IMG/VR virus record: IMGVR_UViG_2922690425_000004
Location: 32,001-96,000 of that record
Length of the DNA: 64,000 bases
Direction: 5' to 3' (one strand)
Source of the DNA: a virus
Lineage: Duplodnaviria; Caudoviricetes
The notes below the pieces were generated by a model, which worked only from the letters and a program-made list of their open reading frames with translations, ran no database searches and was not told the DNA's origin. Positions 1 through 64,000 of the stretch are shown here, in pieces. Each line of letters starts with the position of its first letter. Positions within the stretch are counted from its first letter, which is position 1. The position numbers were made by a program, and so were the translations under genes.

Positions 1-946
1 TGGAGATATCATTGTGATGTGCAACGAACTTCGAAACTATTTTAATATCCTTACCACTTTCTAAAAGATAGGTGATACATGAATTTTTAAAAATATGTAC
101 GTTAACTCTACGCTCTAAAATATCAGAGAGAGTGTTTGAACAAAAATCATCTGCCCAAGCAGGAGACATAGCCTTTATCTCATTACCGTATTTAGTGGTA
201 AAGATATATTCACTTTCATAGCCACGAAAATCTACCCATTTTTTCAAATGAGGAACAACGTCTAAGGGGATCATATATTGAATCGGCTTCCCATCTATCG
301 ATTTGCCTTTTCCTCTTACGTTATGAGTCATAATATAATTCTTGTCTTGTTGAACTTCATAATCCAATATTTCAGTCTTGAACTGAATAATTTCCGAACG
401 TCTCGCACCAACTCGAAAAGCTGTGGCTAACCAAGCCATACCTAGCCAATTTTCATCTTCTTCTAAAACGCTCATCATCATATCGTACTCATCTTTTGTG
501 ACTTTTACTTTTTCATAAACACGATTTTTTGAAATTGGAGGGAGACCACGTGTAAAATTTCTAAAGTTTTTGTAGTTTTCATCTTCTTCTGCAATAATAT
601 TTTCGATGTGATTACAGAAACTTGAGATAACAGACTTCCTAAAGCTGATTGCGGATGAGGACATTTTCCTATTGTCTCGTATAAAACTCAGATAACGAAG
701 AAAGTCTCTCTTTGTAATTTTGTAGAATGGTTTGTTGTTCATTGAAGCAACCATGTACCAACCAAACTGTCTAATTACACTTGTGTACTGCTTGCGAGAT
801 TGAGGGGAGAGGTCTTGTACAGAAACAAACTCTTCAGCATTAAATCTATAGTCTTCATTGACTTGCTGCCACATTTCGTCTGTTACTTCTGGTTGTTTTT
901 TCGCAGGTTCGCGTAATGTATTCTTTTTAATTTCTTTCCTTGCCAT
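1..946 (-). CDS. yomM: Tyrosine recombinase-fold protein, SPbeta YomM-like; runs off the window start
   Basis: Hand translation (not in ORF track): MARKEIKKNTLREPAKKQPEVTDEMWQQV...RRVNVHIFKNSCITYLLESGKDIKIVSKFVAHHNDIS. Has H-x-x-K in place of H-x-x-R and lies in the tail module like yomM. Confidence 0.8.
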   Translation of the reverse strand, partial: MARKEIKKNTLREPAKKQPEVTDEMWQQVNEDYRFNAEEFVSVQDLSPQSRKQYTSVIRQFGWYMVASMNNKPFYKITKRDFLRYLSFIRDNRKMSSSAISFRKSVISSFCNHIENIIAEEDENYKNFRNFTRGLPPISKNRVYEKVKVTKDEYDMMMSVLEEDENWLGMAWLATAFRVGARRSEIIQFKTEILDYEVQQDKNYIMTHNVRGKGKSIDGKPIQYMIPLDVVPHLKKWVDFRGYESEYIFTTKYGNEIKAMSPAWADDFCSNTLSDILERRVNVHIFKNSCITYLLESGKDIKIVSKFVAHHNDIS

Positions 947-1082
947 TCACATCATTCCTTACGTATGTTTATAAGGACACTTTTGAATAGATGCCCAATC
1001 CTAATTCCCGTTTGGCTTGTTTTTCTCATAGCCACCAATATATTCATTAAAAACACTCCCTAAGTTTTAATAAATAGCTTTT

Positions 1083-1517
1083 TTACTTAACTTCCACATC
1101 AAGTCCTTGACGTGATAATCCCCTATGAAGTGCCGCAACATGAGCATTAGTATCATGCAGCTTCTCGACAGTCTTCTCAACGAATGGGCGAGGACGACCA
1201 GAATAAGCGAATTCGAAATCGTAACCCTGACCAGTTTCTACGACTAAACCAACATTCTTACTTCCATCCATACGATGACTTTCAATGGATACAATATCCT
1301 GTCCAATCATATCAACAATCATATTGCGCTCATCTGTTAGCCCCCCTTGATCACGCTGTCTTTCGTAGACTGTGGGAGTATATACATCATAAACATTTTC
1401 CTGTATTGATTGTTCCATATTAACTTTTACTGTATTAGCGACATCAACTTGCAAAGTTGAGGCGATTTTTTGCTTCAACAATCTTTCCAATTCAGCAAAA
1501 CTATTCGCTATTGGCAC
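1083..1517 (-). CDS. Phage tail-associated protein (YomN-like, HK97 gp10-like)
   Basis: VYDVYTPTVYER and C-terminal RPRPF motifs; position in tail module. Confidence 0.6.
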   Translation of the reverse strand: MPIANSFAELERLLKQKIASTLQVDVANTVKVNMEQSIQENVYDVYTPTVYERQRDQGGLTDERNMIVDMIGQDIVSIESHRMDGSKNVGLVVETGQGYDFEFAYSGRPRPFVEKTVEKLHDTNAHVAALHRGLSRQGLDVEVK

Positions 1518-1980
1518 TAGAGTTAGCTCCGTTACTATTCATTTCTTCATTTGCTTTTCTTTCAATCTCAGCAAAATTATCTGCTATTTCCTTAAAACGC
1601 TTCTCTAATTTTTTGACCTCAATCTCAGGCAATTTATTTGCTACTTCTACGAAAATGTTTGTGTTCAATAAATTCTCATATACCTTAATCAAAGTCTGAA
1701 AGTCATTCTTGTTGGGAATGGGGAGGTCTGTAAATTCGCGTAGCATCAAAGTAGATCCAATTTGTGACGCAATTTGGCTGAAAGTTAATTCAGTAAGTTG
1801 TGATTTTTCAATCCCTTGTACAACTTCTATTAGTCCTGTAAAGATGTTGTTAATTGAACTTTCCTTAAAGTTTTGCTTGATGGCTACTTCAAATTGACCA
1901 TTCAGAATGGGATATGTTTGCGTCTGTTCTAGTTCTTTGCTGAGTTTATTCAATTCTGAAACTGTTAATTTTTTAGTCAA
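1501..1980 (-). CDS. Putative tail assembly chaperone (YomO-like)
   Basis: 159 aa, MTKKLTV start; position in tail module. Confidence 0.45.
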   Translation of the reverse strand: MTKKLTVSELNKLSKELEQTQTYPILNGQFEVAIKQNFKESSINNIFTGLIEVVQGIEKSQLTELTFSQIASQIGSTLMLREFTDLPIPNKNDFQTLIKVYENLLNTNIFVEVANKLPEIEVKKLEKRFKEIADNFAEIERKANEEMNSNGANSSANSE

Positions 1981-1995
1981 TAATCACACTCTCCT

Positions 1996-3090
1996 TTAAT
2001 GTGGAAATGTTTCATCCAGTACTTTAGACCATTTTTCTTCCCATCTTTTACTATCAAACGCCATTGAAACTTCTCGTGCATTCTTACCAAATGTTTCAGC
2101 TTTATCTCTATTGTGATATAAATATTCAATTGAATTACATAGATTATCTACAGTAGGCTTAATCAGTAGTCCATTGTATCCATCAATAATTAGATCACTT
2201 AATCCACCTACGCAACTAGCTATAACTGGTTTTCCAAATGCCTGTGCTTCAATGCAGCTCAAACTTGTACCTTCTGCACCGAGAGTGGGGATTAAAACTA
2301 TATCTGCTTGTTCGTAAGCACGATACATTTTATTCATATCAAAATGTTCCCATCGAACTCGATCTTGAGTATTTACCCATCGCTTAAATTGTTGTTCGCC
2401 TTCAATTGTTCCTCTACCTACAAAATAAAATTCCATATCTTCGTACTTGGGGAGAAGTTTCTTAGATGCTTCAGCCGCCAACAAATATCCTCTTAATTCA
2501 TGAAGTCTACGAGGAATAAGCACTGTGAACTTACCTTTTCCTTTTTTCTCTCTAGGTTTAAAGGTGTCGGTATTAACATAGTTCGGTATGTATTCAAATT
2601 TATCATATAGTTTTGGATATAAAGCTTTAGTCCAACCAATAGTGTTTGTATCTACAGAAACAATTTTTCCTACACGGCGGTAGCAGTCTCTAATGTATTC
2701 GTTGTATCCTTTAGCGTGATACCAGCTTTGAATTTCATTATCCCACCAAATACCATGTGAAATAGCAATAGAGTTCTTACGTGCTTCGGGAAAAGCCAGA
2801 GTGGCTACAAAATAGATAGTATAATCATAATTTTCCGTCCGTTTATGAAACTCAATTGTTAGATCTGGAAAAGATTCTTTGTCACCAATGGGGCAGGGGA
2901 TACCAGTTATTTTTACATCCTTGAAGTTCTTTACCCAAGGTGTAGTAGATGCTTGAAAAACGTCTACAATATAATTCTTTTTTCTTAATAGACGTACTAG
3001 ATCAATTAAATACCTTTCGCCGCCACCCATTTGAGTATATGTTCCAGTTAAATCAAAGAATTGCGTTGTTAAAAGTGCTACCTTTTTCAT
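1996..3090 (-). CDS. Glycosyltransferase family 4 (GT-B)
   Basis: GGGERY N-terminal motif, HG, IPNYV, EGTSLSCIEAQAFGKPVIAS donor-binding motif. Start re-placed at MKKVALL (ATG 3090). Confidence 0.9.
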   Translation of the reverse strand: MKKVALLTTQFFDLTGTYTQMGGGERYLIDLVRLLRKKNYIVDVFQASTTPWVKNFKDVKITGIPCPIGDKESFPDLTIEFHKRTENYDYTIYFVATLAFPEARKNSIAISHGIWWDNEIQSWYHAKGYNEYIRDCYRRVGKIVSVDTNTIGWTKALYPKLYDKFEYIPNYVNTDTFKPREKKGKGKFTVLIPRRLHELRGYLLAAEASKKLLPKYEDMEFYFVGRGTIEGEQQFKRWVNTQDRVRWEHFDMNKMYRAYEQADIVLIPTLGAEGTSLSCIEAQAFGKPVIASCVGGLSDLIIDGYNGLLIKPTVDNLCNSIEYLYHNRDKAETFGKNAREVSMAFDSKRWEEKWSKVLDETFPH

Positions 3091-4087
3091 CCTTTTCTCC
3101 TTTGAAAAATTCCTTAATAGCGCTGTTAATGATTTCAAATCTATCATCCCATGAATTGTTTTTAGCCATTTTTTTAGCTTTATTTTTGTATTCGATACAC
3201 TTAGATACTTTAATTGCTTTATGAATATTTTTTATGAATTCTTTATGGTTTCTGCTTACAAATACAACATCTTCATAATCATCCATTTCAGGAATATCGG
3301 TTGCTACCACTGGAGTACCATGAGCAAGTGACTCATAAACTTTTAAAGGATTGCTGAAGTCACTGATTTGACAGCGTTGGAAGGGGAGAAGGGTAACATC
3401 AGCGTGACGATAATAGGCTTGAAGTTCTAGGTATCCCTTTGAACCCAAATAATGAACCCCTTTAGGCATTTCTTTAATACCCCAAGGAAGTCCAACAACA
3501 AAAACTTGATATTTCTTCGCAACTTTCTCCAAAAGTAATAGATCGCACCAATTGGACGTGAGCGCGCCTGAAAACAATACAATAGGCTTATTCTTTTTAG
3601 TGTATGGAATCAAGTCTTCAGGAATAGGAAAGTCGAGATCTCCTAATTTTTTAAAACAGGCATTTCGAACCAAGTGTACATTTTTATGTTGTTTACTTCT
3701 TAGTTCTAGCAGAGGTTTGGAGGCAGCCAATAAAATATCTGCCTTACTTACCATGTTGTCTTCCTCATGTTCATTTTCTGGGAAATTGTCCAGTGAATCA
3801 TAAACAACCAAGTCGGCTTTAATACTTTCTAAATCTGTATGTCGCATAGCCCAAGATGAAAAGTAAATATCAACTTTAGGGTGTCTTTTTAAAAAAACTT
3901 CCCAATTATGATACACCTCAAGTGTGTCAGAGATGCGATCACGCACTTTATCGGTTCGTTGAGTGTAGTTAACCCAATAGACCATATACCCATTCTCAGA
4001 GAAATACTTCATTAAATGGTGTGGTCGTTGCTGCAATGGCTGGTCGTAATCAATTGTATTAGCATAAACAATCGTTTTTTGTTTCAT
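3053..4087 (-). CDS. GT-B glycosyltransferase (TuaH-like)
   Basis: QQRPHHL, VVYDSLD, SNPLKVYESLAHGTPVVATD, NSWDDR motifs. Confidence 0.85.
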   Translation of the reverse strand: MKQKTIVYANTIDYDQPLQQRPHHLMKYFSENGYMVYWVNYTQRTDKVRDRISDTLEVYHNWEVFLKRHPKVDIYFSSWAMRHTDLESIKADLVVYDSLDNFPENEHEEDNMVSKADILLAASKPLLELRSKQHKNVHLVRNACFKKLGDLDFPIPEDLIPYTKKNKPIVLFSGALTSNWCDLLLLEKVAKKYQVFVVGLPWGIKEMPKGVHYLGSKGYLELQAYYRHADVTLLPFQRCQISDFSNPLKVYESLAHGTPVVATDIPEMDDYEDVVFVSRNHKEFIKNIHKAIKVSKCIEYKNKAKKMAKNNSWDDRFEIINSAIKEFFKGEKDEKGSTFNNAIL

Positions 4088-4097
4088 TTATTTCTCC

Positions 4098-4844
4098 CTA
4101 AGATATTTTTTCTAAACATTCTGGACTCATAATATGGTGCGAGAATGTACCTAAATCACAAAAAAGCTCAAAACCTTTCTCTTGAGCCATTTTACAGAAG
4201 TATGCGTCTTCTCCTTGCGGGTGAAACCCATATTTTATAGATTTAAATACTTTACGGCTTAACATTATAACTGCCCCTGTAAGATCAACTCTTATAAGAG
4301 ATGAAGAGTGGAGAGAGGGTGCATTTTTTACTTGATTGGTTACAACATGTTCATAATAACCCTTACTATTGATCTTCATGATGTTGGGGAACAGATATGG
4401 CTTCTCAGGGCGAACAATGTGCCCATTCCAAATCAATCCTGATATGATATCCTTGTCCGATTTGAGTAGATTATTAATGATATCAGGTTGCACGAGGATA
4501 TCTGTGTCTATAAACATCAGATAATCAGTTTTGGTTTTTGACATGATATAATTCCGTAATTTACTCAAATGAGTATATATGAAGTTGTTTCTAATGTTTA
4601 AGTCTCTTTTATCTACAGGAGCATTTCGATTGTATACCTCAACTCTAATATTTTTATATATGTGCCTGTATTGCTTTTTAAAGTTGTACAATAAATTTAA
4701 AGAATTATCAGTTGAATCATTGATTACAAATATGAATTCAATTAAGTTAGTAGGATAATTCAATTCCAATAAGCTTTTTAGATATTTATCTAAAATCCAC
4801 TCCCGGTTACGAACAGGCGTTGCAATTGTAACAGTTTGGTTCAT
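4098..4844 (-). CDS. Glycosyltransferase family 2 (GT-A)
   Basis: IATPVRN, NDSTD, FIDTDI (DxD) and GEDAYF motifs. Confidence 0.85.
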   Translation of the reverse strand: MNQTVTIATPVRNREWILDKYLKSLLELNYPTNLIEFIFVINDSTDNSLNLLYNFKKQYRHIYKNIRVEVYNRNAPVDKRDLNIRNNFIYTHLSKLRNYIMSKTKTDYLMFIDTDILVQPDIINNLLKSDKDIISGLIWNGHIVRPEKPYLFPNIMKINSKGYYEHVVTNQVKNAPSLHSSSLIRVDLTGAVIMLSRKVFKSIKYGFHPQGEDAYFCKMAQEKGFELFCDLGTFSHHIMSPECLEKIS

Positions 4845-4859
4845 ATAATCTCCCTTGTA

Positions 4860-4891
4860 AAAACAAAGAGCCGAAGGGCAACCTACGGCTC
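4860..4891 (-). terminator. Intrinsic terminator after the major tail gene
   Basis: Minus strand GAGCCGTAGG-TTG-CCCTTCGGCTC followed by TTTGTTTTT. Confidence 0.65.
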
Positions 4892-4904
4892 ATAAGTTCT
4901 TTAC

Positions 4905-5681
4905 TTATTTTTCATAAATAATTTCTTCTTTCATTACTTCAACCCCATTCACGGTTACAGGGAACAAATCAAACGTCAAACTGAGAGAACTTGGATCTCC
5001 AGAAGGGGAATAGTTGACCGCGTAGTTTGGCTGAAGTTTAGCCTTGCGGAAAATTTGTTGAGAGCCGACCATCTTACCAGCTTTCTCATCAGCATACAAA
5101 GTGTCTCCAGCAATAAATACGTATCCCGGAAATCCTTTGGTTGTATATGAGAGTTTTGCTGCATTTGGAGTATTGTATTGATAGTAAACCTCAACATCAC
5201 TGCCAACTTCGATAGTTGCAGTAGTGTCTAATGTTACTACATTATCAGTAATGTCTTTAATGGGTTGTGCGTCAGCCATAATCCCGTTTATGTATGCAAA
5301 CACCTTAACATTAGTTTTATCACCAATTGGTGTTTTGTCTAATGTGATCTGTTTTGCTCCAGAAGTACCCTTCATAACAGTCAGAATTTGAGACTTATAA
5401 AGATCTTGTGCGCCCTTTTCAATAGGTTCTCCAGCCAGCATAGCAAGATGTTGCAAAGTGAAGATTTGAGTCTCTACTTTAAGTGTAGAGTCCTTTTCAC
5501 CCGACCAAGCAATACGCTTTGGATTCCCATCGCCACCTCTTGCAAACACTGTCTCTGATGTCCATTCGTTACTGGTAGTCGTAGCGTAATCAAAAGTCAT
5601 AAGAGGTGTACTTGTTACAAAATCGAAAATTTGAAGATTGAGATTGTTTCTAGAGCCGTATCGTCCTAGTTGTATTGCCAT
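4905..5681 (-). CDS. Major tail (tube) protein, YomU-like
   Basis: ARGGDGNPKRIAW and SGDPSSLSLTFD motifs; followed by a terminator; position. Confidence 0.7.
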   Translation of the reverse strand: MAIQLGRYGSRNNLNLQIFDFVTSTPLMTFDYATTTSNEWTSETVFARGGDGNPKRIAWSGEKDSTLKVETQIFTLQHLAMLAGEPIEKGAQDLYKSQILTVMKGTSGAKQITLDKTPIGDKTNVKVFAYINGIMADAQPIKDITDNVVTLDTTATIEVGSDVEVYYQYNTPNAAKLSYTTKGFPGYVFIAGDTLYADEKAGKMVGSQQIFRKAKLQPNYAVNYSPSGDPSSLSLTFDLFPVTVNGVEVMKEEIIYEK

Positions 5682-5706
5682 AAAGGATAGTTCCTCCTAA
5701 TTTATA

Positions 5707-6432
5707 CTATAATTTTGTTTTCTCCATCCACTCAGGGATAGAGTTGTCTTCAGGTAAGGTTTTTTCATTAGACCATACTGGTAAGAGTCTATTGTAATTT
5801 TCTTTCTTGTTCACTCTTTCAAAATGCTCATAAACTTGATACACCGTAAGTGAGCCAACATTAAATATATTGATCCCATTTCCTTCGAAATTGCAGAGGA
5901 TAGATAAAATATCTTTGAATTCTAGCTGATTTTCCGTGTTATTGTTGTTTATTTGCGACTCATACATTTGCATTCTTCTATAAAACTCTTCTGCTGTACT
6001 ATTTGCTGCCTCTATTTTTTCTTGAGAGTCAGATGATACATTTAGTTCTTTTATAACTAAATCAAATTCTCTAAAATTGCTTTTGTTTATAAAATCTTTT
6101 CCATCCAACAAAAAACAGGATGTTTCAATATTGAAACTAACATGACCTTTAACGAAAAAGGAGAAGGCCTTACATATTTCATTTCTAATAGACGGAACTT
6201 CGATTAGCACATCATAGTCAGACTCATTCTTTATTTTTGAAAAACTGTCTTTGTCCAATCCAAATAACCCTACTAAAATTTTCTCTTTATCAAACCCCAC
6301 TAAAGCTAGATTAACTAAATAATTTAAATATCCAATTTCACCGATCTCATTAACTGTAGGAGAGAACACGGATATTCCCTCTTTTGTTGTATAAGGTAAA
6401 CCAAGAAATGCTTGTAGGCGATCGATAATCAA
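5707..6432 (-). CDS. Phage structural-module protein (YomV-like)
   Basis: PTVNEIGEIG and LTVYQVY motifs; gene order. Confidence 0.5.
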   Translation of the reverse strand: MIIDRLQAFLGLPYTTKEGISVFSPTVNEIGEIGYLNYLVNLALVGFDKEKILVGLFGLDKDSFSKIKNESDYDVLIEVPSIRNEICKAFSFFVKGHVSFNIETSCFLLDGKDFINKSNFREFDLVIKELNVSSDSQEKIEAANSTAEEFYRRMQMYESQINNNNTENQLEFKDILSILCNFEGNGINIFNVGSLTVYQVYEHFERVNKKENYNRLLPVWSNEKTLPEDNSIPEWMEKTKL

Positions 6433-6441
6433 ATAATCACC

Positions 6442-6915
6442 TCAATTAAAATCCCAAAGTTTGTACTGTATGTAATAACCTAAATAATTTTCATTCACAA
6501 ACATTTCGTCCATTCGATAAAATTGCAAATTACCAATGCCGAGATTTCTGTTCTCGTTAAACAGCTCGTCTATATAGGCTAAAATATGATCATATCTTAA
6601 TACCTCATACTCAGTAAGAATTAAATCCTTATGCACTAAAACTTGAAAATGCAGCAACCCCGACTTGAACTGAGAACCAACAGGTTTGTAATCTCTAAAA
6701 GAAAATGTCACATAAGAGGAAGCTTTATCAGCCAATTTGGGAACGTGATTAAAAGGAAAAATATTGTTATTGATCAACTCTGAGGTATCTTCGATATCGG
6801 GTTGATCTAAATAATTACTTTGTTCATACCAAACTGACTTGCAAAGTTTATGAGAACTCAATAAATGGTTCAGTACGATCATGCGATTTTTGCCTAACTC
6901 CTCAAATCGAGACAT
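6442..6915 (-). CDS. Putative tail terminator/completion protein (YomW-like)
   Basis: Size and position upstream of tail tube; RYDHILAYIDELFN. Confidence 0.5.
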   Translation of the reverse strand: MSRFEELGKNRMIVLNHLLSSHKLCKSVWYEQSNYLDQPDIEDTSELINNNIFPFNHVPKLADKASSYVTFSFRDYKPVGSQFKSGLLHFQVLVHKDLILTEYEVLRYDHILAYIDELFNENRNLGIGNLQFYRMDEMFVNENYLGYYIQYKLWDFN

Positions 6916-6916
6916 G

Positions 6917-7426
6917 TTAGTTCACAATAAAATCTCTGGTCAGTACATATTCCAGAAAACCACTAGTGTTCATATCCCTTGTGTCATCAAATGTAGCGAC
7001 GACCTTATCTACCTGATCTAGAGTAAGTGGAGTAGTTCGGTGAATTTCCTCGCCAAGACTATTACGAACTTTGACCTTGTAGTAATTACCGTTAGGTTGT
7101 AGATTGCCAAGTTCATATGTAAGGGCAATGCATTTTAGTGCTTCAAGTGCTGATCCTTTGTCGGCGTGTGTCTCTTTGGAAAATGCCAATTTAAGCTTAT
7201 TATCTGTAGCAATTGAATAAGCATATTTAAACTGTGGATTAATAGCCACGTCTAGGTCAGCATCAATGATTTCAATTGTGGGTGTAGCACTAATGATTAC
7301 AGAGTTATCAATCCCAGATGAGTGCTGCATTGAGTAGGGGAGGGGAGAAAAAATAAGCCAATTATTTGTAGCTCCTTGAATAAATTGCTCAAGCTTAAGT
7401 TCTCCAAAACGGATGATGGCTTGCAT
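6917..7426 (-). CDS. Hypothetical protein in virion module
   Basis: 169-aa ORF with AGGAG RBS, tightly packed in the operon. Confidence 0.5.
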   Translation of the reverse strand: MQAIIRFGELKLEQFIQGATNNWLIFSPLPYSMQHSSGIDNSVIISATPTIEIIDADLDVAINPQFKYAYSIATDNKLKLAFSKETHADKGSALEALKCIALTYELGNLQPNGNYYKVKVRNSLGEEIHRTTPLTLDQVDKVVATFDDTRDMNTSGFLEYVLTRDFIVN

Positions 7427-7437
7427 GGATACACTCC

Positions 7438-8634
7438 TTATAGTAATGATTTTATTTCTATTTCTTTTGTTGCATAAGCTAATCTGGTAGAGTTTTCGAC
7501 ATGCAAAATAACTCTGCCTTTCTTGTTGTTGGCTTTAATTTTACAGGCTTGTCCATCTTGTTCGATTATACTGGCTAAAGTGGTGGGTGCTAAACCATCA
7601 GACTCGGTTAACCAAAAACAAGCTTTGTCTTGTCGAGCAATCCCATTATCCTTAAATGAACAAGTATATGATTTGGTCATATTGTATTTAATGAATTCGT
7701 CGCCTGTAATGTGGGCAGTATAATTATTTGTAGTACAGGACGTAACATTAACTCGAATAGTTTGAGAAATATTTCTGAATGAAATGGTTATTTTACATGT
7801 TCCTTTTTTCAAAGGAGCCACTAGGCCAGTAGGAGAGACTGATAAGATACTTTCATCATCCACAGAATATGTAATTTGATCATCAACTTCTATTACCTTT
7901 GAATTATTGGTTAATTCAATATTCAACTGAAGAGTTTGATTTTCTTCTATAGCCACAATATCCTTAACATTCAAAACCTTTAGTTGGTAGTTAGCGATGT
8001 TACCATTGTAATCAGCAATCCCAAGCTCTAAATTATCGGCAGGGATTAAATCTTGCTCTTCTAGTGTCAAATTTATCAACCCGTCAATTAAACGATTAAT
8101 CCCCACAGTCTTCCAAGCGCGTCCATCAATAATAAACCGTCTATTTTTCTTTATTCTTTCGGTCTCATTGTTTTTTTGAACTGTTATTTGTCGTCTTTCA
8201 TTAGGCATCATCAGAATTCTTCCTTCTTGGATGCCAAAATTAGACGATGTATCCGATTTGAAAGAAAATGGAGTTTCTTGAATTTCTCCTTGATCGTCTA
8301 ACCACTTGAGAGCTGAATAACAAACTAAAATCACACCACGATGATATATTTCCATATCATCAACATGATTACATAGCCAAGTTTTATCTTTCCATGTAAC
8401 CAAATCACCCATTTTTAACGGATAATTCAATGCGGCAATATTCTTCTGTTCTCGTATATCTCCGTCATCAGTTATCCAAACTTCCTGGTTGATATCTCCG
8501 TTGATACTCACTTGATAATAGCTAGGAGAATGTGAAAAAGTTGAATTCATAACGTGCTTAGTCTGGACAATGTTTCTGTCTCTAGCAGTTGTTTTACAGT
8601 TAGAAAGATATGACTTGTACGCCTTGTAACTCAT
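7438..8634 (-). CDS. Head-tail connector protein with C-terminal Ig-like (Big_2) domain
   Basis: ITYSVDDESILSVSPTGLVAPLKKGTCKITIS matches the Big_2 pattern. Confidence 0.6.
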   Translation of the reverse strand: MSYKAYKSYLSNCKTTARDRNIVQTKHVMNSTFSHSPSYYQVSINGDINQEVWITDDGDIREQKNIAALNYPLKMGDLVTWKDKTWLCNHVDDMEIYHRGVILVCYSALKWLDDQGEIQETPFSFKSDTSSNFGIQEGRILMMPNERRQITVQKNNETERIKKNRRFIIDGRAWKTVGINRLIDGLINLTLEEQDLIPADNLELGIADYNGNIANYQLKVLNVKDIVAIEENQTLQLNIELTNNSKVIEVDDQITYSVDDESILSVSPTGLVAPLKKGTCKITISFRNISQTIRVNVTSCTTNNYTAHITGDEFIKYNMTKSYTCSFKDNGIARQDKACFWLTESDGLAPTTLASIIEQDGQACKIKANNKKGRVILHVENSTRLAYATKEIEIKSLL

Positions 8635-8635
8635 A

Positions 8636-9070
8636 CTAATTCACGCTCATATTTTTCAAATAGTATTGCATCATTAACGAATCAGCACGTTCAACAGCTT
8701 TATCACGTAATACAGCTTTTTCTTTAAAGTTCTGAGATTCGCTATACCTTTTCCAATCAGTTGAAGAAATCGCCAATCTCATGTCAAGAATATTGTTTAC
8801 CTCTTTTTCAAACCATTCACTAAGCATTAACTGTGACAGTATTTCTTGTTCTAACTCCGTTAAATCAGCAGTAAAGTTTCTGTTTTCCTCATCTCTGTCA
8901 GAGAGATCATTTTTACAGTAGCTGAACTTAACCAAGCCTGATTTAAGAAATCCCGTAAGATAATTTTCATAATCTTCAATCGAGTTTAGGAACATTTCAT
9001 CAATTGTATAGTCCTGAATTTTTCCTTGAAATCTCTCGAAGATTTTTGAATATGGGGTCATAAAAACCAA
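8636..9070 (-). CDS. Head-tail adaptor (YomZ-like)
   Basis: MTPYSKIFERF start, LTELEQEILS; downstream of capsid. Confidence 0.55.
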   Translation of the reverse strand: MVFMTPYSKIFERFQGKIQDYTIDEMFLNSIEDYENYLTGFLKSGLVKFSYCKNDLSDRDEENRNFTADLTELEQEILSQLMLSEWFEKEVNNILDMRLAISSTDWKRYSESQNFKEKAVLRDKAVERADSLMMQYYLKNMSVN

Positions 9071-9075
9071 TCCCC

Positions 9076-9774
9076 TTAAACGTTATTTTTAACTTTTGCT
9101 AACTCATACAAGTCCTGATTTACTAGCTTACCAATCGCATCAATTTTATATCTGTCCTGAAACTTTCTATCATTGCTTGCAATGCCTACTACAATTCGCT
9201 CAACTATGTTCTCACGTAGAGTAGGGGAAACAGAGTTTAAAGTATCTGTGATTTCGTTGATGTCCAAGGAGATAATATTCTCGATTGCTTCACGACTAAT
9301 AAAATTTTGATATACATCTTCTAGGTACAGAGCTTTTACTGCTTTCTCGCTTTGGATCAGAAATGCTCCTTCATGAGCAAACTTAGTATGGTTGTCTACA
9401 ATTGCTCGTACATCTTCGAAGGTAATCAGCTTCGATGTTCCAAAATCATTAAATCTAATAGTAGAATTAGTAGCCGTTAGATTCAGTCCACCATTAGTTA
9501 AAGAAATCACCCTGATGTATTCGCGGGGATCAATATCTAACTTATCTTCAACAGACTCAAACAGTGAATTTACCTTTCTGGTTTCTGTTTTAATCTCCTC
9601 ATGAGAGGTTTCGAGTTCTTTATTTTTCTCTAGCAAACCATTAACTAGGGCTGTGAGTTCAGCAACTTGATCTTCTAACGCTTTTTCTTTTACAGTTTTT
9701 TGAACAGGTTCGTTACTAGGAATATCTATTGTATCTGTATTATTAGCTGACTCCATTTTTCGTGTTGCCGCCAT
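9076..9774 (-). CDS. Virion-associated protein (YonA-like)
   Basis: Immediately downstream of capsid; coiled-coil N-terminus. Confidence 0.5.
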   Translation of the reverse strand: MAATRKMESANNTDTIDIPSNEPVQKTVKEKALEDQVAELTALVNGLLEKNKELETSHEEIKTETRKVNSLFESVEDKLDIDPREYIRVISLTNGGLNLTATNSTIRFNDFGTSKLITFEDVRAIVDNHTKFAHEGAFLIQSEKAVKALYLEDVYQNFISREAIENIISLDINEITDTLNSVSPTLRENIVERIVVGIASNDRKFQDRYKIDAIGKLVNQDLYELAKVKNNV

Positions 9775-9801
9775 TCTCTATGCCTCCCTATTATTTGAAT
9801 T

Positions 9802-9835
9802 GAAAGAAGGTCAGTAAGCTTAACACTTACCGACC
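9802..9835 (-). terminator. Terminator after the major capsid gene
   Basis: GGTCGGTAAG-TGTTAAG-CTTACTGACC followed by TTCTTTC on the minus strand. Confidence 0.55.
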
Positions 9836-9842
9836 AGTAATA

Positions 9843-10952
9843 TTATGCAAATTTATACAAACCGTAAGCTGCTGCTGTAATTAATTGAACATCGTAGTGT
9901 TGTGAAACAGAATAGCCTGTAGTTTGATCTGCATTATCTTCTGGTTTCGTTTGTGTAATCACTGTGTTTCCTTCGAATCCAATCTTGACCAACTTATCAG
10001 AACCAGAAGAAAGTACAATAGCGAAATCACCATCAATAGCAAAATCATCACTATTTGGTTTCAAACGTTGCCCAATTTCAAAAAGCTCTGTGCCTTGGAA
10101 ATTACCCAAATGTCCATTTTTATTAAACTCTTGTCCAAGACCAAATTGAAGGTATTGGTTCTCAGGTAGAATACGGGCAAGGGCAGTCTTAGTGCCAAAC
10201 ACTACACTCTTATCCGTATTATTTGCTGCGGAAACACGTTGGACTAGATTATTAAAGGCAGTTGAAGTAAATGCTGCGTTTTCTTTGAAATTTGCGCCCA
10301 AAGTATTAAAAGAATCGTAAATAGCAGAGTAAATTCGAGTAGTAATATCTGTTTCGATTGCTTGTGCTACACGAGCAACCCATGCGCCCCAATTTGTTTT
10401 ACCTGCAAGTACACGATATAACTCTTCATAAATTTCTACAGTACGGCGTTGAGCGGTGAGGGTCACGTCTTTTCCGAACAAACGTTGCCGTTGATTACCT
10501 CGTTGACCATTAGCTTTAGTACTAACGACAAACAAGTCTGGACTATCTACGTGAAACACCAGTTGATCGCCCCAGTTTACATTTTTAACTTCTGCGAACT
10601 GGTAAAAACTATCCAAAACTGTTTCAGGGATTACGATATCCAAAGTTTGAGCTACCAGAGCAAATGTTGCCCACTGGATATTAGGGTTAGAAGCCATCAT
10701 ACCTTCAGTAAAATTGGTATCAGACGGAATGCCTGCTAGACGGTAAGCTTCTTTTTTCAAGCCTTTGGTGAACAGTTCTTGTTTTGCATCAAGGGTTACG
10801 CCATCATTCGCATATTGAGCATACTTATTAAAACGACCATCTTTGTTGCGGTTTTGATAACAATAGTGGTACCAAGCTTCTACACCAGCTTGTACAACAT
10901 CTTTTTCATTTTGCGACATATTAAAAAACTTAAGGCTACCATAGTTTTTCAT
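9843..10952 (-). CDS. yonB: Major capsid protein
   Basis: 369 aa, FAEVKNVNWGD motif, strong GGAGG RBS, canonical position after scaffold and decoration genes. Confidence 0.75.
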   Translation of the reverse strand: MKNYGSLKFFNMSQNEKDVVQAGVEAWYHYCYQNRNKDGRFNKYAQYANDGVTLDAKQELFTKGLKKEAYRLAGIPSDTNFTEGMMASNPNIQWATFALVAQTLDIVIPETVLDSFYQFAEVKNVNWGDQLVFHVDSPDLFVVSTKANGQRGNQRQRLFGKDVTLTAQRRTVEIYEELYRVLAGKTNWGAWVARVAQAIETDITTRIYSAIYDSFNTLGANFKENAAFTSTAFNNLVQRVSAANNTDKSVVFGTKTALARILPENQYLQFGLGQEFNKNGHLGNFQGTELFEIGQRLKPNSDDFAIDGDFAIVLSSGSDKLVKIGFEGNTVITQTKPEDNADQTTGYSVSQHYDVQLITAAAYGLYKFA

Positions 10953-10981
10953 ACTAAATTAGTTCCTCCGATTATTATGTA

Positions 10982-11488
10982 TTAGGCTTCTTTAATTACT
11001 TGCAGTTTAGTTGCTGGAACACGAGAGCGCCCAACGGAAATAGTTGTTTTTTCAAGAACCAACAGCGCTACTTTAGTTGTTCCAAGGGTTGCGCTAGCAA
11101 TGCCTTTATATTTACCATCCTGTGGAATAACGTATTGATCCACAACTGTTGAGCCATCGATGCCGTCATCCGTGATAGTGAATGTGTCACCATTTTTAAG
11201 GCGAAATGCACGAGCAGGAGTATTAGCTTTATTGGTGAATAGAGCAGGGTCACTTACGTCAATTCGGAAGCCATTGACCTCTGGAATCTCTGGGCTTGCA
11301 ACCAACAGCACTTCTTGAGCAGCTACATCAGTTGGAGTTGCAGCAATACGAACTTCTGGGTTTCCTGCCAGCACTCCTTTTAGAACTACAAAGCTACCGT
11401 TATCAACCGCCTCAGGCAATTGAACAGACTGAATAAAGCTGTCTACTTTAGTACCAGCCATCAGATTAAGATTTACAATTGTACTCAT
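10982..11488 (-). CDS. Capsid decoration protein (YonC-like)
   Basis: VDNGSFVVL and ARAFRLKNGDTF motifs; directly upstream of capsid. Confidence 0.55.
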   Translation of the reverse strand: MSTIVNLNLMAGTKVDSFIQSVQLPEAVDNGSFVVLKGVLAGNPEVRIAATPTDVAAQEVLLVASPEIPEVNGFRIDVSDPALFTNKANTPARAFRLKNGDTFTITDDGIDGSTVVDQYVIPQDGKYKGIASATLGTTKVALLVLEKTTISVGRSRVPATKLQVIKEA

Positions 11489-11506
11489 TAAATATATTTC
11501 CTCCTA

Positions 11507-13027
11507 TTAATTGTTTTGTTGAGAAAGTCTATCCCAAACTGTTTTAGGTGTTTCTTTATTTTGCTCGCCATCATCTGGAAGTCCCATTGAAATAAAGTTA
11601 AAGTTCTTCGATTTGGTGGTTTCGATAATACGATCACATACGTAAGATTTAACTTCCTTTTCAAATTCAGAAAAAGTAGCAAATGAAGAACGCTTTTCTG
11701 TAAACTTAGCTTTTTCATCTTCGGTGAGAAGAGTAGGGTAAGAATTAAATAGCTCATCAATTCTTTCTACATCTTCAGCTTCTTTAAATTTTAAAATTTC
11801 TTTCTGAAGCTCGGTGATTTTCTCGTCTTTATTTGTAATTTGAGACTCTACTTCAGTAAATTTTTCTTGAATTTCTGTCAATGTTTGATTCAATGAAAGA
11901 ATGGCCTCATCTTTACTCTCGATTTTTTCAGTAAACTCAGCGACCAGCGTTTCTTTCTCGTTTTTTTCCTTGTTTAAGACTTCTGTTGCTTCGCTGCTAA
12001 TTAAATCGATAGTGGACTTAAAGGTGTTGATCGCATCATCGGCTTCATCTCCATCTACCCAATCTACAGGAGAATATTTAATTCTTGTCAGAGTGTTGAA
12101 ATCAATTACAACATTATCTCCTTGCATACTGTAAGATGCTTTCTTATACTTGTATCCATCTTGAACATCGCAAAGATAGATATAATTTTCATCAAAGTCA
12201 CTAAGATAATAAGAGCATCTTTCTACTGACTCTCCATACCAATTAGTACCTATGTATTTCTGTTTACTAAGGGCGTTATCAATCTCTTCGTATAATTGAT
12301 TAGTAGTCAATTTGAAAAGGGCTGCAATTTCTTTTTTGTTTTTTTGCAATTGGACATTATCCTCCTTACTTTTATCTGTTTGTGTATTAGCATCATTAAA
12401 ATGATGTAGAAATGAATTTAACTCTTTCATTTTTTTGGTAAAGTCATCATCCAAAGAAAAATGCTCAATTTTTGCGTGAGCGTTAATCATACCAGTGCCG
12501 TATTTATTGCCCAATAAAGTAACGCCAGTATACCTAAATGATCTAATATTCAATATTTTTGTCTCTTTGTTGTACTCAGATTCATCAATTACAATTTCGA
12601 TTGACAGCTTAGTTTCTTCTTGGTTGTTGATGATATCCATCTCATCTTGTGCGTAGACATTCCATATGTATCCATCTACAACTGCATAATTTCTCCCATC
12701 AATTTCTTCATAATGATAGTTGTTATTAACGGCAGAAATTACTCCGATGGGCTTTTCGATATATGTAATTTTATCTTCGTCTTCATCATATTCCATTTCA
12801 TGCTCACCAAAATCATCGCCTTCTATATGGGCCAAAATAGGAATATTAACGACAGATGATTCAGCATTTTTAAGAACATCGAAATCGATGTTACTTTTAT
12901 TGTTGTTTACACCATCATGAGATATCCACATTCTAAGTCTTGAAAATCTAGAATCGTTAAGAGGTTCGATTTCATAATTCTCGACGAAAAGAGTAGCTTT
13001 TTTATCCTTATTTTTTATAATTATCAC
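11507..13027 (-). CDS. yonD: Prohead protease/scaffold
   Basis: HDGVNNN, NIPILA, LSIEI and GVTLLG motifs with C-terminal coiled coil. Confidence 0.7.
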   Translation of the reverse strand: MIIIKNKDKKATLFVENYEIEPLNDSRFSRLRMWISHDGVNNNKSNIDFDVLKNAESSVVNIPILAHIEGDDFGEHEMEYDEDEDKITYIEKPIGVISAVNNNYHYEEIDGRNYAVVDGYIWNVYAQDEMDIINNQEETKLSIEIVIDESEYNKETKILNIRSFRYTGVTLLGNKYGTGMINAHAKIEHFSLDDDFTKKMKELNSFLHHFNDANTQTDKSKEDNVQLQKNKKEIAALFKLTTNQLYEEIDNALSKQKYIGTNWYGESVERCSYYLSDFDENYIYLCDVQDGYKYKKASYSMQGDNVVIDFNTLTRIKYSPVDWVDGDEADDAINTFKSTIDLISSEATEVLNKEKNEKETLVAEFTEKIESKDEAILSLNQTLTEIQEKFTEVESQITNKDEKITELQKEILKFKEAEDVERIDELFNSYPTLLTEDEKAKFTEKRSSFATFSEFEKEVKSYVCDRIIETTKSKNFNFISMGLPDDGEQNKETPKTVWDRLSQQNN

Positions 13028-13041
13028 CTCCTCAAAAGGAT

Positions 13042-14589
13042 CTAACGATTATTCAAATCTAAGTCTCTTGTCTTTGCACCATCATCACTAAGATCGTTAT
13101 CAGATACTTTTGGGCGACCGCTATCCTTATTACCGTTCTGCACGTGGGAACTGGAAAGGGGAACGAGATATTTTTCAACAAGGTTAATACTGTTTTCATA
13201 AGCCAACAGACTTTGCATATCTTCAGGGTTGATACCCATAGCCAAAGAGACCAATGTTTTAGAAAATCCAAACTGTCCAGCTTTAAGGTACTTTTCGAAC
13301 TTTTCATCTCTGTTGAACACTGTTATATCAGGAAAGACTACTTTATGACGATATTTTCCCGTTTTGCTTTTTAGATAACTGTTGATAAAACGCTCAAACT
13401 GGCGATACATATGAATTACATAACTTTCATCGACCTTGATTGATGCTTGAAGACCGGAAGCATTAACAGTCCCCGAACCAAATAATATAGGAGTAGAGCC
13501 AGCAGCTTGATAAAAATTATCCTGACTAAAACCAACTATGTTATTTTGAGTTTGTGATTGATTAAAATCCACCGTTTTTAACTCAAACGGGGTAGTGGCA
13601 ACTTTTACTCCATTCGGAACGCCAGCTTGGAGGATAGCAGTATATTGACCTGCAACATTTGGATCAATAGCAAAGTTATTAGCTACCGATGCCCCCTTGG
13701 TGTCACTCTTCATTGGAATTTGTCCAACAATTATCTTCCAAGTTTCAAGCTCGGTTTTTGTTTTCAGTAAACCTTTGTAATGTTCTATTTCGGCACTATC
13801 TAAAAATAACCCCATTAAAGGAGGAGTAAGCCCAGCTCTTGTTTCGTCGAATTTAAACACTGGAGCTTTTATAGGATCAAGAGGTTGCCAATAAAAATAA
13901 CGATCTTTTCTGCTCCCAGCATTGGCGAAGTCACTGTAATATTCACTAAATTCAGGAGCAAAATCGTTTATATTCACACCTGATTGTAAAAAATAATACA
14001 TATTAAAAGCATATTGATATCCATATTCAGTTTTATTGATGATTTTGCAGTATTTTGCTGGCATTTCTTGCAAAGCAACAGAATCACCGAACTCACGAAC
14101 ATAGTAAAATTTAGCGTCTTCTAAGATTACACCTTTTAAAATGTTTGGAAAGGTAGACTTGGGCGATATTTTTTCTACGATATCAACGGCTTTACGTCTA
14201 GATTTTTTAAAAGCAGTAGATTTCATATCCTCTTCATCTGCATTAGTTGCAACTATAAATGAGTCGAAGGTAGGTATAGTAGAATAGTAGTTAACTAATC
14301 GATTAAACTGCATTACTACATTAAAAAGATACTGACTTAAATCCTTTAAGGCATCTTCGTTTGCTTTTGGATTTTTAATCATTTCTTCAATCTTTTTTCG
14401 ATCAAATGTAGTAGGAGACATATTTAGGGATTTCAGCAATTCATTTTGCCATAGTGGACTAAATAGCGAACCACTTTGATAACTACTGGAGAGAGCTTTT
14501 GCAAATTGCAATGCATAATCTTCACTATTTTCTATTTTGGGTGGAGCTATGTTTACATTAGGCGTATCCTTGTTGTTTTTTCTTGTCAT
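13042..14589 (-). CDS. yonE: Portal protein
   Basis: 515 aa after terminase; PLSSSHVQ and GRPK C-terminal motifs. Confidence 0.7.
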   Translation of the reverse strand: MTRKNNKDTPNVNIAPPKIENSEDYALQFAKALSSSYQSGSLFSPLWQNELLKSLNMSPTTFDRKKIEEMIKNPKANEDALKDLSQYLFNVVMQFNRLVNYYSTIPTFDSFIVATNADEEDMKSTAFKKSRRKAVDIVEKISPKSTFPNILKGVILEDAKFYYVREFGDSVALQEMPAKYCKIINKTEYGYQYAFNMYYFLQSGVNINDFAPEFSEYYSDFANAGSRKDRYFYWQPLDPIKAPVFKFDETRAGLTPPLMGLFLDSAEIEHYKGLLKTKTELETWKIIVGQIPMKSDTKGASVANNFAIDPNVAGQYTAILQAGVPNGVKVATTPFELKTVDFNQSQTQNNIVGFSQDNFYQAAGSTPILFGSGTVNASGLQASIKVDESYVIHMYRQFERFINSYLKSKTGKYRHKVVFPDITVFNRDEKFEKYLKAGQFGFSKTLVSLAMGINPEDMQSLLAYENSINLVEKYLVPLSSSHVQNGNKDSGRPKVSDNDLSDDGAKTRDLDLNNR

Positions 14590-14613
14590 CGTTCACATCC
14601 TTTCTGTATAGAT

Positions 14614-16371
14614 TTATTGCGATATGTATAGGTAATCTAATACATTAAAGCTATCTTCTTCGCGTTTGAAATCTTCAAAATTCTTCAAATAATATAGGAC
14701 ATAAGCTAGAGCAGCCCAAATATCTTTCTCTGTTTTCTTTACAACTTGTTCTACACCTAATTTTCCACCTTGTTTTTGAACCAATTTCAGATTTGCTACT
14801 TGATCAATAAGTTGATCACTTTGAAAATGAGCTGCTTTAATCTGATTGATTTCTAAATCTTTATCTTTTGAGTTTTTTGGTTTATTGGTTAATTCAAGCA
14901 TTTTCTCTGGAATTAACAGCTTTAATCTACCGCTTTCAACAAAATCAATAAAATTAGTAATGATATCTGTTTGGATTCCTTGTGCTTTTAAACTATATAT
15001 TTTTTGAGGTGCTATACTATTTTGAGGTGATTCATCGGTATTGATGGTATCCCAGCTATCGTAAGGGTCATTCATAAGAGGGTCTAGGGTTTCCTTCATT
15101 AACTCTTCGACGACACCTTGACCTATACCGTTGGCATCGACTACAGTAACATTGCCTCCATAATGCCTATCTAATCTTTTAATAAACATGGCTTGTTCGT
15201 TGAAATTAGTTCCGTTTGGTGGAACGAAAATATTACATACTGTTGCAGTTTTAATGGTGCCATTTAAATTTCTTTCAACTTCCATCACTACGAATGCAGA
15301 TTTATTGTTGTTGTTTGACTGTGAACGTGCAATATCAGCTCCGATAAAGTATTCCCTATTTCTCTTTGGATTGATAGTCGCTTGTTTAATTGTGCGTAGC
15401 TCCATAAGTTTGTTAATATTCACAATAGCTCCATCACTTACTCCGCACCATCTAGACTCGTAGTTTTGAGCAAATGATATTGCGCTAGTAGTGGGGTCAT
15501 CCTTTTTAGCTAATATCTGCGCGCGCGTCTCACCCCTGCCGTAATGACAAGGTAATTCCCAACTTGCACCCAGTACTATTTTACCTTTAAGATTAGCCAT
15601 TTCATCGATCATGTTGTTTAGTCGAATGAATTCATCACTGCCGCGGTAGCCGCTAGTAGTTAAATAATTGATCATACCATTTAATTCATAGGGATTAATT
15701 GTAGATTGTTTACCAATGGTTCTTCTCGGTACATTTACTACAGGTTCCAAAGCGTCTTTAAACAAAGCATTGTTCAATAGTGCTGATTCCTCAACATTCA
15801 GTCTTCTTCTGCGCTGACCTTTCGAGTGTTGCGAATTCGCAAGGACACTATAAATTGCACCAGACGAAAAGACTACTTCTACTTGGTCTTTTGAGAAACT
15901 AGACTTTACAATTTCATTATTCATAAGTGGGAACCATTTAATTATTTCATTATGTTTCTCTTCGCTTATTGAAGAGGCATTTTCTCTTGTTTGAGCACTC
16001 ATAGCGATTGTGATGTCTGGGAAGTGAATGCAGGTGTGGTAAATACTCATCAGCTCAAGCATTGTTTTACCAAATCCACGGGGAAAAACACCATAGGTGC
16101 TAAGAAACCTACTCATTGAACGTAAAAAAACTCTTTGGTCAAGATCTAATCTCATACCACCTTTTTCCGGTGATATTAAGTCATAAAAAAGATCGGGGAA
16201 CCACTTACTCCATTGGATAAAAGTAATCCATTTTTCTAGATTCTTATCGAAGCTACTTTCTTTTTTTTCGTCTAGTTTTACACTGCTATTAAAATCGGGA
16301 TTGTTATTTGTTCTAGAACTCATTCTAGTATGCTTGAAATTATCGCTTTGAAAATTCTTATGGCTAGCCAT
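14614..16371 (-). CDS. yonF: Terminase large subunit
   Basis: PRGFGKT Walker A, VEESA Walker B, GADIAR and VDANGIG nuclease motifs, KDIWAAL. Confidence 0.9.
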   Translation of the reverse strand: MASHKNFQSDNFKHTRMSSRTNNNPDFNSSVKLDEKKESSFDKNLEKWITFIQWSKWFPDLFYDLISPEKGGMRLDLDQRVFLRSMSRFLSTYGVFPRGFGKTMLELMSIYHTCIHFPDITIAMSAQTRENASSISEEKHNEIIKWFPLMNNEIVKSSFSKDQVEVVFSSGAIYSVLANSQHSKGQRRRRLNVEESALLNNALFKDALEPVVNVPRRTIGKQSTINPYELNGMINYLTTSGYRGSDEFIRLNNMIDEMANLKGKIVLGASWELPCHYGRGETRAQILAKKDDPTTSAISFAQNYESRWCGVSDGAIVNINKLMELRTIKQATINPKRNREYFIGADIARSQSNNNNKSAFVVMEVERNLNGTIKTATVCNIFVPPNGTNFNEQAMFIKRLDRHYGGNVTVVDANGIGQGVVEELMKETLDPLMNDPYDSWDTINTDESPQNSIAPQKIYSLKAQGIQTDIITNFIDFVESGRLKLLIPEKMLELTNKPKNSKDKDLEINQIKAAHFQSDQLIDQVANLKLVQKQGGKLGVEQVVKKTEKDIWAALAYVLYYLKNFEDFKREEDSFNVLDYLYISQ

Positions 16372-17284
16372 TCACATCATCTTTTTCTAGGGTATTGTCA
16401 CTCATTTGACTTTCGTAATCTTCCGCTTTCTTACTATAAAAATCATAAATTTCTTTGTATTCACAGGAAGGGAGACCTCGTAGATCCCGAACATAATTAA
16501 TAAAGCACCATAACGTAACATCTACTTTGTCCTTAGGCTGCTCAATAAATTGCGGAAGGAGAGGCATTATTTCATAATTTTCTTCAACCATTCGTGCTAA
16601 CTGTCCAAAAGTATCTAAACCTCCAGATAAGTCTGCTTTACTCATTTGTGATGGCTTAAGCTTTCCTGCTTCAGCGACATCCTTTACCATTGCAGCCCAT
16701 TCTTTAGCTTCTTTGAAATTGCCTTTTGCTTTAGCAAGAGTTTCTTTTACTTTGTTAACACAAAATTCTCTAAAATATTCCTCATGCATCGTAGTCAAGA
16801 GTTGAAAACTAGTCTTTAACTGCTGATACTTATTTTCAAATAATGTATACTCTTCATCTGGATAGCCATAACCATACTTATCTTTTAGTTGATCTAGATT
16901 GTAATGTTCTTTATTAATTTGTTCATAATTAGTTTCATCTTTTTTTTCTTGTATTTTTGGGATGTCTTGTTCATCACTATCTTTCCAAGTTAGCTCTCTA
17001 TACTTTGGCAATCCAAGGGTTTTCATGTAAATACCAAAATGATCATGGTTTTTTATTTTAGCTTCTTCCTCAGAAGAGATCCATAAGCTATGTATGAATG
17101 GTCTGTTTATTTGCATTAGTATGTCTTTTGTGGTATCTAGATCTTCATAATTAATAGAATTTTTTAAACAGTTTTTACAAACACTCAACCGACCATCGCT
17201 ATCGAATTTATTATAGGATTTATAAAAATATGAAAGAGCCAAGCTCTTATTGCAAGAAATGCATAGCTTTTTTGTATCAGCCAT
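16364..17284 (-). CDS. yonG: Zn-finger protein, putative terminase small subunit
   Basis: CxxC...CxxC N-terminus; overlaps the terminase start. Confidence 0.65.
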   Translation of the reverse strand: MADTKKLCISCNKSLALSYFYKSYNKFDSDGRLSVCKNCLKNSINYEDLDTTKDILMQINRPFIHSLWISSEEEAKIKNHDHFGIYMKTLGLPKYRELTWKDSDEQDIPKIQEKKDETNYEQINKEHYNLDQLKDKYGYGYPDEEYTLFENKYQQLKTSFQLLTTMHEEYFREFCVNKVKETLAKAKGNFKEAKEWAAMVKDVAEAGKLKPSQMSKADLSGGLDTFGQLARMVEENYEIMPLLPQFIEQPKDKVDVTLWCFINYVRDLRGLPSCEYKEIYDFYSKKAEDYESQMSDNTLEKDDVNG

Positions 17285-17397
17285 TATTTCACCTTCTTTA
17301 CATAGAAGAACATAATAAAATTCCCATTTGATTGTGAAAAAGCATGGGGTAGGAGGGAGCAGCCTGTTTAAAGACGGAAAGTCTCCCCATGAGAAAC

Positions 17398-17428
17398 AAA
17401 TAATAAAAAGCCTGATAAGACTCAGGCA
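17398..17428 (-). terminator. Terminator upstream of yonG
   Basis: Minus strand GCCTGA-GTCTTA-TCAGGC followed by TTTTTATTATTT. Confidence 0.6.
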
Positions 17429-17457
17429 TTTGATTTATGTATTCCTCAGACTCTTGA

Positions 17458-17727
17458 TTATTTCAATTTATTCACAATCTTCGTAATTTCTTCAGGAGTG
17501 ACAATTTGTTTTGCTCTTTTGTCAGTTCGATTGCCATAAATAAATGCTGCTCCATCTTCAGCATAAAAAACTACTGCTTGCTTATTAATAACTGGGTATC
17601 CGTGTTCTTCTTCAATATCTACTTCTACAGTCTTTTTGTTTAGAGCGTACTGTTCAGCCAAGTCTTTTTCACTTACAACATGCAAAATTTGATATTTATC
17701 TAAATATGCGTACATTATTTCCTCCAA
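17458..17727 (-). CDS. Hypothetical protein
   Basis: 89-aa ORF; GGAGG suggests a start at the internal Met. Confidence 0.5.
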   Translation of the reverse strand: MEEIMYAYLDKYQILHVVSEKDLAEQYALNKKTVEVDIEEEHGYPVINKQAVVFYAEDGAAFIYGNRTDKRAKQIVTPEEITKIVNKLK

Positions 17728-17747
17728 TAATATGTATGAATTTTATT

Positions 17748-18938
17748 TTATTTTACTTCTTGTAAATTGATATCTATTTTGTATTCAATTCGTCCGTCCA
17801 CATCAAAAATATGCATCTTTTGCATTGCATCCGAATACATACGTTTACTGACGGCATAAGAATCTACGCCGCAAAGACTGCCATTAGAAACTACCGTTGT
17901 TCTACCGAAATCTTTAACAGTATCATGATGAATATGGCCTTGGAAGATGTATTGAGGTATTACGCCAAGGAATTGAGGTAATTGTCGGGCTGAGGTCGTT
18001 ACATGGTCTAAATCGCCATGCACATATATGTGAGGCTTTTCAAATGATTCATCGATAAAATAACCATCTTCACCTTTTAATAGTTCAATATTCTCTAATT
18101 CTCTAAGGCGAGTTTCCATATACCAAGGAATGATGTTTTCAAAGTTTTCTTTTAATATAGCTTCATTTTTACTTTGAAAAGTCCGACTATGATTGCCAAT
18201 TAGGTTTATGACTCTTACTTTTGGTACAAACTTAGCAATCTCTGCAACGGCTTCAGACAATCGCTCTGATATGTATTGAGTTTGAGAGATGACATCTTCA
18301 CTCTGTTCAATTCTTGAAGTAAGATGTATAAACCCTGCAATTTGATCTCCAATAGAAGCTATTGTTAATTCGTCAACATTGTGTTTCTGACAATAATAAA
18401 TCGTTTTGGATACAAGATGATTAAATCTTTTATCAAACACACGTGGATTGTATTTGTTTAAAGAGTTATCCGATTCTTGTCCATAGTGAAAGTCTGAAAA
18501 AAGTACGTTTGCGCGAATATAAGAGGGGCTTTCCTTGACAGGAGAGTAGGGGAGAGGCTTAACTTGTTCAAGTCGCTTAATGCCAGATGAAATTTCATCT
18601 TTTAAGTGTTCAAACTTAGCAATCATTTTGATTTTATTGTTGAATTCGCGTTTTTGGTCTTGAAATTGATATTTTTGCTTTTGTAATTCAATTGTTTTGT
18701 CTTCTATTTCGCGTCTATACTCATCAGTTGACGACTTTTTCACGCCAATTGAGATGCCACGAGTAAGTAAGTGGAACTCTTTGCGATATTTAGACTCTGT
18801 GAAATCCTCATTGAGATATTCATTCATAAGAGTCGCGATTTTACCCCAAGACAAGCTCAACTCGTCCTTACAGGAGCCAATTCGTATAAGGTATTCTTCG
18901 TATGTCTCGTTATCTAGTGATTTGAGAGGAGTCATCAA
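17748..18938 (-). CDS. yonJ: Calcineurin-like metallophosphoesterase
   Basis: SDFHYG, GD, GNH, HGD and GHIH motifs in order. Confidence 0.8.
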   Translation of the reverse strand: MMTPLKSLDNETYEEYLIRIGSCKDELSLSWGKIATLMNEYLNEDFTESKYRKEFHLLTRGISIGVKKSSTDEYRREIEDKTIELQKQKYQFQDQKREFNNKIKMIAKFEHLKDEISSGIKRLEQVKPLPYSPVKESPSYIRANVLFSDFHYGQESDNSLNKYNPRVFDKRFNHLVSKTIYYCQKHNVDELTIASIGDQIAGFIHLTSRIEQSEDVISQTQYISERLSEAVAEIAKFVPKVRVINLIGNHSRTFQSKNEAILKENFENIIPWYMETRLRELENIELLKGEDGYFIDESFEKPHIYVHGDLDHVTTSARQLPQFLGVIPQYIFQGHIHHDTVKDFGRTTVVSNGSLCGVDSYAVSKRMYSDAMQKMHIFDVDGRIEYKIDINLQEVK

Positions 18939-18946
18939 TACACTCC

Positions 18947-19141
18947 TTATTCTTCAATTACATGGCTTGGTTCAAAGTCGGAAGCAAGCGTCAGAGAGAG
19001 TGTGGTTCCATCAAATTCCTGTAGCAGTGATTTAACACCAAAAACTTGAACTCCATTTTTATCTTCATGTGTAATAGTCATGTCATCCATGTTAAACAAG
19101 CCAGTACGGTTAACTGTTTTGCTATCTTTATTTTTTGCCAT
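18947..19141 (-). CDS. yonK: YonK-family small protein
   Basis: 64 aa, NMDDMTITHEDK...LQEFDG; between HU and yonJ as in SPbeta. Confidence 0.65.
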   Translation of the reverse strand: MAKNKDSKTVNRTGLFNMDDMTITHEDKNGVQVFGVKSLLQEFDGTTLSLTLASDFEPSHVIEE

Positions 19142-19159
19142 ATGTATAGTTGCTCCCTT

Positions 19160-19550
19160 GGTAATTTTAATTTACGTAGCAATTACTTTTCTCTCTTGCA
19201 GAGAATATCATTATTCATAAAAGAGAAGAGGAGGTGATCAATCTCCTCAAACTTGGCATCTGGCTGCCTGTAATCGACAGCTGTGTTTCTGGTGAAATAA
19301 TAAATCAATTCAGGTCGGCGTATCCTGATCTCTGGTAACTTGCAGTTAAGCAAGCGCGTGGGGAGCCTTGACTCATATCTGGCTTGCGCCAACTTTACCA
19401 CTCACTCTTATATGGTGGTGAAACACCAATCTAAGACTATAACCTTATAGTGATTAATGGACAACTCAAAGCCTAATGTAAACACGGAATTGTGATTCCG
19501 CCGGAAGGGAGCGCCACGTTGCCCTATGGCGCGAACCAAATGGCTCTATA
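19160..19550 (-). ncRNA. Candidate structured RNA leader of the late operon
   Basis: GC-richer intergenic stretch with about 9 short hairpins (see findings). Confidence 0.4.
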
Positions 19551-19573
19551 TATGTATGTGAAACTTTATAAAA

Positions 19574-19897
19574 TTACTGTTTTACTTGGTCTTTTAGTGC
19601 TTTTGCTGCTTTGAATGCTGGCTTTTTAGATGCAGAGATAGCGATTGTGGCCTGTGCTTTGGCTGTTTCGGGATCAACGCCTTGTTCCTTGAGTTCGCCC
19701 AGCAATTTAGGATTAATGCCATTACGGGCTGCTGTCTCGCGCACTTCGAAAGTACCAAAACCTGCAATTTTGACTTCTTCGCCTGTAGCCAATGTATTTG
19801 TAATTGTTGTAAGCAATGTGTCAACCGTTGTCTCTACGTCTTTTTTTGTAAATCCTGTTGCTTCTGCAATCGATTTTACCAATTCTGTTTTATTCAT
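19574..19897 (-). CDS. yonN: HU-family DNA-binding protein with arm insertion
   Basis: MNKTELV, GFGTFEVRE, NP and PAFKA HU motifs. Confidence 0.9.
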   Translation of the reverse strand: MNKTELVKSIAEATGFTKKDVETTVDTLLTTITNTLATGEEVKIAGFGTFEVRETAARNGINPKLLGELKEQGVDPETAKAQATIAISASKKPAFKAAKALKDQVKQ

Positions 19898-20093
19898 AAT
19901 ATAATTATCTCCCTTAGATTTGTTTTGGTATATTTTAAAAAAGATAGAGTCGTCCGCTTATACTTAGCCTATAGCCTTTTTAAGAGCAACAATAATTTGG
20001 TTAACCTTTGCCATTCGGAAGTCTCTATCATATAGCAATAATTAATGAGCTCAAAAAAGCCAGTGTTTATATGTATTTTTTGACGATATTTAA

Positions 20094-22655
20094 TTAAAAG
20101 TGTGGAGTTTTTTTAAAAGCCATTAAGAATTTATCTTTTTGGGCTTTATAGATAATGTTCAACATTCTTGATGAAATTTTATCCTTCTTGTGTTTAGATA
20201 TTTTCAATAGTAGGGAGTACATAGTATCTTGACTTACTTTTAGTTTATCGATGTAAAACTTATAATACTTTAATATTTCATCAATGTTTTCGTCGCGTTC
20301 TTCGTCGGATAGTGAATTATTATATACACCAGCAACCTTCATACACATGTCATCTATGTACTTAATAATTTTAGCTTGTTGCTTTCGATCTCCAGCTTTG
20401 AGGTTATGTTTGACTAGCATATCTTTAAAATCTACACTCTTTCTGTGACTTGCTTTATCAACCTCGTCCATTTCGTTAAAAAGGAAATCCATTGGGCATA
20501 GATACTCCGAAGTACTAATAGCCTTATTCTGGCTTACGTATTTCCAGAATAGAGGCTTCTCCTTTTTCAACTCTTTCGTCTTTGCAACAAAATCAATTTC
20601 TTTCTTTATGTCTATCTCAAACATTTTTTTTGCCAAATCAATACATATACCTGAGAGAACAGTGACAACATCAATTTTTTTCATTAATTCTGATAGTTCA
20701 GATTCACTATGCCCATTATTTAGTCTATCCCAATAAGTAGACATACATAGCTGACCAACATTAACTGTACGTCCTATGTATTTTTGACTTTTCGAAAGTT
20801 CTTTGTCAATCAACGACATATCGTAATTACAAACACGGTATTCCTTTTTGCTACTTTCAACTTTATTTATGCATACTCTGTAATTACCAAATAACTTTTT
20901 ACTGATTTTTAACAGATTATCGTCATCAATTAAAAGGACTGTATCGCTATCGTAATCGCATCCTGAGAGTATATCTTGTATAGGGAACCCAATAGCATTC
21001 ACACAGACGATATTATCAGTTAAATTAAAATATTTATCGATGTCGTTTACAAATATGTTTTTGGCAACTAAAACGTTACTTGGACTGGTATGCGGATTCC
21101 TGAATCCTGTAACCTCTTTTAGTCCGAACATGGTAGTATGTATCTCATTTTCCTTCAGAGATGGATTGTTTAAATCCAACTGACCTATAGCATGTGCAAG
21201 AAACTCCATTGGGTTACCCAACATAACTAGGTAGTCACCATGCATCCTAATCTTACCCCTCTTGATATGGTTTACATGTGCGTTTATTGTTTCAGTTCTA
21301 AACTTACGAAACATCTTTGTACCGACTATATCTCTATTTCGATAATATAAATCTACAAACATGTCATTGCTGTTGATTTCGTTTGCTGATTCTTTAATAA
21401 ATTCAATGAAATAGTTATCGTCATTTTTTAGTTTTTCTATGATTTGCTTATCGAAATCGGAAAAATTCTTGATGTCATCCCTAGTTATCGGTAAAGAATT
21501 GAGCATTTGATAGCTCGTTTGTTGAAGTATGTTCCCAAAATCATCGAAGCCACGCTTGGATTTTTTTTCGTGCTTACAAACACCGAAGGAATAATTGTTG
21601 TCTGTGACAATTTGTTTCCAGTGTTCCCACATAGCCAATTCCGAACCTAGTAGACTACTAAACTTCAAAGCTTTTAGGCTGGTAGGTGTAATAATCAAAT
21701 GAACATCTTTTGCTGGAATATTTAATCCAAACATATTAGTCAGTGTCCAGGCACTATAATCGATATTATCTGGGCATCGAGATTTTAAGTATTCTTGAAT
21801 ATTACAATTGAATGCGGCGCTCTTAAACATATGATTCCTTAGAAGCATCATACCTTTATTATTCTTAAAGTATCGGCTATCCAGTAAAGACTCACCGTCG
21901 AATAGACTATTTTTAATTACCGACTCGTCGGTGAAGCTATTCAAATAGCCATTAGTATCTGTACGAACAACATTGCAAGTTTTAGCGAATTTACTTTCAA
22001 CATCAGTAATGATCAGGATGTTTTTAGGGTTAATTGTAATTATATCTTCAAGAGAAGAACCAACTAAACTTTCATATGCTAAGAGAGAAGGATAATCCAC
22101 AGAAACAGAGGTTTCTGTAAAGTTTAAATTCATGCGGCTCCAAGAAATCATCGGAATGTATAGATCTTCTTTGATAAACAGACACTGCCCAATCCTGCTT
22201 TTAGCGCTTGATCTTTTATATACAACATATTTTACATCGTTGTAAATAAAGCCTTCAGTGTAAAGTTTTGTTCGTAAGTTTTCATTTGATAGATCTTGCC
22301 ATTTTTCAGAATTAATTTCGGATTTTATATTATGTATAAAGTCATTTAACTTCTGCTTGTAATCTAGTTTGTCATTCTCCATGGAAATTAGCTTTGAATT
22401 CAATCCCTTGATTATTTCTTTGCCTGATTTGACCTTTTGCTTAAATTTAACATTAATAATATCTAAAGATAACAGCTTGTCATTTGTTTTCTTCTTTGAT
22501 GTTCTTAAACCTATACTAATGAGTCTATTTAATTCTAAACTGCTTGGAATCATGCCTACGTAGTTTAAATCTAGGTTACGACCCCTAAACATATAATTGT
22601 ATATATCGCTTCCTTCGACAGAAGGAATATATACTGGTTTGTGTAATTCATTCAA
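20094..22655 (-). CDS. yonO: YonO-type single-subunit DNA-dependent RNA polymerase
   Basis: YKRSSAKSRIGQC, LRNHMFKSAAF, FRNPH and catalytic GCDYDSD motifs; 853 aa. Confidence 0.9.
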   Translation of the reverse strand: MNELHKPVYIPSVEGSDIYNYMFRGRNLDLNYVGMIPSSLELNRLISIGLRTSKKKTNDKLLSLDIINVKFKQKVKSGKEIIKGLNSKLISMENDKLDYKQKLNDFIHNIKSEINSEKWQDLSNENLRTKLYTEGFIYNDVKYVVYKRSSAKSRIGQCLFIKEDLYIPMISWSRMNLNFTETSVSVDYPSLLAYESLVGSSLEDIITINPKNILIITDVESKFAKTCNVVRTDTNGYLNSFTDESVIKNSLFDGESLLDSRYFKNNKGMMLLRNHMFKSAAFNCNIQEYLKSRCPDNIDYSAWTLTNMFGLNIPAKDVHLIITPTSLKALKFSSLLGSELAMWEHWKQIVTDNNYSFGVCKHEKKSKRGFDDFGNILQQTSYQMLNSLPITRDDIKNFSDFDKQIIEKLKNDDNYFIEFIKESANEINSNDMFVDLYYRNRDIVGTKMFRKFRTETINAHVNHIKRGKIRMHGDYLVMLGNPMEFLAHAIGQLDLNNPSLKENEIHTTMFGLKEVTGFRNPHTSPSNVLVAKNIFVNDIDKYFNLTDNIVCVNAIGFPIQDILSGCDYDSDTVLLIDDDNLLKISKKLFGNYRVCINKVESSKKEYRVCNYDMSLIDKELSKSQKYIGRTVNVGQLCMSTYWDRLNNGHSESELSELMKKIDVVTVLSGICIDLAKKMFEIDIKKEIDFVAKTKELKKEKPLFWKYVSQNKAISTSEYLCPMDFLFNEMDEVDKASHRKSVDFKDMLVKHNLKAGDRKQQAKIIKYIDDMCMKVAGVYNNSLSDEERDENIDEILKYYKFYIDKLKVSQDTMYSLLLKISKHKKDKISSRMLNIIYKAQKDKFLMAFKKTPHF

Positions 22656-22705
22656 ACAATTAATCCTCCAATACGAAAAACATACTAATTTATATGTATT
22701 CTTAT

Positions 22706-22948
22706 TTAATTTTGATTTATCTTGCTGGAACCAATGATTTCTATGGGTTTGTGGGGCTGTCTGTAATATTTTTTATGGGCTTCGTTTTTTAACCAAATTA
22801 CTTCATCATCAATATATGTATAATCTACTTCTTCAATTTCTGTATTCAGTGAAACATCCCTGTCATCAAAGTAATCTAGTTCAAAACCATCATAATATCT
22901 ATCCTCCCAAGTGATAATTGAATGATTCCCTTTATTCATTTTTGGCAT
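22706..22948 (-). CDS. Small acidic protein upstream of yonO (yonP position)
   Basis: 80 aa with RBS; positional analogy only. Confidence 0.5.
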   Translation of the reverse strand: MPKMNKGNHSIITWEDRYYDGFELDYFDDRDVSLNTEIEEVDYTYIDDEVIWLKNEAHKKYYRQPHKPIEIIGSSKINQN

Positions 22949-23120
22949 TATGTACTTATTTCCCCTTGTTTATTTATTTTGTTTTTCCAGAGATAGTTGG
23001 TCTCTGCATTAACAATATATCATCTTCTATCATTACCGTCAACAATACATATTATTTAATTATATTTACTTATTGAAAAGAGAATAGTATAATAGAAACA
23101 AGAGAAAGGAGCTGCATAAT

Positions 23121-24170
23121 ATGAGTGCATCGCTAAATAATAATTTGGTTGGATTACATACAAAAAGTGTAAATGAAGACATTGAAACTCATTTGAATAG
23201 TTTCGAAAGTAGATTTACTTCAAACACTTATAGAAATAGATTGGTTAAATTCTTTATGTGGTACAGAGGTAAAAATCTAGCTTCATTAAAAGAAGATGAC
23301 TTGCAGATTAGAAATGCTGATATTCTAAGATATCGTAACTTTTTAAAAGAATTAATAGACGAAGAAGGAAAGAGATTCTATACAAACACTACAATCAATA
23401 ATTTCATTGCAGCGATACAAAGCCTATATACATTTCTCGAAAAAAATGACTACAATGTAAAAGCAATTGTGACTCAAATAAAGCCATTATCTGATGATTC
23501 CGAACAATGCGGTAGACTCTATACTCATGAAGCTGAACAGATGGCTGTGATTGCCGAAGGGACAGTAAAAGGTGTCGAAAAATCAGCATTGATTCGCATG
23601 GCATACACAACGAGTTTTCGTAAAGGATCACTATTAAATCTTCAATGGGCAGATATAATCAAAACTGAATCTCATGATTACTATGAGGTAAATATTATAG
23701 GGAAAGGTGGGAAGAAACATGTAATGCCAATCTCTTCAGATCTATATGATTATCTACTAAAAATAAAGGAACAACCATACTATAAAAGATACAATGATAA
23801 TAAAATATTTCATTTAGGCACAAAAACAATTCAAAATATGATGGATTATCTAAAAAACGAACTGAAAATACCAAAAGAAAGAAACGTTGTGTTCCATAGT
23901 TTTCGGAATGTTGCTAGTATGTATGGAACACTAGAAGAAGCAAAAGAACACTACAATCATTCTAGTTACAATGTTACGGAACGTTACAGACATAAAGACA
24001 ATGATTTAAGTAATAGCCTCAGTTTACGTATCGGCAATCAAATCGACGATTCAATATTTGATGAATTGACAAAAGAAGAATTGATTGAGATTATTCTAAA
24101 TCAGCACGAAGGAGCAGTATTCCAAATGAAGAGGGAAGCCAAAAAAATAAAAGAAGGGAAGACAGAGTAA
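23121..24170 (+). CDS. yopP: Tyrosine recombinase, YopP/SroD-like
   Basis: SFR, GKGGK, FHSFR and NHSSYNVTERY give the full R-K-H-R-H-Y set. Confidence 0.8.
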   Translation: MSASLNNNLVGLHTKSVNEDIETHLNSFESRFTSNTYRNRLVKFFMWYRGKNLASLKEDDLQIRNADILRYRNFLKELIDEEGKRFYTNTTINNFIAAIQSLYTFLEKNDYNVKAIVTQIKPLSDDSEQCGRLYTHEAEQMAVIAEGTVKGVEKSALIRMAYTTSFRKGSLLNLQWADIIKTESHDYYEVNIIGKGGKKHVMPISSDLYDYLLKIKEQPYYKRYNDNKIFHLGTKTIQNMMDYLKNELKIPKERNVVFHSFRNVASMYGTLEEAKEHYNHSSYNVTERYRHKDNDLSNSLSLRIGNQIDDSIFDELTKEELIEIILNQHEGAVFQMKREAKKIKEGKTE

Positions 24171-24179
24171 AGTCTGTGG

Positions 24180-24881
24180 ATGAATAAATCAAATATGGAC
24201 GAAAATAAAAACATAAAACAAAAGCGGAACAAACAATCTATTCATTTACCAACTAGTACTGTTAGAGACCCAAACATAAATGCGAATGACTTTTGTTTGA
24301 TTCTTTATCTTAAGTACTTAACGTGGAGGAGCGGAAACAGATACGAGTTTGATGTTTCTTTGTCTGAGTTGAAACAATTTTTGAATATTCAGGACAATAA
24401 AACACTCAAGTCTTCTTTTAATAATATTTTTAGAGAAGACTATATAACAAGAGAGATAAAAAAGATTCTACCCAATAACCCAATAAGGTTCTTTCTAAAC
24501 CAGAAGAAGTTTGATACCGACAGCAATTTAGACGAAAAGTTTTTTACATATCTTCCAATCAACATTTTATACGGAATGAAAAATCGGAAATTGGATAGAA
24601 AAGAAGTACGAATCCTTTATTATATTAAAAGCTATATTAATTACTCTGATCCTAAGAAGGAGTATTGCTTCACTGGTATAGAGAAGACAATGGTTACAGA
24701 ATTAAATATGGGCAAAAATACGATTCCAAAGTACACTGACATGTTAGTAAAAAAGAATTTGATTCGCATTGAAAAAAACAAACTTGAAACAAGCTATCAA
24801 TATGATGAGGAAGGAAATTTGATATTCACAAGATACAACAACCATTATTATCTGGATTTTAATAACATTGATAAACTATAG
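24180..24881 (+). CDS. Putative replication initiator (tandem winged-helix)
   Basis: Two wHTH-like halves (ILYLKY; ILYYIKSY...YCFTG...LVKKNLI); iterons directly downstream. Confidence 0.55.
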   Translation: MNKSNMDENKNIKQKRNKQSIHLPTSTVRDPNINANDFCLILYLKYLTWRSGNRYEFDVSLSELKQFLNIQDNKTLKSSFNNIFREDYITREIKKILPNNPIRFFLNQKKFDTDSNLDEKFFTYLPINILYGMKNRKLDRKEVRILYYIKSYINYSDPKKEYCFTGIEKTMVTELNMGKNTIPKYTDMLVKKNLIRIEKNKLETSYQYDEEGNLIFTRYNNHYYLDFNNIDKL

Positions 24882-24893
24882 AAATTTACCTAG

Positions 24894-24991
24894 TCCCAAT
24901 TTATCCAAGTATCACTCCCAAAACATCCAAAATCTACTCCCAATTTATCCAACATCCACTCCCTATTCCTCCGGGAGAAATAGGGGACTAG
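24894..24991 (+). repeat. 22-bp iteron array, putative origin
   Basis: TCCCAATTTATCCAA-type units start at 24894, 24916, 24938 and 24960, bracketed by CTAGTCCC/GGGACTAG and followed by an AT-rich tract. Confidence 0.7.
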
Positions 24992-26163
24992 TAATTAAGT
25001 TAATATATAATAGATAATAGATAAGTATATACAGTATTTAGAGATGGTTTCGCTACGCTTACCCAGCTCTTGGATTCTGATTTTTTTGGTGGTTGGGGGA
25101 TAATGATATTTCTTGTTGATATATTAGGTTGATTAGCAATTAAAAATTGGTGGAAGTAAAAGTTTGAGGTTAATCTGTATAAGGGGATGGTTGTGTTTTT
25201 AACTTAGACGTTTCAAGACCCAAGTTTAATCTACCTTTAAATATTTGTTAGGGAATACATATTATATAGGATATAAGACATTCTGAGATGGATGTCTTTT
25301 TTGTTGTCTGAGAAGCAGCTCAATCGTGATAGCAAATTATCTTGATCGTAAAAACGAAAAAATTGATAAAATTCCAATTAAGATAAAGATTTTGGTGTAA
25401 GTTATGTTTGATGTTACAAGTTGAATCGTAAAAGTATGGGCGTATAAAGAGTTTTTTGATAAATTTTAATTAGAAATAGTAAAAAATAGGATGGTTACAC
25501 AATTGTAATAAGAACTAAAACATAAATAAAGAAAGGTGATTTGCGATTGCATTTACGATTGAAATGAGAAGAAAAAACGTGTAAAAAGTTACAAAATATT
25601 AATATATTATAAAGGTGAAAAAATAAGTTGAGTGTGTGATTGGAAGTGTTACAGCATAATTTGTAAATTTTAGGTGGTGTCTGGATGTAAACTATCCCCC
25701 CTTATACCTCCATAGATACCATATAAGTATAGTTATGTAGTATCTATGTTTGAACATGAAGGGCTGATAGAGTGGTCGAGGTTGAGCTTGTCAAGTTAAA
25801 TGAAATTGTAAAAAAAATACTAAATAATATGTTTTGAATTTGAAATTTCTGGTCGGGTGATTTGGGTAGTTGGGAGAGCGATGAACCGTTGTAATCGCTA
25901 GTCAACGCGATTGACAATGTGCTAGACTTAAAACTAATCACATTAGTCTATAAACTATCACCATTAACATTAAAACTAAAACTCTCATAACATATATAAT
26001 ATCTTCTCTAATTGTCTACTATACTCACTCCATCAATTATCCTATCGCCATTGACCTGATCCAATAAACAAAAATAAATAAATCACACAAAACTATATAC
26101 AAAATAGTGGACTTATGCTATAATAATATATGTAAGGGATACACGCCGAAAGGTGGTGACACC

Positions 26164-26355
26164 ATGCTAGAATACATACCTTACATTGCTCTAATCATAA
26201 ACTTTCTCGGTTTTGCGCTTCGGGTTCTCAAATTCATCTTTGATGAAAAACGGGCAAGACGCAAAGAGGAAACAGAACGATTAGACAAGCTTAAAGAAGC
26301 TGAAAATGAAAAGAGTGCATTTCCTCCGAGAAAGGAAACACACTCAAAGCATTGA
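26164..26355 (+). CDS. Putative type I toxin (YonT-like)
   Basis: 63 aa from MLEYIPY; one N-terminal TM helix and a charged tail; AGGTGG RBS; TG-TATAAT promoter. Confidence 0.6.
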   Translation: MLEYIPYIALIINFLGFALRVLKFIFDEKRARRKEETERLDKLKEAENEKSAFPPRKETHSKH

Positions 26356-26402
26356 AGCTTCACAAAGACTAGGGGAATCGAAAGTTGATTCCCTTAGAAC
26401 AC
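26303..26402 (-). ncRNA. Putative antisense antitoxin RNA (SR6-like, about 100 nt)
   Basis: Minus-strand TTGCCT(26437-32)-17-TG-TATTAT(26414-09) promoter; hairpin 26313-26345 plus U-tract terminator. Confidence 0.6.
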
Positions 26403-26457
26403 AATTACATAATAGCATAATCATTGACTATAGGCAACGAAAGGGAGGGAATTGACT

Positions 26458-26628
26458 ATGAAGCGATTTATTAAACGTATACCATCAAATGTATTGTTTA
26501 TTATCTGTGGCATTGCATCTTTATTTATTGAGTACCCTAATTCAATAAGATTTGTTGCTTGGATATTAGCGGCTTTAATGATCGCATGGGGTGTGTTGGA
26601 CATAATAAGAGATAGAAATAATAAATAA
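26458..26628 (+). CDS. Small membrane protein (56 aa)
   Basis: Hand translation MKRFIKRIPSNVLFIICGIASLFIEYPNSIRFVAWILAALMIAWGVLDIIRDRNNK; GGGAGG RBS. Confidence 0.55.
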   Translation: MKRFIKRIPSNVLFIICGIASLFIEYPNSIRFVAWILAALMIAWGVLDIIRDRNNK

Positions 26629-26876
26629 TTAAAAAGTAATAAATAAATGTGATATTCTAAACCAATATCGAATTGCCATTCTTATCCGCATCTTATGGTA
26701 CATTATAGCTATCACTATTGATTGGATGGGATCTGATGAATGATGATACATTGAAGAACTTAGAAATACCTCCTAAACTACAAGAACATTTGAATTTAAT
26801 AAAAAAGGTTATGGATAGCAATAATTGCAATAGTTGCGCTCTTTAATATATCATTCGTAGATAATATACACAAACA

Positions 26877-26907
26877 AGCCTAGATGAATTATGTCTAGGC
26901 TCTTTTT
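26877..26907 (+). terminator. Terminator between convergent units
   Basis: AGCCTAGA...TCTAGGCT followed by CTTTTT. Confidence 0.6.
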
Positions 26908-26937
26908 GTGCTTTTTAGGATCATACAAGCGATCTAT

Positions 26938-27156
26938 TTATTCGCCATCCTTGTCCGATTCCTCAACTGTAAATAACTCTTCTACGCTTATTCCTAATGC
27001 TCTAGCCACTGCAAACAAATTATTTATATTATGCTGCTCTGACTTATCGAACCGCGATATATAAGGCTGAGGGACTCCTGCATCTACTGCTAATTGAGAT
27101 TGCTTTATGTCTCTCTCTTTGATTATTTCTCTTAGTTTACCTTTGTATTTGAGCAT
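26938..27156 (-). CDS. XRE-family HTH regulator
   Basis: QSQLAVDAGVPQPYISRF...VARALGISVEELF. Confidence 0.85.
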   Translation of the reverse strand: MLKYKGKLREIIKERDIKQSQLAVDAGVPQPYISRFDKSEQHNINNLFAVARALGISVEELFTVEESDKDGE

Positions 27157-27187
27157 TATAATATCTCCTTTAACGTGGTTACTACAG

Positions 27188-27249
27188 TATACAATATTGA
27201 ATAAATAATTGGAAATATATTGACTACTGAATATACAATATTGTATAAT
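27188..27249. promoter_or_regulatory. Twin palindromic operators in a divergent promoter
   Basis: TATACAATATTGAATA at 27188-27203 and TATACAATATTGTATA at 27232-27247; the second overlaps the -10 of TTGACT-18-TATAAT. Confidence 0.6.
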
Positions 27250-27576
27250 ATAAATATAAAAGTTGTACTAAAGGAGAAAGATTAAATGAAGCATATAAGA
27301 GTAGTCAAACAAAACGGATCAACAATCATACATAAACTTGGAACTGACTTAGACATTCTTGAACTATCAACAGCGTTTCAAATGGATAGAGTTGAGTACC
27401 AAGGTGAGCATGTCTACATACATTTGAAAGGATGATATGTTGATGAAATGGAGAATGAAAGATAAAGTGTCATTGTTGTTAAGTGTTTCGTTATGGGTTG
27501 TTGTAATAGTGAAAATTTATTACTAAATCAATATATAAGAATAATTAATATTGTTCCACGTGAAACGTAAGGAAGG

Positions 27577-27840
27577 ATGTGTTTACGGATGAAAGAAACT
27601 ATTTCTAATAAATTAATTGTCGAAGCATTGAACGCTGCTACACATGCAACCGGAATCATATACAAGGAACATACATCATTTGAACTCAGACGTGTAATGT
27701 TGGAGCTAGCTGAAAATGGAGCTTGCGATAGTGAATATGAAGGTGATGGTTATTTTACAATTGGATTAGTTGATACTATTCATATTAGTGAAATGTCGGA
27801 CATTTTCATAGCTAAGAATATGATTAAAAATTATTCATAA
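27577..27840 (+). CDS. Hypothetical protein
   Basis: 87-aa ORF followed by terminator CCGTCT-AAA-AGACGG plus T-tract (27855-27877). Confidence 0.5.
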   Translation: MCLRMKETISNKLIVEALNAATHATGIIYKEHTSFELRRVMLELAENGACDSEYEGDGYFTIGLVDTIHISEMSDIFIAKNMIKNYS

Positions 27841-28079
27841 CACCTACTTTTAACCCGTCTAAAAGACGGTTTTTTTATTACTTTAATATACAAAAATAAT
27901 TAAATATATTGATATGATGATCCGTTTATGCTATAATAAATACATAAAGAACAAGAGATAACGAGGTGAAAACATAATGAGTCAATCAAAATTAGCAATA
28001 ATAAAAAGCCAATGGCAACGCAGGCAAATCTTAAAAAGTCAAACTGTATTCGGACATTTGGTATTAAGATAATAATTCA

Positions 28080-28751
28080 TTGTTAAAAATAAATAAAAAA
28101 CAAAAGGTGGTTGTTCAAATGGGAAACATTAATAGTATGAACATGGTAGAAAAATTAGACTGGCTTTCTGAATCCTTAGCAACTGCAATTACAAATGTTG
28201 CATATACTTCTTGGAAGCACTTGAGTGATGAACAAAAAGAGCTGGTAAAAGTGGCATTTCATAAAGATCTGGAATCCAATAATATCGAAGTTACCGATGA
28301 ACTTATTAAAGCTGTAAAGGCTGAGTTTACAGGATCACCTATGACTTCGATGTTAGCTGAATACATAAGTAAATTTGCAAAGGTTGCTAAACAACTTAAA
28401 CCAGAACAAAAAGCAACTGTAATCAAATTTGATGAGTTCGGCTTTCCTATGGTTCTTCATACAGTTATCAAAGGTTCTCTGATTGAACCATATGCACAAT
28501 ATAGTGATTCACTTGTAATTGCTCATAAGCCCAAACAAAGACGCAAAGTATGGGAAACAAGGGTTTTGCCATATGAGGAACTAATGATATATGACGGATG
28601 GGTTGATATTGTTACTGACAAAGTAATGCACAATATAATTAAGTCAGATGAACATGTAACAGTTAAACAATCTAAATATAGATGTTTTGATAAGAATTTT
28701 CTGAGTGACATAAAAGGTTTAATTAATCAGCAGCCTGTAATAATAATTTAA
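28080..28751 (+). CDS. Hypothetical phage protein
   Basis: 223-aa ORF; likely start at MGNIN after AGGTGG. Confidence 0.6.
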   Translation: MLKINKKQKVVVQMGNINSMNMVEKLDWLSESLATAITNVAYTSWKHLSDEQKELVKVAFHKDLESNNIEVTDELIKAVKAEFTGSPMTSMLAEYISKFAKVAKQLKPEQKATVIKFDEFGFPMVLHTVIKGSLIEPYAQYSDSLVIAHKPKQRRKVWETRVLPYEELMIYDGWVDIVTDKVMHNIIKSDEHVTVKQSKYRCFDKNFLSDIKGLINQQPVIII

Positions 28752-28818
28752 ATGACAAGCAAATTCCTATATACAAAAATAAATAAATATGTTATAATAA
28801 TATTATAAATAAGAAGAG

Positions 28819-31800
28819 GTGATAACGATGTGGTATGGTGATAAAAGAGAAGCAAAAGTGAATATTGCTATGGCTTTAGTTAATAAAGGATGGAAGATTT
28901 ACGGCTGGAAAGATGATGAATCTGATGCAATGACAGATTACTTCAGCCCTGCTGATTGGGATGGCATTGCTGAAAAGAACGGCTATGTTCTTTGCATCGA
29001 TCAAAATAATACACGTTACAGTGGTTATGAACAAAAAGAATACATAAGTGGGCACTCTCAATATAAAACAAATGCACGGATTCAAAAACTTGAAGCTATG
29101 ATGAATGATACAGCGTCAACAGAAAATGAAAAAGCTTCATGCGCTGTACTGATTGAGAAAGAAAGAGAAAAAGATGCTTCATTTGAGAAGTGGAGAGTAA
29201 CCGAGGTATACCCTGAATTCTCTTTTGGGAACCCACGTGGGACTACTTGGCACATTGAAAAAGATGGGCAAATTATCGCTAAGGGCAAAGGAGTATTTTC
29301 GGTCAATGACTACGATTGGGAGAACAAAGAGAAAACCGAGAAGCAGCAAAAAGCTGAGAAAGTAGAAGCACTAGTTAAGCGATTTGAAAAAGCAATTAAA
29401 GATGCAGGCGCATTGAAAGCTGAAGTAATTAAAGTAGAAAAGAAAGTCATTAAACCAGTTGAAAAAGAAGATAAAACTATCAATGTTAACGATGTACTAT
29501 CTTTCTCTTATCATGGGCATTTTTGGGTAGTTACTGATATTTACACAAACTCCAAAAAACAGTCCTGTGTAACTTACGAACTTTTGGGAAGTGAAAAGAG
29601 AGGCTATCAACGACTAAATGGTATGAGTGTTAAACGTTATTATCAAACATCCGAGAGATTGAACAAAGGAATTGAAGAAGGAACTGTTAAAGTACACACG
29701 TTGCAGGAAGTTATAGAATACCAAGAAAAAACAGTATTCAAGAAGACATCTCGTAAACAAACTGTATCTAATGTCCCAGCTATTGAAACAACAGAAGATA
29801 CACAGGAAGAAACTAATGAAATTACTAATGAAATTACCAATGTGTCTACAGAAGTAACCGTAACATATAACAATGAGAAGCAAGGTATTGAGATCCGTTT
29901 CCCGTCAAAACCTGAAAGCAATATTATTGAACAACTTAAAGCTTATGGTTTTAGATGGTCTAAACGTGGGTTTTGGTATGCTAAACAGTCAGATAAAACA
30001 AATCAATTCGCAAGTTCATTGCAAGCGGACTATAACAATCATAACAACACCGAATTTAACGAAACGGTTAGTATTGCAGTGTTTGAAGATATTAATATTG
30101 ATGACCTTCACATGTACATTGTCTCAGATGAATTACAATCACGTTTACATTCATCTAGTCTGTTTCAGGTCGACTATAAAAAGGATTGTTTCAATACATT
30201 TAACGAACTCCAAAAAGCCGCTCTAAATGTGCTATCGCAAGCAGACAATGAATATCTTCAATACCAAATTAAAAAGTACTTACAATCCTTTAAGCAGCGT
30301 TATTATAAACAATACATTAAAATACTCAATCATCGCGTTAATAATCCTTCATGGGCTGTTACTGGTCGAGGTGGATTAAACGTTCAACGTTACAACAAAA
30401 TGCAAGACAGATATGGGAATATGTTAAGTCAGCTTTCGGATATGAAAAAAGAGTTTGATAATCGTATGGATAAATTTAAAACTAGAATTTTGAAATTAGA
30501 AAAAGAAAGATTAGCTAAAGAAGTTAATGAAGTTGTAGAAATACCAAAATTTAAGATAGATCGTAAGCAAATCACCTTAGCTGGCTATACAGAGACAACA
30601 AGAGTGTACACTTATAAAAACTATATGATTGCTAAGACGTGGGGAATGTATCGTGTTTTTAAGGATGGAAAAGAGGTTGACACAAACTTAAAAACCACTA
30701 GCCGACTAGATGAGGCCAAAAGATTTGTAGCATATTTAATTAGCAAGGATGAACCAACAAGAACGAATGAAAATAATGATAAAAGACGAATTTTACAAGA
30801 AGAATCAGAAAATAAAAATAGCAATCAGCAGCAATATATTAGCAAGATTAATAAGCAAATCGTGTCAGCACAAAAGAAATTGAATGCCTTGTCTGGCGAT
30901 CATTTAACTAACACATGGAAACGCCAGCAAGAAGCAGCAAGCCGAGAACAGAAAAAAGATAATTTGAACTTAGAAATTAGTATTCTGGAACATCTAAAAG
31001 AAAAGGCAACTAATAACATAATGGATGAATTCGAAATGGCTTTATTGGTAGGTAGTTTTAGAGAAGATATGAGAATTAAATATAAATCAAGAGGTAAACA
31101 CAATTATGAGGTAAAATATCCGACTATTAATCCAGATGCCGATGTTAACGGTTGGTGGAATCAAGAAGTTCCAAAATTGCAGAAGCGCTTGAACAAAGCA
31201 GGAATACACAATACAGAGCAATACAATGAAGCAATAGATAAATATGCTGCACTTGTAAAAGTTACAGAAAGACCAGTCAATCCAGTTCAACAGAAGATTA
31301 AGAAAATGGAAAGCGAAGTTAAGCTCTGTAAAATTGATGGATACTTTCCGACTCCTAAAACTATTGTAGAACGTATGATTGAGTTGGTTGATATACAAGA
31401 TGGTGAGACTATTTTAGAGCCAAGCGCAGGTAACGGCAATATATTAGACGGTGTAAACGAGTATATACAAGACAATAACCTAAATGCAGAATTGCACGGT
31501 ATTGAGTGGAATCATACGTTACGTCAGATTCTAGAGTTAAAACAATACAAGTTAGTTGCTAATGATTTTATCGAATTTACGCCATTTACTAAGTACAATA
31601 AAATAATTATGAATCCACCATTCGAAAAAAGCAAAGACGTTGATCACGTATTAAAAGCATACGACTGTCTTAAGGATGGAGGAAGGCTCATTGCTATAAT
31701 GTCACCACATTGGACATTCGCTAATGATACCAAGAGTATTCAGTTTCGTAACTGGTTAAATGACAAGGGATATTATGAGAAACTTCCAGAAGGTTCATTC

Positions 31801-31878
31801 AAGGAGTCGGGAACCGGGGTCAATACAGTGTTGGTAGTTATTGAAAAAGTTGAAGAAGAGAGAGTAAGAGTAAACTAA
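28819..31878 (+). CDS. Large multidomain protein with C-terminal amino-DNA methyltransferase domain
   Basis: YFPTP, ILEPSAGNG (SAM binding), IMNPPF and FKESGT motifs; N-terminal SDAMTDYF and GFRWS segments. Confidence 0.75.
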   Translation: MITMWYGDKREAKVNIAMALVNKGWKIYGWKDDESDAMTDYFSPADWDGIAEKNGYVLCIDQNNTRYSGYEQKEYISGHSQYKTNARIQKLEAMMNDTASTENEKASCAVLIEKEREKDASFEKWRVTEVYPEFSFGNPRGTTWHIEKDGQIIAKGKGVFSVNDYDWENKEKTEKQQKAEKVEALVKRFEKAIKDAGALKAEVIKVEKKVIKPVEKEDKTINVNDVLSFSYHGHFWVVTDIYTNSKKQSCVTYELLGSEKRGYQRLNGMSVKRYYQTSERLNKGIEEGTVKVHTLQEVIEYQEKTVFKKTSRKQTVSNVPAIETTEDTQEETNEITNEITNVSTEVTVTYNNEKQGIEIRFPSKPESNIIEQLKAYGFRWSKRGFWYAKQSDKTNQFASSLQADYNNHNNTEFNETVSIAVFEDINIDDLHMYIVSDELQSRLHSSSLFQVDYKKDCFNTFNELQKAALNVLSQADNEYLQYQIKKYLQSFKQRYYKQYIKILNHRVNNPSWAVTGRGGLNVQRYNKMQDRYGNMLSQLSDMKKEFDNRMDKFKTRILKLEKERLAKEVNEVVEIPKFKIDRKQITLAGYTETTRVYTYKNYMIAKTWGMYRVFKDGKEVDTNLKTTSRLDEAKRFVAYLISKDEPTRTNENNDKRRILQEESENKNSNQQQYISKINKQIVSAQKKLNALSGDHLTNTWKRQQEAASREQKKDNLNLEISILEHLKEKATNNIMDEFEMALLVGSFREDMRIKYKSRGKHNYEVKYPTINPDADVNGWWNQEVPKLQKRLNKAGIHNTEQYNEAIDKYAALVKVTERPVNPVQQKIKKMESEVKLCKIDGYFPTPKTIVERMIELVDIQDGETILEPSAGNGNILDGVNEYIQDNNLNAELHGIEWNHTLRQILELKQYKLVANDFIEFTPFTKYNKIIMNPPFEKSKDVDHVLKAYDCLKDGGRLIAIMSPHWTFANDTKSIQFRNWLNDKGYYEKLPEGSFKESGTGVNTVLVVIEKVEEERVRVN

Positions 31879-31914
31879 TGATTTAGAATTTGAGGGAGGA
31901 AAGGCGGTGGTTAC

Positions 31915-32118
31915 ATGAGAAAGAATAAACCTCAGAGAAAGCCTGCTGGCGTATCACGGCTATATTGGAGCTATTTACAGGGGAACTTAGATCTTGCTGA
32001 ATTAACTCTAAAACAATTTAATCAGATTGTACTGGAGCAATACATAGAATATAAACAGCATGGTGGATATAAGTCTTTTGAAGAGTATTACGCCTATGTT
32101 CAGTCTAAAGGGTTATAA
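31915..32118 (+). CDS. Hypothetical protein
   Basis: 67 aa; its stop codon is the TAA of a TAAAA-N6-TTTTA site. Confidence 0.5.
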   Translation: MRKNKPQRKPAGVSRLYWSYLQGNLDLAELTLKQFNQIVLEQYIEYKQHGGYKSFEEYYAYVQSKGL

Positions 32119-32255
32119 AACTGATATTTTACTGAAATTTATAGGGTAATTATGTACAAATCCAATATACAAAAATAAATAAACTATTGAATATAATGAA
32201 ATGACGTGGTATAATAAACACATAAGATAAGTTAATACATAGGAGGCGGTTCACA

Positions 32256-32543
32256 ATGGAATGGGATTATGAGCGCTCTGAAAGAATTAAGGCAGCTAAA
32301 CAGGAGAGACTTGAACAAGAGAAGTGCGCGAAATATACAGAGGTCAAACTTGAGGGGACAGCAGCTATTCAAACAGGATATACTAAACTCGGTAAAAAAG
32401 TTGTATTTGAATCTTGTATGGGGTTTTCGTCTCAAAGCAAGTACGGTGCTGGCACTTTAAGTGTTTATGAAGGAGACGAAAGAAAAATAGTTTTCACAAA
32501 AGGATATCCATCTAAAGCTCTTGATTATATGATGAAACATTAA
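32256..32543 (+). CDS. Hypothetical protein
   Basis: AGGAGG RBS; own TTGAAT/TG-TATAAT promoter. Confidence 0.6.
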   Translation: MEWDYERSERIKAAKQERLEQEKCAKYTEVKLEGTAAIQTGYTKLGKKVVFESCMGFSSQSKYGAGTLSVYEGDERKIVFTKGYPSKALDYMMKH

Positions 32544-32624
32544 AAAACAATCGAGACATAGTATAGTGCAAGTAACAATGTACTGTAACGATTTAAAATA
32601 CTCATTTTATAAGGAGATGTAACT

Positions 32625-32909
32625 ATGAATAATATGTTTCAGATTGATAGAATCAATGAATTACAAGGAATCAATACAAAAGAATTAAATATGTTTAGCT
32701 TACATGAACTGTATGTTGATGGCGTTCCAATTGCTTATGTTCGTATAAATAATGAAAAGATTGAAGTTTTGCCATTTTTAAAATTTGCTGCTGAACCTTG
32801 TAAAGCATTATTCGTAAATACGGAAGAATTTGGTGAAATGATTGAGGGGTATAGGGTTATGGATTGTTTGATGTACAATAGTTCGAATTTTTCAAATAAA
32901 ACACATTAG
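32625..32909 (+). CDS. Hypothetical protein
   Basis: AAGGAG RBS. Confidence 0.55.
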   Translation: MNNMFQIDRINELQGINTKELNMFSLHELYVDGVPIAYVRINNEKIEVLPFLKFAAEPCKALFVNTEEFGEMIEGYRVMDCLMYNSSNFSNKTH

Positions 32910-32956
32910 GATAAATGAGTGAATTTATAGAGATATAGAAGAGAGGTGGAGTATGA

Positions 32957-33142
32957 ATGATATTCCAAAAAACAAAATACTACCCAGTAGATGTGCAAAG
33001 AAGGATTATATACAACGATCCAGCAAAGCGAGAAAGAGAATGTAGCGTGGAGCGTGGTTATCGCGAGAAAGGAACTATTGGTATTAAGGGTGAGAGATTA
33101 AACATGTTTGATTGCTACAAACAGTTCGAAATAACTGTATAA
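32957..33142 (+). CDS. Hypothetical protein
   Basis: GAGGTGGAG RBS; stop codon within junction motif. Confidence 0.5.
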   Translation: MIFQKTKYYPVDVQRRIIYNDPAKRERECSVERGYREKGTIGIKGERLNMFDCYKQFEITV

Positions 33143-33478
33143 AATTCTTGTTTTACTTAGAAACGAACGTATAAATATTCAACATTAAGAGTATATTACT
33201 CGAAATTAATGATAAATACATACGTATTAATGTATATTTATAAATAAATCAAAGGATAGTGTATTATATGCAGATTGTGCAGATTAATAATTACAGGCAT
33301 GTACCAGAACTAGAACGTATCTCAGGTTCATGGATTATAACCCGTATCGATGGCGGCTATGTTATTGGTGAATTTTATGATCGTTCAGTTGCTAATCGGT
33401 TTATACTGAAACTTGTCTGATTGAAACATCATTACAATACATAGTACGAATCTAAAAGAAAATTAACATCAAATCTTT

Positions 33479-33895
33479 TCATTTGATGTTAAATAGTTGT
33501 TTTATATAATTAACTAGTAATCCAGAGCCTGTGTTTGATGCAAAACTAATTAGGTGGTTAATCAACCATGCTTTTCTTCCTTTTGGTTTTTGGTTGTCCA
33601 TGATCTCTCTTAATATGCTTATTATTTCACTAAATTGGGCACTACTGAGATATTCCTTTTGAGCAATATTACCAATATTCTCAGAAATAAAATCCCAATC
33701 TCTTACTAAGACAGCTATTTTTTTACCTAGGATTATGGAATTTGTCGAAACAAAAGAACTGTCTTCACTTAATTTTAAATCTAAACCTACTTCTCCATAC
33801 ACCGTGCTTCCAATTAGTTCAATGTCATGCGTACCTTCTGCACGGATACCACATTCAGTTCCGCCAAAGGAACATCCAACAATTTTATATTTCAT
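33479..33895 (-). CDS. Hypothetical protein, paralog of 34090-34506
   Basis: 138 aa; shares DIELIG, KIAVL.RDW and GSGLL..YIKQLF blocks. Confidence 0.65.
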   Translation of the reverse strand: MKYKIVGCSFGGTECGIRAEGTHDIELIGSTVYGEVGLDLKLSEDSSFVSTNSIILGKKIAVLVRDWDFISENIGNIAQKEYLSSAQFSEIISILREIMDNQKPKGRKAWLINHLISFASNTGSGLLVNYIKQLFNIK

Positions 33896-34032
33896 GTTAA
33901 TAGTGCCCCCAATTATATATATCGATTAGTTAAGTAGTATAGGTGGTTGGGAAATTAAAGTGAAAATGAATTTTGTTATTTATATAATTTTATAACATAA
34001 CATATCTTATAGGCTGCTTTTTAAGTTACTAA

Positions 34033-34082
34033 ATATGCTTGCTTTATAACTTCTCGTTCGTGTTGTTATAAAGCAAGCATAT
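34033..34082. repeat. Perfect 18-bp inverted repeat
   Basis: ATATGCTTGCTTTATAAC-14-GTTATAAAGCAAGCATAT between the paralogs. Confidence 0.8.
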
Positions 34083-34089
34083 CTATAGA

Positions 34090-34506
34090 TTAAAATTTGG
34101 AGAAAAGCTGCTTGATATAAACAACAAGCAATCCAGAACCTATACTCGACACAAAATTAATTAACTTATCTATCAATAGCTTTTGCATTTCCTTCGATTT
34201 TTCAGTATCTTTTATTTCAATTAACCTGTTTAGCACTTCACTGTATTGTGCCTCGTTCAGTCCATCTTGCTTTGCATAACTTGCAACATCATCTACTATA
34301 GAATTCCAATCCCTAATTAGAACAGCTATTTTCCTACCTTCAATTGCGGTATCTGTAGAAATAAAGTTACTTTCTTTACTTAGGTTTAAATCTAATGCTA
34401 CATCTCCTACTACTTTAGTTCCTATAAGCTCGATATCGTTGTTGCCATTAGCGATTAACCCCTTTTGCCCACCCATTAAGTAACCACCAATAAATTTATA
34501 CGCCAT
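34090..34506 (-). CDS. Hypothetical protein, paralog of 33479-33895
   Basis: 138 aa, colinear with neighbour; GAGGAG RBS. Confidence 0.65.
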   Translation of the reverse strand: MAYKFIGGYLMGGQKGLIANGNNDIELIGTKVVGDVALDLNLSKESNFISTDTAIEGRKIAVLIRDWNSIVDDVASYAKQDGLNEAQYSEVLNRLIEIKDTEKSKEMQKLLIDKLINFVSSIGSGLLVVYIKQLFSKF

Positions 34507-34730
34507 TGGCTCAACTCCTCATTTTGCTATCATAGCAATAGTATAAAAGAGTAATGTATGTATGTAAACATTTAGAGTTGTTATGAGAATAAAACCAGTT
34601 TTTTATAGTAAGGTGTTATTAAAAAAATAAATTGCCAATCAAGGTTCTGTATATAAAATTTTAGACACGTAGACACGTAGATCTAGTATAATGAGGAAAT
34701 GATAGATCATATAACAGGGGGTTGGGGATT

Positions 34731-35318
34731 GTGAGTTTCGTTTCTATTATTGTTTGCAATGATTATTTGTCTGTTGTCGCTGATAGTCGAGCTGTCAATA
34801 CTATTAGTGGAGAAATCGACAATGAATACGAACAGAAGATTTTTGAAATCGGTGAGTATGTATTCATTGTCAATACAGGTTATATAAGCGATGCCGCACA
34901 ATTTTTATTAAACTCTAAACTAGATCAGTCGGTTGTGTTAAATGGATTATTAAAAGACGAGAAGGAGATCAGAAACTGGTTTAATACTATTAAGGATTAT
35001 ACTAAAACTGATTCTTTTTTTGAAGTAAAATTTGGTGGTCTCTCGGTTGAAAATAAATTTCAAGTGTATACAATTAGCAGCAAAGAAGACGATATTATAA
35101 AAATAAATTACACTAATTCTGGAATAGGATATTCATTTGCTAGCAGCCCACACACCCCTAACGATTTGCCTTTAAAGCTATTTGCACAACAATATCAAAA
35201 TTTAAAGGAAGATAATTTGGAATCAGTTCGTAAATTACAAGAATCTATAAACGACTATATTGCAAATAACGATCCCACTGTAAATAAAAATAAATCATAT
35301 TATTCTTTAGTTAAGTAG
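34731..35318 (+). CDS. Putative Ntn-hydrolase/proteasome-beta-like protein
   Basis: (M)SFVSII...VVADSR...QKIF pattern. Confidence 0.4.
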   Translation: MSFVSIIVCNDYLSVVADSRAVNTISGEIDNEYEQKIFEIGEYVFIVNTGYISDAAQFLLNSKLDQSVVLNGLLKDEKEIRNWFNTIKDYTKTDSFFEVKFGGLSVENKFQVYTISSKEDDIIKINYTNSGIGYSFASSPHTPNDLPLKLFAQQYQNLKEDNLESVRKLQESINDYIANNDPTVNKNKSYYSLVK

Positions 35319-35535
35319 AACATGGAACTCCATTAGTTAATCAACGTATATATGACAAAGATTTTAGATATAATAAAATGTTACTTTTACAAACTAGGTA
35401 TATGCCTAGTTTTTTGTTATACGGCTAAAAAAACTAAAATACAAATATAATTAAATATTGACAATCTAATTGTGTGGTGATAATATTATATATATAGAAA
35501 GTGATTAAAATAAATTTTAATAGCGAGGTGAACGC

Positions 35536-35712
35536 ATGACATTGAGAGAAAGAACACTTCAATTAATCAGTGATAAAGGAATTAAAAAATCCTTTATAGC
35601 TGGTAAATTGAGTATCAGTAATTCGTTATTCTCACTATTTATCAATGGGAAACAGCCTCTACAGAAACCTGAAATAATTAAACTGGAAGAGTTAATTGAA
35701 TCGTACAAATGA
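35536..35712 (+). CDS. Small Cro-like HTH protein (58 aa)
   Basis: Hand translation MTLRERTLQLISDKGIKKSFIAGKLSISNSLFSLFINGKQPL...; GAGGTG RBS; TTGACA promoter upstream. Confidence 0.65.
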   Translation: MTLRERTLQLISDKGIKKSFIAGKLSISNSLFSLFINGKQPLQKPEIIKLEELIESYK

Positions 35713-35746
35713 TGATGAATAAATACAATTAAAAGGAGAATTAAAC

Positions 35747-36802
35747 ATGGGAGCATTATTGAAATTACACGCAGAAAACTTTGTGGAAGATAGAAATGTT
35801 AGAGATCAATACATAAATAAAACTGAAGTATTACAGAAGGTAAAGTCGCTTTCACTGTTGCCAGATAATCAACATATGACAGTAAAAGCAGTTGCTGAAT
35901 ACTATGAAGTTGAATATCAAACTATTATAAATGTCCTTAATAGACACAAATCAGAGTTTGAAAAAGATGGTGTTAAAACTATAAACAATAAAGATGAGGG
36001 TTATTTCAAAGTGAAAGAAGCCTTGTCTACTGGGCAATTTATAGTTAAACTAGTACCGCGTAAAGCGATTTTAAGAATTGGAATGTTGTTAAGAGATAGT
36101 AAGGTGGCAATTAAGGTTAGAGATTATTTACTAAGAGTTGAAGAAGTGTCAACTGAGGAACAAAAGAGAAGTTTATGGTCTGATCATGATGTAATAAAAT
36201 TAAATGACATAATGAAAGATGAAATGAGTAAGGGAAATAGTAAATGGGGGGCTATCAGGAAAGCCGCTAAGGCATTCAATAAAAATCCTCACGCTGTGTA
36301 CCAGAAATATTTGTACGTAACTAAGAAACACGGATCTATGGACGAATATATAAATAAAAATAATTTGTTGTTTTTGAATAAAGAATCTGAGGAAATTCAC
36401 AATGGAGAAGTTGAAGTAATTGACCAGACACCAAAGCAAGAAGCGCAAAACTCCCCATTAGTAGGAGCCTTTCAAACAAAAATAAACAGAATATTATATA
36501 ATATGAAAAATACCAATGAACTTGAAGCAACAATAAATGAACTTAAATTAGAAGTAAAAGAATTAAAACATAATTTACAAATTAGAGATATAGAAATAGC
36601 TACATTTGATGAAAGTCTTGCTAAAAGAGATAGAATTATAAGCAAACTCAAAAAAGAAAAATTAGCTTTAGAAACTAGTGTAAAAGCAATTCGAAAAATA
36701 GTTTTAAATGGCACAAAAACAAGCAATATTGAAGAAAATAGCAAGCCTGAAGGACTTATCTATACACATGATAAGAGTGGTATAGTGGAGGTAAAAAACT
36801 AA
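35747..36802 (+). CDS. Antirepressor-like DNA-binding protein with coiled coil
   Basis: VAEYYEV...LRIGMLLRDSKVAIKVRDYLL N-terminal domain typical of phage antirepressors. Confidence 0.55.
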   Translation: MGALLKLHAENFVEDRNVRDQYINKTEVLQKVKSLSLLPDNQHMTVKAVAEYYEVEYQTIINVLNRHKSEFEKDGVKTINNKDEGYFKVKEALSTGQFIVKLVPRKAILRIGMLLRDSKVAIKVRDYLLRVEEVSTEEQKRSLWSDHDVIKLNDIMKDEMSKGNSKWGAIRKAAKAFNKNPHAVYQKYLYVTKKHGSMDEYINKNNLLFLNKESEEIHNGEVEVIDQTPKQEAQNSPLVGAFQTKINRILYNMKNTNELEATINELKLEVKELKHNLQIRDIEIATFDESLAKRDRIISKLKKEKLALETSVKAIRKIVLNGTKTSNIEENSKPEGLIYTHDKSGIVEVKN

Positions 36803-36992
36803 TAGATTAGTAACGATTAACTGGGTGTATATTACCCAGTTTTTTTCTTTGTTTAATTCCTAAATATAAAAATAATTAAATATTGTAATCAATAATTATG
36901 TGTGATATAATAAACCTAACAAAAAGAAACGGCGTATTGTAACCAGTAGCACCGTAATGTAAGGGGTAAAACAACGATTTTATAAGAAATGA

Positions 36993-37358
36993 GTGAGTAA
37001 TGTGGGAGCAAATAAGGAGAAGCAAAATATAAGATATAAAGCAGTATCCCGTAGAACTGAAAAGAAAGTTCGATTTGATGGCTTTACACCAGAAGAAATA
37101 AAAAACATAAAGTTGCAGAAGAATTATGAACGCTTTGAAAAAGAAATAAATAATTTCTGGGCAACTGCCCCAAGATGCGATAACGGATCAGTAGCTTGGG
37201 AAAGACTTAGTGAAGATGAATTAAATCTCTTTGAATATATTAATAAGCAAAAAGAAAAGTATAATAAACAAATCGTCAAGTATGAAGAACAGGGCATTGT
37301 CATAGATAAGATTATGAATATGTTTATGAAGCTTAATGTGCAGAGTGTTTCTTATTAA
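36993..37358 (+). CDS. Hypothetical protein
   Basis: 121-aa ORF bracketed by junction motifs. Confidence 0.55.
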   Translation: MSNVGANKEKQNIRYKAVSRRTEKKVRFDGFTPEEIKNIKLQKNYERFEKEINNFWATAPRCDNGSVAWERLSEDELNLFEYINKQKEKYNKQIVKYEEQGIVIDKIMNMFMKLNVQSVSY

Positions 37359-37480
37359 ATAAAAACAGGAATTTATCACATTTTCAAATGAAAGAAGGTT
37401 ATATTTTGAAAGATGAGATTCTGAATCATAGCGAAAAACAGGTTGTTCTTTATTCTAAAGGACATTTTTAAAAAACAGAT

Positions 37481-37774
37481 ATGCTTGAGGATATCAGACA
37501 AATTACAGCAAAAGCGTTTTCTATTCCAGTTGAATCAACTCACTTTTATCATCTGTATAATTATATTACATCAATCTTTTTGAAATTACATGAAGCGGAA
37601 TACATAACGGAAAGCATGGAGAACTTTTTGTGCAGTCTCTTTAAGTGGAAATCTGTTTTAAAGCCTGAAGACATGGTAACTAAAATGATTGGACAAATAT
37701 CTATAGTCAAGGCTTCAGGATTAGATCTTGGCGAGGCAGATGATGAGTATTTACCGATAAAAAGAAGAAGTTAA
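37481..37774 (+). CDS. Hypothetical protein
   Basis: 97-aa ORF. Confidence 0.45.
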   Translation: MLEDIRQITAKAFSIPVESTHFYHLYNYITSIFLKLHEAEYITESMENFLCSLFKWKSVLKPEDMVTKMIGQISIVKASGLDLGEADDEYLPIKRRS

Positions 37775-37815
37775 GTTTGAAATAAAACAGTTATTTTACA
37801 TGAAAAAATATTATT

Positions 37816-38727
37816 ATGGAGGTTGTATCAATGATGAAAAACATGAAAACTTGTGCACTATGTAAAACAACTAAGGAACTAAGAAAGAGTCATGTATTGC
37901 CAAAGTTTGTGATAAATTTTTTGAAAAAAGATTCATTTACAAACAAATTTAGAAATTTAGAAAACTCCAACATCTCCAGACAAGATGGAGAAAAAGAATA
38001 TCTCCTTTGTAATGACTGCGAACAATTGTTTAGTGTATCTGAGAATTTGTTTGCAAAGAATGTTTTTTATCCGTTTAAGAAGCAAACTTTAGTTAGTAAA
38101 CTCAAATATCAAGAATGGTTAACAAAGTTTATCGTATCAGTTAACTGGAGATGTTTATATTTAGACATTTTGAGAATAGAACAAGATCGAGAAGAACGAG
38201 GGAAAATTAGTACGTCTCAGTTAGATATTTTAAAGGACTCTGAAATGGTTATGAGTGAATTTTTATTGGGAAATAGAGTAGATCTGGGAAGTATTGAAAA
38301 CCATATTTTTTTCTTTGATGAAGTAAAGAGCATGAATGAAAATTTAACACTTCATAGACCTCACAGCTCAGTCCATGGCTCTATAGGTGGTTACACAGTT
38401 TGGAATGAGGATTCAATATGTGTATTTACAAATCTAGCAGGTGTATTTATTATAACAATTTTTAAAAAGGGTAAGAGTGAGAAATGGAAAAATACTTATG
38501 TTAAAAAAAGTTCGGGCGTCATTAGGATTCCTCAATTTATCAAGGGGACATTAATAGCCAATGAACTCACTTTTCTGAATAATAGTTTGAAGTACAATAA
38601 TTTATCAGATAAGCAACGAAATAAAATAGTGGAACACATTTCTTCCAATATCGATAAATTTAAAGCGAGTGGCTCATATAAGCGGTATGTGAAAGATAAG
38701 AATTTAAATACTACAAATGAAATTTAA
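37816..38727 (+). CDS. Zn-binding HNH-like protein
   Basis: CALC...SHVLPKF...LLCNDCEQLFS. Confidence 0.55.
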   Translation: MEVVSMMKNMKTCALCKTTKELRKSHVLPKFVINFLKKDSFTNKFRNLENSNISRQDGEKEYLLCNDCEQLFSVSENLFAKNVFYPFKKQTLVSKLKYQEWLTKFIVSVNWRCLYLDILRIEQDREERGKISTSQLDILKDSEMVMSEFLLGNRVDLGSIENHIFFFDEVKSMNENLTLHRPHSSVHGSIGGYTVWNEDSICVFTNLAGVFIITIFKKGKSEKWKNTYVKKSSGVIRIPQFIKGTLIANELTFLNNSLKYNNLSDKQRNKIVEHISSNIDKFKASGSYKRYVKDKNLNTTNEI

Positions 38728-39053
38728 ATAAAAGTTGAATTTTACTAATTAAAAATACATATCAAGGTGGATAAACAATGAATAAACATTCGAATATTAG
38801 GAAGGTTATTCCTATAAGTGTAGCGATTTATGTGATTTTATCCATAGGAATAGCGTGTACAGGTCTGAGTGCAGCTGTTAGATGCTGACTATTTTACTTG
38901 GACTAGCAGCAGTACATAGTGTACTTGTATTGAATTTGTATTTTAGCATCAGAACAACTAAGAGTGAAAAGTTTATTAAATAAGCTGCTATGACAGGGAG
39001 GGAGTAAGCAGGGTGAGATTGCCTGACATAATCATAAAAGGGGATATACATAA

Positions 39054-39884
39054 TTGGAGAATAATATTCAAGCAGTAGAACAGAAATTGGTTGAGTTTAA
39101 TGGAACTGAATTGTTGGGAATTAAGGCGAATGACGGCAAGATTTATGTAGGTGTTCGTTGGGTTTGCGATGGGATTGGGTTATCAGACGGTCAAGTGAAG
39201 GCAGAACGTAAGAAAATTAAAGATGATTTAGTGTTGAATCAAGGGGGACGAAATTTCGTCCTCCCTACAAATGGCGGTAAACAGGACGTGCTGGCACTAG
39301 ATATTGATTTTCTACCGTTGTGGCTTGCTAAAATCACCATTACCCCAAATATGCAAATGAAGCAACCAGAAGTAGCAAGTAAGTTAATTCAGTATCAATT
39401 GAAAGCAAAAGATGTTTTAGCTGAAGCATTTGTACATAATTCGGCGCGGCAATATTTGTCCTTGTCTGAAGAAGACCGTGCAATTGCTTATTTTACAGCT
39501 AAGAAAGAACAGAAACAATTGCAGTTGCAGATTGAAGAGAATAAACCGCTGGTTACATTTGCCGAAACCGTTCTTAAATCAAAGGATAATATTCTGGTGC
39601 GTGAAATGAGCAAACTCATACAGGATGAAGGAATAAATATTGGCGAAAAGAAATTATATCAGAAATTGCGTGATTGGAATCTTGTATTAACTTATAAGAA
39701 CGAGCCAACTCAGTACGCAATGAATCAGCAATTGTTTGTTGTTGAAGAAAAGAGCATAGATACAGCATATGGGGTCAAACTGGTTAAAACAATGAAAATT
39801 ACTCCAAAAGGACAAATCCGCATAGTAGAGAAGATTAAAAAAGAATATAGTAAGAGTGTTGCCGAAGTAATTCAAAATACATAG
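39054..39884 (+). CDS. Phage antirepressor (P22 Ant-N plus KilAC)
   Basis: VGVRWVCDGIGL, FLPLWLAKI, KPLVTFA, IGEKKLY, PTQYAM and KITPKGQ motifs. Confidence 0.85.
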   Translation: MENNIQAVEQKLVEFNGTELLGIKANDGKIYVGVRWVCDGIGLSDGQVKAERKKIKDDLVLNQGGRNFVLPTNGGKQDVLALDIDFLPLWLAKITITPNMQMKQPEVASKLIQYQLKAKDVLAEAFVHNSARQYLSLSEEDRAIAYFTAKKEQKQLQLQIEENKPLVTFAETVLKSKDNILVREMSKLIQDEGINIGEKKLYQKLRDWNLVLTYKNEPTQYAMNQQLFVVEEKSIDTAYGVKLVKTMKITPKGQIRIVEKIKKEYSKSVAEVIQNT

Positions 39885-40018
39885 AACATTTAGTAATAGC
39901 ACATAAATTATAAGTCGATTAAATATTTACTTTTCACAGTTGCAAAACTTATAAACTAATAAGAGAAGTTGATTCGTCACAAGATTCGGTATACACTACA
40001 CGGATAAACAGCTTAGAG

Positions 40019-40312
40019 GTGAACAGCATGACTTTACGTAAGTGTAAGAATGAATTTTGTTCGGGAAACATTGTATCTGATTATATAGAAGCTGAATATT
40101 GTCTTAAATGCTATATGGATATGTTGAAATTTCTTCCCTTGTTTCACATACCAGTTGGAATTATGCCATATAAATCAACGAGACAGATGAGATACAATCC
40201 AAATGCATGTAAGATGAAATTTTGTAAGAATAAAGCGAGGCTAAGAGGTAGATGTTTTAAGTGTTATATCGAGTTTATGAAAAAGCAAGAATCTGAAATG
40301 AAAAGCCAATAA
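40019..40312 (+). CDS. Cys-rich Zn-finger protein
   Basis: Two Cys clusters; stop codon within a junction-motif variant; terminator at 40327-40351. Confidence 0.5.
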   Translation: MNSMTLRKCKNEFCSGNIVSDYIEAEYCLKCYMDMLKFLPLFHIPVGIMPYKSTRQMRYNPNACKMKFCKNKARLRGRCFKCYIEFMKKQESEMKSQ

Positions 40313-40631
40313 AAGATTAATTTGACAAGATCGCTGAGGCGGTCTTTTTTTGTTAAACAATTAAATATAATGAAATACACAAAATCTATATACAAAAATA
40401 ATTAAATAATATATAATGAAGACATAGAGAGACATGAGGTGATAAGCATTTACAAGGTGACCTTGTTTGAGAAGGTGCTGGGTAAATTAGAGGCGAATAT
40501 GTATTCGTTCGATGATAAAATAGAAATGATTAAATTTACTGCATTGCGCGAAAACGAAGGTGCAATGGTTGTTATGAACATTAGTTTAAAACTAACCGTG
40601 TAACAAAACATAGAAGAAAGAGGATGAAAGA

Positions 40632-40970
40632 GTGAACATAGGAGATAAAGTATATTTAAAAGCTGTTGGAAATATGGCAAGAGGAAGAAAGGAGCCACTG
40701 ATTAAGGAGAGCGAAATTACGAGGATTGGACGTAAGTATTTTGAAGTCCAACTCGGTACCAAGCCAATCAAGTTTAATATCGAAAGTTATAGACAGGAAA
40801 ATGGTGGCTATAGTGCTGATTGGAAACTATATTTTTCCATACAGGAAATCTTAGATGAACAAGAATTTGAAAAGTTAGAAAAGGGCATCAAATCCAAATT
40901 TGATACTTTCGGCAAGTTAGATCTTACGCTTGATCAACTTAGACGAATCAATGAAATTATCAGTGAGTAG
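40632..40970 (+). CDS. Hypothetical phage protein
   Basis: IGDKVY...ITRIGRKYFEV small beta-barrel pattern. Confidence 0.6.
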   Translation: MNIGDKVYLKAVGNMARGRKEPLIKESEITRIGRKYFEVQLGTKPIKFNIESYRQENGGYSADWKLYFSIQEILDEQEFEKLEKGIKSKFDTFGKLDLTLDQLRRINEIISE

Positions 40971-41008
40971 ATAAAACTATATTTTTATAAAGACAGGGGC
41001 AAAAAAAG

Positions 41009-41300
41009 ATGTTCGAATATAACAAGGCAGCTCAATTGTTAGAAGTGTGGAAAAAACATGATTTAGATAATGGATTTTATAAGGGTGTTCCTAACTATCC
41101 TACTAACACTCGATTCGTTAGTGAACTCAATCAAAAGATCGCTCAAGAATCTGAACGAATATTACTTAATGTGCTTGAGGGAAAACAGTCACGTTATCAA
41201 TCCAAAGGAAATACTTGAAAGTGTTATATCTAATTATGTTGCAGGTACAGATTATACTGCAAAAGAAGTAATGCAAATTATGGGTTTTAGAATAAAATGA
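41009..41300 (+). pseudogene. Probably frameshifted single gene
   Basis: ORF 41009-41218 continues in the frame of 41070-41300; one unit between junction motifs 40972 and 41293. Confidence 0.4.
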
Positions 41301-41337
41301 TCCTTTTATTAAAAAAATAGAGTAGGAGAATAGGGCT

Positions 41338-41592
41338 ATGAATTTACCTTTCGGAGATTTTAAACGACATGAAAGTAAAGTTAAGATGTTCAAACCTTTA
41401 AAAAAACATCTTAAAAAAATTAAGGCATCTGAAGAAGAAATTAAAAATTGTTTGAAAAATTATTCGTATATTAACCATCATAAAGACGGTTTGTTTTATC
41501 AATATAAACATTCATGGAAAGTGGACTCTTCTAAGATTATAAAAGTGTCAGAAGTTGGGGAATTAATTGAAGGTTCAATTGACTTAAAGTAA
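41338..41592 (+). CDS. Hypothetical protein
   Basis: AGGAG RBS. Confidence 0.5.
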   Translation: MNLPFGDFKRHESKVKMFKPLKKHLKKIKASEEEIKNCLKNYSYINHHKDGLFYQYKHSWKVDSSKIIKVSEVGELIEGSIDLK

Positions 41593-41696
41593 TTGAGTAA
41601 GTGCAAAATGAACTGTATACCCAACTTTAATTGATTTATTGAGATTATAGATTATTTAATTAAATAATCCTTTTACAACTGGAGGGGAAATAAAGA

Positions 41697-41915
41697 ATGA
41701 GAAGAATAATCCAGTCGAAGAATAAAAAAGAGATAGTTGATAATTTGCGACAGGTCTATGAGTGGAAGTCAGCACTGGTTTTAGACGAAATAGCCAAGAA
41801 GTTGAATAGACAAGAGCTTGATGCTTTACAAGTGTTATTTAATGATGTTTGGCGTAAGGGATGGGCTGCTCACGATAAATGGTTAGATAAACAGGAGGAG
41901 ATAGCGAGGGGTTAA
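41697..41915 (+). CDS. Hypothetical protein
   Basis: GGAGG RBS. Confidence 0.55.
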   Translation: MRRIIQSKNKKEIVDNLRQVYEWKSALVLDEIAKKLNRQELDALQVLFNDVWRKGWAAHDKWLDKQEEIARG

Positions 41916-41954
41916 TCCGGTGAAGTTGTCTTCTGGATAAGGAGGGGGATAAGA

Positions 41955-42173
41955 ATGTCTCAAAGGAAACAATGGTTTGAAAAGTTCATTGGCTGCTGTT
42001 TTGGTATTGATGGTGAGGAATACATATTTCAAGGAACTTTTGAAAATACCGAAACAAGCAACGGGAAGCCATATCAGTATGTCTTTGAAGCAGAGGGCAA
42101 ACCTCAAGTCATCATGACATATAAAGAAGCTCGTACAACTATGGGAGCTATGATTGATAAGTACAGCAAGTAA
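41955..42173 (+). CDS. Hypothetical protein
   Basis: GGAGG RBS. Confidence 0.55.
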   Translation: MSQRKQWFEKFIGCCFGIDGEEYIFQGTFENTETSNGKPYQYVFEAEGKPQVIMTYKEARTTMGAMIDKYSK

Positions 42174-42188
42174 AGGAGTGAGAATGAA

Positions 42189-42518
42189 ATGCACAATACG
42201 GAGAAAATGATTGAATTAAAAAATACTCTCGAAGGTCTATATGAACTAAAACAGGTGTATGACGGTGAAGGGTTAGCTTATCAGTTAAGGAAGGTAAATA
42301 AAGAAATTAAAAAGAATGAAGACGAGCTTTTAGAAGAGTTATCTGTTAAGTGGAACGCTTTTAACGAAGGTGAAAGGATAGAAATATTTGTGAAAGAATT
42401 ATTTTCAAATCAGACAGCAAAAAAATATTCTGTGTTAAGATGGGAAGAATTATCTTCCAGAGTTAAAAATGTGCTATTGCATTCTGAGATACGTGGCTAC
42501 TTAAATCAGTTAAAATGA
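42189..42518 (+). CDS. Hypothetical protein
   Basis: AAGGAG RBS. Confidence 0.55.
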   Translation: MHNTEKMIELKNTLEGLYELKQVYDGEGLAYQLRKVNKEIKKNEDELLEELSVKWNAFNEGERIEIFVKELFSNQTAKKYSVLRWEELSSRVKNVLLHSEIRGYLNQLK

Positions 42519-42543
42519 ATATTTTATAAGGAGAGATCGAAAC

Positions 42544-42720
42544 ATGGAACTAATTTTCAGAGAAAAAGTAATGATCTACAATCTGTTGAGCGAAAGATAT
42601 CACGAATTAAAAAACAAACCAGAATCAAGAGATGAGAATACATTTCAAGAATTAGAGGACATGTACATTAAGTTTGGTGCTCACTTAGAAAAAGAGTACG
42701 GAAAAGATTGGTGGAAGTAG
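42544..42720 (+). CDS. Hypothetical protein (58 aa)
   Basis: Hand translation MELIFREKVMIYNLL...GKDWWK; lies exactly between motifs 42511 and 42722. Confidence 0.5.
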   Translation: MELIFREKVMIYNLLSERYHELKNKPESRDENTFQELEDMYIKFGAHLEKEYGKDWWK

Positions 42721-42745
42721 ATAAAAAGATTATTTTATTTTCATT

Positions 42746-43102
42746 GTGCTGGAGGTGAATTCATTGAAAGCAAAAGTGTTTGTAGACGAAGGTATGGAAT
42801 TGAGTCCAGAACAAAAGATGATTCTCGATAGTAAGTACGAATCCTATTTAACATTTGCTGTCCCCTTGTTAGTTAATTTTGAAGATCTAGTTGAACTAGA
42901 TCACAATTTTGACCCTACTGAAACGCTAGATTATGTCTTTGCCTGTTCCAATGTGAAGTTTTTGAATTTCACTATGCTTAGGTTAGCAAAAGAAGCGGGA
43001 AGACAGATTGCTAATAGTCGATTTGTTAATATGAAGTCTACGATAGGCGTTTTTGCTTTTGCGCATGATGAACTAAATAATCAATGGAAATTAGTGAATT
43101 AG
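42746..43102 (+). CDS. Hypothetical protein
   Basis: GGAGGTG RBS before an internal TTG start. Confidence 0.55.
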   Translation: MLEVNSLKAKVFVDEGMELSPEQKMILDSKYESYLTFAVPLLVNFEDLVELDHNFDPTETLDYVFACSNVKFLNFTMLRLAKEAGRQIANSRFVNMKSTIGVFAFAHDELNNQWKLVN

Positions 43103-43325
43103 CATAGAATAAACATTGATTAAAAGGAGTGGAAATTACAATGAGTTTCTCCAAGTGGATTGAAAAAAATTATAGTTGTTCTCATACACAATTGGTGTAC
43201 CTGTATGGAAACAAATATGTAAGAGAGCTTGAGGGAACATACGGTGAATTTTGTAAAGCGAATGGTATCAAACCAGAGATTGATTAAAAAAACATGGTAT
43301 AAGATAAAAAAAATTTCATGAGGAG

Positions 43326-43568
43326 ATGTGCTTTATGGGAAAGGATTTTTTGAGTTACGAGGAACAATTCAAAGAGGTTCTAAATATTGAAGAAATAGAT
43401 CGTATTGAAAATAGGGAACTTAGAGAAATTAGAATGAAGTACTGGCGATTACAGCGTGATGCATTCCTTGATGAAAATAATATATCAGATCAAGAATTAA
43501 ATAAAGTTTCACAAGAATTAACACGTAAAGAGATGGAAGAGATACAACGATTCAGAAACAAAAAGTGA
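43326..43568 (+). CDS. Hypothetical protein
   Basis: 80-aa ORF with GAGGAG RBS. Confidence 0.5.
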   Translation: MCFMGKDFLSYEEQFKEVLNIEEIDRIENRELREIRMKYWRLQRDAFLDENNISDQELNKVSQELTRKEMEEIQRFRNKK

Positions 43569-43601
43569 GTAAGCTTATGAAAGGATTCTTTTATAAGGGA
43601 G

Positions 43602-43820
43602 TTGGAGTTTTTAATGACTGTGAATCAAGATTTAGTTGATCAAATTGAGAGTAGTTTTTCTGATATACATTGTTCTGAACCAACTGAAGAACAGATTGAA
43701 AATATAATAAGCTTGATTCCTCAGAGAATCAAGTTACTGGCTGAAGAATGGGGCTGGAATGATACTGAAGTAAGAGACTTTATCTTTGTTTTGATAAGAG
43801 ATAGAAAAGCCGACTATTAA
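43602..43820 (+). CDS. Hypothetical protein
   Basis: 72 aa, WGWNDTEVRD. Confidence 0.5.
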   Translation: MEFLMTVNQDLVDQIESSFSDIHCSEPTEEQIENIISLIPQRIKLLAEEWGWNDTEVRDFIFVLIRDRKADY

Positions 43821-43893
43821 TTCGATGGAATTCGGCTGATTGGAATAAAAGAAGTATTTGATAACAAAAAAAGAAGCGACCAAAAGTCGCAAC

Positions 43894-44148
43894 TTAATCA
43901 AAGTATTTATTAGCAAAAATAATTGCTATACCAATCGCTAAGAAAATAAAAGCAAATGGAATAGACACAGTGTAGTCATTTAATGCTTGAACTAAATCTT
44001 TATTAAGCGAATTGCTAATCTGAGAACCCATAAATTCTCGTGTATCTGGAGTAACCCTTAGCAGATGTTTGATGAAGTATGCATAAATAGCATAAACGAA
44101 GGATAGTGCGCTTAATCCATAACCCAAATTTTTGATTTTTACTACCAT
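43894..44148 (-). CDS. Small two-TM membrane protein
   Basis: Two hydrophobic segments; inverted relative to neighbours. Confidence 0.55.
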   Translation of the reverse strand: MVVKIKNLGYGLSALSFVYAIYAYFIKHLLRVTPDTREFMGSQISNSLNKDLVQALNDYTVSIPFAFIFLAIGIAIIFANKYFD

Positions 44149-44249
44149 TCTTATTTTCCTTTCTCAATTTAAGATTAATTTAATTATACTAATCTATTTG
44201 TATGATATGCAAATACTGGAATGTAATCAAGTAAGAAGGAGCGAAGATT

Positions 44250-44645
44250 ATGAAGACTAGGGTTTTTACATGTTCTAACGGGACAGAGTTAATTGTTAAA
44301 CATCGAAAATCAGCAGTGATTTTTGAAATGAATCAAAACCAAATAAATAATAAATATAATGTTACATATAAGTTTGAACTTAAGGATTTCGTAGAGTTGT
44401 ATAACTACATTAATATGATTGCGAATGAAGCTTGGAGTAATCTATCTCCCAAGGGAGCTGACAGTTTAGGATCAGACTATTACGAATATTATGACAAAGA
44501 ACTTGACACTAATGGCTATCTTCGTATTCGAAAAAACACAATTAGTATAGATAGACCAGCATTAAATGGGCAGAAACTTTATCAATTCAATAAGAAAAAA
44601 ATGGAGTCATTTATTTATGACTTTGAAAAGCTTGTTAAGAGTTAG
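44250..44645 (+). CDS. Hypothetical protein
   Basis: AAGGAG RBS, 131 aa. Confidence 0.6.
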   Translation: MKTRVFTCSNGTELIVKHRKSAVIFEMNQNQINNKYNVTYKFELKDFVELYNYINMIANEAWSNLSPKGADSLGSDYYEYYDKELDTNGYLRIRKNTISIDRPALNGQKLYQFNKKKMESFIYDFEKLVKS

Positions 44646-44891
44646 TGTCATCAGCAATAGGGAAATGTTACAGATAAAATAAGTCTTTTAATAACAATAA
44701 TGCACATAACAACGGAGGAATAAATATGTTTACAGTAACCAATACAGAAACGAAGAAATACCTTAGAGCAGATTGGGAAGCTGAGCGCGGTCAACTATAT
44801 ACGCATGACGTTGATCTAGCTGTCAAGTTTGAAAGTTGGCATGATGCTGAAGATATTACTGAAGCAACAGAACAAGTAGTACCTCTGTCTA

Positions 44892-45101
44892 ATGATTAAA
44901 AATATAATAAAAGGAGAATTTGAGATGGATACATACATGATAGTTGTAGATGGAAAAGTAAAAGAAGAAATCGAAACCGCTGGACGTTCCAAGGAAGCAA
45001 TGAGTTTTGTGTTGATTGATCGTTTCTATCACTGGAGTGGTTTTTCTGCTAATGTGAACATCTATAGTTCTTTAACGGGGAGTGAGTATCATTATGTTTA
45101 A
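44892..45101 (+). CDS. Hypothetical protein
   Basis: Probable start MDTY after AAGGAG. Confidence 0.5.
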   Translation: MIKNIIKGEFEMDTYMIVVDGKVKEEIETAGRSKEAMSFVLIDRFYHWSGFSANVNIYSSLTGSEYHYV

Positions 45102-45383
45102 AGCTGGGGCATTAAAAAACAATAAGCTGTGTGTTAGAAATAATCAGGGCAAGTGGATTGAATTACATGAAGCAGCGAAACAATATGAACAACATAGAAT
45201 ATTGAAACATACATAATAAAGATAACGGTAATGTGGTCTTTTTAATAAACAAAAATAATTAATATATTGAGTATAGCGTCGTAATATGTTATGATTTATT
45301 TATCGATAGGCAAACATTGTAAAGAAACTAGTAAAATAGTATTGTAGAATAAGAGAATTCAAAAGAAAAGGGAAGTGTGAAAT

Positions 45384-45638
45384 GTGGAAAATGAATGGAA
45401 ATACTTAAGCGAACCTACTAAAACGATTCTGGAACGAATTGATATAAATCGTAAGAGCGCGGAAGTGCCAATTGGACATACGATTAGTATCCCCCATTTT
45501 AATGGAGTTTTAACTAAGGAAATTGCAAAAGAAATTATTGAATATCAACATTCTAAAGAAAATGAAGGATATTTTTCAGCTTCACTTGAAGATGATCTGT
45601 TAAAGATCAACTTTATAAAACAAGCATTAAATTTTTAA
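45384..45638 (+). CDS. Hypothetical protein
   Basis: 84 aa; motif at 45640 follows the stop. Confidence 0.5.
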   Translation: MENEWKYLSEPTKTILERIDINRKSAEVPIGHTISIPHFNGVLTKEIAKEIIEYQHSKENEGYFSASLEDDLLKINFIKQALNF

Positions 45639-45680
45639 TTAAAAGGTTTATTTTATTCATAAAATGAAGGGAGTAACAAT

Positions 45681-45920
45681 ATGAATGCACAGGATAAGGT
45701 TCTGGAGGGGTTTGCTAGAATGTCAATGGCATCTTATGACGCAAAAGAAGCCATTGAAAAACTCGAAAAGGCTCAAGATCACTACAAGGATATGAAGGTT
45801 GAAGAATGCGTTCAAAATATATTAAGCTTACTAAAAGAAAATAAAAAACTAACAGAAAGAGATATGATACTATTAATTGGAACTTTAGCAACTGACATTA
45901 AAGAGATTTACGTGAAATAA
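45681..45920 (+). CDS. Hypothetical protein
   Basis: GGGAG RBS. Confidence 0.5.
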   Translation: MNAQDKVLEGFARMSMASYDAKEAIEKLEKAQDHYKDMKVEECVQNILSLLKENKKLTERDMILLIGTLATDIKEIYVK

Positions 45921-45943
45921 CTATTTGATAGGAAGTGTGAACC

Positions 45944-46150
45944 ATGAAAAAATCAGTATTATGTTCTATCATTATCGTTTTTCACAAGTTAATTAACATT
46001 GAATTTGTAAAAGAGGGCGATGATTTATGGGCAATTGAATATAATTATAAAATTTTTTCGATGCCAGATAAAATTATAGCAAAATGGAAGGTTAAACAAG
46101 GTTCTTTTGTTTATCGCAAATTAATGCAAACACAGGCTCATGTAAAATGA
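45944..46150 (+). CDS. Hypothetical protein
   Basis: 68 aa between motifs 45913 and 46143. Confidence 0.45.
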   Translation: MKKSVLCSIIIVFHKLINIEFVKEGDDLWAIEYNYKIFSMPDKIIAKWKVKQGSFVYRKLMQTQAHVK

Positions 46151-46191
46151 CTGTTTTACCTTGAAAATATTTTAAGGAAAGAGGTACTCAT

Positions 46192-46557
46192 ATGTCTGAA
46201 GCACCTTACGGATATCATATTTTAAATGGAGAAATGGTTGCACATCCATTTGAATCGAAAGTTGTTAGATTAACCTATGGACTGTCACAGATTGGACTCG
46301 AATCTAGTGATATTCAGTATCTGTTGGAAGAGTTTAAAGTTCCAAAACGTGGTGAAGATTATAACTACGATATCGACGGGAATTTACATGAAATATACGT
46401 TGCTGGAGCCAAGCTTCTTATTGATTTAATTCAAGAAAAAATCGATAATGAAATAGTTTATTTGCCCGTTGATAAAGAAAAGACACATCCAATCGTATTA
46501 GTTACTAGTTTAGCACATATTTTTAATAGATTTAGAGATTCGGATGAAACTCTGTGA
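46192..46557 (+). CDS. Hypothetical protein (recombinase DNA-binding-like N-terminus)
   Basis: APYGY...ESKVVR resembles the large serine recombinase DBD start. Confidence 0.45.
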   Translation: MSEAPYGYHILNGEMVAHPFESKVVRLTYGLSQIGLESSDIQYLLEEFKVPKRGEDYNYDIDGNLHEIYVAGAKLLIDLIQEKIDNEIVYLPVDKEKTHPIVLVTSLAHIFNRFRDSDETL

Positions 46558-46588
46558 ACTGGCTGTTTTAAAGGAGACGAGTAACTCT

Positions 46589-46927
46589 GTGGATATAAAT
46601 AAAATACAACTAGGGCACACCTACCAAATTAATAATGTTAGCAAGAACAACGGAAGAAAATGCATTGTTCTTGAGACTGTAGATAACAACAAAGCAAAAA
46701 TTAAATTTGTGGACAATAGAAGAATCGGAAAAGTGTCATTATATAATCTGGAAGAAGTACCTAAAGTAATGACAAGAGAAGAAAAAGTTACTCAAATGCA
46801 GCACAAGAAACTCGAAATAAATATGCTAATTGCAGAAGAGTATGAAAAAATCAAACTAATTGAAAAACGAATCGAGGAATATAGAATCGAACTCTTGCGT
46901 TGTGAAAATGAATTAACTAAGTTATAG
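46589..46927 (+). CDS. Hypothetical protein
   Basis: GTG start after AAGGAG inside track ORF 46544. Confidence 0.5.
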   Translation: MDINKIQLGHTYQINNVSKNNGRKCIVLETVDNNKAKIKFVDNRRIGKVSLYNLEEVPKVMTREEKVTQMQHKKLEINMLIAEEYEKIKLIEKRIEEYRIELLRCENELTKL

Positions 46928-46984
46928 TCGTCATCCCAACACATGTTCGGTAAAAGATGTGTTTCACAGGGAAGGAGCATAGCT

Positions 46985-47350
46985 GTGACTGATAAGATTG
47001 ACCTGTATGTTGACGATCTTAGAGACTGTCCAGATGGCTTTGTGGTGGCTCGTACATACTATGAAGCAATACATATCCTTGAAACCAAAAGTGTCGGCAT
47101 TCTTACGTTAGACCATGATTTGGGAGAGGACGTAGATGGTAAAGAACTGCCTAACGGATATGACTTGGTGAAGTACTTCTGTGAACATGGATTGAGGGCT
47201 GATAAGATATATTTACATACAGACAACCCTGTGGGACGCAAGAACATGCATGAAACGTTGTTAGCTGCTCAGCGGAGAGGTTTTATCGATGAGGATATTG
47301 AGATATATCATTATCCTATAACGGTGAACAAGTATTCTGGTAGCTGGTAA
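46985..47350 (+). CDS. Cyclic-phosphate-processing receiver-like protein
   Basis: LYVDDLR, LDHDLGE and HTDNPVG motifs. Confidence 0.7.
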   Translation: MTDKIDLYVDDLRDCPDGFVVARTYYEAIHILETKSVGILTLDHDLGEDVDGKELPNGYDLVKYFCEHGLRADKIYLHTDNPVGRKNMHETLLAAQRRGFIDEDIEIYHYPITVNKYSGSW

Positions 47351-47388
47351 AAGGCATGTTTCATAATGGAGAGGAGACCCAGAATAAA

Positions 47389-48543
47389 ATGAAATTAAAG
47401 GTTCAGTTCACAAACGAGCTACCATTTATGATTCAACTTCCAAATGGAGATTATTCAGTAAGAACGAGACTAAACCCAACAGAAGAGAAAGATTTTATCC
47501 TAAAATTAAGTGATGATGTTTTCAGAGTACATATTAATCCTTTTGGTAGCAAAAAGTCTGCCATGTGTATCGAAGGTGAGAGAGCGGAATTGGAAAGTTA
47601 CATAATCAATAATCGTATTCCAAATTATGCTTTCGAACCTTGTAAAAGTTATATTAGTTGTACAATTGAGGAGGAACTAGAATTAAAAGATGAACTGTAT
47701 TTAAATGTCACGAACGACGACTTGATTGATAAAATTAAATCAAAAATGATAAGAGAAGGAATTAAATATACTGATACCATTGATTTAACTAGAATGGCGA
47801 CAACAGAATTTGGCACCTACAATACAGATCAGGTTTTAGAAGAAAAAATAGATTACGTTGTTAATAGGAGATTGAATGAACTTAGCAGATTAGTTTATCC
47901 CTATCATAATGCTTTAAATCAATTCATAAAACAATATTCTTATCTGCGAAATGATTTTTTTGTCGAAACTACAACTATGCATACTCTTAAGGGGACGACA
48001 TCGAGACAGTTTGTCGATGGTTATTATTATGATTCTATTAAGCATGCTGGAAAAGCACCTAGCATGATGCCATATCAAAAATGGTTACCAGAGATCGATA
48101 GTAATCATGTTGAAACATTAAAAGAAAGACTTATAAATGGTTTCGATATTCCACCTACTAAAGATTTGATTATAATGGCTCGCAATCTTGCTGAAAGAGG
48201 AGAGTACCGTTCAGCAATCATTAATAGTTCCGCAGCTCTTGAGGTTGCTGTAGAACAAAAAATCATTGAGAAAATGTATTTGAATGGAAACACGCAAGCG
48301 GAAATTGATACTTTCTTAGACAGCACAAAGACTAATTTTTATAGGAGATGCGACAGACAATTGAATGAGAAGGCAGGGCAATCACTGGTACGAAACAATC
48401 CTACTCTTTGGACAAACATTAATTCCCACAGGAATAGATACCGTCATAAGATTGCTCATTCTTCGCTCATGCCCAATGCGAGGGATACCGAGAAAGTAAT
48501 TAACGATTTTGAGATAGCCGTAAACTGGGTAGAAGCTTTATAA
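47389..48543 (+). CDS. HEPN-domain protein (putative RNase, defence)
   Basis: SAIINSSAALEVAVE helix and RHKIAH (R-x4-H) motif. Confidence 0.55.
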   Translation: MKLKVQFTNELPFMIQLPNGDYSVRTRLNPTEEKDFILKLSDDVFRVHINPFGSKKSAMCIEGERAELESYIINNRIPNYAFEPCKSYISCTIEEELELKDELYLNVTNDDLIDKIKSKMIREGIKYTDTIDLTRMATTEFGTYNTDQVLEEKIDYVVNRRLNELSRLVYPYHNALNQFIKQYSYLRNDFFVETTTMHTLKGTTSRQFVDGYYYDSIKHAGKAPSMMPYQKWLPEIDSNHVETLKERLINGFDIPPTKDLIIMARNLAERGEYRSAIINSSAALEVAVEQKIIEKMYLNGNTQAEIDTFLDSTKTNFYRRCDRQLNEKAGQSLVRNNPTLWTNINSHRNRYRHKIAHSSLMPNARDTEKVINDFEIAVNWVEAL

Positions 48544-48597
48544 AATGCAAGTTTGATTAGTCCAATATTAATGCGAATAGTAAAGGAGTATTAATTC

Positions 48598-48873
48598 ATG
48601 AAGGCTATGGCAATCGTAAGATCGTCTATCGAATGGAGCATAGACGAACAGCAAAATAAAATAAATCAGTATGCAATATCAGAAGGTATCAATCTTGTTC
48701 ACATTGTTGTAGTAGCGAGTGATGTAGATTTAGAATTAGCTACCAATAATCTATCAGAAGTTGACGCTGTTATTGTGACCGACGTAACCCGAATTAGTAG
48801 AAACAAAGAAACCTTAGACATGTTCAAAGAACAACTTAGACATAATGATACGCAATTGGTGATACTCTCTTGA
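48598..48873 (+). CDS. Truncated resolvase-type serine recombinase catalytic domain
   Basis: AIVRSS, EQQ and VIVTDVTRISR motifs; only 91 aa. Confidence 0.6.
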   Translation: MKAMAIVRSSIEWSIDEQQNKINQYAISEGINLVHIVVVASDVDLELATNNLSEVDAVIVTDVTRISRNKETLDMFKEQLRHNDTQLVILS

Positions 48874-48907
48874 TCTTTATATCTTAAGCGGAAGGGAGAA
48901 AAATGGG

Positions 48908-49186
48908 TTGGTATCAAATAGACTAATAGATAACTTAAAATCTAAACAAAATAAATGGAGCTATAACCAACGCATATGGGTAAGAGGTGCGAGTATTGGA
49001 TGGATAAAAGGTTATTGTGATGTTAAGGACAAATATGTAGTAGAAAGAATGGTAAATGGAAAATTAGTAGTAAGATTGTATATGTCTGAAAATATTTTAG
49101 AGTATGAGCCTTGGGACGAAGAGAAAAAGAAGCAACATAAGAAGCATGTAGAATGTATAAAAAGACAAAAGTTTATAGAAGATTAA
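48908..49186 (+). CDS. Hypothetical protein
   Basis: 92-aa ORF, GGGAG RBS. Confidence 0.45.
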   Translation: MVSNRLIDNLKSKQNKWSYNQRIWVRGASIGWIKGYCDVKDKYVVERMVNGKLVVRLYMSENILEYEPWDEEKKKQHKKHVECIKRQKFIED

Positions 49187-49549
49187 TTTAGATATTTATG
49201 GATGGCAGTTGAAATGTAGTTTTAATTAAAAAGATAGGTGAAATGCAGAATGTATTGTGAGAAGTGTGGTAAGAAACTAGAGGATGTGTTGGAACACGTT
49301 AAGCACATCCTCCATGAGTGCAATGGATAAAATACATACAAGTAAGGGGAAGCAGCAATAGTGGACGAGAAGGCAAGAGAAGCACTTAGGAAGGCTGTAT
49401 ATCTAATTGGTATTGGGGAAGGGTTGAAGGCAAGCGAATTGCTGATTGATCTCTGCTGAATCAACCTCTGAACGATGCAGCTAAATAACCGCACCACAAA
49501 GTTTGTTTTATAGTGAGTAAAATATAATTTTTATTAAAAAGCCTGCCAA

Positions 49550-50071
49550 TTAAATGGCAGGTTCTTCTTTGTGTGCAATGTTTTTTGGAAACCCTAATTG
49601 TTCGGCTCTGTGTATAATTTTAATTAATGTGTCTAAATCCTCGCTAGCGATAGGTCTTTCTTTCCTGCCATCACTAATTTCGATTTTCAACTCATTTATT
49701 TTATTTGTTTGCATTCGAATTGTTTCCTGCATATTCAGAAATTCCAATCGCAAGTTATTTAGTGCGTCGATTGCTTTATCTATTTCTGTCATATAATTTA
49801 TGTCTTCTTTCATAGCTGTGTTGGTATTTGTATTTCTTATTTTTGTATTTGTCTTATTATTCATTCTTTCTTCTTTAGCTGCTTTTATTTCATTCCTATA
49901 GTTATGTCTCAAAGCACTGTTCCAGCGAAAACCACATGCTGCCGCTGTACGATTTAGTTCTCTCCCAACCTCCTGAAATGCAGTTAATTGAGTTTTGTTA
50001 CTGCTTATATAGTTAATCACTGTTTTAGCTAGCAGATCGTCATCGGATCGAGACCAAGCGTCTTGTCGCAT
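49550..50071 (-). CDS. rsfA: RsfA-family (forespore) transcriptional regulator
   Basis: RQDAWS...LLAKTV...TQLTAFQEVG..LNRTAAACGFRWNS. Confidence 0.85.
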   Translation of the reverse strand: MRQDAWSRSDDDLLAKTVINYISSNKTQLTAFQEVGRELNRTAAACGFRWNSALRHNYRNEIKAAKEERMNNKTNTKIRNTNTNTAMKEDINYMTEIDKAIDALNNLRLEFLNMQETIRMQTNKINELKIEISDGRKERPIASEDLDTLIKIIHRAEQLGFPKNIAHKEEPAI

Positions 50072-50103
50072 CTATATTCCTCCCTGAAGATATCCTTAAT
50101 GCT

Positions 50104-50133
50104 ATGTATATCCAGTTGTCAATAGTATTATGC
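50104..50133 (-). promoter_or_regulatory. Candidate sigmaF/sigmaG promoter for rsfA
   Basis: GCATA-15-GGATATACA on the minus strand. Confidence 0.4.
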
Positions 50134-50176
50134 ACTTAGGCACGGAAATATTCGTATGATACGAAAAAAACTTGAC

Positions 50177-50190
50177 AGAACAAACGTTCC
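50177..50190. promoter_or_regulatory. LexA (Cheo) box upstream of mazF
   Basis: AGAAC-AAAC-GTTCC abutting TTGTAT(50194)-17-TATAAT(50217). Confidence 0.6.
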
Positions 50191-50319
50191 ATCTTGTATT
50201 TAATTATTTTTGTTAGTATAATTACATATAGAAAGAGCAAGATAAGTTTAGAAAAGTACATAATAGAATTTAAAACTAGTAGCAAAAATAAAAATAAGAT
50301 GAGAAGTAAACAATAGTTA

Positions 50320-50706
50320 ATGAGGAGTGATTACATAGTGGCGGTAGCAATGGATCGAATGACAAAAGAAATTAAACGCTTGGATATGTGGAATGTACAT
50401 TTAGGGAGCAATAAAGGGAGCGTACAAAGTGGTGAAAGACCTTGTGTGGTGATTGGTAACAATATGGGAAACAAGTATTCTCCAGTAGTTATAGTGGCTC
50501 CTGTAACATCACGTGTAAAAAAAGAAATGCCTACTCATGTAAAAGTAAGTGGAACAGACACAGGACTATATAGCGATAGCATCATTTTGCTGGAACAAAT
50601 TATGACTATATCCAAAGATCAATTAGATTTTAAAATTACCGAACTTCCAGATAAGTATAGTCATGAAATTGTGGATGCATTATCAGTTTCATTGGCAATG
50701 AGATAA
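50320..50706 (+). CDS. mazF: MazF/PemK (EndoA-like) endoribonuclease, no adjacent MazE
   Basis: GSVQSGERPCVVIGNNMGNKYSPVVIVAPVTS...PTHV...EQIMTISK. Confidence 0.85.
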   Translation: MRSDYIVAVAMDRMTKEIKRLDMWNVHLGSNKGSVQSGERPCVVIGNNMGNKYSPVVIVAPVTSRVKKEMPTHVKVSGTDTGLYSDSIILLEQIMTISKDQLDFKITELPDKYSHEIVDALSVSLAMR

Positions 50707-50733
50707 AGAAACGGGAAACTAATCCCGTTTCTC
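50706..50733. terminator. Bidirectional terminator
   Basis: AGAAACGGGA-AACTAA-TCCCGTTTCT between convergent genes. Confidence 0.6.
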
Positions 50734-50940
50734 TTCTTTATGTAAAAGGATTATCTCATCAAGATCTATATCCAAGACTTCGCAAATAGTAGCCAAGTTG
50801 TCGAAAGATAGTTGTTTTGCAGTGTTATTGCATAGGCTATTTATTGTTGCAGGTCTAATGCCAGTTCTGCGCGCCAACTCCCTATTACTAATACCCTTTC
50901 TATCTAATATATGAGAGAGTGTAATTTCAAACCACCACAT
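50719..50940 (-). CDS. Cro/C1-type HTH regulator
   Basis: SNRELARRTGIRPATINSLCNN...LATICEVLD. Confidence 0.85.
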   Translation of the reverse strand: MWWFEITLSHILDRKGISNRELARRTGIRPATINSLCNNTAKQLSFDNLATICEVLDIDLDEIILLHKEEKRD

Positions 50941-50958
50941 ATTTCACCAAAAAAGCAG

Positions 50959-51020
50959 TTGACATGTAAAATAACCCCTTTTATAATAAATTAAGAGCAA
51001 GTGGAACGAATTTCGTTCCA
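50959..51020 (+). promoter_or_regulatory. Consensus sigmaA promoter with downstream palindromic operator
   Basis: TTGACA(50959)-17-TATAAT(50982); TGGAACGAA-T-TTCGTTCCA at 51002-51020. Confidence 0.7.
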
Positions 51021-51123
51021 TAAAGAAGACATAACAAAATCTCCCTACTTTTGTAGAGGGAGTAATTTGTCATTTTATTCTATCAGATTAACGGCATAAT
51101 AGACAACATCATGGAGAGCAGCT

Positions 51124-51339
51124 ATGAAAAATAAAAGATTTTGTTTAATGAAGCTAACCGAGTATGACAGAGAACATAAACTCGAAACTTGGGTATTTAC
51201 GAACACAAATGCCGATAGCGAGCACACACTAAGCAATTTTATGGCAAATGGGTTCCGTATATGGGATTCTAAGAAAAACCGGGTAGTGAGAACGAACCTT
51301 GATATTGACAAATGGTTACATGTTCACCAAAAGGAGTGA
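51124..51339 (+). CDS. Hypothetical protein
   Basis: GGAG RBS. Confidence 0.55.
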   Translation: MKNKRFCLMKLTEYDREHKLETWVFTNTNADSEHTLSNFMANGFRIWDSKKNRVVRTNLDIDKWLHVHQKE

Positions 51340-51340
51340 A

Positions 51341-51721
51341 ATGATGGGTCAAGTCATAACAGATTTAATGATAAAAACATCATATGATTACGCAAAAAGA
51401 GTATTTCATAATCAGATTGAATTAAATCATGCACTTAACGACATTGTATCTCTATCCGGTATGTATAGAGGGTTAGCTTTAGCTTACATTTCAGCCTTCA
51501 GATCAATGATAGAAGGAAAAGTTTATAAGATTGCAATAAAGACAGAAGCGACAATGTATTTTCTTGTCCATATTCACAAAGATTACGGCGCTTTATGTTT
51601 TAGCAAAGCTCTAGAGTCTGTAGATCTACATATAGATTATTACAAAAATATTAAAGGTATAAAATTAAATAAAATAAAGGAAATTGTTGAAGATTTAAAA
51701 GATAAGGAGGTTCTTGCATGA
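51341..51721 (+). CDS. Hypothetical protein
   Basis: Start at MMGQ after AAGGAG. Confidence 0.55.
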   Translation: MMGQVITDLMIKTSYDYAKRVFHNQIELNHALNDIVSLSGMYRGLALAYISAFRSMIEGKVYKIAIKTEATMYFLVHIHKDYGALCFSKALESVDLHIDYYKNIKGIKLNKIKEIVEDLKDKEVLA

Positions 51722-52089
51722 AGTGTATGTATTGTAGAAAGGAATTTTTTACAACCGTTGAGGATCGAAAATTGTGTGATATCTGTCTCCCCATTGTGAG
51801 GAAAGAATTAATAGCAAATCCACATAAATACACAAAATTAGATTTTGGAAATTTATTGTGGCACAAAGAGGACGATGAGTCTAAAAACTATTGTTAATGT
51901 CTTATTCATGAGTATGTATTAAAAACACTGCTGGATAAAATAGAGATTTATTTAGAGAGTCTTGTAACAACTATTTAGAAGTATATGAACACGAACGTGG
52001 GCGAACATGAAAAGAGTTCGCTTTTTTGTGTTTTTTAAAATTTATTGTTTTGATAATAACTATCGCTTATAGTATATTAATCATAGGAG

Positions 52090-52569
52090 GTGTTTGCGAT
52101 TAATTCTCAATATTACACAATGACCTACACGCTAAATAGCGGTATTAAAGGAAGTTTAAATCTGTCCACCAAACAAATACAGGACTGGATAGAATCTTAT
52201 CGTGTAGGCAGTAAATATGTAACAACAGTAGGTAAAGAGTACTTTGGATTGAATCCTGAGCTTGTGGCAGACTTTAAAGTACATAATGAATTTAGTGAGC
52301 AGAGGGAATATGTAGCAGCAATACAGCAACCAACAGTAGCAAGTAAGGTCAATCAACTTCTAACAGATGCATACAGCCAGCATAAAGTATGGATACAAGT
52401 AGAATGTAAATGTGGGGCTTCCTATATCAAAGATTCGGTGTATAAGAGAAGTAAATGGGGTTGTAAAGAATGTGGTGATATTGTATTTTTGGATAACAAG
52501 AAGGGTATGGTGGAAACAGAGAAGGGCAAGGCTTGGTATATGACCAACAGGTATTTTGTTGAGAGGTGA
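52090..52569 (+). CDS. Zn-ribbon protein
   Basis: CKCG...CKECG; AGGAGG RBS. Confidence 0.55.
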   Translation: MFAINSQYYTMTYTLNSGIKGSLNLSTKQIQDWIESYRVGSKYVTTVGKEYFGLNPELVADFKVHNEFSEQREYVAAIQQPTVASKVNQLLTDAYSQHKVWIQVECKCGASYIKDSVYKRSKWGCKECGDIVFLDNKKGMVETEKGKAWYMTNRYFVER

Positions 52570-53339
52570 TTCATATGGATAATGAGATCGTTGCTCAGGC
52601 AAGGCTTGCGGCAGAAAAAGCAGGTGGATATTTGACAACTGAGCTTTTTGATAAATACAGAGATAAGGATAAAACTGTAACGTGGGATACTTATAACAGA
52701 AAACACAAAATTGGATTCAAGGAATTTTTAAAAATTGCAAACATACCAAGTAAAGATGAGTTTCAACTAAAAGAAAATAGAACAAAAGCCATAAGTAATT
52801 TGAAGTTATTAAATGTAACACAAGGCTATATTGATAAGCAAGGATATGAGAAAGAGGGCTTTAGTCCTAGCTGGGATTATATATCTGAGCATTTTGGAAT
52901 AGAAAATCTCGCAGAAGTAGCAAAGGTCAACTTAAAGAATAGATATTTAAACATCGATACAATGATAAGCGATTTGAAACAGGCAATAAAAAGGCTAGGC
53001 TATATCCCAACTAGAAAACAGTATGGGGATCTAAAACTTAAACCTTCATTGTCTACGATTGCAAATAACAATATGACATGGGAAGTGGCTATGGCAAAGG
53101 CCGAGTTTAATGCTAAAGGAGCTAAAACACACGACAAAGTTTGTAACAACGAAAGGTGCTATACGCAATTCACACCAGTTAATAATGAGCTATTTTGTGA
53201 TAGCTGCTACAAACAAATCAGGGAAGAAATTATAAAAAAGATACAAAACTATTCTTTAAGTGATGTAAGAAAAATGGCTATCGATCTAGTTTTATTTGGT
53301 AATAGCCATCAAAAGTTGGACGAATATCGGCGACTATAG
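52566..53339 (+). CDS. Homing-endonuclease-associated repeat protein with Zn motif
   Basis: Repeated LGYIPT...PS...W units; CNNERC...FCDSC. Confidence 0.5.
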   Translation: MIHMDNEIVAQARLAAEKAGGYLTTELFDKYRDKDKTVTWDTYNRKHKIGFKEFLKIANIPSKDEFQLKENRTKAISNLKLLNVTQGYIDKQGYEKEGFSPSWDYISEHFGIENLAEVAKVNLKNRYLNIDTMISDLKQAIKRLGYIPTRKQYGDLKLKPSLSTIANNNMTWEVAMAKAEFNAKGAKTHDKVCNNERCYTQFTPVNNELFCDSCYKQIREEIIKKIQNYSLSDVRKMAIDLVLFGNSHQKLDEYRRL

Positions 53340-53394
53340 TCATGTATATTTATTATTTTTTTATGTTATAATGAAAATATAATCAATACAAAGG

Positions 53395-54714
53395 GTGACG
53401 ATATTGAAAAAAGAGAGAAGCGAATTAGAACAACGTCTAACTGAAATTGTTGAATCAAATAAAAATGATAAGAAAAGCATTTTAAAAATTAATGATCGTT
53501 TGAGTGCATTGGGAGTTCCATACGGAGAATATAATAAAATAATAATCAACACAAAACTGTTACAAGATACTGATATTTCACTTATATGTGTGATTACAGA
53601 AGTATTGCAAAGTGTACTTGGTAATACAATAATTGATGTAATGGACTATTTTAGCCATAATGAAATAAACGAAGCAAAAGAAAACATTAAATTGATCTAT
53701 CAAAAAGATTATTTAAAACTGCCTATTACTTTTGAAGACGTAATACAAATAGATGAAAGATCGTATTCTACAAAGATTACTATACAGATGTTGGTACAAA
53801 TGTTCAATTCTCAATTAATTAATTATGACCCTCGTTCCCAACGTGGTATGAGATACAAAGGTAATACTCGCGATGGTGTAGTGGAGTCACCCATTGTTAA
53901 CCAAACGAGTGTAAAAAAAATTGCTCAAAAAATTCTAAATCAAAGCTATCTTGCAGATACAATTACTTTTAATGTATTCGCATACGAGCACCAACCTGTG
54001 ACATATGATAAAGAAAATTATACTCTCACAATAAACGAAAAAAGTATAATTTCCATACTCGATGGATATCATCGTTTTCAAGGTCAAATTAAAGCTTTGA
54101 ACACAAAAGAAGACATTGATTTTGTATCTCCTCTTTCAATAAGAGTATATGACAACACCACCGCAGAACAATATTTTGGTCAAATAAATACCATAAACCC
54201 TTTGTCCAAGGAAAGAAGAAAAGAACTACAAGCGGAAAAGAAGTCAGACAACGTGGTAAAAGAATTACAAAATAATCCAAATAGTGAACTAAGAGGGATT
54301 AGAATTGCTTCTAGCAGAAAGGCAAATAAAGAAGTTGGTCAACTTACAACTTTCAGTATTTTGTCATTCGGAATTGAAAAAACATTTAACCCAACTAATT
54401 ATGTTGAGTACAGAGAAGTCTCAGAATATTTAATTAAATTTTTTGGGTATCTTATTGGCTTTTATTACGACGAATTTATTGAAAATCCCAATAAACACAC
54501 TTATATCAACAATCCTTTTATGTTCCTTGGGTATACGGTTATCGCTAAACGTTTTTACGATGAGAATAGAGAATTGAAAAGTTTGAAGAGTGTTGTAGAT
54601 GAGATCAATTTTGAAGATAATGATTTGATTGAAATCCTTGAATCGAAGAGAATTTACGACAATAAGAAATTACAGGGAGAACTTATAAAATATTTTGAGC
54701 GCACTATAAAATAA
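53395..54714 (+). CDS. yopQ: DGQHR/DndB-like protein, YopQ/SroE-like
   Basis: YDPRSQRG and ILDGYHR motifs; directly upstream of the YopR-like gene. Confidence 0.7.
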   Translation: MTILKKERSELEQRLTEIVESNKNDKKSILKINDRLSALGVPYGEYNKIIINTKLLQDTDISLICVITEVLQSVLGNTIIDVMDYFSHNEINEAKENIKLIYQKDYLKLPITFEDVIQIDERSYSTKITIQMLVQMFNSQLINYDPRSQRGMRYKGNTRDGVVESPIVNQTSVKKIAQKILNQSYLADTITFNVFAYEHQPVTYDKENYTLTINEKSIISILDGYHRFQGQIKALNTKEDIDFVSPLSIRVYDNTTAEQYFGQINTINPLSKERRKELQAEKKSDNVVKELQNNPNSELRGIRIASSRKANKEVGQLTTFSILSFGIEKTFNPTNYVEYREVSEYLIKFFGYLIGFYYDEFIENPNKHTYINNPFMFLGYTVIAKRFYDENRELKSLKSVVDEINFEDNDLIEILESKRIYDNKKLQGELIKYFERTIK

Positions 54715-54731
54715 CAAGAGGTGTCTTATTA

Positions 54732-55721
54732 ATGAACCGTATATATGGAGACAATCTATATAATCCAGATATAAAACAAAGGTTTTTAGAGGGATATAGA
54801 AAAGCAACAAGAGGTAATTATGAAAGTAAATTAAAACGTGCAAGCAAGGTTGAAATGAAATACAACAAAGATTTGTATAATTTTAGTTTGTCCGAAATCG
54901 AAGAGGTTATGTATTTGTTGGCTCCCAATAAATTGAGTTCGGCAACTATATATGGATCGGTAATTAAAAAATACATCGAGTGGGCTATTTCTCAAGATCT
55001 TAGAGCTGATAATCTGAATCCACTTGATGTTGTTAATGGTAAGGAATTTTATGAAAAGTTTATTCCAAAACAAATTCTTATAAGAGATGACGATCTTGAG
55101 TTAGCGCTTGGTAAAATTGATAGCAATAGAGATATTGTTATAATTCAAAGTATATTTGAAGGCATTCTAGGACGTGAATGCTCCGAAATCAGGAACTTGA
55201 AAAAGCAGGATATAAATCAAGCCAATGGGACAGTAAAACTTACAAACGTTGGACGATATGGTGAAGTGGAAGAACGAGAAATAGAGATAAGCGAATTTTT
55301 ATTGGAAGCAATGTTTAGAGCCGATGAGGAGACAGCTTATAGCTCAAATTTCGGTGAAGGGAGTCTCAGTAATAAAAAAATCAGTAGCCTTAAAGACAGT
55401 TCTTATATTATAAAAAGCACTAAAGACGAAAAAGTTAAACAGACCCTTATATCTCAAACTATCACAAAGTTTGCTACAAAGCTAAATATGGATAGATTGT
55501 CTCCAGTAGACATAAGGAATTCAGGAATGCTAAAAATGGCGAAAGATTTTTATGTTGATAATAAGGGTAAACTGGAGAGAAGCGATATACATGAAATAAG
55601 CAAAAAGTTTAATGTGGGCAGTAAAGATGGAGAGATTTTCTATACAACAATGTACACAAAAGACTTTTTAAATATAGAAACAATAATAAGAATATATCCA
55701 GAAGTACTTGAAGTAGAATAA
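54732..55721 (+). CDS. yopR: Master lysogeny repressor, catalytically degenerate tyrosine-recombinase fold (YopR/MrpR/SroF-like)
   Basis: LYNPDIKQRFL, KDLYNFS, FEGILG..SEIRNLK and IRNSG motifs; lacks the catalytic HxxR His. Confidence 0.75.
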   Translation: MNRIYGDNLYNPDIKQRFLEGYRKATRGNYESKLKRASKVEMKYNKDLYNFSLSEIEEVMYLLAPNKLSSATIYGSVIKKYIEWAISQDLRADNLNPLDVVNGKEFYEKFIPKQILIRDDDLELALGKIDSNRDIVIIQSIFEGILGRECSEIRNLKKQDINQANGTVKLTNVGRYGEVEEREIEISEFLLEAMFRADEETAYSSNFGEGSLSNKKISSLKDSSYIIKSTKDEKVKQTLISQTITKFATKLNMDRLSPVDIRNSGMLKMAKDFYVDNKGKLERSDIHEISKKFNVGSKDGEIFYTTMYTKDFLNIETIIRIYPEVLEVE

Positions 55722-55747
55722 GTTTTTTCTTATTCTACTTTTTTTTA
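55711..55747 (+). terminator. Terminator after the repressor
   Basis: AAGTAGAATAAG-6-CTTATTCTACTT plus T-tract. Confidence 0.7.
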
Positions 55748-55757
55748 TGTGTAGATG

Positions 55758-55786
55758 TTGACAGATCTGATTACTCATGATATATT
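55758..55786 (+). promoter_or_regulatory. sigmaA promoter of the agr-like operon
   Basis: TTGACA-17-TATATT with extended TG. Confidence 0.65.
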
Positions 55787-55833
55787 CACTATATAAATTA
55801 ATTATATTTGTATTTAGGGAGAGAAACAGCAGA

Positions 55834-56475
55834 ATGGAAACAATCAAATACATATTATTGTCTATGTTTGATGGAGTAGCAATTTTTACATTTGGTTTTG
55901 GGATGTACCAAGTTAAGCTTCGTGAGTATTGGATACAGTTTGTGGTGGCGAGTTTATGTATATCTGTTGCTACTTATCTATACAGAGATTATGGGCTACC
56001 AGAGAACTTTGCTCCCATTGTAAACATAGGTTTGATGATCGTTTTTCTCATTTCTTTGTTTAAGATATCGCTACTTTCATCACTTAGAATTTCTGGAATT
56101 AGTTTTTTGTTTTCATTTATTGCTCAAACAATAATTGCAGTCCTTTTTATGGTATCAACATCGAAGTCATTAGATTCAACACTTTTTACATATGGATATA
56201 TAGTACAAATAGCAGGGGACAGTATAGTAATCTTTACAAGTCTATATTTAAGAAAAAAATCTATCTGGTTTACTACATTACCCTATCAATACTCCTTAAA
56301 ATTCAAATTAAATTTCTCGAATATCACTTTGTTTATTGCGTCACTTTTAGGCGTAACATTTATGAGTAAATCTATTTTTAACAATATATATATAAATGGT
56401 CTTTTTTGGTTGGCAATATTCGTGATTATGATAATGATTGAATTTAGAAAGGAATTAAAAGATGAGAATAATTGA
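55834..56475 (+). CDS. Polytopic membrane protein resembling an AgrC sensor domain without kinase
   Basis: About 7 hydrophobic helices; ends before any HisKA/HATPase domain; overlaps the agrB start. Confidence 0.6.
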   Translation: METIKYILLSMFDGVAIFTFGFGMYQVKLREYWIQFVVASLCISVATYLYRDYGLPENFAPIVNIGLMIVFLISLFKISLLSSLRISGISFLFSFIAQTIIAVLFMVSTSKSLDSTLFTYGYIVQIAGDSIVIFTSLYLRKKSIWFTTLPYQYSLKFKLNFSNITLFIASLLGVTFMSKSIFNNIYINGLFWLAIFVIMIMIEFRKELKDENN

Positions 56476-57001
56476 TCATTTTGTTGACAAAGTGAGTCAC
56501 CAATTAAAAAATAAATATCCAGACGAGTTGCCTTCATATGGAATCATCCGATATGCTTTAAAGTTCATAATTACAAATACTATACCTATTTTTTTGATAA
56601 TAATGTTTTCTCTGATTTTTGGTAATTTAAAAGAAAGTTTGATAGCGATACTTGGTTTCTCACTACTAAGAATATTTTCGGGAGGGTTTCATTTTCAAAC
56701 TCCCGAAAAGTGCATAATTTTTTCGACAGTAATGATTATTCTTATTTCTGAACTTGGCTACTATTTTACTACACATACTTTTATAATGTTTATAGTTAGT
56801 TTGCTTATAGTTCTAATTTACGCACCAAGCGATATACAAAATCAAACAAAAGTAAAAAAAGAAAATTATAAATGGTTTAAAATTATTTCATTGTTGCTAG
56901 TTTCAATATTTTATTTAATAGACAACCCAATATCTAATCTAGCTATATTAGTTCAAAGTATTCTTCTTATTCGCCTGAAGGGAGGTGGAAAGGAAGAATG
57001 A
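56462..57001 (+). CDS. agrB: AgrB-family peptide maturation protease
   Basis: LRIFSGGFHFQTPEKC (catalytic His/Cys) and YAP motifs. Confidence 0.9.
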   Translation: MRIIDHFVDKVSHQLKNKYPDELPSYGIIRYALKFIITNTIPIFLIIMFSLIFGNLKESLIAILGFSLLRIFSGGFHFQTPEKCIIFSTVMIILISELGYYFTTHTFIMFIVSLLIVLIYAPSDIQNQTKVKKENYKWFKIISLLLVSIFYLIDNPISNLAILVQSILLIRLKGGGKEE

Positions 57002-57117
57002 AAAGCAAATTGATTATGTTAGTTGGCTTCGTTTTTACGATTCTGACTGTAGCAGAAGTAAATCTCGCTAGTTGGACGCTGGTATGCAGTGAGCCAGTGC
57101 CTGATGAATTGAAGTAA
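56998..57117 (+). CDS. agrD: AgrD-like cyclic lactone autoinducer precursor (39 aa)
   Basis: Hand translation MKSKLIMLVGFVFTILTVAEVNLASWTLVCSEPVPDELK; ATGA overlap with agrB; GGAGG RBS. Confidence 0.85.
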   Translation: MKSKLIMLVGFVFTILTVAEVNLASWTLVCSEPVPDELK

Positions 57118-57193
57118 TTAAGTGAAACAAATGTTTACCGCCTTGTACTGAATAAAACTTGCAAGGCGAGTAAACGAATCGAGGTGAATTCCA

Positions 57194-57559
57194 ATGAAGT
57201 TGACAGATACAATCAAGGTAGTAAAAAGAGAAGGTAAAAAAACACATGACCAAGCGATAATGCTTCAAGTTGGGGAAATCCGAGCTTTTAAACCTGAAAC
57301 AAAAAATGGACGAACTACGCTTGTATATTTGACAGATGACGGTGAATACATAGACGAGACCAGAGTGGATCAAACGATGAAATTATTTCAAGAACTACCT
57401 GAGTTTGAAAAAGCAAGTAGAGGAAGTATGGTTCAGATCGGAAAAATTGAACATATAGATGAAAAGAGTTATAAGATTTATGTCAATAAGCTTAAAACTC
57501 ATTTCGTAGATGTAACAGCTATACACTTGAAAAAAATACTGAGTTATTTCAAAAGGTAA
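57194..57559 (+). CDS. Stand-alone LytTR-type DNA-binding protein
   Basis: FEKASRGSMVQIGKIEHID matches LytTR F.R.HRS..VN...I..I; no receiver domain. Confidence 0.65.
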   Translation: MKLTDTIKVVKREGKKTHDQAIMLQVGEIRAFKPETKNGRTTLVYLTDDGEYIDETRVDQTMKLFQELPEFEKASRGSMVQIGKIEHIDEKSYKIYVNKLKTHFVDVTAIHLKKILSYFKR

Positions 57560-57599
57560 AATATAATTATCAATAATACATATAAATAACGGTAACTTC

Positions 57600-57777
57600 T
57601 TGCATTTTACCTTTTGGTATTGGTATAATGAAGTAAATCAGAACAAGTGTTCTTGTTTATTGGTTATTCGACATTTTGCGACATAAATATTGTAGATCAT
57701 TCCATATAAAGGGTTTTGTCAAGAAATATTCGTATGATATGAATTTCAGTTGCCTAACTCTGGAAATATCATATAAT
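57600..57777 (+). promoter_or_regulatory. Promoter hub: sigmaA promoters, LexA box, tandem Spo0A boxes, shared palindrome
   Basis: TG-TATAAT at 57624; AGAAC-AAGT-GTTCT 57640-53; TTCGACA 57667-73 and TGCGACA 57677-83; GAAATATTCGTATGATATGAA 57723-43. Confidence 0.6.
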
Positions 57778-57813
57778 TAATGTATAGAAAAAATATTACA
57801 GAGGAGAAAAGTT

Positions 57814-58194
57814 ATGCAGCATGAAGAGCTAGTCGAAGCATTACAGATTCCTGAAAAGGCAGATATAATTATAAATTTGATGAACTTTCTTTTACGTTCT
57901 AATGACGATAGAAGTGAAATGTTCTTTTACTGTTGTAAACAAAAAGGCTTAGAGTTGGAGTTTCTTGGGAAGAAAAGAAGGGCATTAATCGACCAATATG
58001 GATATAAAAATAAAGAAGATTTTGTTGCTGATTACTTAGAAGACAAAGCTAAAGCTTTAGAGAAATTATGCCAAGAAAAAGCGGAAGAATGTATATTGAT
58101 TAAATTTAAAACGAATAATCCCGACAAGATTTATAATGCCTACACTAGAAGCGGAAAATATACAGCAATGATTAGATTAGCGTACTTAGCCTAG
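57814..58194 (+). CDS. Hypothetical protein
   Basis: GAGGAG RBS. Confidence 0.6.
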   Translation: MQHEELVEALQIPEKADIIINLMNFLLRSNDDRSEMFFYCCKQKGLELEFLGKKRRALIDQYGYKNKEDFVADYLEDKAKALEKLCQEKAEECILIKFKTNNPDKIYNAYTRSGKYTAMIRLAYLA

Positions 58195-58414
58195 AAGTAT
58201 AATGCCGACATAGATTCGGCAAATTACATAAGGAAATTTAAAATATAAAAATAATTAAAATAACTATTGACTACACTCATTAATGCTGATATATTTAAAT
58301 AGAACCAAAGATTAAGTGAAAGATAATATGAGTAAAAGAATACTTTTATCAAGATAGACAGTTACCAAAAGGCAATACACAATACATATTTCCAATAAAG
58401 ATAAGGGAGAAGAT

Positions 58415-58959
58415 ATGGTATTTACGAAAATGAATTCAATGGAAAGAAAGTAAGACATCTCAATAATTACAGAACTATTTTTATACCAGAATATCACAAA
58501 ACACTAAGAGGAAGGGGATATGAAGGATTTGTATATGAACACATATATATTGCAGAGGACATGATTGGACGTGAATTGAGACTTAAAGAAGTTGTACACC
58601 ATCTTGACCTTAACAAGCAAAACAATCATCCAAAAAATCTAATTGTACTTGAGAGTTCTCAACATGCTAAATTGCATGGTTGGCTGAAAAGAATCGATTT
58701 CAATAGTACAGTTAAACATCTTTATTGCTCTCCTTATTGCGAGGTTTGTGGGAAGATACTTAAATCTCATCAGCAAAAAACATGTTCTAGTAAATGCGGC
58801 AGTATATCAAGAGGAGTTAATCAGCGTAAGTTGGAATGGCCTAATCCAGAAGAGTTATCTCAAATGATGAACACAATGAGTTGGGTTGCAATTGGTAGAA
58901 AATATAAGGTTAGTGATAACACAGTTCGTAAGTGGGCTAAAAAGTACAATATTTTATAA
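58415..58959 (+). pseudogene. HNH homing endonuclease, apparently frameshifted at the 5' end
   Basis: VYEH...VVHHLDLNKQNNHPKNL frame is open from 58405, but the RBS-linked ATG at 58415 is out of frame. Confidence 0.55.
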
Positions 58960-59097
58960 TACATAAAAACTTACTAAAATAACACACAAAAATGTGTGAT
59001 TATATATAAAAATAAAAATATAAAAGAGAGAGGAGATGTTGATATTGATTGGTTTTCATGGTGTTACATCTTTGAAAAAATAGGGTGAAAGCGAAGT

Positions 59098-59997
59098 ATG
59101 AATTTATCTCCTACATACGGAAATTTTGTTTTAAGAGGAACTGTCCTCGGGTTAGCCGACAAAAAAGCATTTACTGAAGGTCAAACAGAGAATGGCAAAT
59201 GGAAAAGAGTACAGTTTGGAATCAAAGTGTCAGAAAATTCAATTGTGTATGTTGAGTTGTTTGGATCGAAAACCAGCAAAGTTAAGTTGTTTAAAAGTGG
59301 GACAGGTGAACCTTTGACAGTTGAGTGGGATGATTTATATAACAGCGAATACAGTAATTATCGCTATGCGAACCAAGTAAAACTTAACATTAGTCACGGA
59401 AGCATTTGTGATGACATATCGGTTATTGCTTGGGACGCAATTGAAAGCTTCGAAGAACAGTTAAAAGATGGATTAGAAGTACTTGTAAAAGGATCGCTCC
59501 AAATAAATGAATATAAAGGGAATTCCCAAGAACAATTTGTAATTAGAGAGTTATACGCTTTAGAAGGTTTTACTTATGAAAATAAACAGCCAGAAGCTTT
59601 TTTTAGTCAAGAAATTGTTTATGTTGATGCTAATCCATCTAGTATAAATGGAGAGTATTTACTTGATACAAGAATAATAATTAGAAATTCTAATGATTAT
59701 GATATTATCCCATTCAACTTTTATATATATAACAAAGAAGTATATGAGTATTTTAAGAATAATGTTACAATTGGTTCCACTCTTAGAGTTCACGGTAACA
59801 TTCTCAATTATGTACCACTAATAACTATAGAAGGACGCAGAGTTATAAACGGTTCTGTAGTTAAAGGTTTAGAAGTAACTGGTGGAAATGTAGCCTCAAT
59901 AAATTTAAATAATTACGATGTAAATAAACTAGATAAAGTAAATATAAGTGGATCGCCATTTGAAGAAGATACAAATATTAATGAATGGGGATTTTGA
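59098..59997 (+). CDS. Putative OB-fold ssDNA-binding protein, distant YorF paralog
   Basis: LRGTV, VKGSLQINEY and TLRVHGNI motifs; acidic aromatic C-tail. Confidence 0.5.
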   Translation: MNLSPTYGNFVLRGTVLGLADKKAFTEGQTENGKWKRVQFGIKVSENSIVYVELFGSKTSKVKLFKSGTGEPLTVEWDDLYNSEYSNYRYANQVKLNISHGSICDDISVIAWDAIESFEEQLKDGLEVLVKGSLQINEYKGNSQEQFVIRELYALEGFTYENKQPEAFFSQEIVYVDANPSSINGEYLLDTRIIIRNSNDYDIIPFNFYIYNKEVYEYFKNNVTIGSTLRVHGNILNYVPLITIEGRRVINGSVVKGLEVTGGNVASINLNNYDVNKLDKVNISGSPFEEDTNINEWGF

Positions 59998-60113
59998 AAG
60001 GATGTGAGCACATAGATACTGGGTCTATGAGAAGTCCACCTATTTAGATTATTGTTGTAGATTTCTAGATATATCAATTACACAATAATACATAAAATAG
60101 GAGAGATTTATTA

Positions 60114-61046
60114 ATGGCAAACGAAAAAACACTTCAAGAAGCAGAAAACACAGTACATATCGAAGGAACTATTAAAGAAGTGCGAATTGAAGAAGGCACA
60201 CTACCAGATAAGAGAGAAGTAATTTCGGGTGAGATTGATATTCAGGTTGATGAAAACTCTGTTCATACTGTTCACTTGTTCTCATTTAAGTATAAACAAG
60301 ACAAAAGCATCAATGGTATTTACAAAGGCATTAAGACGATGATGGACGAGTATAAAACAGGGGATAAAGTTAGAATCACACAAGGTTCAGTTCGGCTCAA
60401 TGAATACGTTGGTGGCGATGGTCTTTGGAAATCATATCCACAAATCAATACTAACTTTGTAAATCGCGTTAAAGAGTCTGATGTGTTTGAGCCTAAAGCC
60501 AACTTTTCATTTGAATTATTTGTTATATCTGTAAAAGAAGAAATTAAAAATGACGAAAGTACAGGAAGAGCAATTATTAAAGGTTTGATTCCGATTTATG
60601 GTGGAGCGGTCATTCCTTTTGAAGTGGTAGCAGCCGATCCAAAAGCAGTTGCATACGTGACAGATACATATGAAAAAGGAAATACAGTATCCTTGCATGG
60701 AGTTATTGTTAATCAAGAAATTATCAATCGTCGAGAAATTGAAACTGGGTTCGGCGAACCACAAGTAAAGATTGATCGTAAAACAGTCAGAGAGTATTTG
60801 GTTAAAGGTGGATCGGCTCCATATGATGAAGACAGTAAAAATGCATTTGATCCGAAATTAGTCGCTAAAGCCCTTAAAGTTCGTGAATCAGAGATTGAAG
60901 AAAAGAAAGAGAAAAAGAAAAGTGGTCAAGGAAATAAAAATTCTGACGGAGGATTTGGTAAAAATCCTTTCGATGAGCCAACAAAAATTGATCCTTTTTC
61001 TGATAGTAAGCCAATCAATATTTCTGAAGATGATCTGCCGTTTTAA
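60114..61046 (+). CDS. yorF: ssDNA-binding protein, YorF-like
   Basis: DKVRITQG..LNEY...SYPQINTNFVNR; C-terminal EDDLPF. Confidence 0.75.
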   Translation: MANEKTLQEAENTVHIEGTIKEVRIEEGTLPDKREVISGEIDIQVDENSVHTVHLFSFKYKQDKSINGIYKGIKTMMDEYKTGDKVRITQGSVRLNEYVGGDGLWKSYPQINTNFVNRVKESDVFEPKANFSFELFVISVKEEIKNDESTGRAIIKGLIPIYGGAVIPFEVVAADPKAVAYVTDTYEKGNTVSLHGVIVNQEIINRREIETGFGEPQVKIDRKTVREYLVKGGSAPYDEDSKNAFDPKLVAKALKVRESEIEEKKEKKKSGQGNKNSDGGFGKNPFDEPTKIDPFSDSKPINISEDDLPF

Positions 61047-61152
61047 TGGATAGTAGCATTACATAGATTGAAATATAGTTAGATTGTGCTGGCGGCTAGT
61101 TTGCTGCTAGTCGCCTAATTTACATTTTAAATTAGGGAGAGATTTTATACAT

Positions 61153-62154
61153 ATGTCAACATTAGATATTTTTAATCCACAAGTTTCAGTAGTTGCAAGA
61201 GGGCTAGAAGGCAAAATCATCACAATTTATGGTAGTAACAACTTGGGCAAAACTAAGCAAGCTACACGTTTTAAGAAACCTTTTTACCTAGGATTTGAAA
61301 AAGGACTCAATGCAATTGCTGGTGTTCCATTTGCTCCAATCAACAACTGGAGCGACTTTAAAAAGGTAAATAAACAATTAACTCACAAATCCACGGTAAG
61401 TAAAGCGCGAGAAGTATACCAGACTATTATCTTTGATGAAGTTGAAGCATCAGCTCGTTACTGCGCTAAGTATATTTGCGATAAATATGATTCAGATACA
61501 ATTGCATCTGGACGAGATGGGTTTGGTCTTTGGAAAGAGTATGAGACAGCATACTGGGAAGAGATTGATAAGTTGATTGGAGCAGGATTCACAGTTGTTT
61601 TCATTGCCCACCAAACTGAGGATAAAGAAGGAAAGTTCTGGCCTAAAGGTGACAAGAGAGCACTTGCTCCAGTTATCGACAATAGTGATATCGTGGTTTA
61701 CCTTCGTTCCAATGGGACTGATGAAAAAAACCAAGTAATTAAATCTTCTGCTTTCCTTGCTGAAACAGATAAATTCTTTGCTCGTAGCCGCTTTGATTAC
61801 ATCCAAACTGGGCTAAGAGAATTTACTGCTGAAGCATTGGAAGAAGCTATTATCAAAGCAATCGAAAAACAAGAAGAAGTAGAAGGAATTAAGGCTGTTA
61901 CTTATGAGGAGCAAAAAGAGACGCTTAAATCCCAAGATCTGAACTTTGAAGAGTTGAAGACAAATATCATTGCTGCGGGTAGATTTCTGCATGAATGTGG
62001 CAAAGGAGATACAGTTACAGATATCATCGAGAATGGACTTGGAAAAGGTAAAAAGGTTACCGACTTTACAAAGAACCATGTTGAGATGATGGTTGGTGTA
62101 TTGGATGAATTGAATGACGCTGTGCGAGAATTTAAAGAGTCACAGCCGGAATAG
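61153..62154 (+). CDS. yorG: AAA ATPase/Sak4-like recombinase, YorG-like
   Basis: GSNNLGKT Walker A, IIFDE, FIAH and ARSRF motifs. Confidence 0.8.
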   Translation: MSTLDIFNPQVSVVARGLEGKIITIYGSNNLGKTKQATRFKKPFYLGFEKGLNAIAGVPFAPINNWSDFKKVNKQLTHKSTVSKAREVYQTIIFDEVEASARYCAKYICDKYDSDTIASGRDGFGLWKEYETAYWEEIDKLIGAGFTVVFIAHQTEDKEGKFWPKGDKRALAPVIDNSDIVVYLRSNGTDEKNQVIKSSAFLAETDKFFARSRFDYIQTGLREFTAEALEEAIIKAIEKQEEVEGIKAVTYEEQKETLKSQDLNFEELKTNIIAAGRFLHECGKGDTVTDIIENGLGKGKKVTDFTKNHVEMMVGVLDELNDAVREFKESQPE

Positions 62155-62238
62155 AATAACACAGTAAAAGACAGAGTTTATCAGAAAATAGCCTCACTAT
62201 AGAAGTGGGGCTTCATACTAAAACAGGAGCGTGATACG

Positions 62239-62745
62239 TTGGGTGAGCTAATCCTCTCTCTGCTATTGGCGCTATCAGTTTGCAACAACACTGAAGCACA
62301 AAGTGTCAATCAAGTACGAGAAATGAAAAACACGACCATTAAGCAAGAAGTAAAGGTTGCTAAGTTGGGTAAGATTGAACAAGTGAAAAATAAGAAAGAT
62401 ACATACAAATGGGATCGCTTTGAGTTAACAGCCTACACCAATAATCAAGGTAGAAGTGTACACAGCAAAGACTATGGAAGAACTGCTTCAGGTAAAATGA
62501 CAAAGGCTGGTGAAACAATAGCTGCTGACTGGAGGGTACTGCCTAAGGGGACAGTGGTTTATATAGATGGTGTAGGTAGAAGAGTAGTACAGGATAAAGG
62601 TGGAGCAATTAAGGGTCACAAAATTGATGTGTATGTCAGAACAGAAAATGAAGCAAGACAATTTGGTAGAAAGAAACATGTAAAAGTACGAGTGATTAAG
62701 TGGGGAGAGAATAAAGATCGAAAACAATCAGGAACAGCGAATTGA
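62239..62745 (+). CDS. Secreted 3D-domain (lytic transglycosylase-like) protein
   Basis: Signal peptide; LTAY, TASG, IAAD and DKGGAIKGHKIDVY motifs. Confidence 0.85.
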   Translation: MGELILSLLLALSVCNNTEAQSVNQVREMKNTTIKQEVKVAKLGKIEQVKNKKDTYKWDRFELTAYTNNQGRSVHSKDYGRTASGKMTKAGETIAADWRVLPKGTVVYIDGVGRRVVQDKGGAIKGHKIDVYVRTENEARQFGRKKHVKVRVIKWGENKDRKQSGTAN

Positions 62746-63007
62746 GAAAATTTGTGGTGAGGTTGAGTCACTTCTAAAAAGAAAGAATCATGATTACGGA
62801 AATTCTTTTAGTATCCAGTTTGAGAAATATGGAATTTTAAGTGCGCTAATCCGCATGGACGATAAAATGAGAAGACTTGAAAACTTGGTTCAAGGAAGTA
62901 AGGCCAAGGTTGAAGAATCAATTGAAGATACATTACTTGATCAAATTGGTTATGGAATACTCGCTTTAGTTGAATTAAGAAAACAGAAAGAGGGATTGAA
63001 TGGCTAA
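62717..63007 (+). CDS. DUF1599/nucleotide-modification-associated protein with non-canonical start
   Basis: Hand translation: KRKNHDYGNSF...RMDDKMRRL...ESIEDTLLDQIGYG; only ATA/ATC codons follow the GGGGAG RBS. Confidence 0.65.
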   Translation: MENNQEQRIEKICGEVESLLKRKNHDYGNSFSIQFEKYGILSALIRMDDKMRRLENLVQGSKAKVEESIEDTLLDQIGYGILALVELRKQKEGLNG

Positions 63008-63536
63008 GAAAGTATTAGCTGTCGATCAGGACAATGTTATTGCCGACCTGCTCAGTGAGTGGGTACGGCGTTACAATCTTGATTACAATGATGATTTACA
63101 CCCAGATCAAATTAACGCTTGGAATTGGCATCATCTATGCAAAGAAGAATGTGGGGATAAAATATATAAGTATCTTGATGAACCTGACTTCTTTTATAGC
63201 CTGCCCGTAATGGAGGGATGCCAAGAAGTACTGAAAGAATTGAACTACAATTATGACATCTACATTGTGACAGCTCCATTCAACTTGAACAATGTTGTGC
63301 CTAAATATAAATGGCTGGTAAAGCACTTCCCTTTTTTAGATGAAAATAAATTTGTATTTACAAGGGACAAATCTATAATAGCAGCCAATTATTTAATTGA
63401 CGATAAACCTAAAAATTTAGAGAATTTCAAAGGGAATAAGATTCTGTATAATGCACCACACAATCTTGATGAGAAGCGATTTTTTCGAGTAAACAACTGG
63501 AATGAAGTAAGAGAAATTTTGTTGGATTGGAAGTGA
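63000..63536 (+). CDS. 5'(3')-deoxyribonucleotidase (NT5C, HAD family)
   Basis: AVDQDNVIAD, IVTA, KYKWL.KHFPF and LIDDKPKNL motifs. Confidence 0.85.
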   Translation: MAKKVLAVDQDNVIADLLSEWVRRYNLDYNDDLHPDQINAWNWHHLCKEECGDKIYKYLDEPDFFYSLPVMEGCQEVLKELNYNYDIYIVTAPFNLNNVVPKYKWLVKHFPFLDENKFVFTRDKSIIAANYLIDDKPKNLENFKGNKILYNAPHNLDEKRFFRVNNWNEVREILLDWK

Positions 63537-63680
63537 TAAAGTGTTGCCATTTAACTTTGAACGATTATTCGAATTATATAATTACTTAGAAATTGATGAT
63601 ATTGATTATGGAGAGCTTCAGGAGTTACGCGATAAGATTTACGACTTAAAACAAATTGTTGAAGATAAAATGGATGTATA

Positions 63681-63869
63681 TTGATGAACAGAACTAAGAC
63701 GATTAAATACATAAATGAAAATTGCGTTGATGAGATGGTCAAGCAAGTAAAAGTTAAAGGATCAAATATTAATCAGGTTATTGAAGCAGCCAAGGAGTCA
63801 AGGACTCAGTATGGGTTAAAGGTGCAGGAATTTATCGAACAACTAGATGAGGTAGAGAGCGATGTTTAA
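63681..63869 (+). CDS. Hypothetical protein
   Basis: 62-aa ORF. Confidence 0.35.
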   Translation: MMNRTKTIKYINENCVDEMVKQVKVKGSNINQVIEAAKESRTQYGLKVQEFIEQLDEVESDV

Positions 63870-64000
63870 GTGGATAGCATATGGCTTAACTATGCCTAAG
63901 GATATTCTTTTTATCGACAAAAATAATGACGATATGTGGGCATCACATGATAAAGCTTTAGAACATCTAAAAGATAATCGTATAGAATTTGATACTTTGA

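Follow-up and report, generated by a model that had tools for sequence, protein, structure and literature searches.

Copies of a short palindrome, TAAAA-N6-TTTTA, stand between the small early genes of a large SPbeta-like phage, and the question is what they do there. The window analysed is a stretch of 64,000 nucleotides from this phage, whose genome is 160 kb. A first-pass annotation had treated the copies between 32116 and 49533 as an integron-like array of cassettes that are captured or shuffled by a phage recombinase. A literature search found no paper describing the TAAAA-N6-TTTTA motif.

The enrichment of the motif is real. All 16 exact 16-mers of the first-pass annotation (16/16) were found at their starts, and exact copies in the window total 19, where dinucleotide shuffles of it lead one to expect 1.21 (5 in the largest shuffle). 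The earlier list had missed the exact copies at 19569 and 30780, and of its three outliers those at 17316 and 62165 were borne out with one arm mismatch each, while the one placed at 58323 is off by 10 and starts at 58333. Enrichment is also specific to spacer length, as had been expected: scanning N0 to N14 in the window gave 19 copies for N6 and 0–3 for each other length, and N6-specific enrichment is found in about 45 further SPbeta-like contigs. There is no separate array at 32116–49533, since motif density stays equal along the 160-kb genome as far as about 150 kb and the motif is family-wide, with 56 exact copies in the window's phage, 61 and 54 in two relatives and 34 in phage SPbeta. 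The far-end 40–50 kb of one relative's record (G001) contains zero exact copies, and we take this part to be host flank.

The copies are intergenic although intergenic DNA makes up only about 14% of the genome. As we read the site table, about 12 of the 56 genome copies supply the stop codon of the upstream gene with their leading TAA, and in about nine more this TAA lies 0–1 nt past the stop; the start codon of the next gene is usually 9–36 nt downstream. Beyond the arms there is weak extra conservation at −1, +16 and +21.

For the main comparison we used the window's phage and two mosaic relatives from IMG/VR, G001 and G002 ("both" below), the three not being independent lineages. The sites of the window are as follows; none is assigned a strand, mismatches are in the arms, and a partner is a site with the same centre.
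19569–19584, exact site outside the range first annotated, centre also in both
30780–30795, exact copy within a 1019-aa ORF, kept in G002 along with both flanks
32116–32131, exact, centre CTGATA; TAA is the upstream stop; centre in both, in order; left flank homologous
32594–32609, exact, centre TACTCA; centre in both; left end of a 98.6% block with G002
32912–32927, TAAAT-GAGTGA-ATTTA, two mismatches; the 98.6% G002 block stops at the right arm (32927)
33140–33155, exact, centre TTCTTG; TAA is the upstream stop; G002 homology from 33136; partners in both
34590–34605, exact, centre CCAGTT, in a divergent intergenic region; no partner in either
35374–35389, exact, centre TGTTAC; terminator-like hairpin directly after; partners in both, G002 flanks both unrelated
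36967–36982, exact, centre CAACGA; partners in both
37360–37375, one mismatch; no partner in either
37783–37798, exact, centre CAGTTA; partners in both with arm TGAAA, G002 flanks both unrelated
38729–38744, exact, centre GTTGAA; partner only in G001
40310–40325, TAAAA-GATTAA-TTTGA, one mismatch; TAA is the upstream stop, then a terminator; homology to both begins exactly here
40972–40987, exact, centre CTATAT; a G001 block ends (40993) and a 98.5% G002 block begins (40968)
41293–41308, exact, centre TGATCC; the 98.5% G002 block ends at 41308
41660–41675, one mismatch; no partner in either
42511–42526, exact, centre TGAATA; partners in both; slot to 42722 unrelated in both
42722–42737, exact, centre AGATTA; G001 homology from 42712; partners in both
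43578–43593, TGAAA-GGATTC-TTTTA, one mismatch; partners in both, flanks unrelated
43846–43861, TAAAA-GAAGTA-TTTGA, one mismatch; 96% blocks with both begin at 43845
44675–44690, exact, centre TAAGTC; partners in both
45640–45655, exact, centre GGTTTA; a 98.6% G001 block begins exactly at 45640; G002 flanks both unrelated
45913–45928, TGAAA-TAACTA-TTTGA, two mismatches; the G001 block ends here (45933)
46143–46158, exact, centre TGACTG; a G001 block begins at 46141; partners in both
46555–46570, TGAAC-TGGCTG-TTTTA, two mismatches; the G001 block ends at 46557
46951–46966, TAAAA-GATGTG-TTTCA, one mismatch; a 98% G001 block begins at 46950
47348–47363, TAAAA-GGCATG-TTTCA, one mismatch; TAA is the upstream stop; partners in both
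48541–48556, TAAAA-TGCAAG-TTTGA, one mismatch; TAA is the upstream stop; partners in both
49518–49533, exact, centre TATAAT; two-way terminator after; partners in both
58333–58348, exact site outside the range first annotated, centre also in both
62165–62180, one mismatch; a G002 block ends at 62183 and the next begins at 62187

Homology blocks among these phages begin and end at the sites. Counted from the motif's first base, starts cluster between −5 and +2 and ends between +13 and +22. Among 728 block ends 138 lie within 6 nt of a site, compared with 66 when gene boundaries serve as the null (5000 trials, maximum 97), although event counts are overstated because the three relatives are not independent lineages. 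In the SPbeta clade 53 of 186 block ends are at sites, where 14–20 would be expected (largest 33). In nucleotide views, site-bounded blocks of 96–99% identity sit beside unrelated or 76–79% DNA, as at 40968–41308. The slot from 40972 to 41293 has 99% identity to G002 and is unrelated to G001, that from 46951 to 47348 has 100% identity to G001 and is unrelated to G002, and that from 36967 to 37783 measures 800, 1128 and 1868 nt in the three phages, which show no similarity there in DNA or protein. Of the BLAST block ends, just a fifth to a quarter or so are at sites, and some exchange events have just one end at a site. These genome comparisons support the view that the sites mark points of gene gain, loss or replacement among related phages. 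The breakpoints are tied to the motif, only not inside the spacer as the first-pass annotation had proposed to test: block ends almost never fall within the six bases and coincide instead with the outer motif edges.

The spacers are not arbitrary and behave as addresses. Identical spacers common to genome pairs number 82, 67 and 72, against about 5 expected, and their order is kept. Between the window's phage and G002, 30 same-centre pairs, every one of them collinear, show no detectable similarity over 150 nt on either side; 12 slots between shared addresses gave no match even by tblastx. Where a flanking orthologue has 70–80% DNA identity the spacer is identical at 6/6 positions in 9 of 13 cases (1.9 expected), and by this measure conservation of the centre is greater than the adjacent coding DNA predicts. 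Repeats of a spacer within a genome, direct and inverted together, number 9 against 25.8 expected (P = 0.0004), with 0 against 7.8 in the window's own phage. The arms are alike at all sites, which implies that one protein dimer would recognise them all, while the centre varies from site to site. Alignment of the genomes shows the centres to be position-specific, unique in the genome and kept at their position across related phages. Homologous genes have the same flanking spacer in 87 cases and a different one in 13, and since they stay within the same spacer pair the cassettes are not freely captured or shuffled. Inversion through a symmetric site, also suggested earlier, finds no support: the 117 distinct spacers include no palindrome, and neither G001 nor G002 has a homologue of the inverted 138-aa genes.

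We consider it somewhat more probable than an even chance that TAAAA-N6-TTTTA copies are genome-wide recombination joints with matching centres, used by a phage tyrosine recombinase. The copies are most likely matched crossover points because the order of centres is kept while the intervening genes are replaced. The centre would play the part that the overlap region has in core sites of tyrosine recombinases, with strand exchange productive only if the centres of the two DNAs match. As a result co-infecting phages or resident prophages would cross over at equivalent junctions, in register, even where neighbouring genes share no homology. The segment between two addresses, mostly a single small early or accessory gene, would be swapped with gene order undisturbed, while the different centres in one genome would block deletions and inversions. 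Support for this reading is comparative throughout. It would leave the cassette idea half right, retaining the exchange joints and replacing the integron-like behaviour with slot-restricted, addressed exchange. Any selection for recombination yet to come is a second-order effect, so keeping the centres conserved may take some more immediate advantage. At just 5–6 bp the strongly conserved arm is short for a recombinase-binding element, which tells against joints.

Four proteins encoded in the window bear on which factor might act at the sites.
1–946, minus strand, YomM-like tyrosine recombinase, second candidate enzyme, C-terminal end cut by the window start (PF00589, E 3.9e-10)
23121–24170, plus strand, YopP-like tyrosine recombinase, candidate enzyme (PF00589, E 1.7e-11; XerA alignment)
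53692–54714, plus strand, YopQ-like DndB/ParB-superfamily protein, candidate binder if the motif is a docking site (PF14072, E 9.2e-8)
54732–55721, plus strand, MrpR/YopR-like master repressor (PF22822 MrpR_N_CB, E 2.8e-24)

The YopP-like protein, which the first-pass annotation had named, is catalytically intact by sequence, and its role at the motif is a conjecture. Its catalytic set is complete (R167, K195, H259-x-x-R262, H280, Y289) and conserved in relatives: with 54 of these aligned we find R in 54/54, K in 54/54, H in 55/55, R or K in 55/55, H in 55/55 and Y in 48/55, the seven relatives without an aligned tyrosine being distant ones from motif-free contigs. The YomM-like signature in the alignment is R, K, H-x-x-K, H, Y, and the second catalytic arginine is a lysine in SPbeta YopP and both YomM proteins. 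Since YopP belongs to the core genes of the family, phylogeny confounds its co-occurrence with the motif, and every motif-positive record checked has a second integrase-family ORF besides YopP. The enzyme may be the conserved YopP-like recombinase or the YomM-like one, and we hold this less firmly than the role of the sites. SPbeta YopQ is ParB_N_Srx-like (PMC8612738). The MrpR/YopR-like protein was ruled out as the motif binder, as SPbeta MrpR binds SPBRE, another motif.

The sites could instead be docking sites with another main job, where a dimeric phage DNA-binding protein, such as the YopQ-like protein or a helix-turn-helix protein, organises or regulates the early region; we regard this as possible, though doubtful. 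The boundaries would then be secondary, arising from short-homology recombination (by a Sak4-type annealing protein) and subsequent selection for intact genes, with the short homology as the only sequence common to the recombining partners. A 5-6-5 dyad is classical operator geometry, found in the helix-turn-helix operator of phage 434, and because such operators share it the geometry alone is not diagnostic of a recombinase, as had been assumed. A dispersed operator is already in use in this family, namely SPBRE with MrpR as its binding protein, and the YopQ-like protein is encoded in both clades. In SPbeta some sites are found past a terminator and ahead of the promoter that comes next, as would fit a role on DNA, and laboratory phi3Ts × SPbeta hybrids came from ordinary homologous recombination. 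What docking leaves unexplained is that position-specific centres are conserved beyond the adjacent coding DNA, keep their order between unrelated neighbours and avoid repeats within the genome in either orientation. Sigma-70-like promoters, moreover, show no association with the motif copies, and MrpR ChAP-seq peaks are at SPBRE only.

Site-gene-site layouts are common and site-bounded insertions occur, for example the extra gene of Goe11 between yoqX and yoqY and the Gad1 slot in SPbetaL4; along with a few SPbeta-clade junctions that resemble joints of sites with differing centres, they would suit integron-like capture, in which one-site single-gene circles are excised and inserted anywhere by a phage recombinase, with free reordering. 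We think this improbable, given the 87 to 13 retention of flanking centres by homologous genes, the collinear order of centres among relatives and their uniqueness in each genome; there is also no attI/Pc platform or attC-like folded structure, and no cassette was seen in two different slots. Conservation and uniqueness of the addresses would be accounted for equally well if a dimeric endonuclease cut both spacer edges to leave unique 6-nt overhangs and a phage ligase religated fragments of co-infecting genomes in order, and DNA ligase and HNH endonucleases are annotated in SPbeta-like phages. However, no candidate enzyme is tied to the sites, more than 50 cuts in the phage's own genome would be costly, and conserved tyrosine recombinases with intact catalytic residues offer a simpler route, so we give cutting and rejoining very little credence. 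It is also highly unlikely that the motif works in RNA, for instance in processing polycistronic early transcripts or enhancing their translation. At most junctions the site does follow the stop codon and precede the next ribosome-binding site, but a UAAAA/UUUUA stem would be too weak to fold on A-U pairing energies, some SPbeta sites lie after terminators and before promoters, and the centres are conserved whatever the neighbouring genes, which an expression signal does not predict.

Several known systems resemble the proposed joints in part. SPBRE, the MrpR/YopR operator in SPbeta, occurs in about 10 copies at promoters with one centre throughout, and MrpR has a catalytically dead tyrosine-recombinase fold and acts as a repressor (PMC10516654). 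As the operator of a paralogous, catalytically dead protein it shares the family and the dispersed, intergenic, short-arm layout (ATACA-N7-TGTAT on our own reading), and differs in its roughly 10 promoter copies all having the same centre; identity of the motif with SPBRE was rejected on sequence and spacer length. The likeness in layout counts in favour of a recombinase as the enzyme at the phage sites. Repeated intergenic elements also occur in the variable early region of T4-type phages, where the promoter-early stem-loop (PeSL) marks swap points of unrelated ORFs in a large phage. PeSLs are promoters and stem-loops, all alike and acting through homology, whereas the site here is a dyad of 16 bp that is not associated with promoters and has a unique centre at each position.

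Integrons likewise hold single promoterless genes bounded by sites, some overlapping stop codons, and their enzyme is a tyrosine recombinase. Their attC sites are folded single-strand substrates of 57–141 bp, and cassettes enter one attI beside intI and Pc in free order, none of which holds in the phage. In the pdif modules of Acinetobacter plasmids XerC/XerD sites flank resistance modules, and modules found in varied contexts are bounded by short dyad sites whose centre is 6 bp. The arms of pdif are 11 bp long, match dif and rely on host Xer, unlike the TAAAA arms of the phage, and pdif modules move across plasmids and positions, while phage centres are position-specific and genes slot-restricted. 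Heterospecific lox and FRT sites (Cre, FLP) were engineered for recombinase-mediated cassette exchange and likewise have identical inverted arms around a short core. Under our proposal the phage would share their logic, in that only matching cores recombine and whatever two different cores enclose is exchanged in register, in a single orientation. The engineered sites come as artificial pairs whose arms are 13 bp and cores 8 bp, whereas each phage genome has more than 50 natural ones, with 5–6-bp strong arms, 6-bp cores and a candidate enzyme only. Susskind and Botstein reportedly put forward in 1978 a modular theory of phage evolution with linker or boundary sequences, and for lambdoid phages short conserved inter-module boundary sequences were proposed to allow in-register recombination of unrelated genomes. 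To our knowledge the linker idea has had little sequence support so far. The sites described here would resemble such linkers as short conserved inter-module sequences for in-register recombination, with the difference that the linkers proposed in the SPbeta-like phage are explicit, strictly structured and countable.

The window contains 19 exact copies of the 16-base motif TAAAA-N6-TTTTA, with 1.21 expected from shuffled sequence (the largest shuffle gave 5). When the spacer was varied from N0 to N14, the count was 19 at N6 and 0–3 at each other length, and the N6-specific enrichment that the first-pass annotation had put forward as refutable is thus borne out. At N6 only, the motif has the geometry of a tyrosine-recombinase core site, which is inverted arms around a 6–8-bp overlap, and the dyad extends weakly to R (purine) at −1 and Y (pyrimidine) at +16. 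All 16 exact positions listed in that annotation are correct; its outlier at 58323 is also an exact copy, but the true start is 58333, and the exact copies at 19569 and 30780 had been overlooked. The sites had been taken for a local array of 17.5 kb (32116–49533), but the phage record of 160,162 bp holds 56 exact N6 copies, where no other spacer exceeds 4, and most of them are on the rightward early-gene arm at approximately 60 to 150 kb of the record. Given the number of copies and their density along this arm, the 17.5-kb range is a sample of a genome-wide feature.

The sites are intergenic. The leading TAA serves as stop codon for the gene before it in approximately 12 of the 56 copies (manual count over the whole record), a stop codon lies 0–1 nt upstream of the site in approximately 9 further copies, and the start codon of the next gene is usually found 9–36 nt past the site. 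No association with promoters was detected, as promoter-like matches numbered 82 at sites versus 89 in shuffles. Terminators occur sometimes, not regularly, 3′ of the sites, and the sites themselves form no stem-loops. The exact copy at 30780, which is kept in G002, a mosaic relative of this phage, lies inside the coding sequence of a 1019-aa ORF (28819–31878) whose C-terminal domain is methyltransferase-like (PF05175, at a borderline score).

The motif is spread over the SPbeta-like family. SPbeta has 34 exact N6 copies versus 0–3 for other spacers, and N6-specific enrichment is seen at approximately 45 of the 54 IMG/VR loci that surround YopP relatives; whole-record counts in three records were 22, 68 and 10, with 1, 16 and 1 in the reversed control. 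Paenibacillaceae prophages with closer YopP relatives have no TAAAA sites within 10 kb. Their early arms carry TAAAA sites and/or TGAAA-N6-TTTCA, which argues for a variant arm and not for absence. In some Paenibacillus prophages (loci L144–L151) this TGAAA form stands beside the TAAAA form or in its place, enriched likewise at N6 alone, with 11 copies in prophage G009 and 9 in prophage G008 versus approximately 0.2 for other spacers; G009 has it alongside TAAAA sites, and position 2 of the arm is lineage-variable. Loci with homologues of the 303-aa protein are not SPbeta-like, and the motif was not found in them.

Searches of the phage collection with megablast and blastn returned no DNA relatives of the window's phage, and its mosaic relatives were drawn from IMG/VR: G001 (218 kb, a provirus) and G002 (171 kb). 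Identical centres common to genome pairs number 82, 67 and 72, with approximately 5 expected from composition. In 30 same-centre pairs between the window's phage and G002, neither flank of 150 nt shows detectable similarity, and every one of these pairs is collinear. Within 32116–49533 approximately 20 sites are matched by a site of the same centre in G001 and G002 alike, with their order kept, while the slots between adjacent sites hold anything from 100% identical DNA through to unrelated genes of different length. The slot from 36967 to 37783 measures 800, 1128 and 1868 nt across the three phages, and 12 address-bounded slots give no tblastx match between relatives. For junctions anchored on an orthologous flanking gene and binned by its DNA identity, the centre is identical at 6/6 bases in 9 of 13 junctions at 70–80% identity (1.9 expected) and in 6 of 22 below 70% (1.6 expected). 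Within-genome repeats of centres, direct and inverted, number 9 versus 25.8 expected (P = 0.0004), with 0 versus 7.8 in the window's phage, and there is no palindrome among the 117 distinct centres. Conservation by position with few within-genome repeats is a comparative signature that would fit the overlap matching of tyrosine-recombinase sites. The clade of the window's phage has 3 centres in common with the SPbeta clade against 3.3 expected, which is chance level, and judged from these genomes the putative address sets are clade-specific.

Exchange boundaries also fall at the sites. In the SPbeta clade, compared through the five mosaic phages SPbeta, phi3T, Goe11, SPbetaL4 and SPbetaL2, 53 of the 186 block ends obtained after clustering are no more than 10 nt away from a site; randomly drawn gene boundaries give 14 and randomly drawn intergenic bases 20 (largest 33, 2000 trials). 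In nucleotide views homology begins or stops at the arms, and the pair of genes joined by a given site version differs from phage to phage, as at the Gad1 slot in SPbetaL4. Comparison of the window's phage with G001 and G002 places 138 of 728 block ends within 6 nt of a site versus 66 under the gene-boundary null (largest 97, 5000 trials). Block starts pile up at −5 to +2 from motif base 1, a left edge that is partly forced, since many sites directly adjoin the stop codon, and block ends pile up at +13 to +22. In the window, starts are seen at 33136, 40309/10, 40968, 42712, 43845, 45640, 46141 and 46950, and ends at 32927, 40993, 41308 and 46557. Breakpoints had been expected inside the N6 spacer; almost none are there, and block ends lie at outer motif positions. 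Blocks include the whole of the next site despite differing downstream genes, so the site is common to both neighbours. The stretch 40968–41308 is a site-gene-site unit with 98.5% identity to G002 and unrelated DNA on either side. Laboratory hybrids of phi3Ts and SPbeta (MT366946-8) have all their crossovers in long, nearly identical stretches, and are therefore uninformative on the sites.

For most of the slot genes neither Pfam nor PHROG gives a function, but a few can be described. The gene at 46943–47350 encodes a small protein carrying a cREC_REC domain (cyclic-phosphate processing receiver; PF20274, E 3e-29), and the gene after it, at 47356–48543, a 395-aa protein; both lie in addressed slots, have 100% identity to G001 and give way to unrelated DNA in G002, and both are possible counter-defence genes. 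The slot that follows yoqX holds Gad1, annotated as an anti-defence gene, in SPbetaL4 (L013, 13931–14818) and SPbetaL2 (L014, 16409–17302); this slot is opened by a TAAAA site in SPbetaL4 and holds yoqY in SPbeta. An antirepressor with P22_AR_N and KilAC domains, like SPbeta YoqD, is a slot gene at 39054–39884, and a Myb-like DNA-binding protein is encoded among the slot genes at 49550–50071 (minus strand). Two tandem paralogous 138-aa genes (33479–33895 and 34090–34506, minus strand), approximately 50% identical, are inverted with respect to the early arm and have neither a homologue in G001 or G002 nor a family match.

Three proteins of the phage have the tyrosine-recombinase fold:

23121–24170, YopP-like protein, full R-K-H-R-H-Y set in the H-x-x-R form
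cut by the window start, YomM-like protein, Lys at the second Arg position
54732–55721, MrpR homologue, tyrosine-recombinase fold

Judged by the catalytic residues of its YopP-like protein, the phage encodes a tyrosine recombinase competent for catalysis. Relatives keep the YopP catalytic set; the Tyr is missing from the aligned position in seven distant ones, all of them from contigs without the motif. Presence and absence did not separate YopP from YomM: every motif-positive record checked had at least two integrase-family ORFs. We infer that the YopP-like or the YomM-like protein may be the enzyme acting on the sites; SPbeta integration itself uses the serine recombinase SprA. The YopQ-like (DndB family) and MrpR-like genes (53692–55721) lie approximately 30 kb from the YopP-like gene; the SPbeta genes yopP, yopQ and yopR belong to a single operon.

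Inverted arms around a 6-bp core are the layout that tyrosine recombinases use. Common arms, conserved position-specific centres and the lack of within-genome repeats are what recombination by short-core pairing would need: common arms would imply one recognising protein, matching centres would keep exchange in register, and distinct centres within a genome would block self-deletion and inversion. On comparative sequence evidence, the sites and slots are best described as addressed gene-swap joints. As a tentative reading, which we hold to be possible rather than probable, SPbeta-like phages would carry a natural genome-wide set of 50–120 heterospecific recombination sites, with the common arms read by a single recombinase and the 6-bp centres, each of them unique, serving as addresses. 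Unrelated genes, anti-defence genes included, would then be swapped slot by slot without flanking homology between phages sharing an address set, each clade's set defining its own exchange community. We consider it unlikely that the sites instead dock a protein with another function and exchange arises by short-homology recombination, as this leaves the addresses unaccounted for: position-specific, non-repeating centres would still need explanation. That the sites are an RNA signal is also unlikely, given that some of those in SPbeta have a terminator on one side and a promoter on the other.

How unrelated phage genes are exchanged without homology at exact gene boundaries has been a question since the modular theory of 1978. 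The sites offer a concrete answer, and since SPbeta and phi3T of Bacillus subtilis also have the motif, it can be put to the test in a model system. Literature, review and full-text searches found no description of the TAAAA motif, and addressed gene-swap joints appear to be unpublished and directly testable in these two phages. If the heterospecific-site reading is true, the linkers long postulated for modular phage evolution would have their physical form in these sites. Centres acting as addresses would explain fast swapping of anti-defence and accessory genes with gene order kept, would define which phages can exchange genes, and would provide ready-made orthogonal recombination sites for engineering.

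Among known dispersed elements, SPBRE is the published 15-bp element of SPbeta and the operator of the repressor MrpR, for which ChAP-seq gave peaks at SPBRE only (PMC10516654). Upstream of aimR, yosX, yonX, yorZ, yopV and yopM in SPbeta (L002) it reads AAATACAAAWAATATGTAT, a different motif, and identity with the TAAAA site was rejected. SPBRE can be read as a dyad, ATACA-N7-TGTAT, with a short-arm layout like that of the TAAAA sites, which suggests that paralogous recombinase-fold proteins of the SPbeta-like family read 5-bp inverted arms. The PeSL of T4-type phages has an early promoter and a stem-loop in each copy, and the TAAAA sites have neither. Stoperators of cluster A mycobacteriophages are asymmetric 13–14 bp elements of fixed sequence, transcription-oriented and bound by the immunity repressor, whereas the TAAAA site is dyad-symmetric, its centre varies, and the SPbeta repressor binds SPBRE only. 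In an integron, intI lies beside attI and Pc, and cassettes enter at attI; here the sites are spread over approximately 90 kb, the YopP-like gene is approximately 8 kb upstream of 32116–49533, and there is no attI-like platform. The attC site is an imperfect 57–141-bp palindrome that folds as ssDNA, while the sites here are 16-bp dyads with 5-bp arms entirely of A and T. Free integron-like capture is contradicted by the slot restriction, and what stands of the integron-like cassette reading is exchange at site boundaries: integron cassettes move between positions, whereas here the centres are collinear and homologous genes keep their flanking centres in 87 cases versus 13.

Follow-up and report, generated by a model that had tools for sequence, protein, structure and literature searches.

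A candidate kinase-less agr-type signaling cassette adjoining the master repressor of SPbeta-like Paenibacillus prophages

Between the master repressor gene of an SPbeta-like Paenibacillus prophage and the early promoter region that follows lies a cassette of four genes, encoding a seven-helix membrane protein, an AgrB peptidase/cyclase, a short AgrD precursor, and a LytTR DNA-binding protein without a receiver domain. We regard it as about an even call that this phage-borne cassette belongs to a distinct kinase-less agr-type branch, feeding the lysis-lysogeny or induction decision of the phage. A use in the phage decision appears most likely because the place of the cassette, between the repressor gene and an early region with LexA- and Spo0A-type sites, has been kept; at least 11 diverged SPbeta-like prophages carry it there.

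The window (the whole stretch of 64,000 nucleotides that was analyzed) belongs to a Paenibacillus SPbeta-like provirus record of 160,162 bp, and the repressor and cassette occupy the following positions in it.

53395-54714: YopQ/DndB-like gene 5' of the MrpR-like gene (PF14072, 1.4e-7; SPbeta YopQ by tblastn, 2.6e-33)
54732-55721, + strand: MrpR/YopR-like master repressor gene, given as context (PF22822 MrpR_N_CB, E 2.8e-24; SPbeta YopR by tblastn, 4.7e-21)
55710-55741, + strand: intrinsic terminator of the MrpR-like gene, a 13-bp stem and then a T run
55758-55786, + strand: cassette promoter, TTGACA-17-TATATT with a TG-extended -10 (11 of 12 consensus matches)
55798-55815, + strand: 18-nt element TTAATTATATTTGTATTT, a candidate operator, between the cassette -10 and the ribosome-binding site
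55834-56475, + strand: membrane protein, 213 aa, seven helices, no kinase domain, the presumed sensor (start ATG 55834)
56462-57001, + strand: AgrB peptidase/cyclase (PF04647, E 7.6e-28), with a 14-nt overlap with the membrane gene
56998-57117, + strand: AgrD precursor, 39 aa, with an ATGA overlap with the agrB stop codon
57133-57175, + strand: long hairpin between agrD and lytTR (-20.8 kcal/mol, z -3.4, no U tract)
57194-57559, + strand: stand-alone LytTR DNA-binding protein, 121 aa (AlphaFold2 pLDDT 91.8; LytTR by Foldseek)

The tyrosine-recombinase-like MrpR/YopR repressor gene after a YopQ/DndB-like gene, which defines an SPbeta-type lysogeny module, is present here in that order. Only 16 nt separate the T run of the repressor's terminator from the -35 of the near-consensus cassette promoter, and downstream of it the membrane gene, agrB, and agrD overlap each other, with lytTR as the fourth gene. 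The first-pass annotation had described a four-gene unit with its own promoter directly after the repressor and its terminator, and all the elements it named were found where it had placed them. Its start codon for the membrane protein (ATG 55777) had to be given up, as it falls inside the promoter; the true start is most likely ATG 55834, behind AGGGAGAG, giving the 213-aa product. The TTGACA / TGATATATT promoter layout recurs in 8 of 8 related loci, and no TAAAA-N6-TTTTA palindrome was found within the cassette promoter.

The 18-nt element in the cassette leader is repeated in the phage, with 8 copies in the record at up to two mismatches (0.64 expected) and 14 at up to three (3.8 expected). 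Several of the copies inspected run in the opposite orientation and directly adjoin a -35-like box of an early promoter, and a similar ATTATATTTG occupies the same leader position in related loci. In SPbeta, the arbitrium promoter PaimR is under the control of MrpR through the repressor's SPBRE site (PMC10516654). By analogy, the element is a candidate operator that could place the cassette under phage repressor control, since this repeated sequence sits 3' of the cassette -10.

For the two genes expected to make the signal, the assignments proposed from the letters alone held. The match to PF04647 establishes AgrB, whose catalytic residues H77 and C84 are invariant across nine cassette homologues. 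The unannotated 39-aa frame taken for AgrD had no match in the HMM libraries searched (Pfam, NCBIfam), although it aligns with the cassette peptides of relatives, and NCBI names its Abouo homologue a cyclic lactone autoinducer peptide. It fits the AgrD pattern of amphipathic leader, ring-closing Cys or Ser, and acidic C-terminal recognition tail. The shared motif, a Ser with four hydrophobic residues, four further residues, and [VLAI]PxEL, was found in 9 of 10 cassette peptides and in most of a second set.

Several features bear on the nature of the ring. The peptide family has a conserved STASW motif, and its Ser-Trp is retained in almost all related precursors (the Emery peptide is without the Ser), whereas the Cys of the window AgrD is not conserved, relatives having H, G, Y, T, or L in its stead. 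The distance from ring to VPxEL equals that in S. aureus AgrD. A serine lactone is predicted because Ser-Trp is conserved, the spacing is shared with S. aureus AgrD, and the Cys is variable, and the earlier proposal of an S-W-T-L-V lactone closed at Ser25 is thereby upheld. AgrB should be expected to cut off the C-terminal tail of AgrD and close a five-residue Ser25 ring, so that the S-W-T-L-V lactone retains a short tail on its N-terminal side. Ring positions 3-5 differ between cassettes in a pherotype-like manner.

The description of the first gene product as a protein of about seven transmembrane segments without a kinase domain agrees with its AlphaFold2 model (seven helices, mean pLDDT 86.9). 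The count of Lys and Arg in its loops, read from the sequence, suggests that the N terminus is outside and the C terminus inside; in the predicted structure and on this reading of the loops, the outer loops are very short and a conserved Lys-rich stretch is cytoplasmic. Searches of Pfam and NCBIfam returned no known family and, in Pfam, no HdrM-type domain, and the only named grouping is phrog_15604 (4.7e-10), which PHROG places in the category "moron". All 34 representative clusters of the family that were found are 121-224 aa long, and none of them is fused to a kinase; a match in G018 that lies under a 426-aa open frame was discarded as a possible fusion, being without a kinase domain. F25, Q98, Q125, and E207 are near-invariant in the family. 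Structural comparison gave no meaningful match to a solved fold (Foldseek against PDB), and matches in the ESM Atlas were confined to unnamed Bacillota clusters. The helical bundle of Pex3 was rejected as an analogue, its best VIA-align Z of 8.2 lying below the level that is meaningful for helical proteins. A comparison of the family profile with one host AgrC by hhalign, which has low sensitivity for a single sequence against a profile, gave a probability of 0.27%. We infer that this seven-helix protein is the receptor or sensor of the peptide.

The last gene encodes a 121-aa LytTR domain with no receiver, as had been claimed for it. The protein scored 20.8 bits against PF04397, below the cut-off of 22.6, and 9 of 12 members of its family match that profile; the family profile also matches AgrA in PDB (E 0.013). 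The fold is clear from the model, for which the top 13 Foldseek matches are all LytTR domains (AgrA: E 1.8e-5, TM 0.76, probability 1.00). It is the sole LytTR protein in the record. The hairpin reported to separate agrD from lytTR is likewise present, and each of the eight SPbeta-type loci forms one here, from unrelated sequences and with z from -2.5 to -6.2. It probably sets the ratio of the signal-making genes to the regulator.

The region beyond lytTR holds a second group of features.

57600-57653, + strand: downstream promoter TTGCAT-18-TATAAT with a LexA/Cheo-type box AGAACAAGTGTTCT (box 57640-57653), read from the sequence
57667-57683, + strand: two Spo0A-type 0A boxes, TTCGACA-TTT-TGCGACA (TGTCGAA on the opposite strand, 3 bp apart)
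57750-57777, + strand: second promoter-like site, TTGCCT-16-TATAAT, conserved in loci L006 and L007, preceding the 126-aa gene
57814-58194, + strand: conserved 126-aa protein with no Pfam or PHROG match, always after the cassette in SPbeta-type loci

GAACN4GTTC occurs three times in the record, always at promoter-like sites, and the LexA-type box is retained in six of eight related loci and also in L018-L021. The exact CGACA-N5-CGACA pair occurs once in the window. In the form [CT]GACA-N5-[CT]GACA, the pair follows lytTR in 11 of 12 distinct SPbeta-type loci (L011 has a degenerate copy only) and is present in a few other cassettes as well. The 0A box consensus and the 3-bp spacing match those of tandem Spo0A sites (PMC2731898). 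A reading of the pair as a LytTR box was rejected, since its 10-bp period and the arrangement TGTCGAA-3 bp-TGTCGCA fit Spo0A, whereas LytTR geometry requires 21-22 bp. At the position of the 126-aa gene, an open reading frame of 123-130 aa is found in L006-L015.

Sites for the LytTR protein itself were sought as direct repeats. LytTR-style 9-N12-9 repeats were found neither ahead of the cassette promoter nor in the region downstream; with pairs required to agree at 7 or more of 9 positions, these regions gave zero against about three expected by chance. No direct repeats were conserved in position across the eight loci. A record-wide scan of non-coding DNA for 9-N11-13-9 repeats turned up a single 22-bp tandem array, adjacent to the integrase (24891-24978), which the nearest relative keeps and a genome with a related prophage (G002) lacks; it is not taken as a LytTR target. 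Because LytTR-style repeats are missing at the cassette promoter and downstream of it, no target is assigned to the regulator.

The order DndB-MrpR-[membrane-AgrB-AgrD-LytTR]-126 aa is shared by L006-L015 and L018-L021, with identity of the membrane protein down to 21-27%, so that the reported adjacency to the master repressor proves to be a stable linkage within a clade of SPbeta-like prophages. This linkage is old, because the AgrBs from SPbeta contexts group together in the AgrB tree and have long branches. Beyond this clade, the cassette occurs in the lysogeny modules of the Brevibacillus phages Abouo, Davies, and Emery, where in the first and last of these it adjoins the integrase and repressors, and in another prophage (L042) a distance of about 0.8 kb separates it from a convergent, CI-like S24-type repressor. 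The cassette has evidently joined phage lysogeny modules independently in these cases (Abouo/Emery; L042). Within 50,697 phage records, a blastn search with the region and a tblastn search with the LytTR protein found nothing, and an AgrB search found five Brevibacillus phage records only. The membrane protein was found in 190 of 301 host-family genomes (the set searched around a related genome), often in several copies. Among the best 20 loci, the membrane gene adjoins agrB in all 20, a LytTR gene is detectable in 17, and MrpR is a neighbor in 4; L016/L017, L043, and L044 are chromosomal contexts.

The cassette is not new to the record, having been half-noted in 2014, when AgrB, AgrD, and kinase-less membrane proteins were described in Abouo, Davies, and Emery (Hargreaves 2014, PMC3901668). 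Abouo gp44-gp47 are the same four genes in this order (a membrane protein of 222 aa, AgrB, a peptide of about 40 aa with PxEL at its end, and a LytTR-only protein of 122 aa), with gp47 annotated as a "peptidase" and its LytTR nature unremarked at the time. These 45-58-kb phages differ from the window in having an integrase and XRE-type repressors and no MrpR, in cassette proteins of only 17-33% identity, and in the lack of a hairpin before lytTR; Emery further has two membrane paralogues and its Ser-less peptide. Another phage with agrB and agrD, phiCDHM1 of Clostridioides difficile, shows the reverse arrangement, carrying a full AgrC kinase and no regulator, whereas the cassette has a regulator and no kinase (PMC3901668).

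Compared with canonical agr (agrBDCA of S. aureus), the cassette shares the His and Cys of AgrB, the five-residue ring, the VPxEL spacing, and a LytTR output. It differs in its Ser rather than Cys ring, in having neither the AgrC kinase nor a receiver on the LytTR protein, in a promoter without LytTR direct repeats, and in a membrane protein not detectably related to AgrC. No AgrC-type HATPase_c_5 domain (PF14501) was found anywhere in the 160-kb record, nor any Response_reg domain (PF00072). The LytTR regulatory systems (LRS) of Streptococcus mutans, HdrRM and BrsRM, also pair a soluble LytTR-only protein with a polytopic membrane protein and use no phosphorelay. In those systems, the regulator is encoded ahead of the inhibitor, and 9-bp direct repeats 11-13 bp apart, located 4-11 bp before the operon -35, accompany positive autoregulation (PMC6193735). 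Here, agrB and agrD stand between the membrane and lytTR genes, lytTR is last, and the repeats are absent. The likeness to LRS suggested in the first-pass annotation therefore survives for the lone LytTR protein and the co-encoded membrane protein, and fails for the repeats before the -35.

Arbitrium (AimR-AimP-AimX) is the other obvious comparison, as it too provides a peptide signal in the SPbeta-type lysogeny-control region, near yopQ/yopR (sroE/sroF). Both systems have pherotype-like peptide variants, and the SPBRE of PaimR has a possible counterpart in the repeated phage element of the cassette leader. The arbitrium proteins, however, are unrelated to those of the cassette, and its linear hexapeptide has an intracellular TPR receptor, whereas the cyclic peptide of the cassette is presumably read at the membrane. 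The absence of AimR and AimP first seen in the window extends to the whole provirus and two relatives: the 160,162-bp record has no AimR match (PF22871) at E up to 1 and none to SPbeta AimR or AimP by tblastn, and no AimR was found in the 171-kb record of the closest relative (G001) or in the 6.6-Mb G002 genome. The suggestion that the cassette replaces arbitrium agrees with the absence of arbitrium; the map position does not correspond, arbitrium lying before the sro genes and the cassette after yopR. As a tentative proposal, with the balance leaning against it, a phosphorylation-free agr-type circuit would do arbitrium's job in this clade of SPbeta-like Paenibacillus phages, with Ser-lactone variants, a new seven-helix receptor, and a LytTR protein that is freed or trapped and would work, beside LexA and Spo0A inputs, on the early promoter region to tip the phage toward lysogeny or lysis; the same receptor-regulator pair would be a widespread type of signal transduction on Paenibacillaceae chromosomes.

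The cassette might instead be a moron, a bacterial quorum-sensing unit carried for the benefit or steering of the host, with LytTR acting on host genes and no part in the phage decision. The abundance of the membrane family in host-family genomes, often in multiple copies, the chromosomal loci, and the best 20 loci, of which all keep the membrane gene beside agrB, 17 show a LytTR gene, and only four adjoin MrpR, all speak for this, as do the strong promoter behind a terminator and the PHROG category. A patchy occurrence among relatives is usual for morons, and this cassette does not show it; its position after the repressor has been kept over deep divergence in one phage lineage, in two other phage types it came independently to lie within or close to the lysogeny module, and its leader contains a repeated phage element. 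We therefore consider a pure moron rather unlikely. It is also conceivable that a host AgrC/AgrA responds to the phage lactone or is jammed by it, as cross-talk or quorum quenching, with the phage membrane protein and LytTR as accessories. A Paenibacillus genome with a related prophage does have a canonical agr locus (AgrB, a 249-aa REC+LytTR AgrA, and a 420-aa AgrC with HATPase_c_5), and antibiotic production in P. polymyxa is under the control of its own thiolactone AIP, ICFGLF (PMC12180512). Against such cross-talk, the cassette AgrBs are very distant from the host AgrB (a branch of 7.7 changes per column), STASW does not resemble ICFGLF, and in every context the four genes occur as a set, an argument for a receiver within the cassette itself; we find this reading quite improbable.

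Finally, the membrane protein may not be a receptor at all but serve peptide maturation, export, or immunity, with LytTR controlled by re-imported peptide or by its abundance. In favor of this, the membrane gene and agrB are translationally coupled, no AgrC homology was detected, and AgrD has to be cut a second time, on its N-terminal side, by an enzyme other than AgrB (in S. aureus, MroQ or SpsB). The protein nevertheless matches no CPBP/Abi or other peptidase family in Pfam or NCBIfam, its near-invariant residues are not a catalytic His/Glu set, and the short outer loops and cytoplasmic Lys-rich stretch suit a transducer better than a protease, which leaves this option with little likelihood. 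Under the preferred reading, that of a kinase-less agr-type sensor feeding the phage decision, the conserved Lys-rich cytoplasmic loop and the tail of the membrane protein would hold or release LytTR, by analogy with the membrane inhibitors of the streptococcal LRS. LytTR would then act on phage promoters, or perhaps on host ones, and through the cassette the lysis-lysogeny or induction decision would be informed of how dense related phages or lysogens are.

Peptide communication by phages has been worked out mainly for arbitrium, whose peptide is read intracellularly, and to our knowledge, agr genes in phages have been known as an observation only (phiCDHM1, Abouo and its relatives). If the preferred reading is true, these prophages would have a second phage communication system, mechanistically different from arbitrium, and would show agr peptide sensing without a kinase. 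The streptococcal-type LRS, whose signals are unknown, would gain a relative with an identifiable ligand. As the cassette is common on the chromosomes of plant-associated Paenibacillus, the families of STASW peptides and their receptors matter beyond phages.

A four-gene cassette encoding a membrane protein, AgrB, AgrD, and a LytTR protein occupies a conserved place beside the phage master repressor gene. The window corresponds to bases 32001-96000 of a 160,162-bp IMG/VR provirus record, and close homologues of the encoded proteins are assigned to Paenibacillus sp. and P. polymyxa. The cassette and its surroundings are arranged as follows (window numbering):

53395-55721, YopQ/DndB-like gene and MrpR/YopR-like gene (PF22822 at 2.8e-24 for the latter; tblastn with SPbeta proteins)
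55710-55741, terminator with a 13-bp stem, after the MrpR/YopR-like gene
55758-55786, near-consensus promoter between the repressor terminator and the cassette
55834, most likely ATG start of the membrane protein gene, with a good ribosome-binding site in front
agrB, overlapping the membrane protein gene by 14 nt
agrD, a 39-codon ORF overlapping the agrB stop as ATGA
lytTR, a 121-codon ORF 76 nt after agrD, the gap holding a hairpin with a 15-bp stem
57600-57683, promoter, LexA/Cheo-type box AGAACAAGTGTTCT, and two Spo0A-type 0A boxes
57814-58194, gene for a 126-aa protein without a known family, found after the cassette in every SPbeta-type locus
58561-58959, small HNH endonuclease with HTH (PF13392), between the 126-aa gene and YorF-like SSB genes, likely a homing endonuclease insertion
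27886, 35437, 36862, 40388, 55798, and 58241, and outside the window at 89484 and 109575, copies of an 18-nt AT-rich element

ATG 55834 is the most likely start of the membrane protein gene because the other candidate, ATG 55777, falls inside the cassette promoter. [quoted passage not shown] In several inspected copies it abuts the -35-like box of an early promoter in the opposite orientation, and it may represent an SPBRE-like operator of the MrpR-like repressor; one of the SPBRE sites of SPbeta sits in PaimR (PMC10516654).

AgrB and AgrD form a complete signal-production pair. AgrB matches PF04647 at 7.6e-28, and its His77 and Cys84, which correspond to the catalytic residues of the S. aureus enzyme, do not vary across nine homologues from cassettes. 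Although no HMM recognizes the 39-aa AgrD product, every related cassette has this small ORF 3′ of agrB, and the encoded peptides can be aligned with the window AgrD. These peptides share a hydrophobic leader, usually T-A, and then an invariant Ser-Trp with three mostly hydrophobic residues, followed by four residues and [V/L/A/I]-P-x-E-L. In S. aureus AgrD-I, four residues likewise separate the ring from VPKEL. The Cys after the ring in the window AgrD is replaced by His, Gly, Tyr, Thr, or Leu in relatives. The invariant Ser, the ring-to-tail spacing shared with S. aureus, and the unconserved Cys thus agree with the first-pass annotation in pointing to Ser25 as the ring residue, and an S-W-T-L-V lactone closed through it is the best prediction from these alignments. 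Ring positions 3-5 vary among cassettes (SWTLV, SWTLI, SWTIL, SWMLF, SWVLL, SWFYV, SWLYI, and others), a pattern resembling that of pherotypes. In phage Emery (L003, 3604-6015), two paralogous membrane proteins are encoded upstream of agrB, and the AgrD-like peptide has neither Ser nor Cys at the ring position.

No phosphorelay accompanies the remaining two proteins. Neither an AgrC-type ATPase domain nor a receiver domain was found in the whole record, which bears out the earlier description of the module as kinase-less with a receiver-free LytTR protein. The membrane protein, which matched no Pfam or NCBIfam family, is new: its model has seven helices (pLDDT 86.9), the Lys/Arg count of its loops indicates an external N terminus and a cytoplasmic C terminus, and no analogue was found among solved structures. 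A phmmer search of 1.84 billion representatives gave 34 clusters, all of 121-224 aa and none fused to a kinase, and no relation to the one host AgrC compared was detected. The fourth gene encodes a bare LytTR protein of 121 aa, the only LytTR in the whole record. Its Pfam LytTR score is just below the cut-off, but 9 of 12 relatives match the family (best 6.4e-10), a profile of its family finds the AgrA LytTR domain in PDB, and the 13 best Foldseek matches of its AlphaFold2 model (pLDDT 91.8) are all LytTR domains.

LytTR regulatory systems have 9-bp direct repeats as a hallmark, and such repeats, recurring after 11-13 bp, also typify the agr P2/P3 promoters. Neither the cassette promoter nor the downstream region contains them, so the LytTR target site was not located, and agr- or LRS-style autoactivation of the near-consensus promoter is unlikely. 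Between agrD and lytTR, a strong hairpin occurs in all eight SPbeta-type loci compared (z -2.5 to -6.2), with unrelated sequences and a U tract in none; retention of structure while sequence turns over argues for a function at the RNA level, and we infer that the hairpin determines how much lytTR is expressed relative to the upstream genes.

The 254-nt region 3′ of lytTR holds a promoter (TTGCAT-18-TATAAT), the LexA/Cheo-type box, the Spo0A-type box pair, and a second promoter. TTCGACA-TTT-TGCGACA reads on the minus strand as TGTCGCA-AAA-TGTCGAA, two 0A boxes 3 bp apart, as described in phi29 and Nf (PMC2731898). Six of the eight compared loci, and also L018-L021, retain the LexA-type box. The box pair, as [CT]GACA-N5-[CT]GACA, is conserved in 11 of the 12 distinct SPbeta-type loci, with only a degenerate copy in L011; a few non-SPbeta cassettes have similar pairs 3′ of lytTR. 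These predicted sites suggest SOS and sporulation inputs on early genes, of which the 126-aa gene may be the first under the control of this region.

Several other features of the record were observed. A PemK/MazF-type toxin gene (50320-50706; PF02452 at 1e-24; region 50178-50706) has a promoter with a LexA-type box, TTGACAGAACAAACGTTCC, directly against its -35, and a third such box lies outside the window at 78395. At 46943-48543, a protein with a cREC_REC domain (PF20274 at 3.4e-29), also encoded upstream of the cassette region in L007, precedes a 395-aa protein with a faint HEPN match; the two may act together in defence or signalling. At 24891-24978, a 22-bp unit (yACTCCCAAwwyATCCAAnATC) is repeated four times in tandem, and the array ends in a hairpin. 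It lies directly 3′ of a 233-aa ORF without a family match and a tyrosine integrase (23121-24170), is kept in the nearest relative but not in a 6.6-Mb genome with a related prophage, and might serve as arm sites, as iterons, or as a repeat RNA.

The proposal that the cassette stands in place of arbitrium finds support in the absence of AimR but not in the map position. AimR (PF22871) is missing from the whole record, the complete record of the closest relative, and the 6.6-Mb genome, and tblastn with AimR and AimP of SPbeta gave no match. The cassette does not occupy the map position of arbitrium: aimR-aimP precede yopM-yopR in SPbeta, whereas the cassette follows yopR.

The main rival explanation sees the cassette as a bacterial signalling unit that the phage carries as a moron, and its abundance on chromosomes supports this. 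In a sample of 301 genomes from the same family as a genome in which a related prophage resides, the membrane-protein profile matches 190, often several times per genome; among the best 20 loci, AgrB is adjacent in all 20 and LytTR detectable in 17, but MrpR adjoins in only 4. Loci L016/L017, L043, and L044 have ordinary chromosomal neighbours; L044 (G265:C13, 7532-11707) carries two tandem cassettes adjoining glpX, the second with only a fragmentary AgrB match. Against a moron, the position is fixed in one phage lineage: the order DndB-MrpR-[membrane-AgrB-AgrD-LytTR]-126 aa recurs in a 171-kb IMG/VR record (L006), in seven further assemblies with membrane protein identity down to 21-27%, and in three more genomes, with YorF or AAA_24 replication genes next where the flank reaches. 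In the AgrB tree, which has long branches and places all cassette AgrBs far from a canonical host AgrB, the SPbeta-context copies cluster with one label change (10 of 11 in a clade at 89/89 support), so the linkage to the repressor is old. The cassette is also repeatedly associated with lysogeny modules in other phages. Those of Brevibacillus phages Abouo, Davies, and Emery contain it, and Hargreaves et al. (2014; PMC3901668) already noted AgrB, AgrD, and membrane proteins without a kinase in these phages. L042 (G073:C1, 7319-10606) belongs to another type of prophage or mobile element, with tail endopeptidase, FtsK/SpoIIIE, Replic_Relax, and RecT; there the cassette and a CI-like HTH+S24 repressor gene are convergent, ~0.8 kb apart, and 0A-like boxes occur as a reversed pair 3′ of the lytTR terminator.

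In the reading that we favour, the membrane protein would be the peptide receptor and would control LytTR by binding, and the phage would use the peptide signal in its lysis-lysogeny or induction decision.
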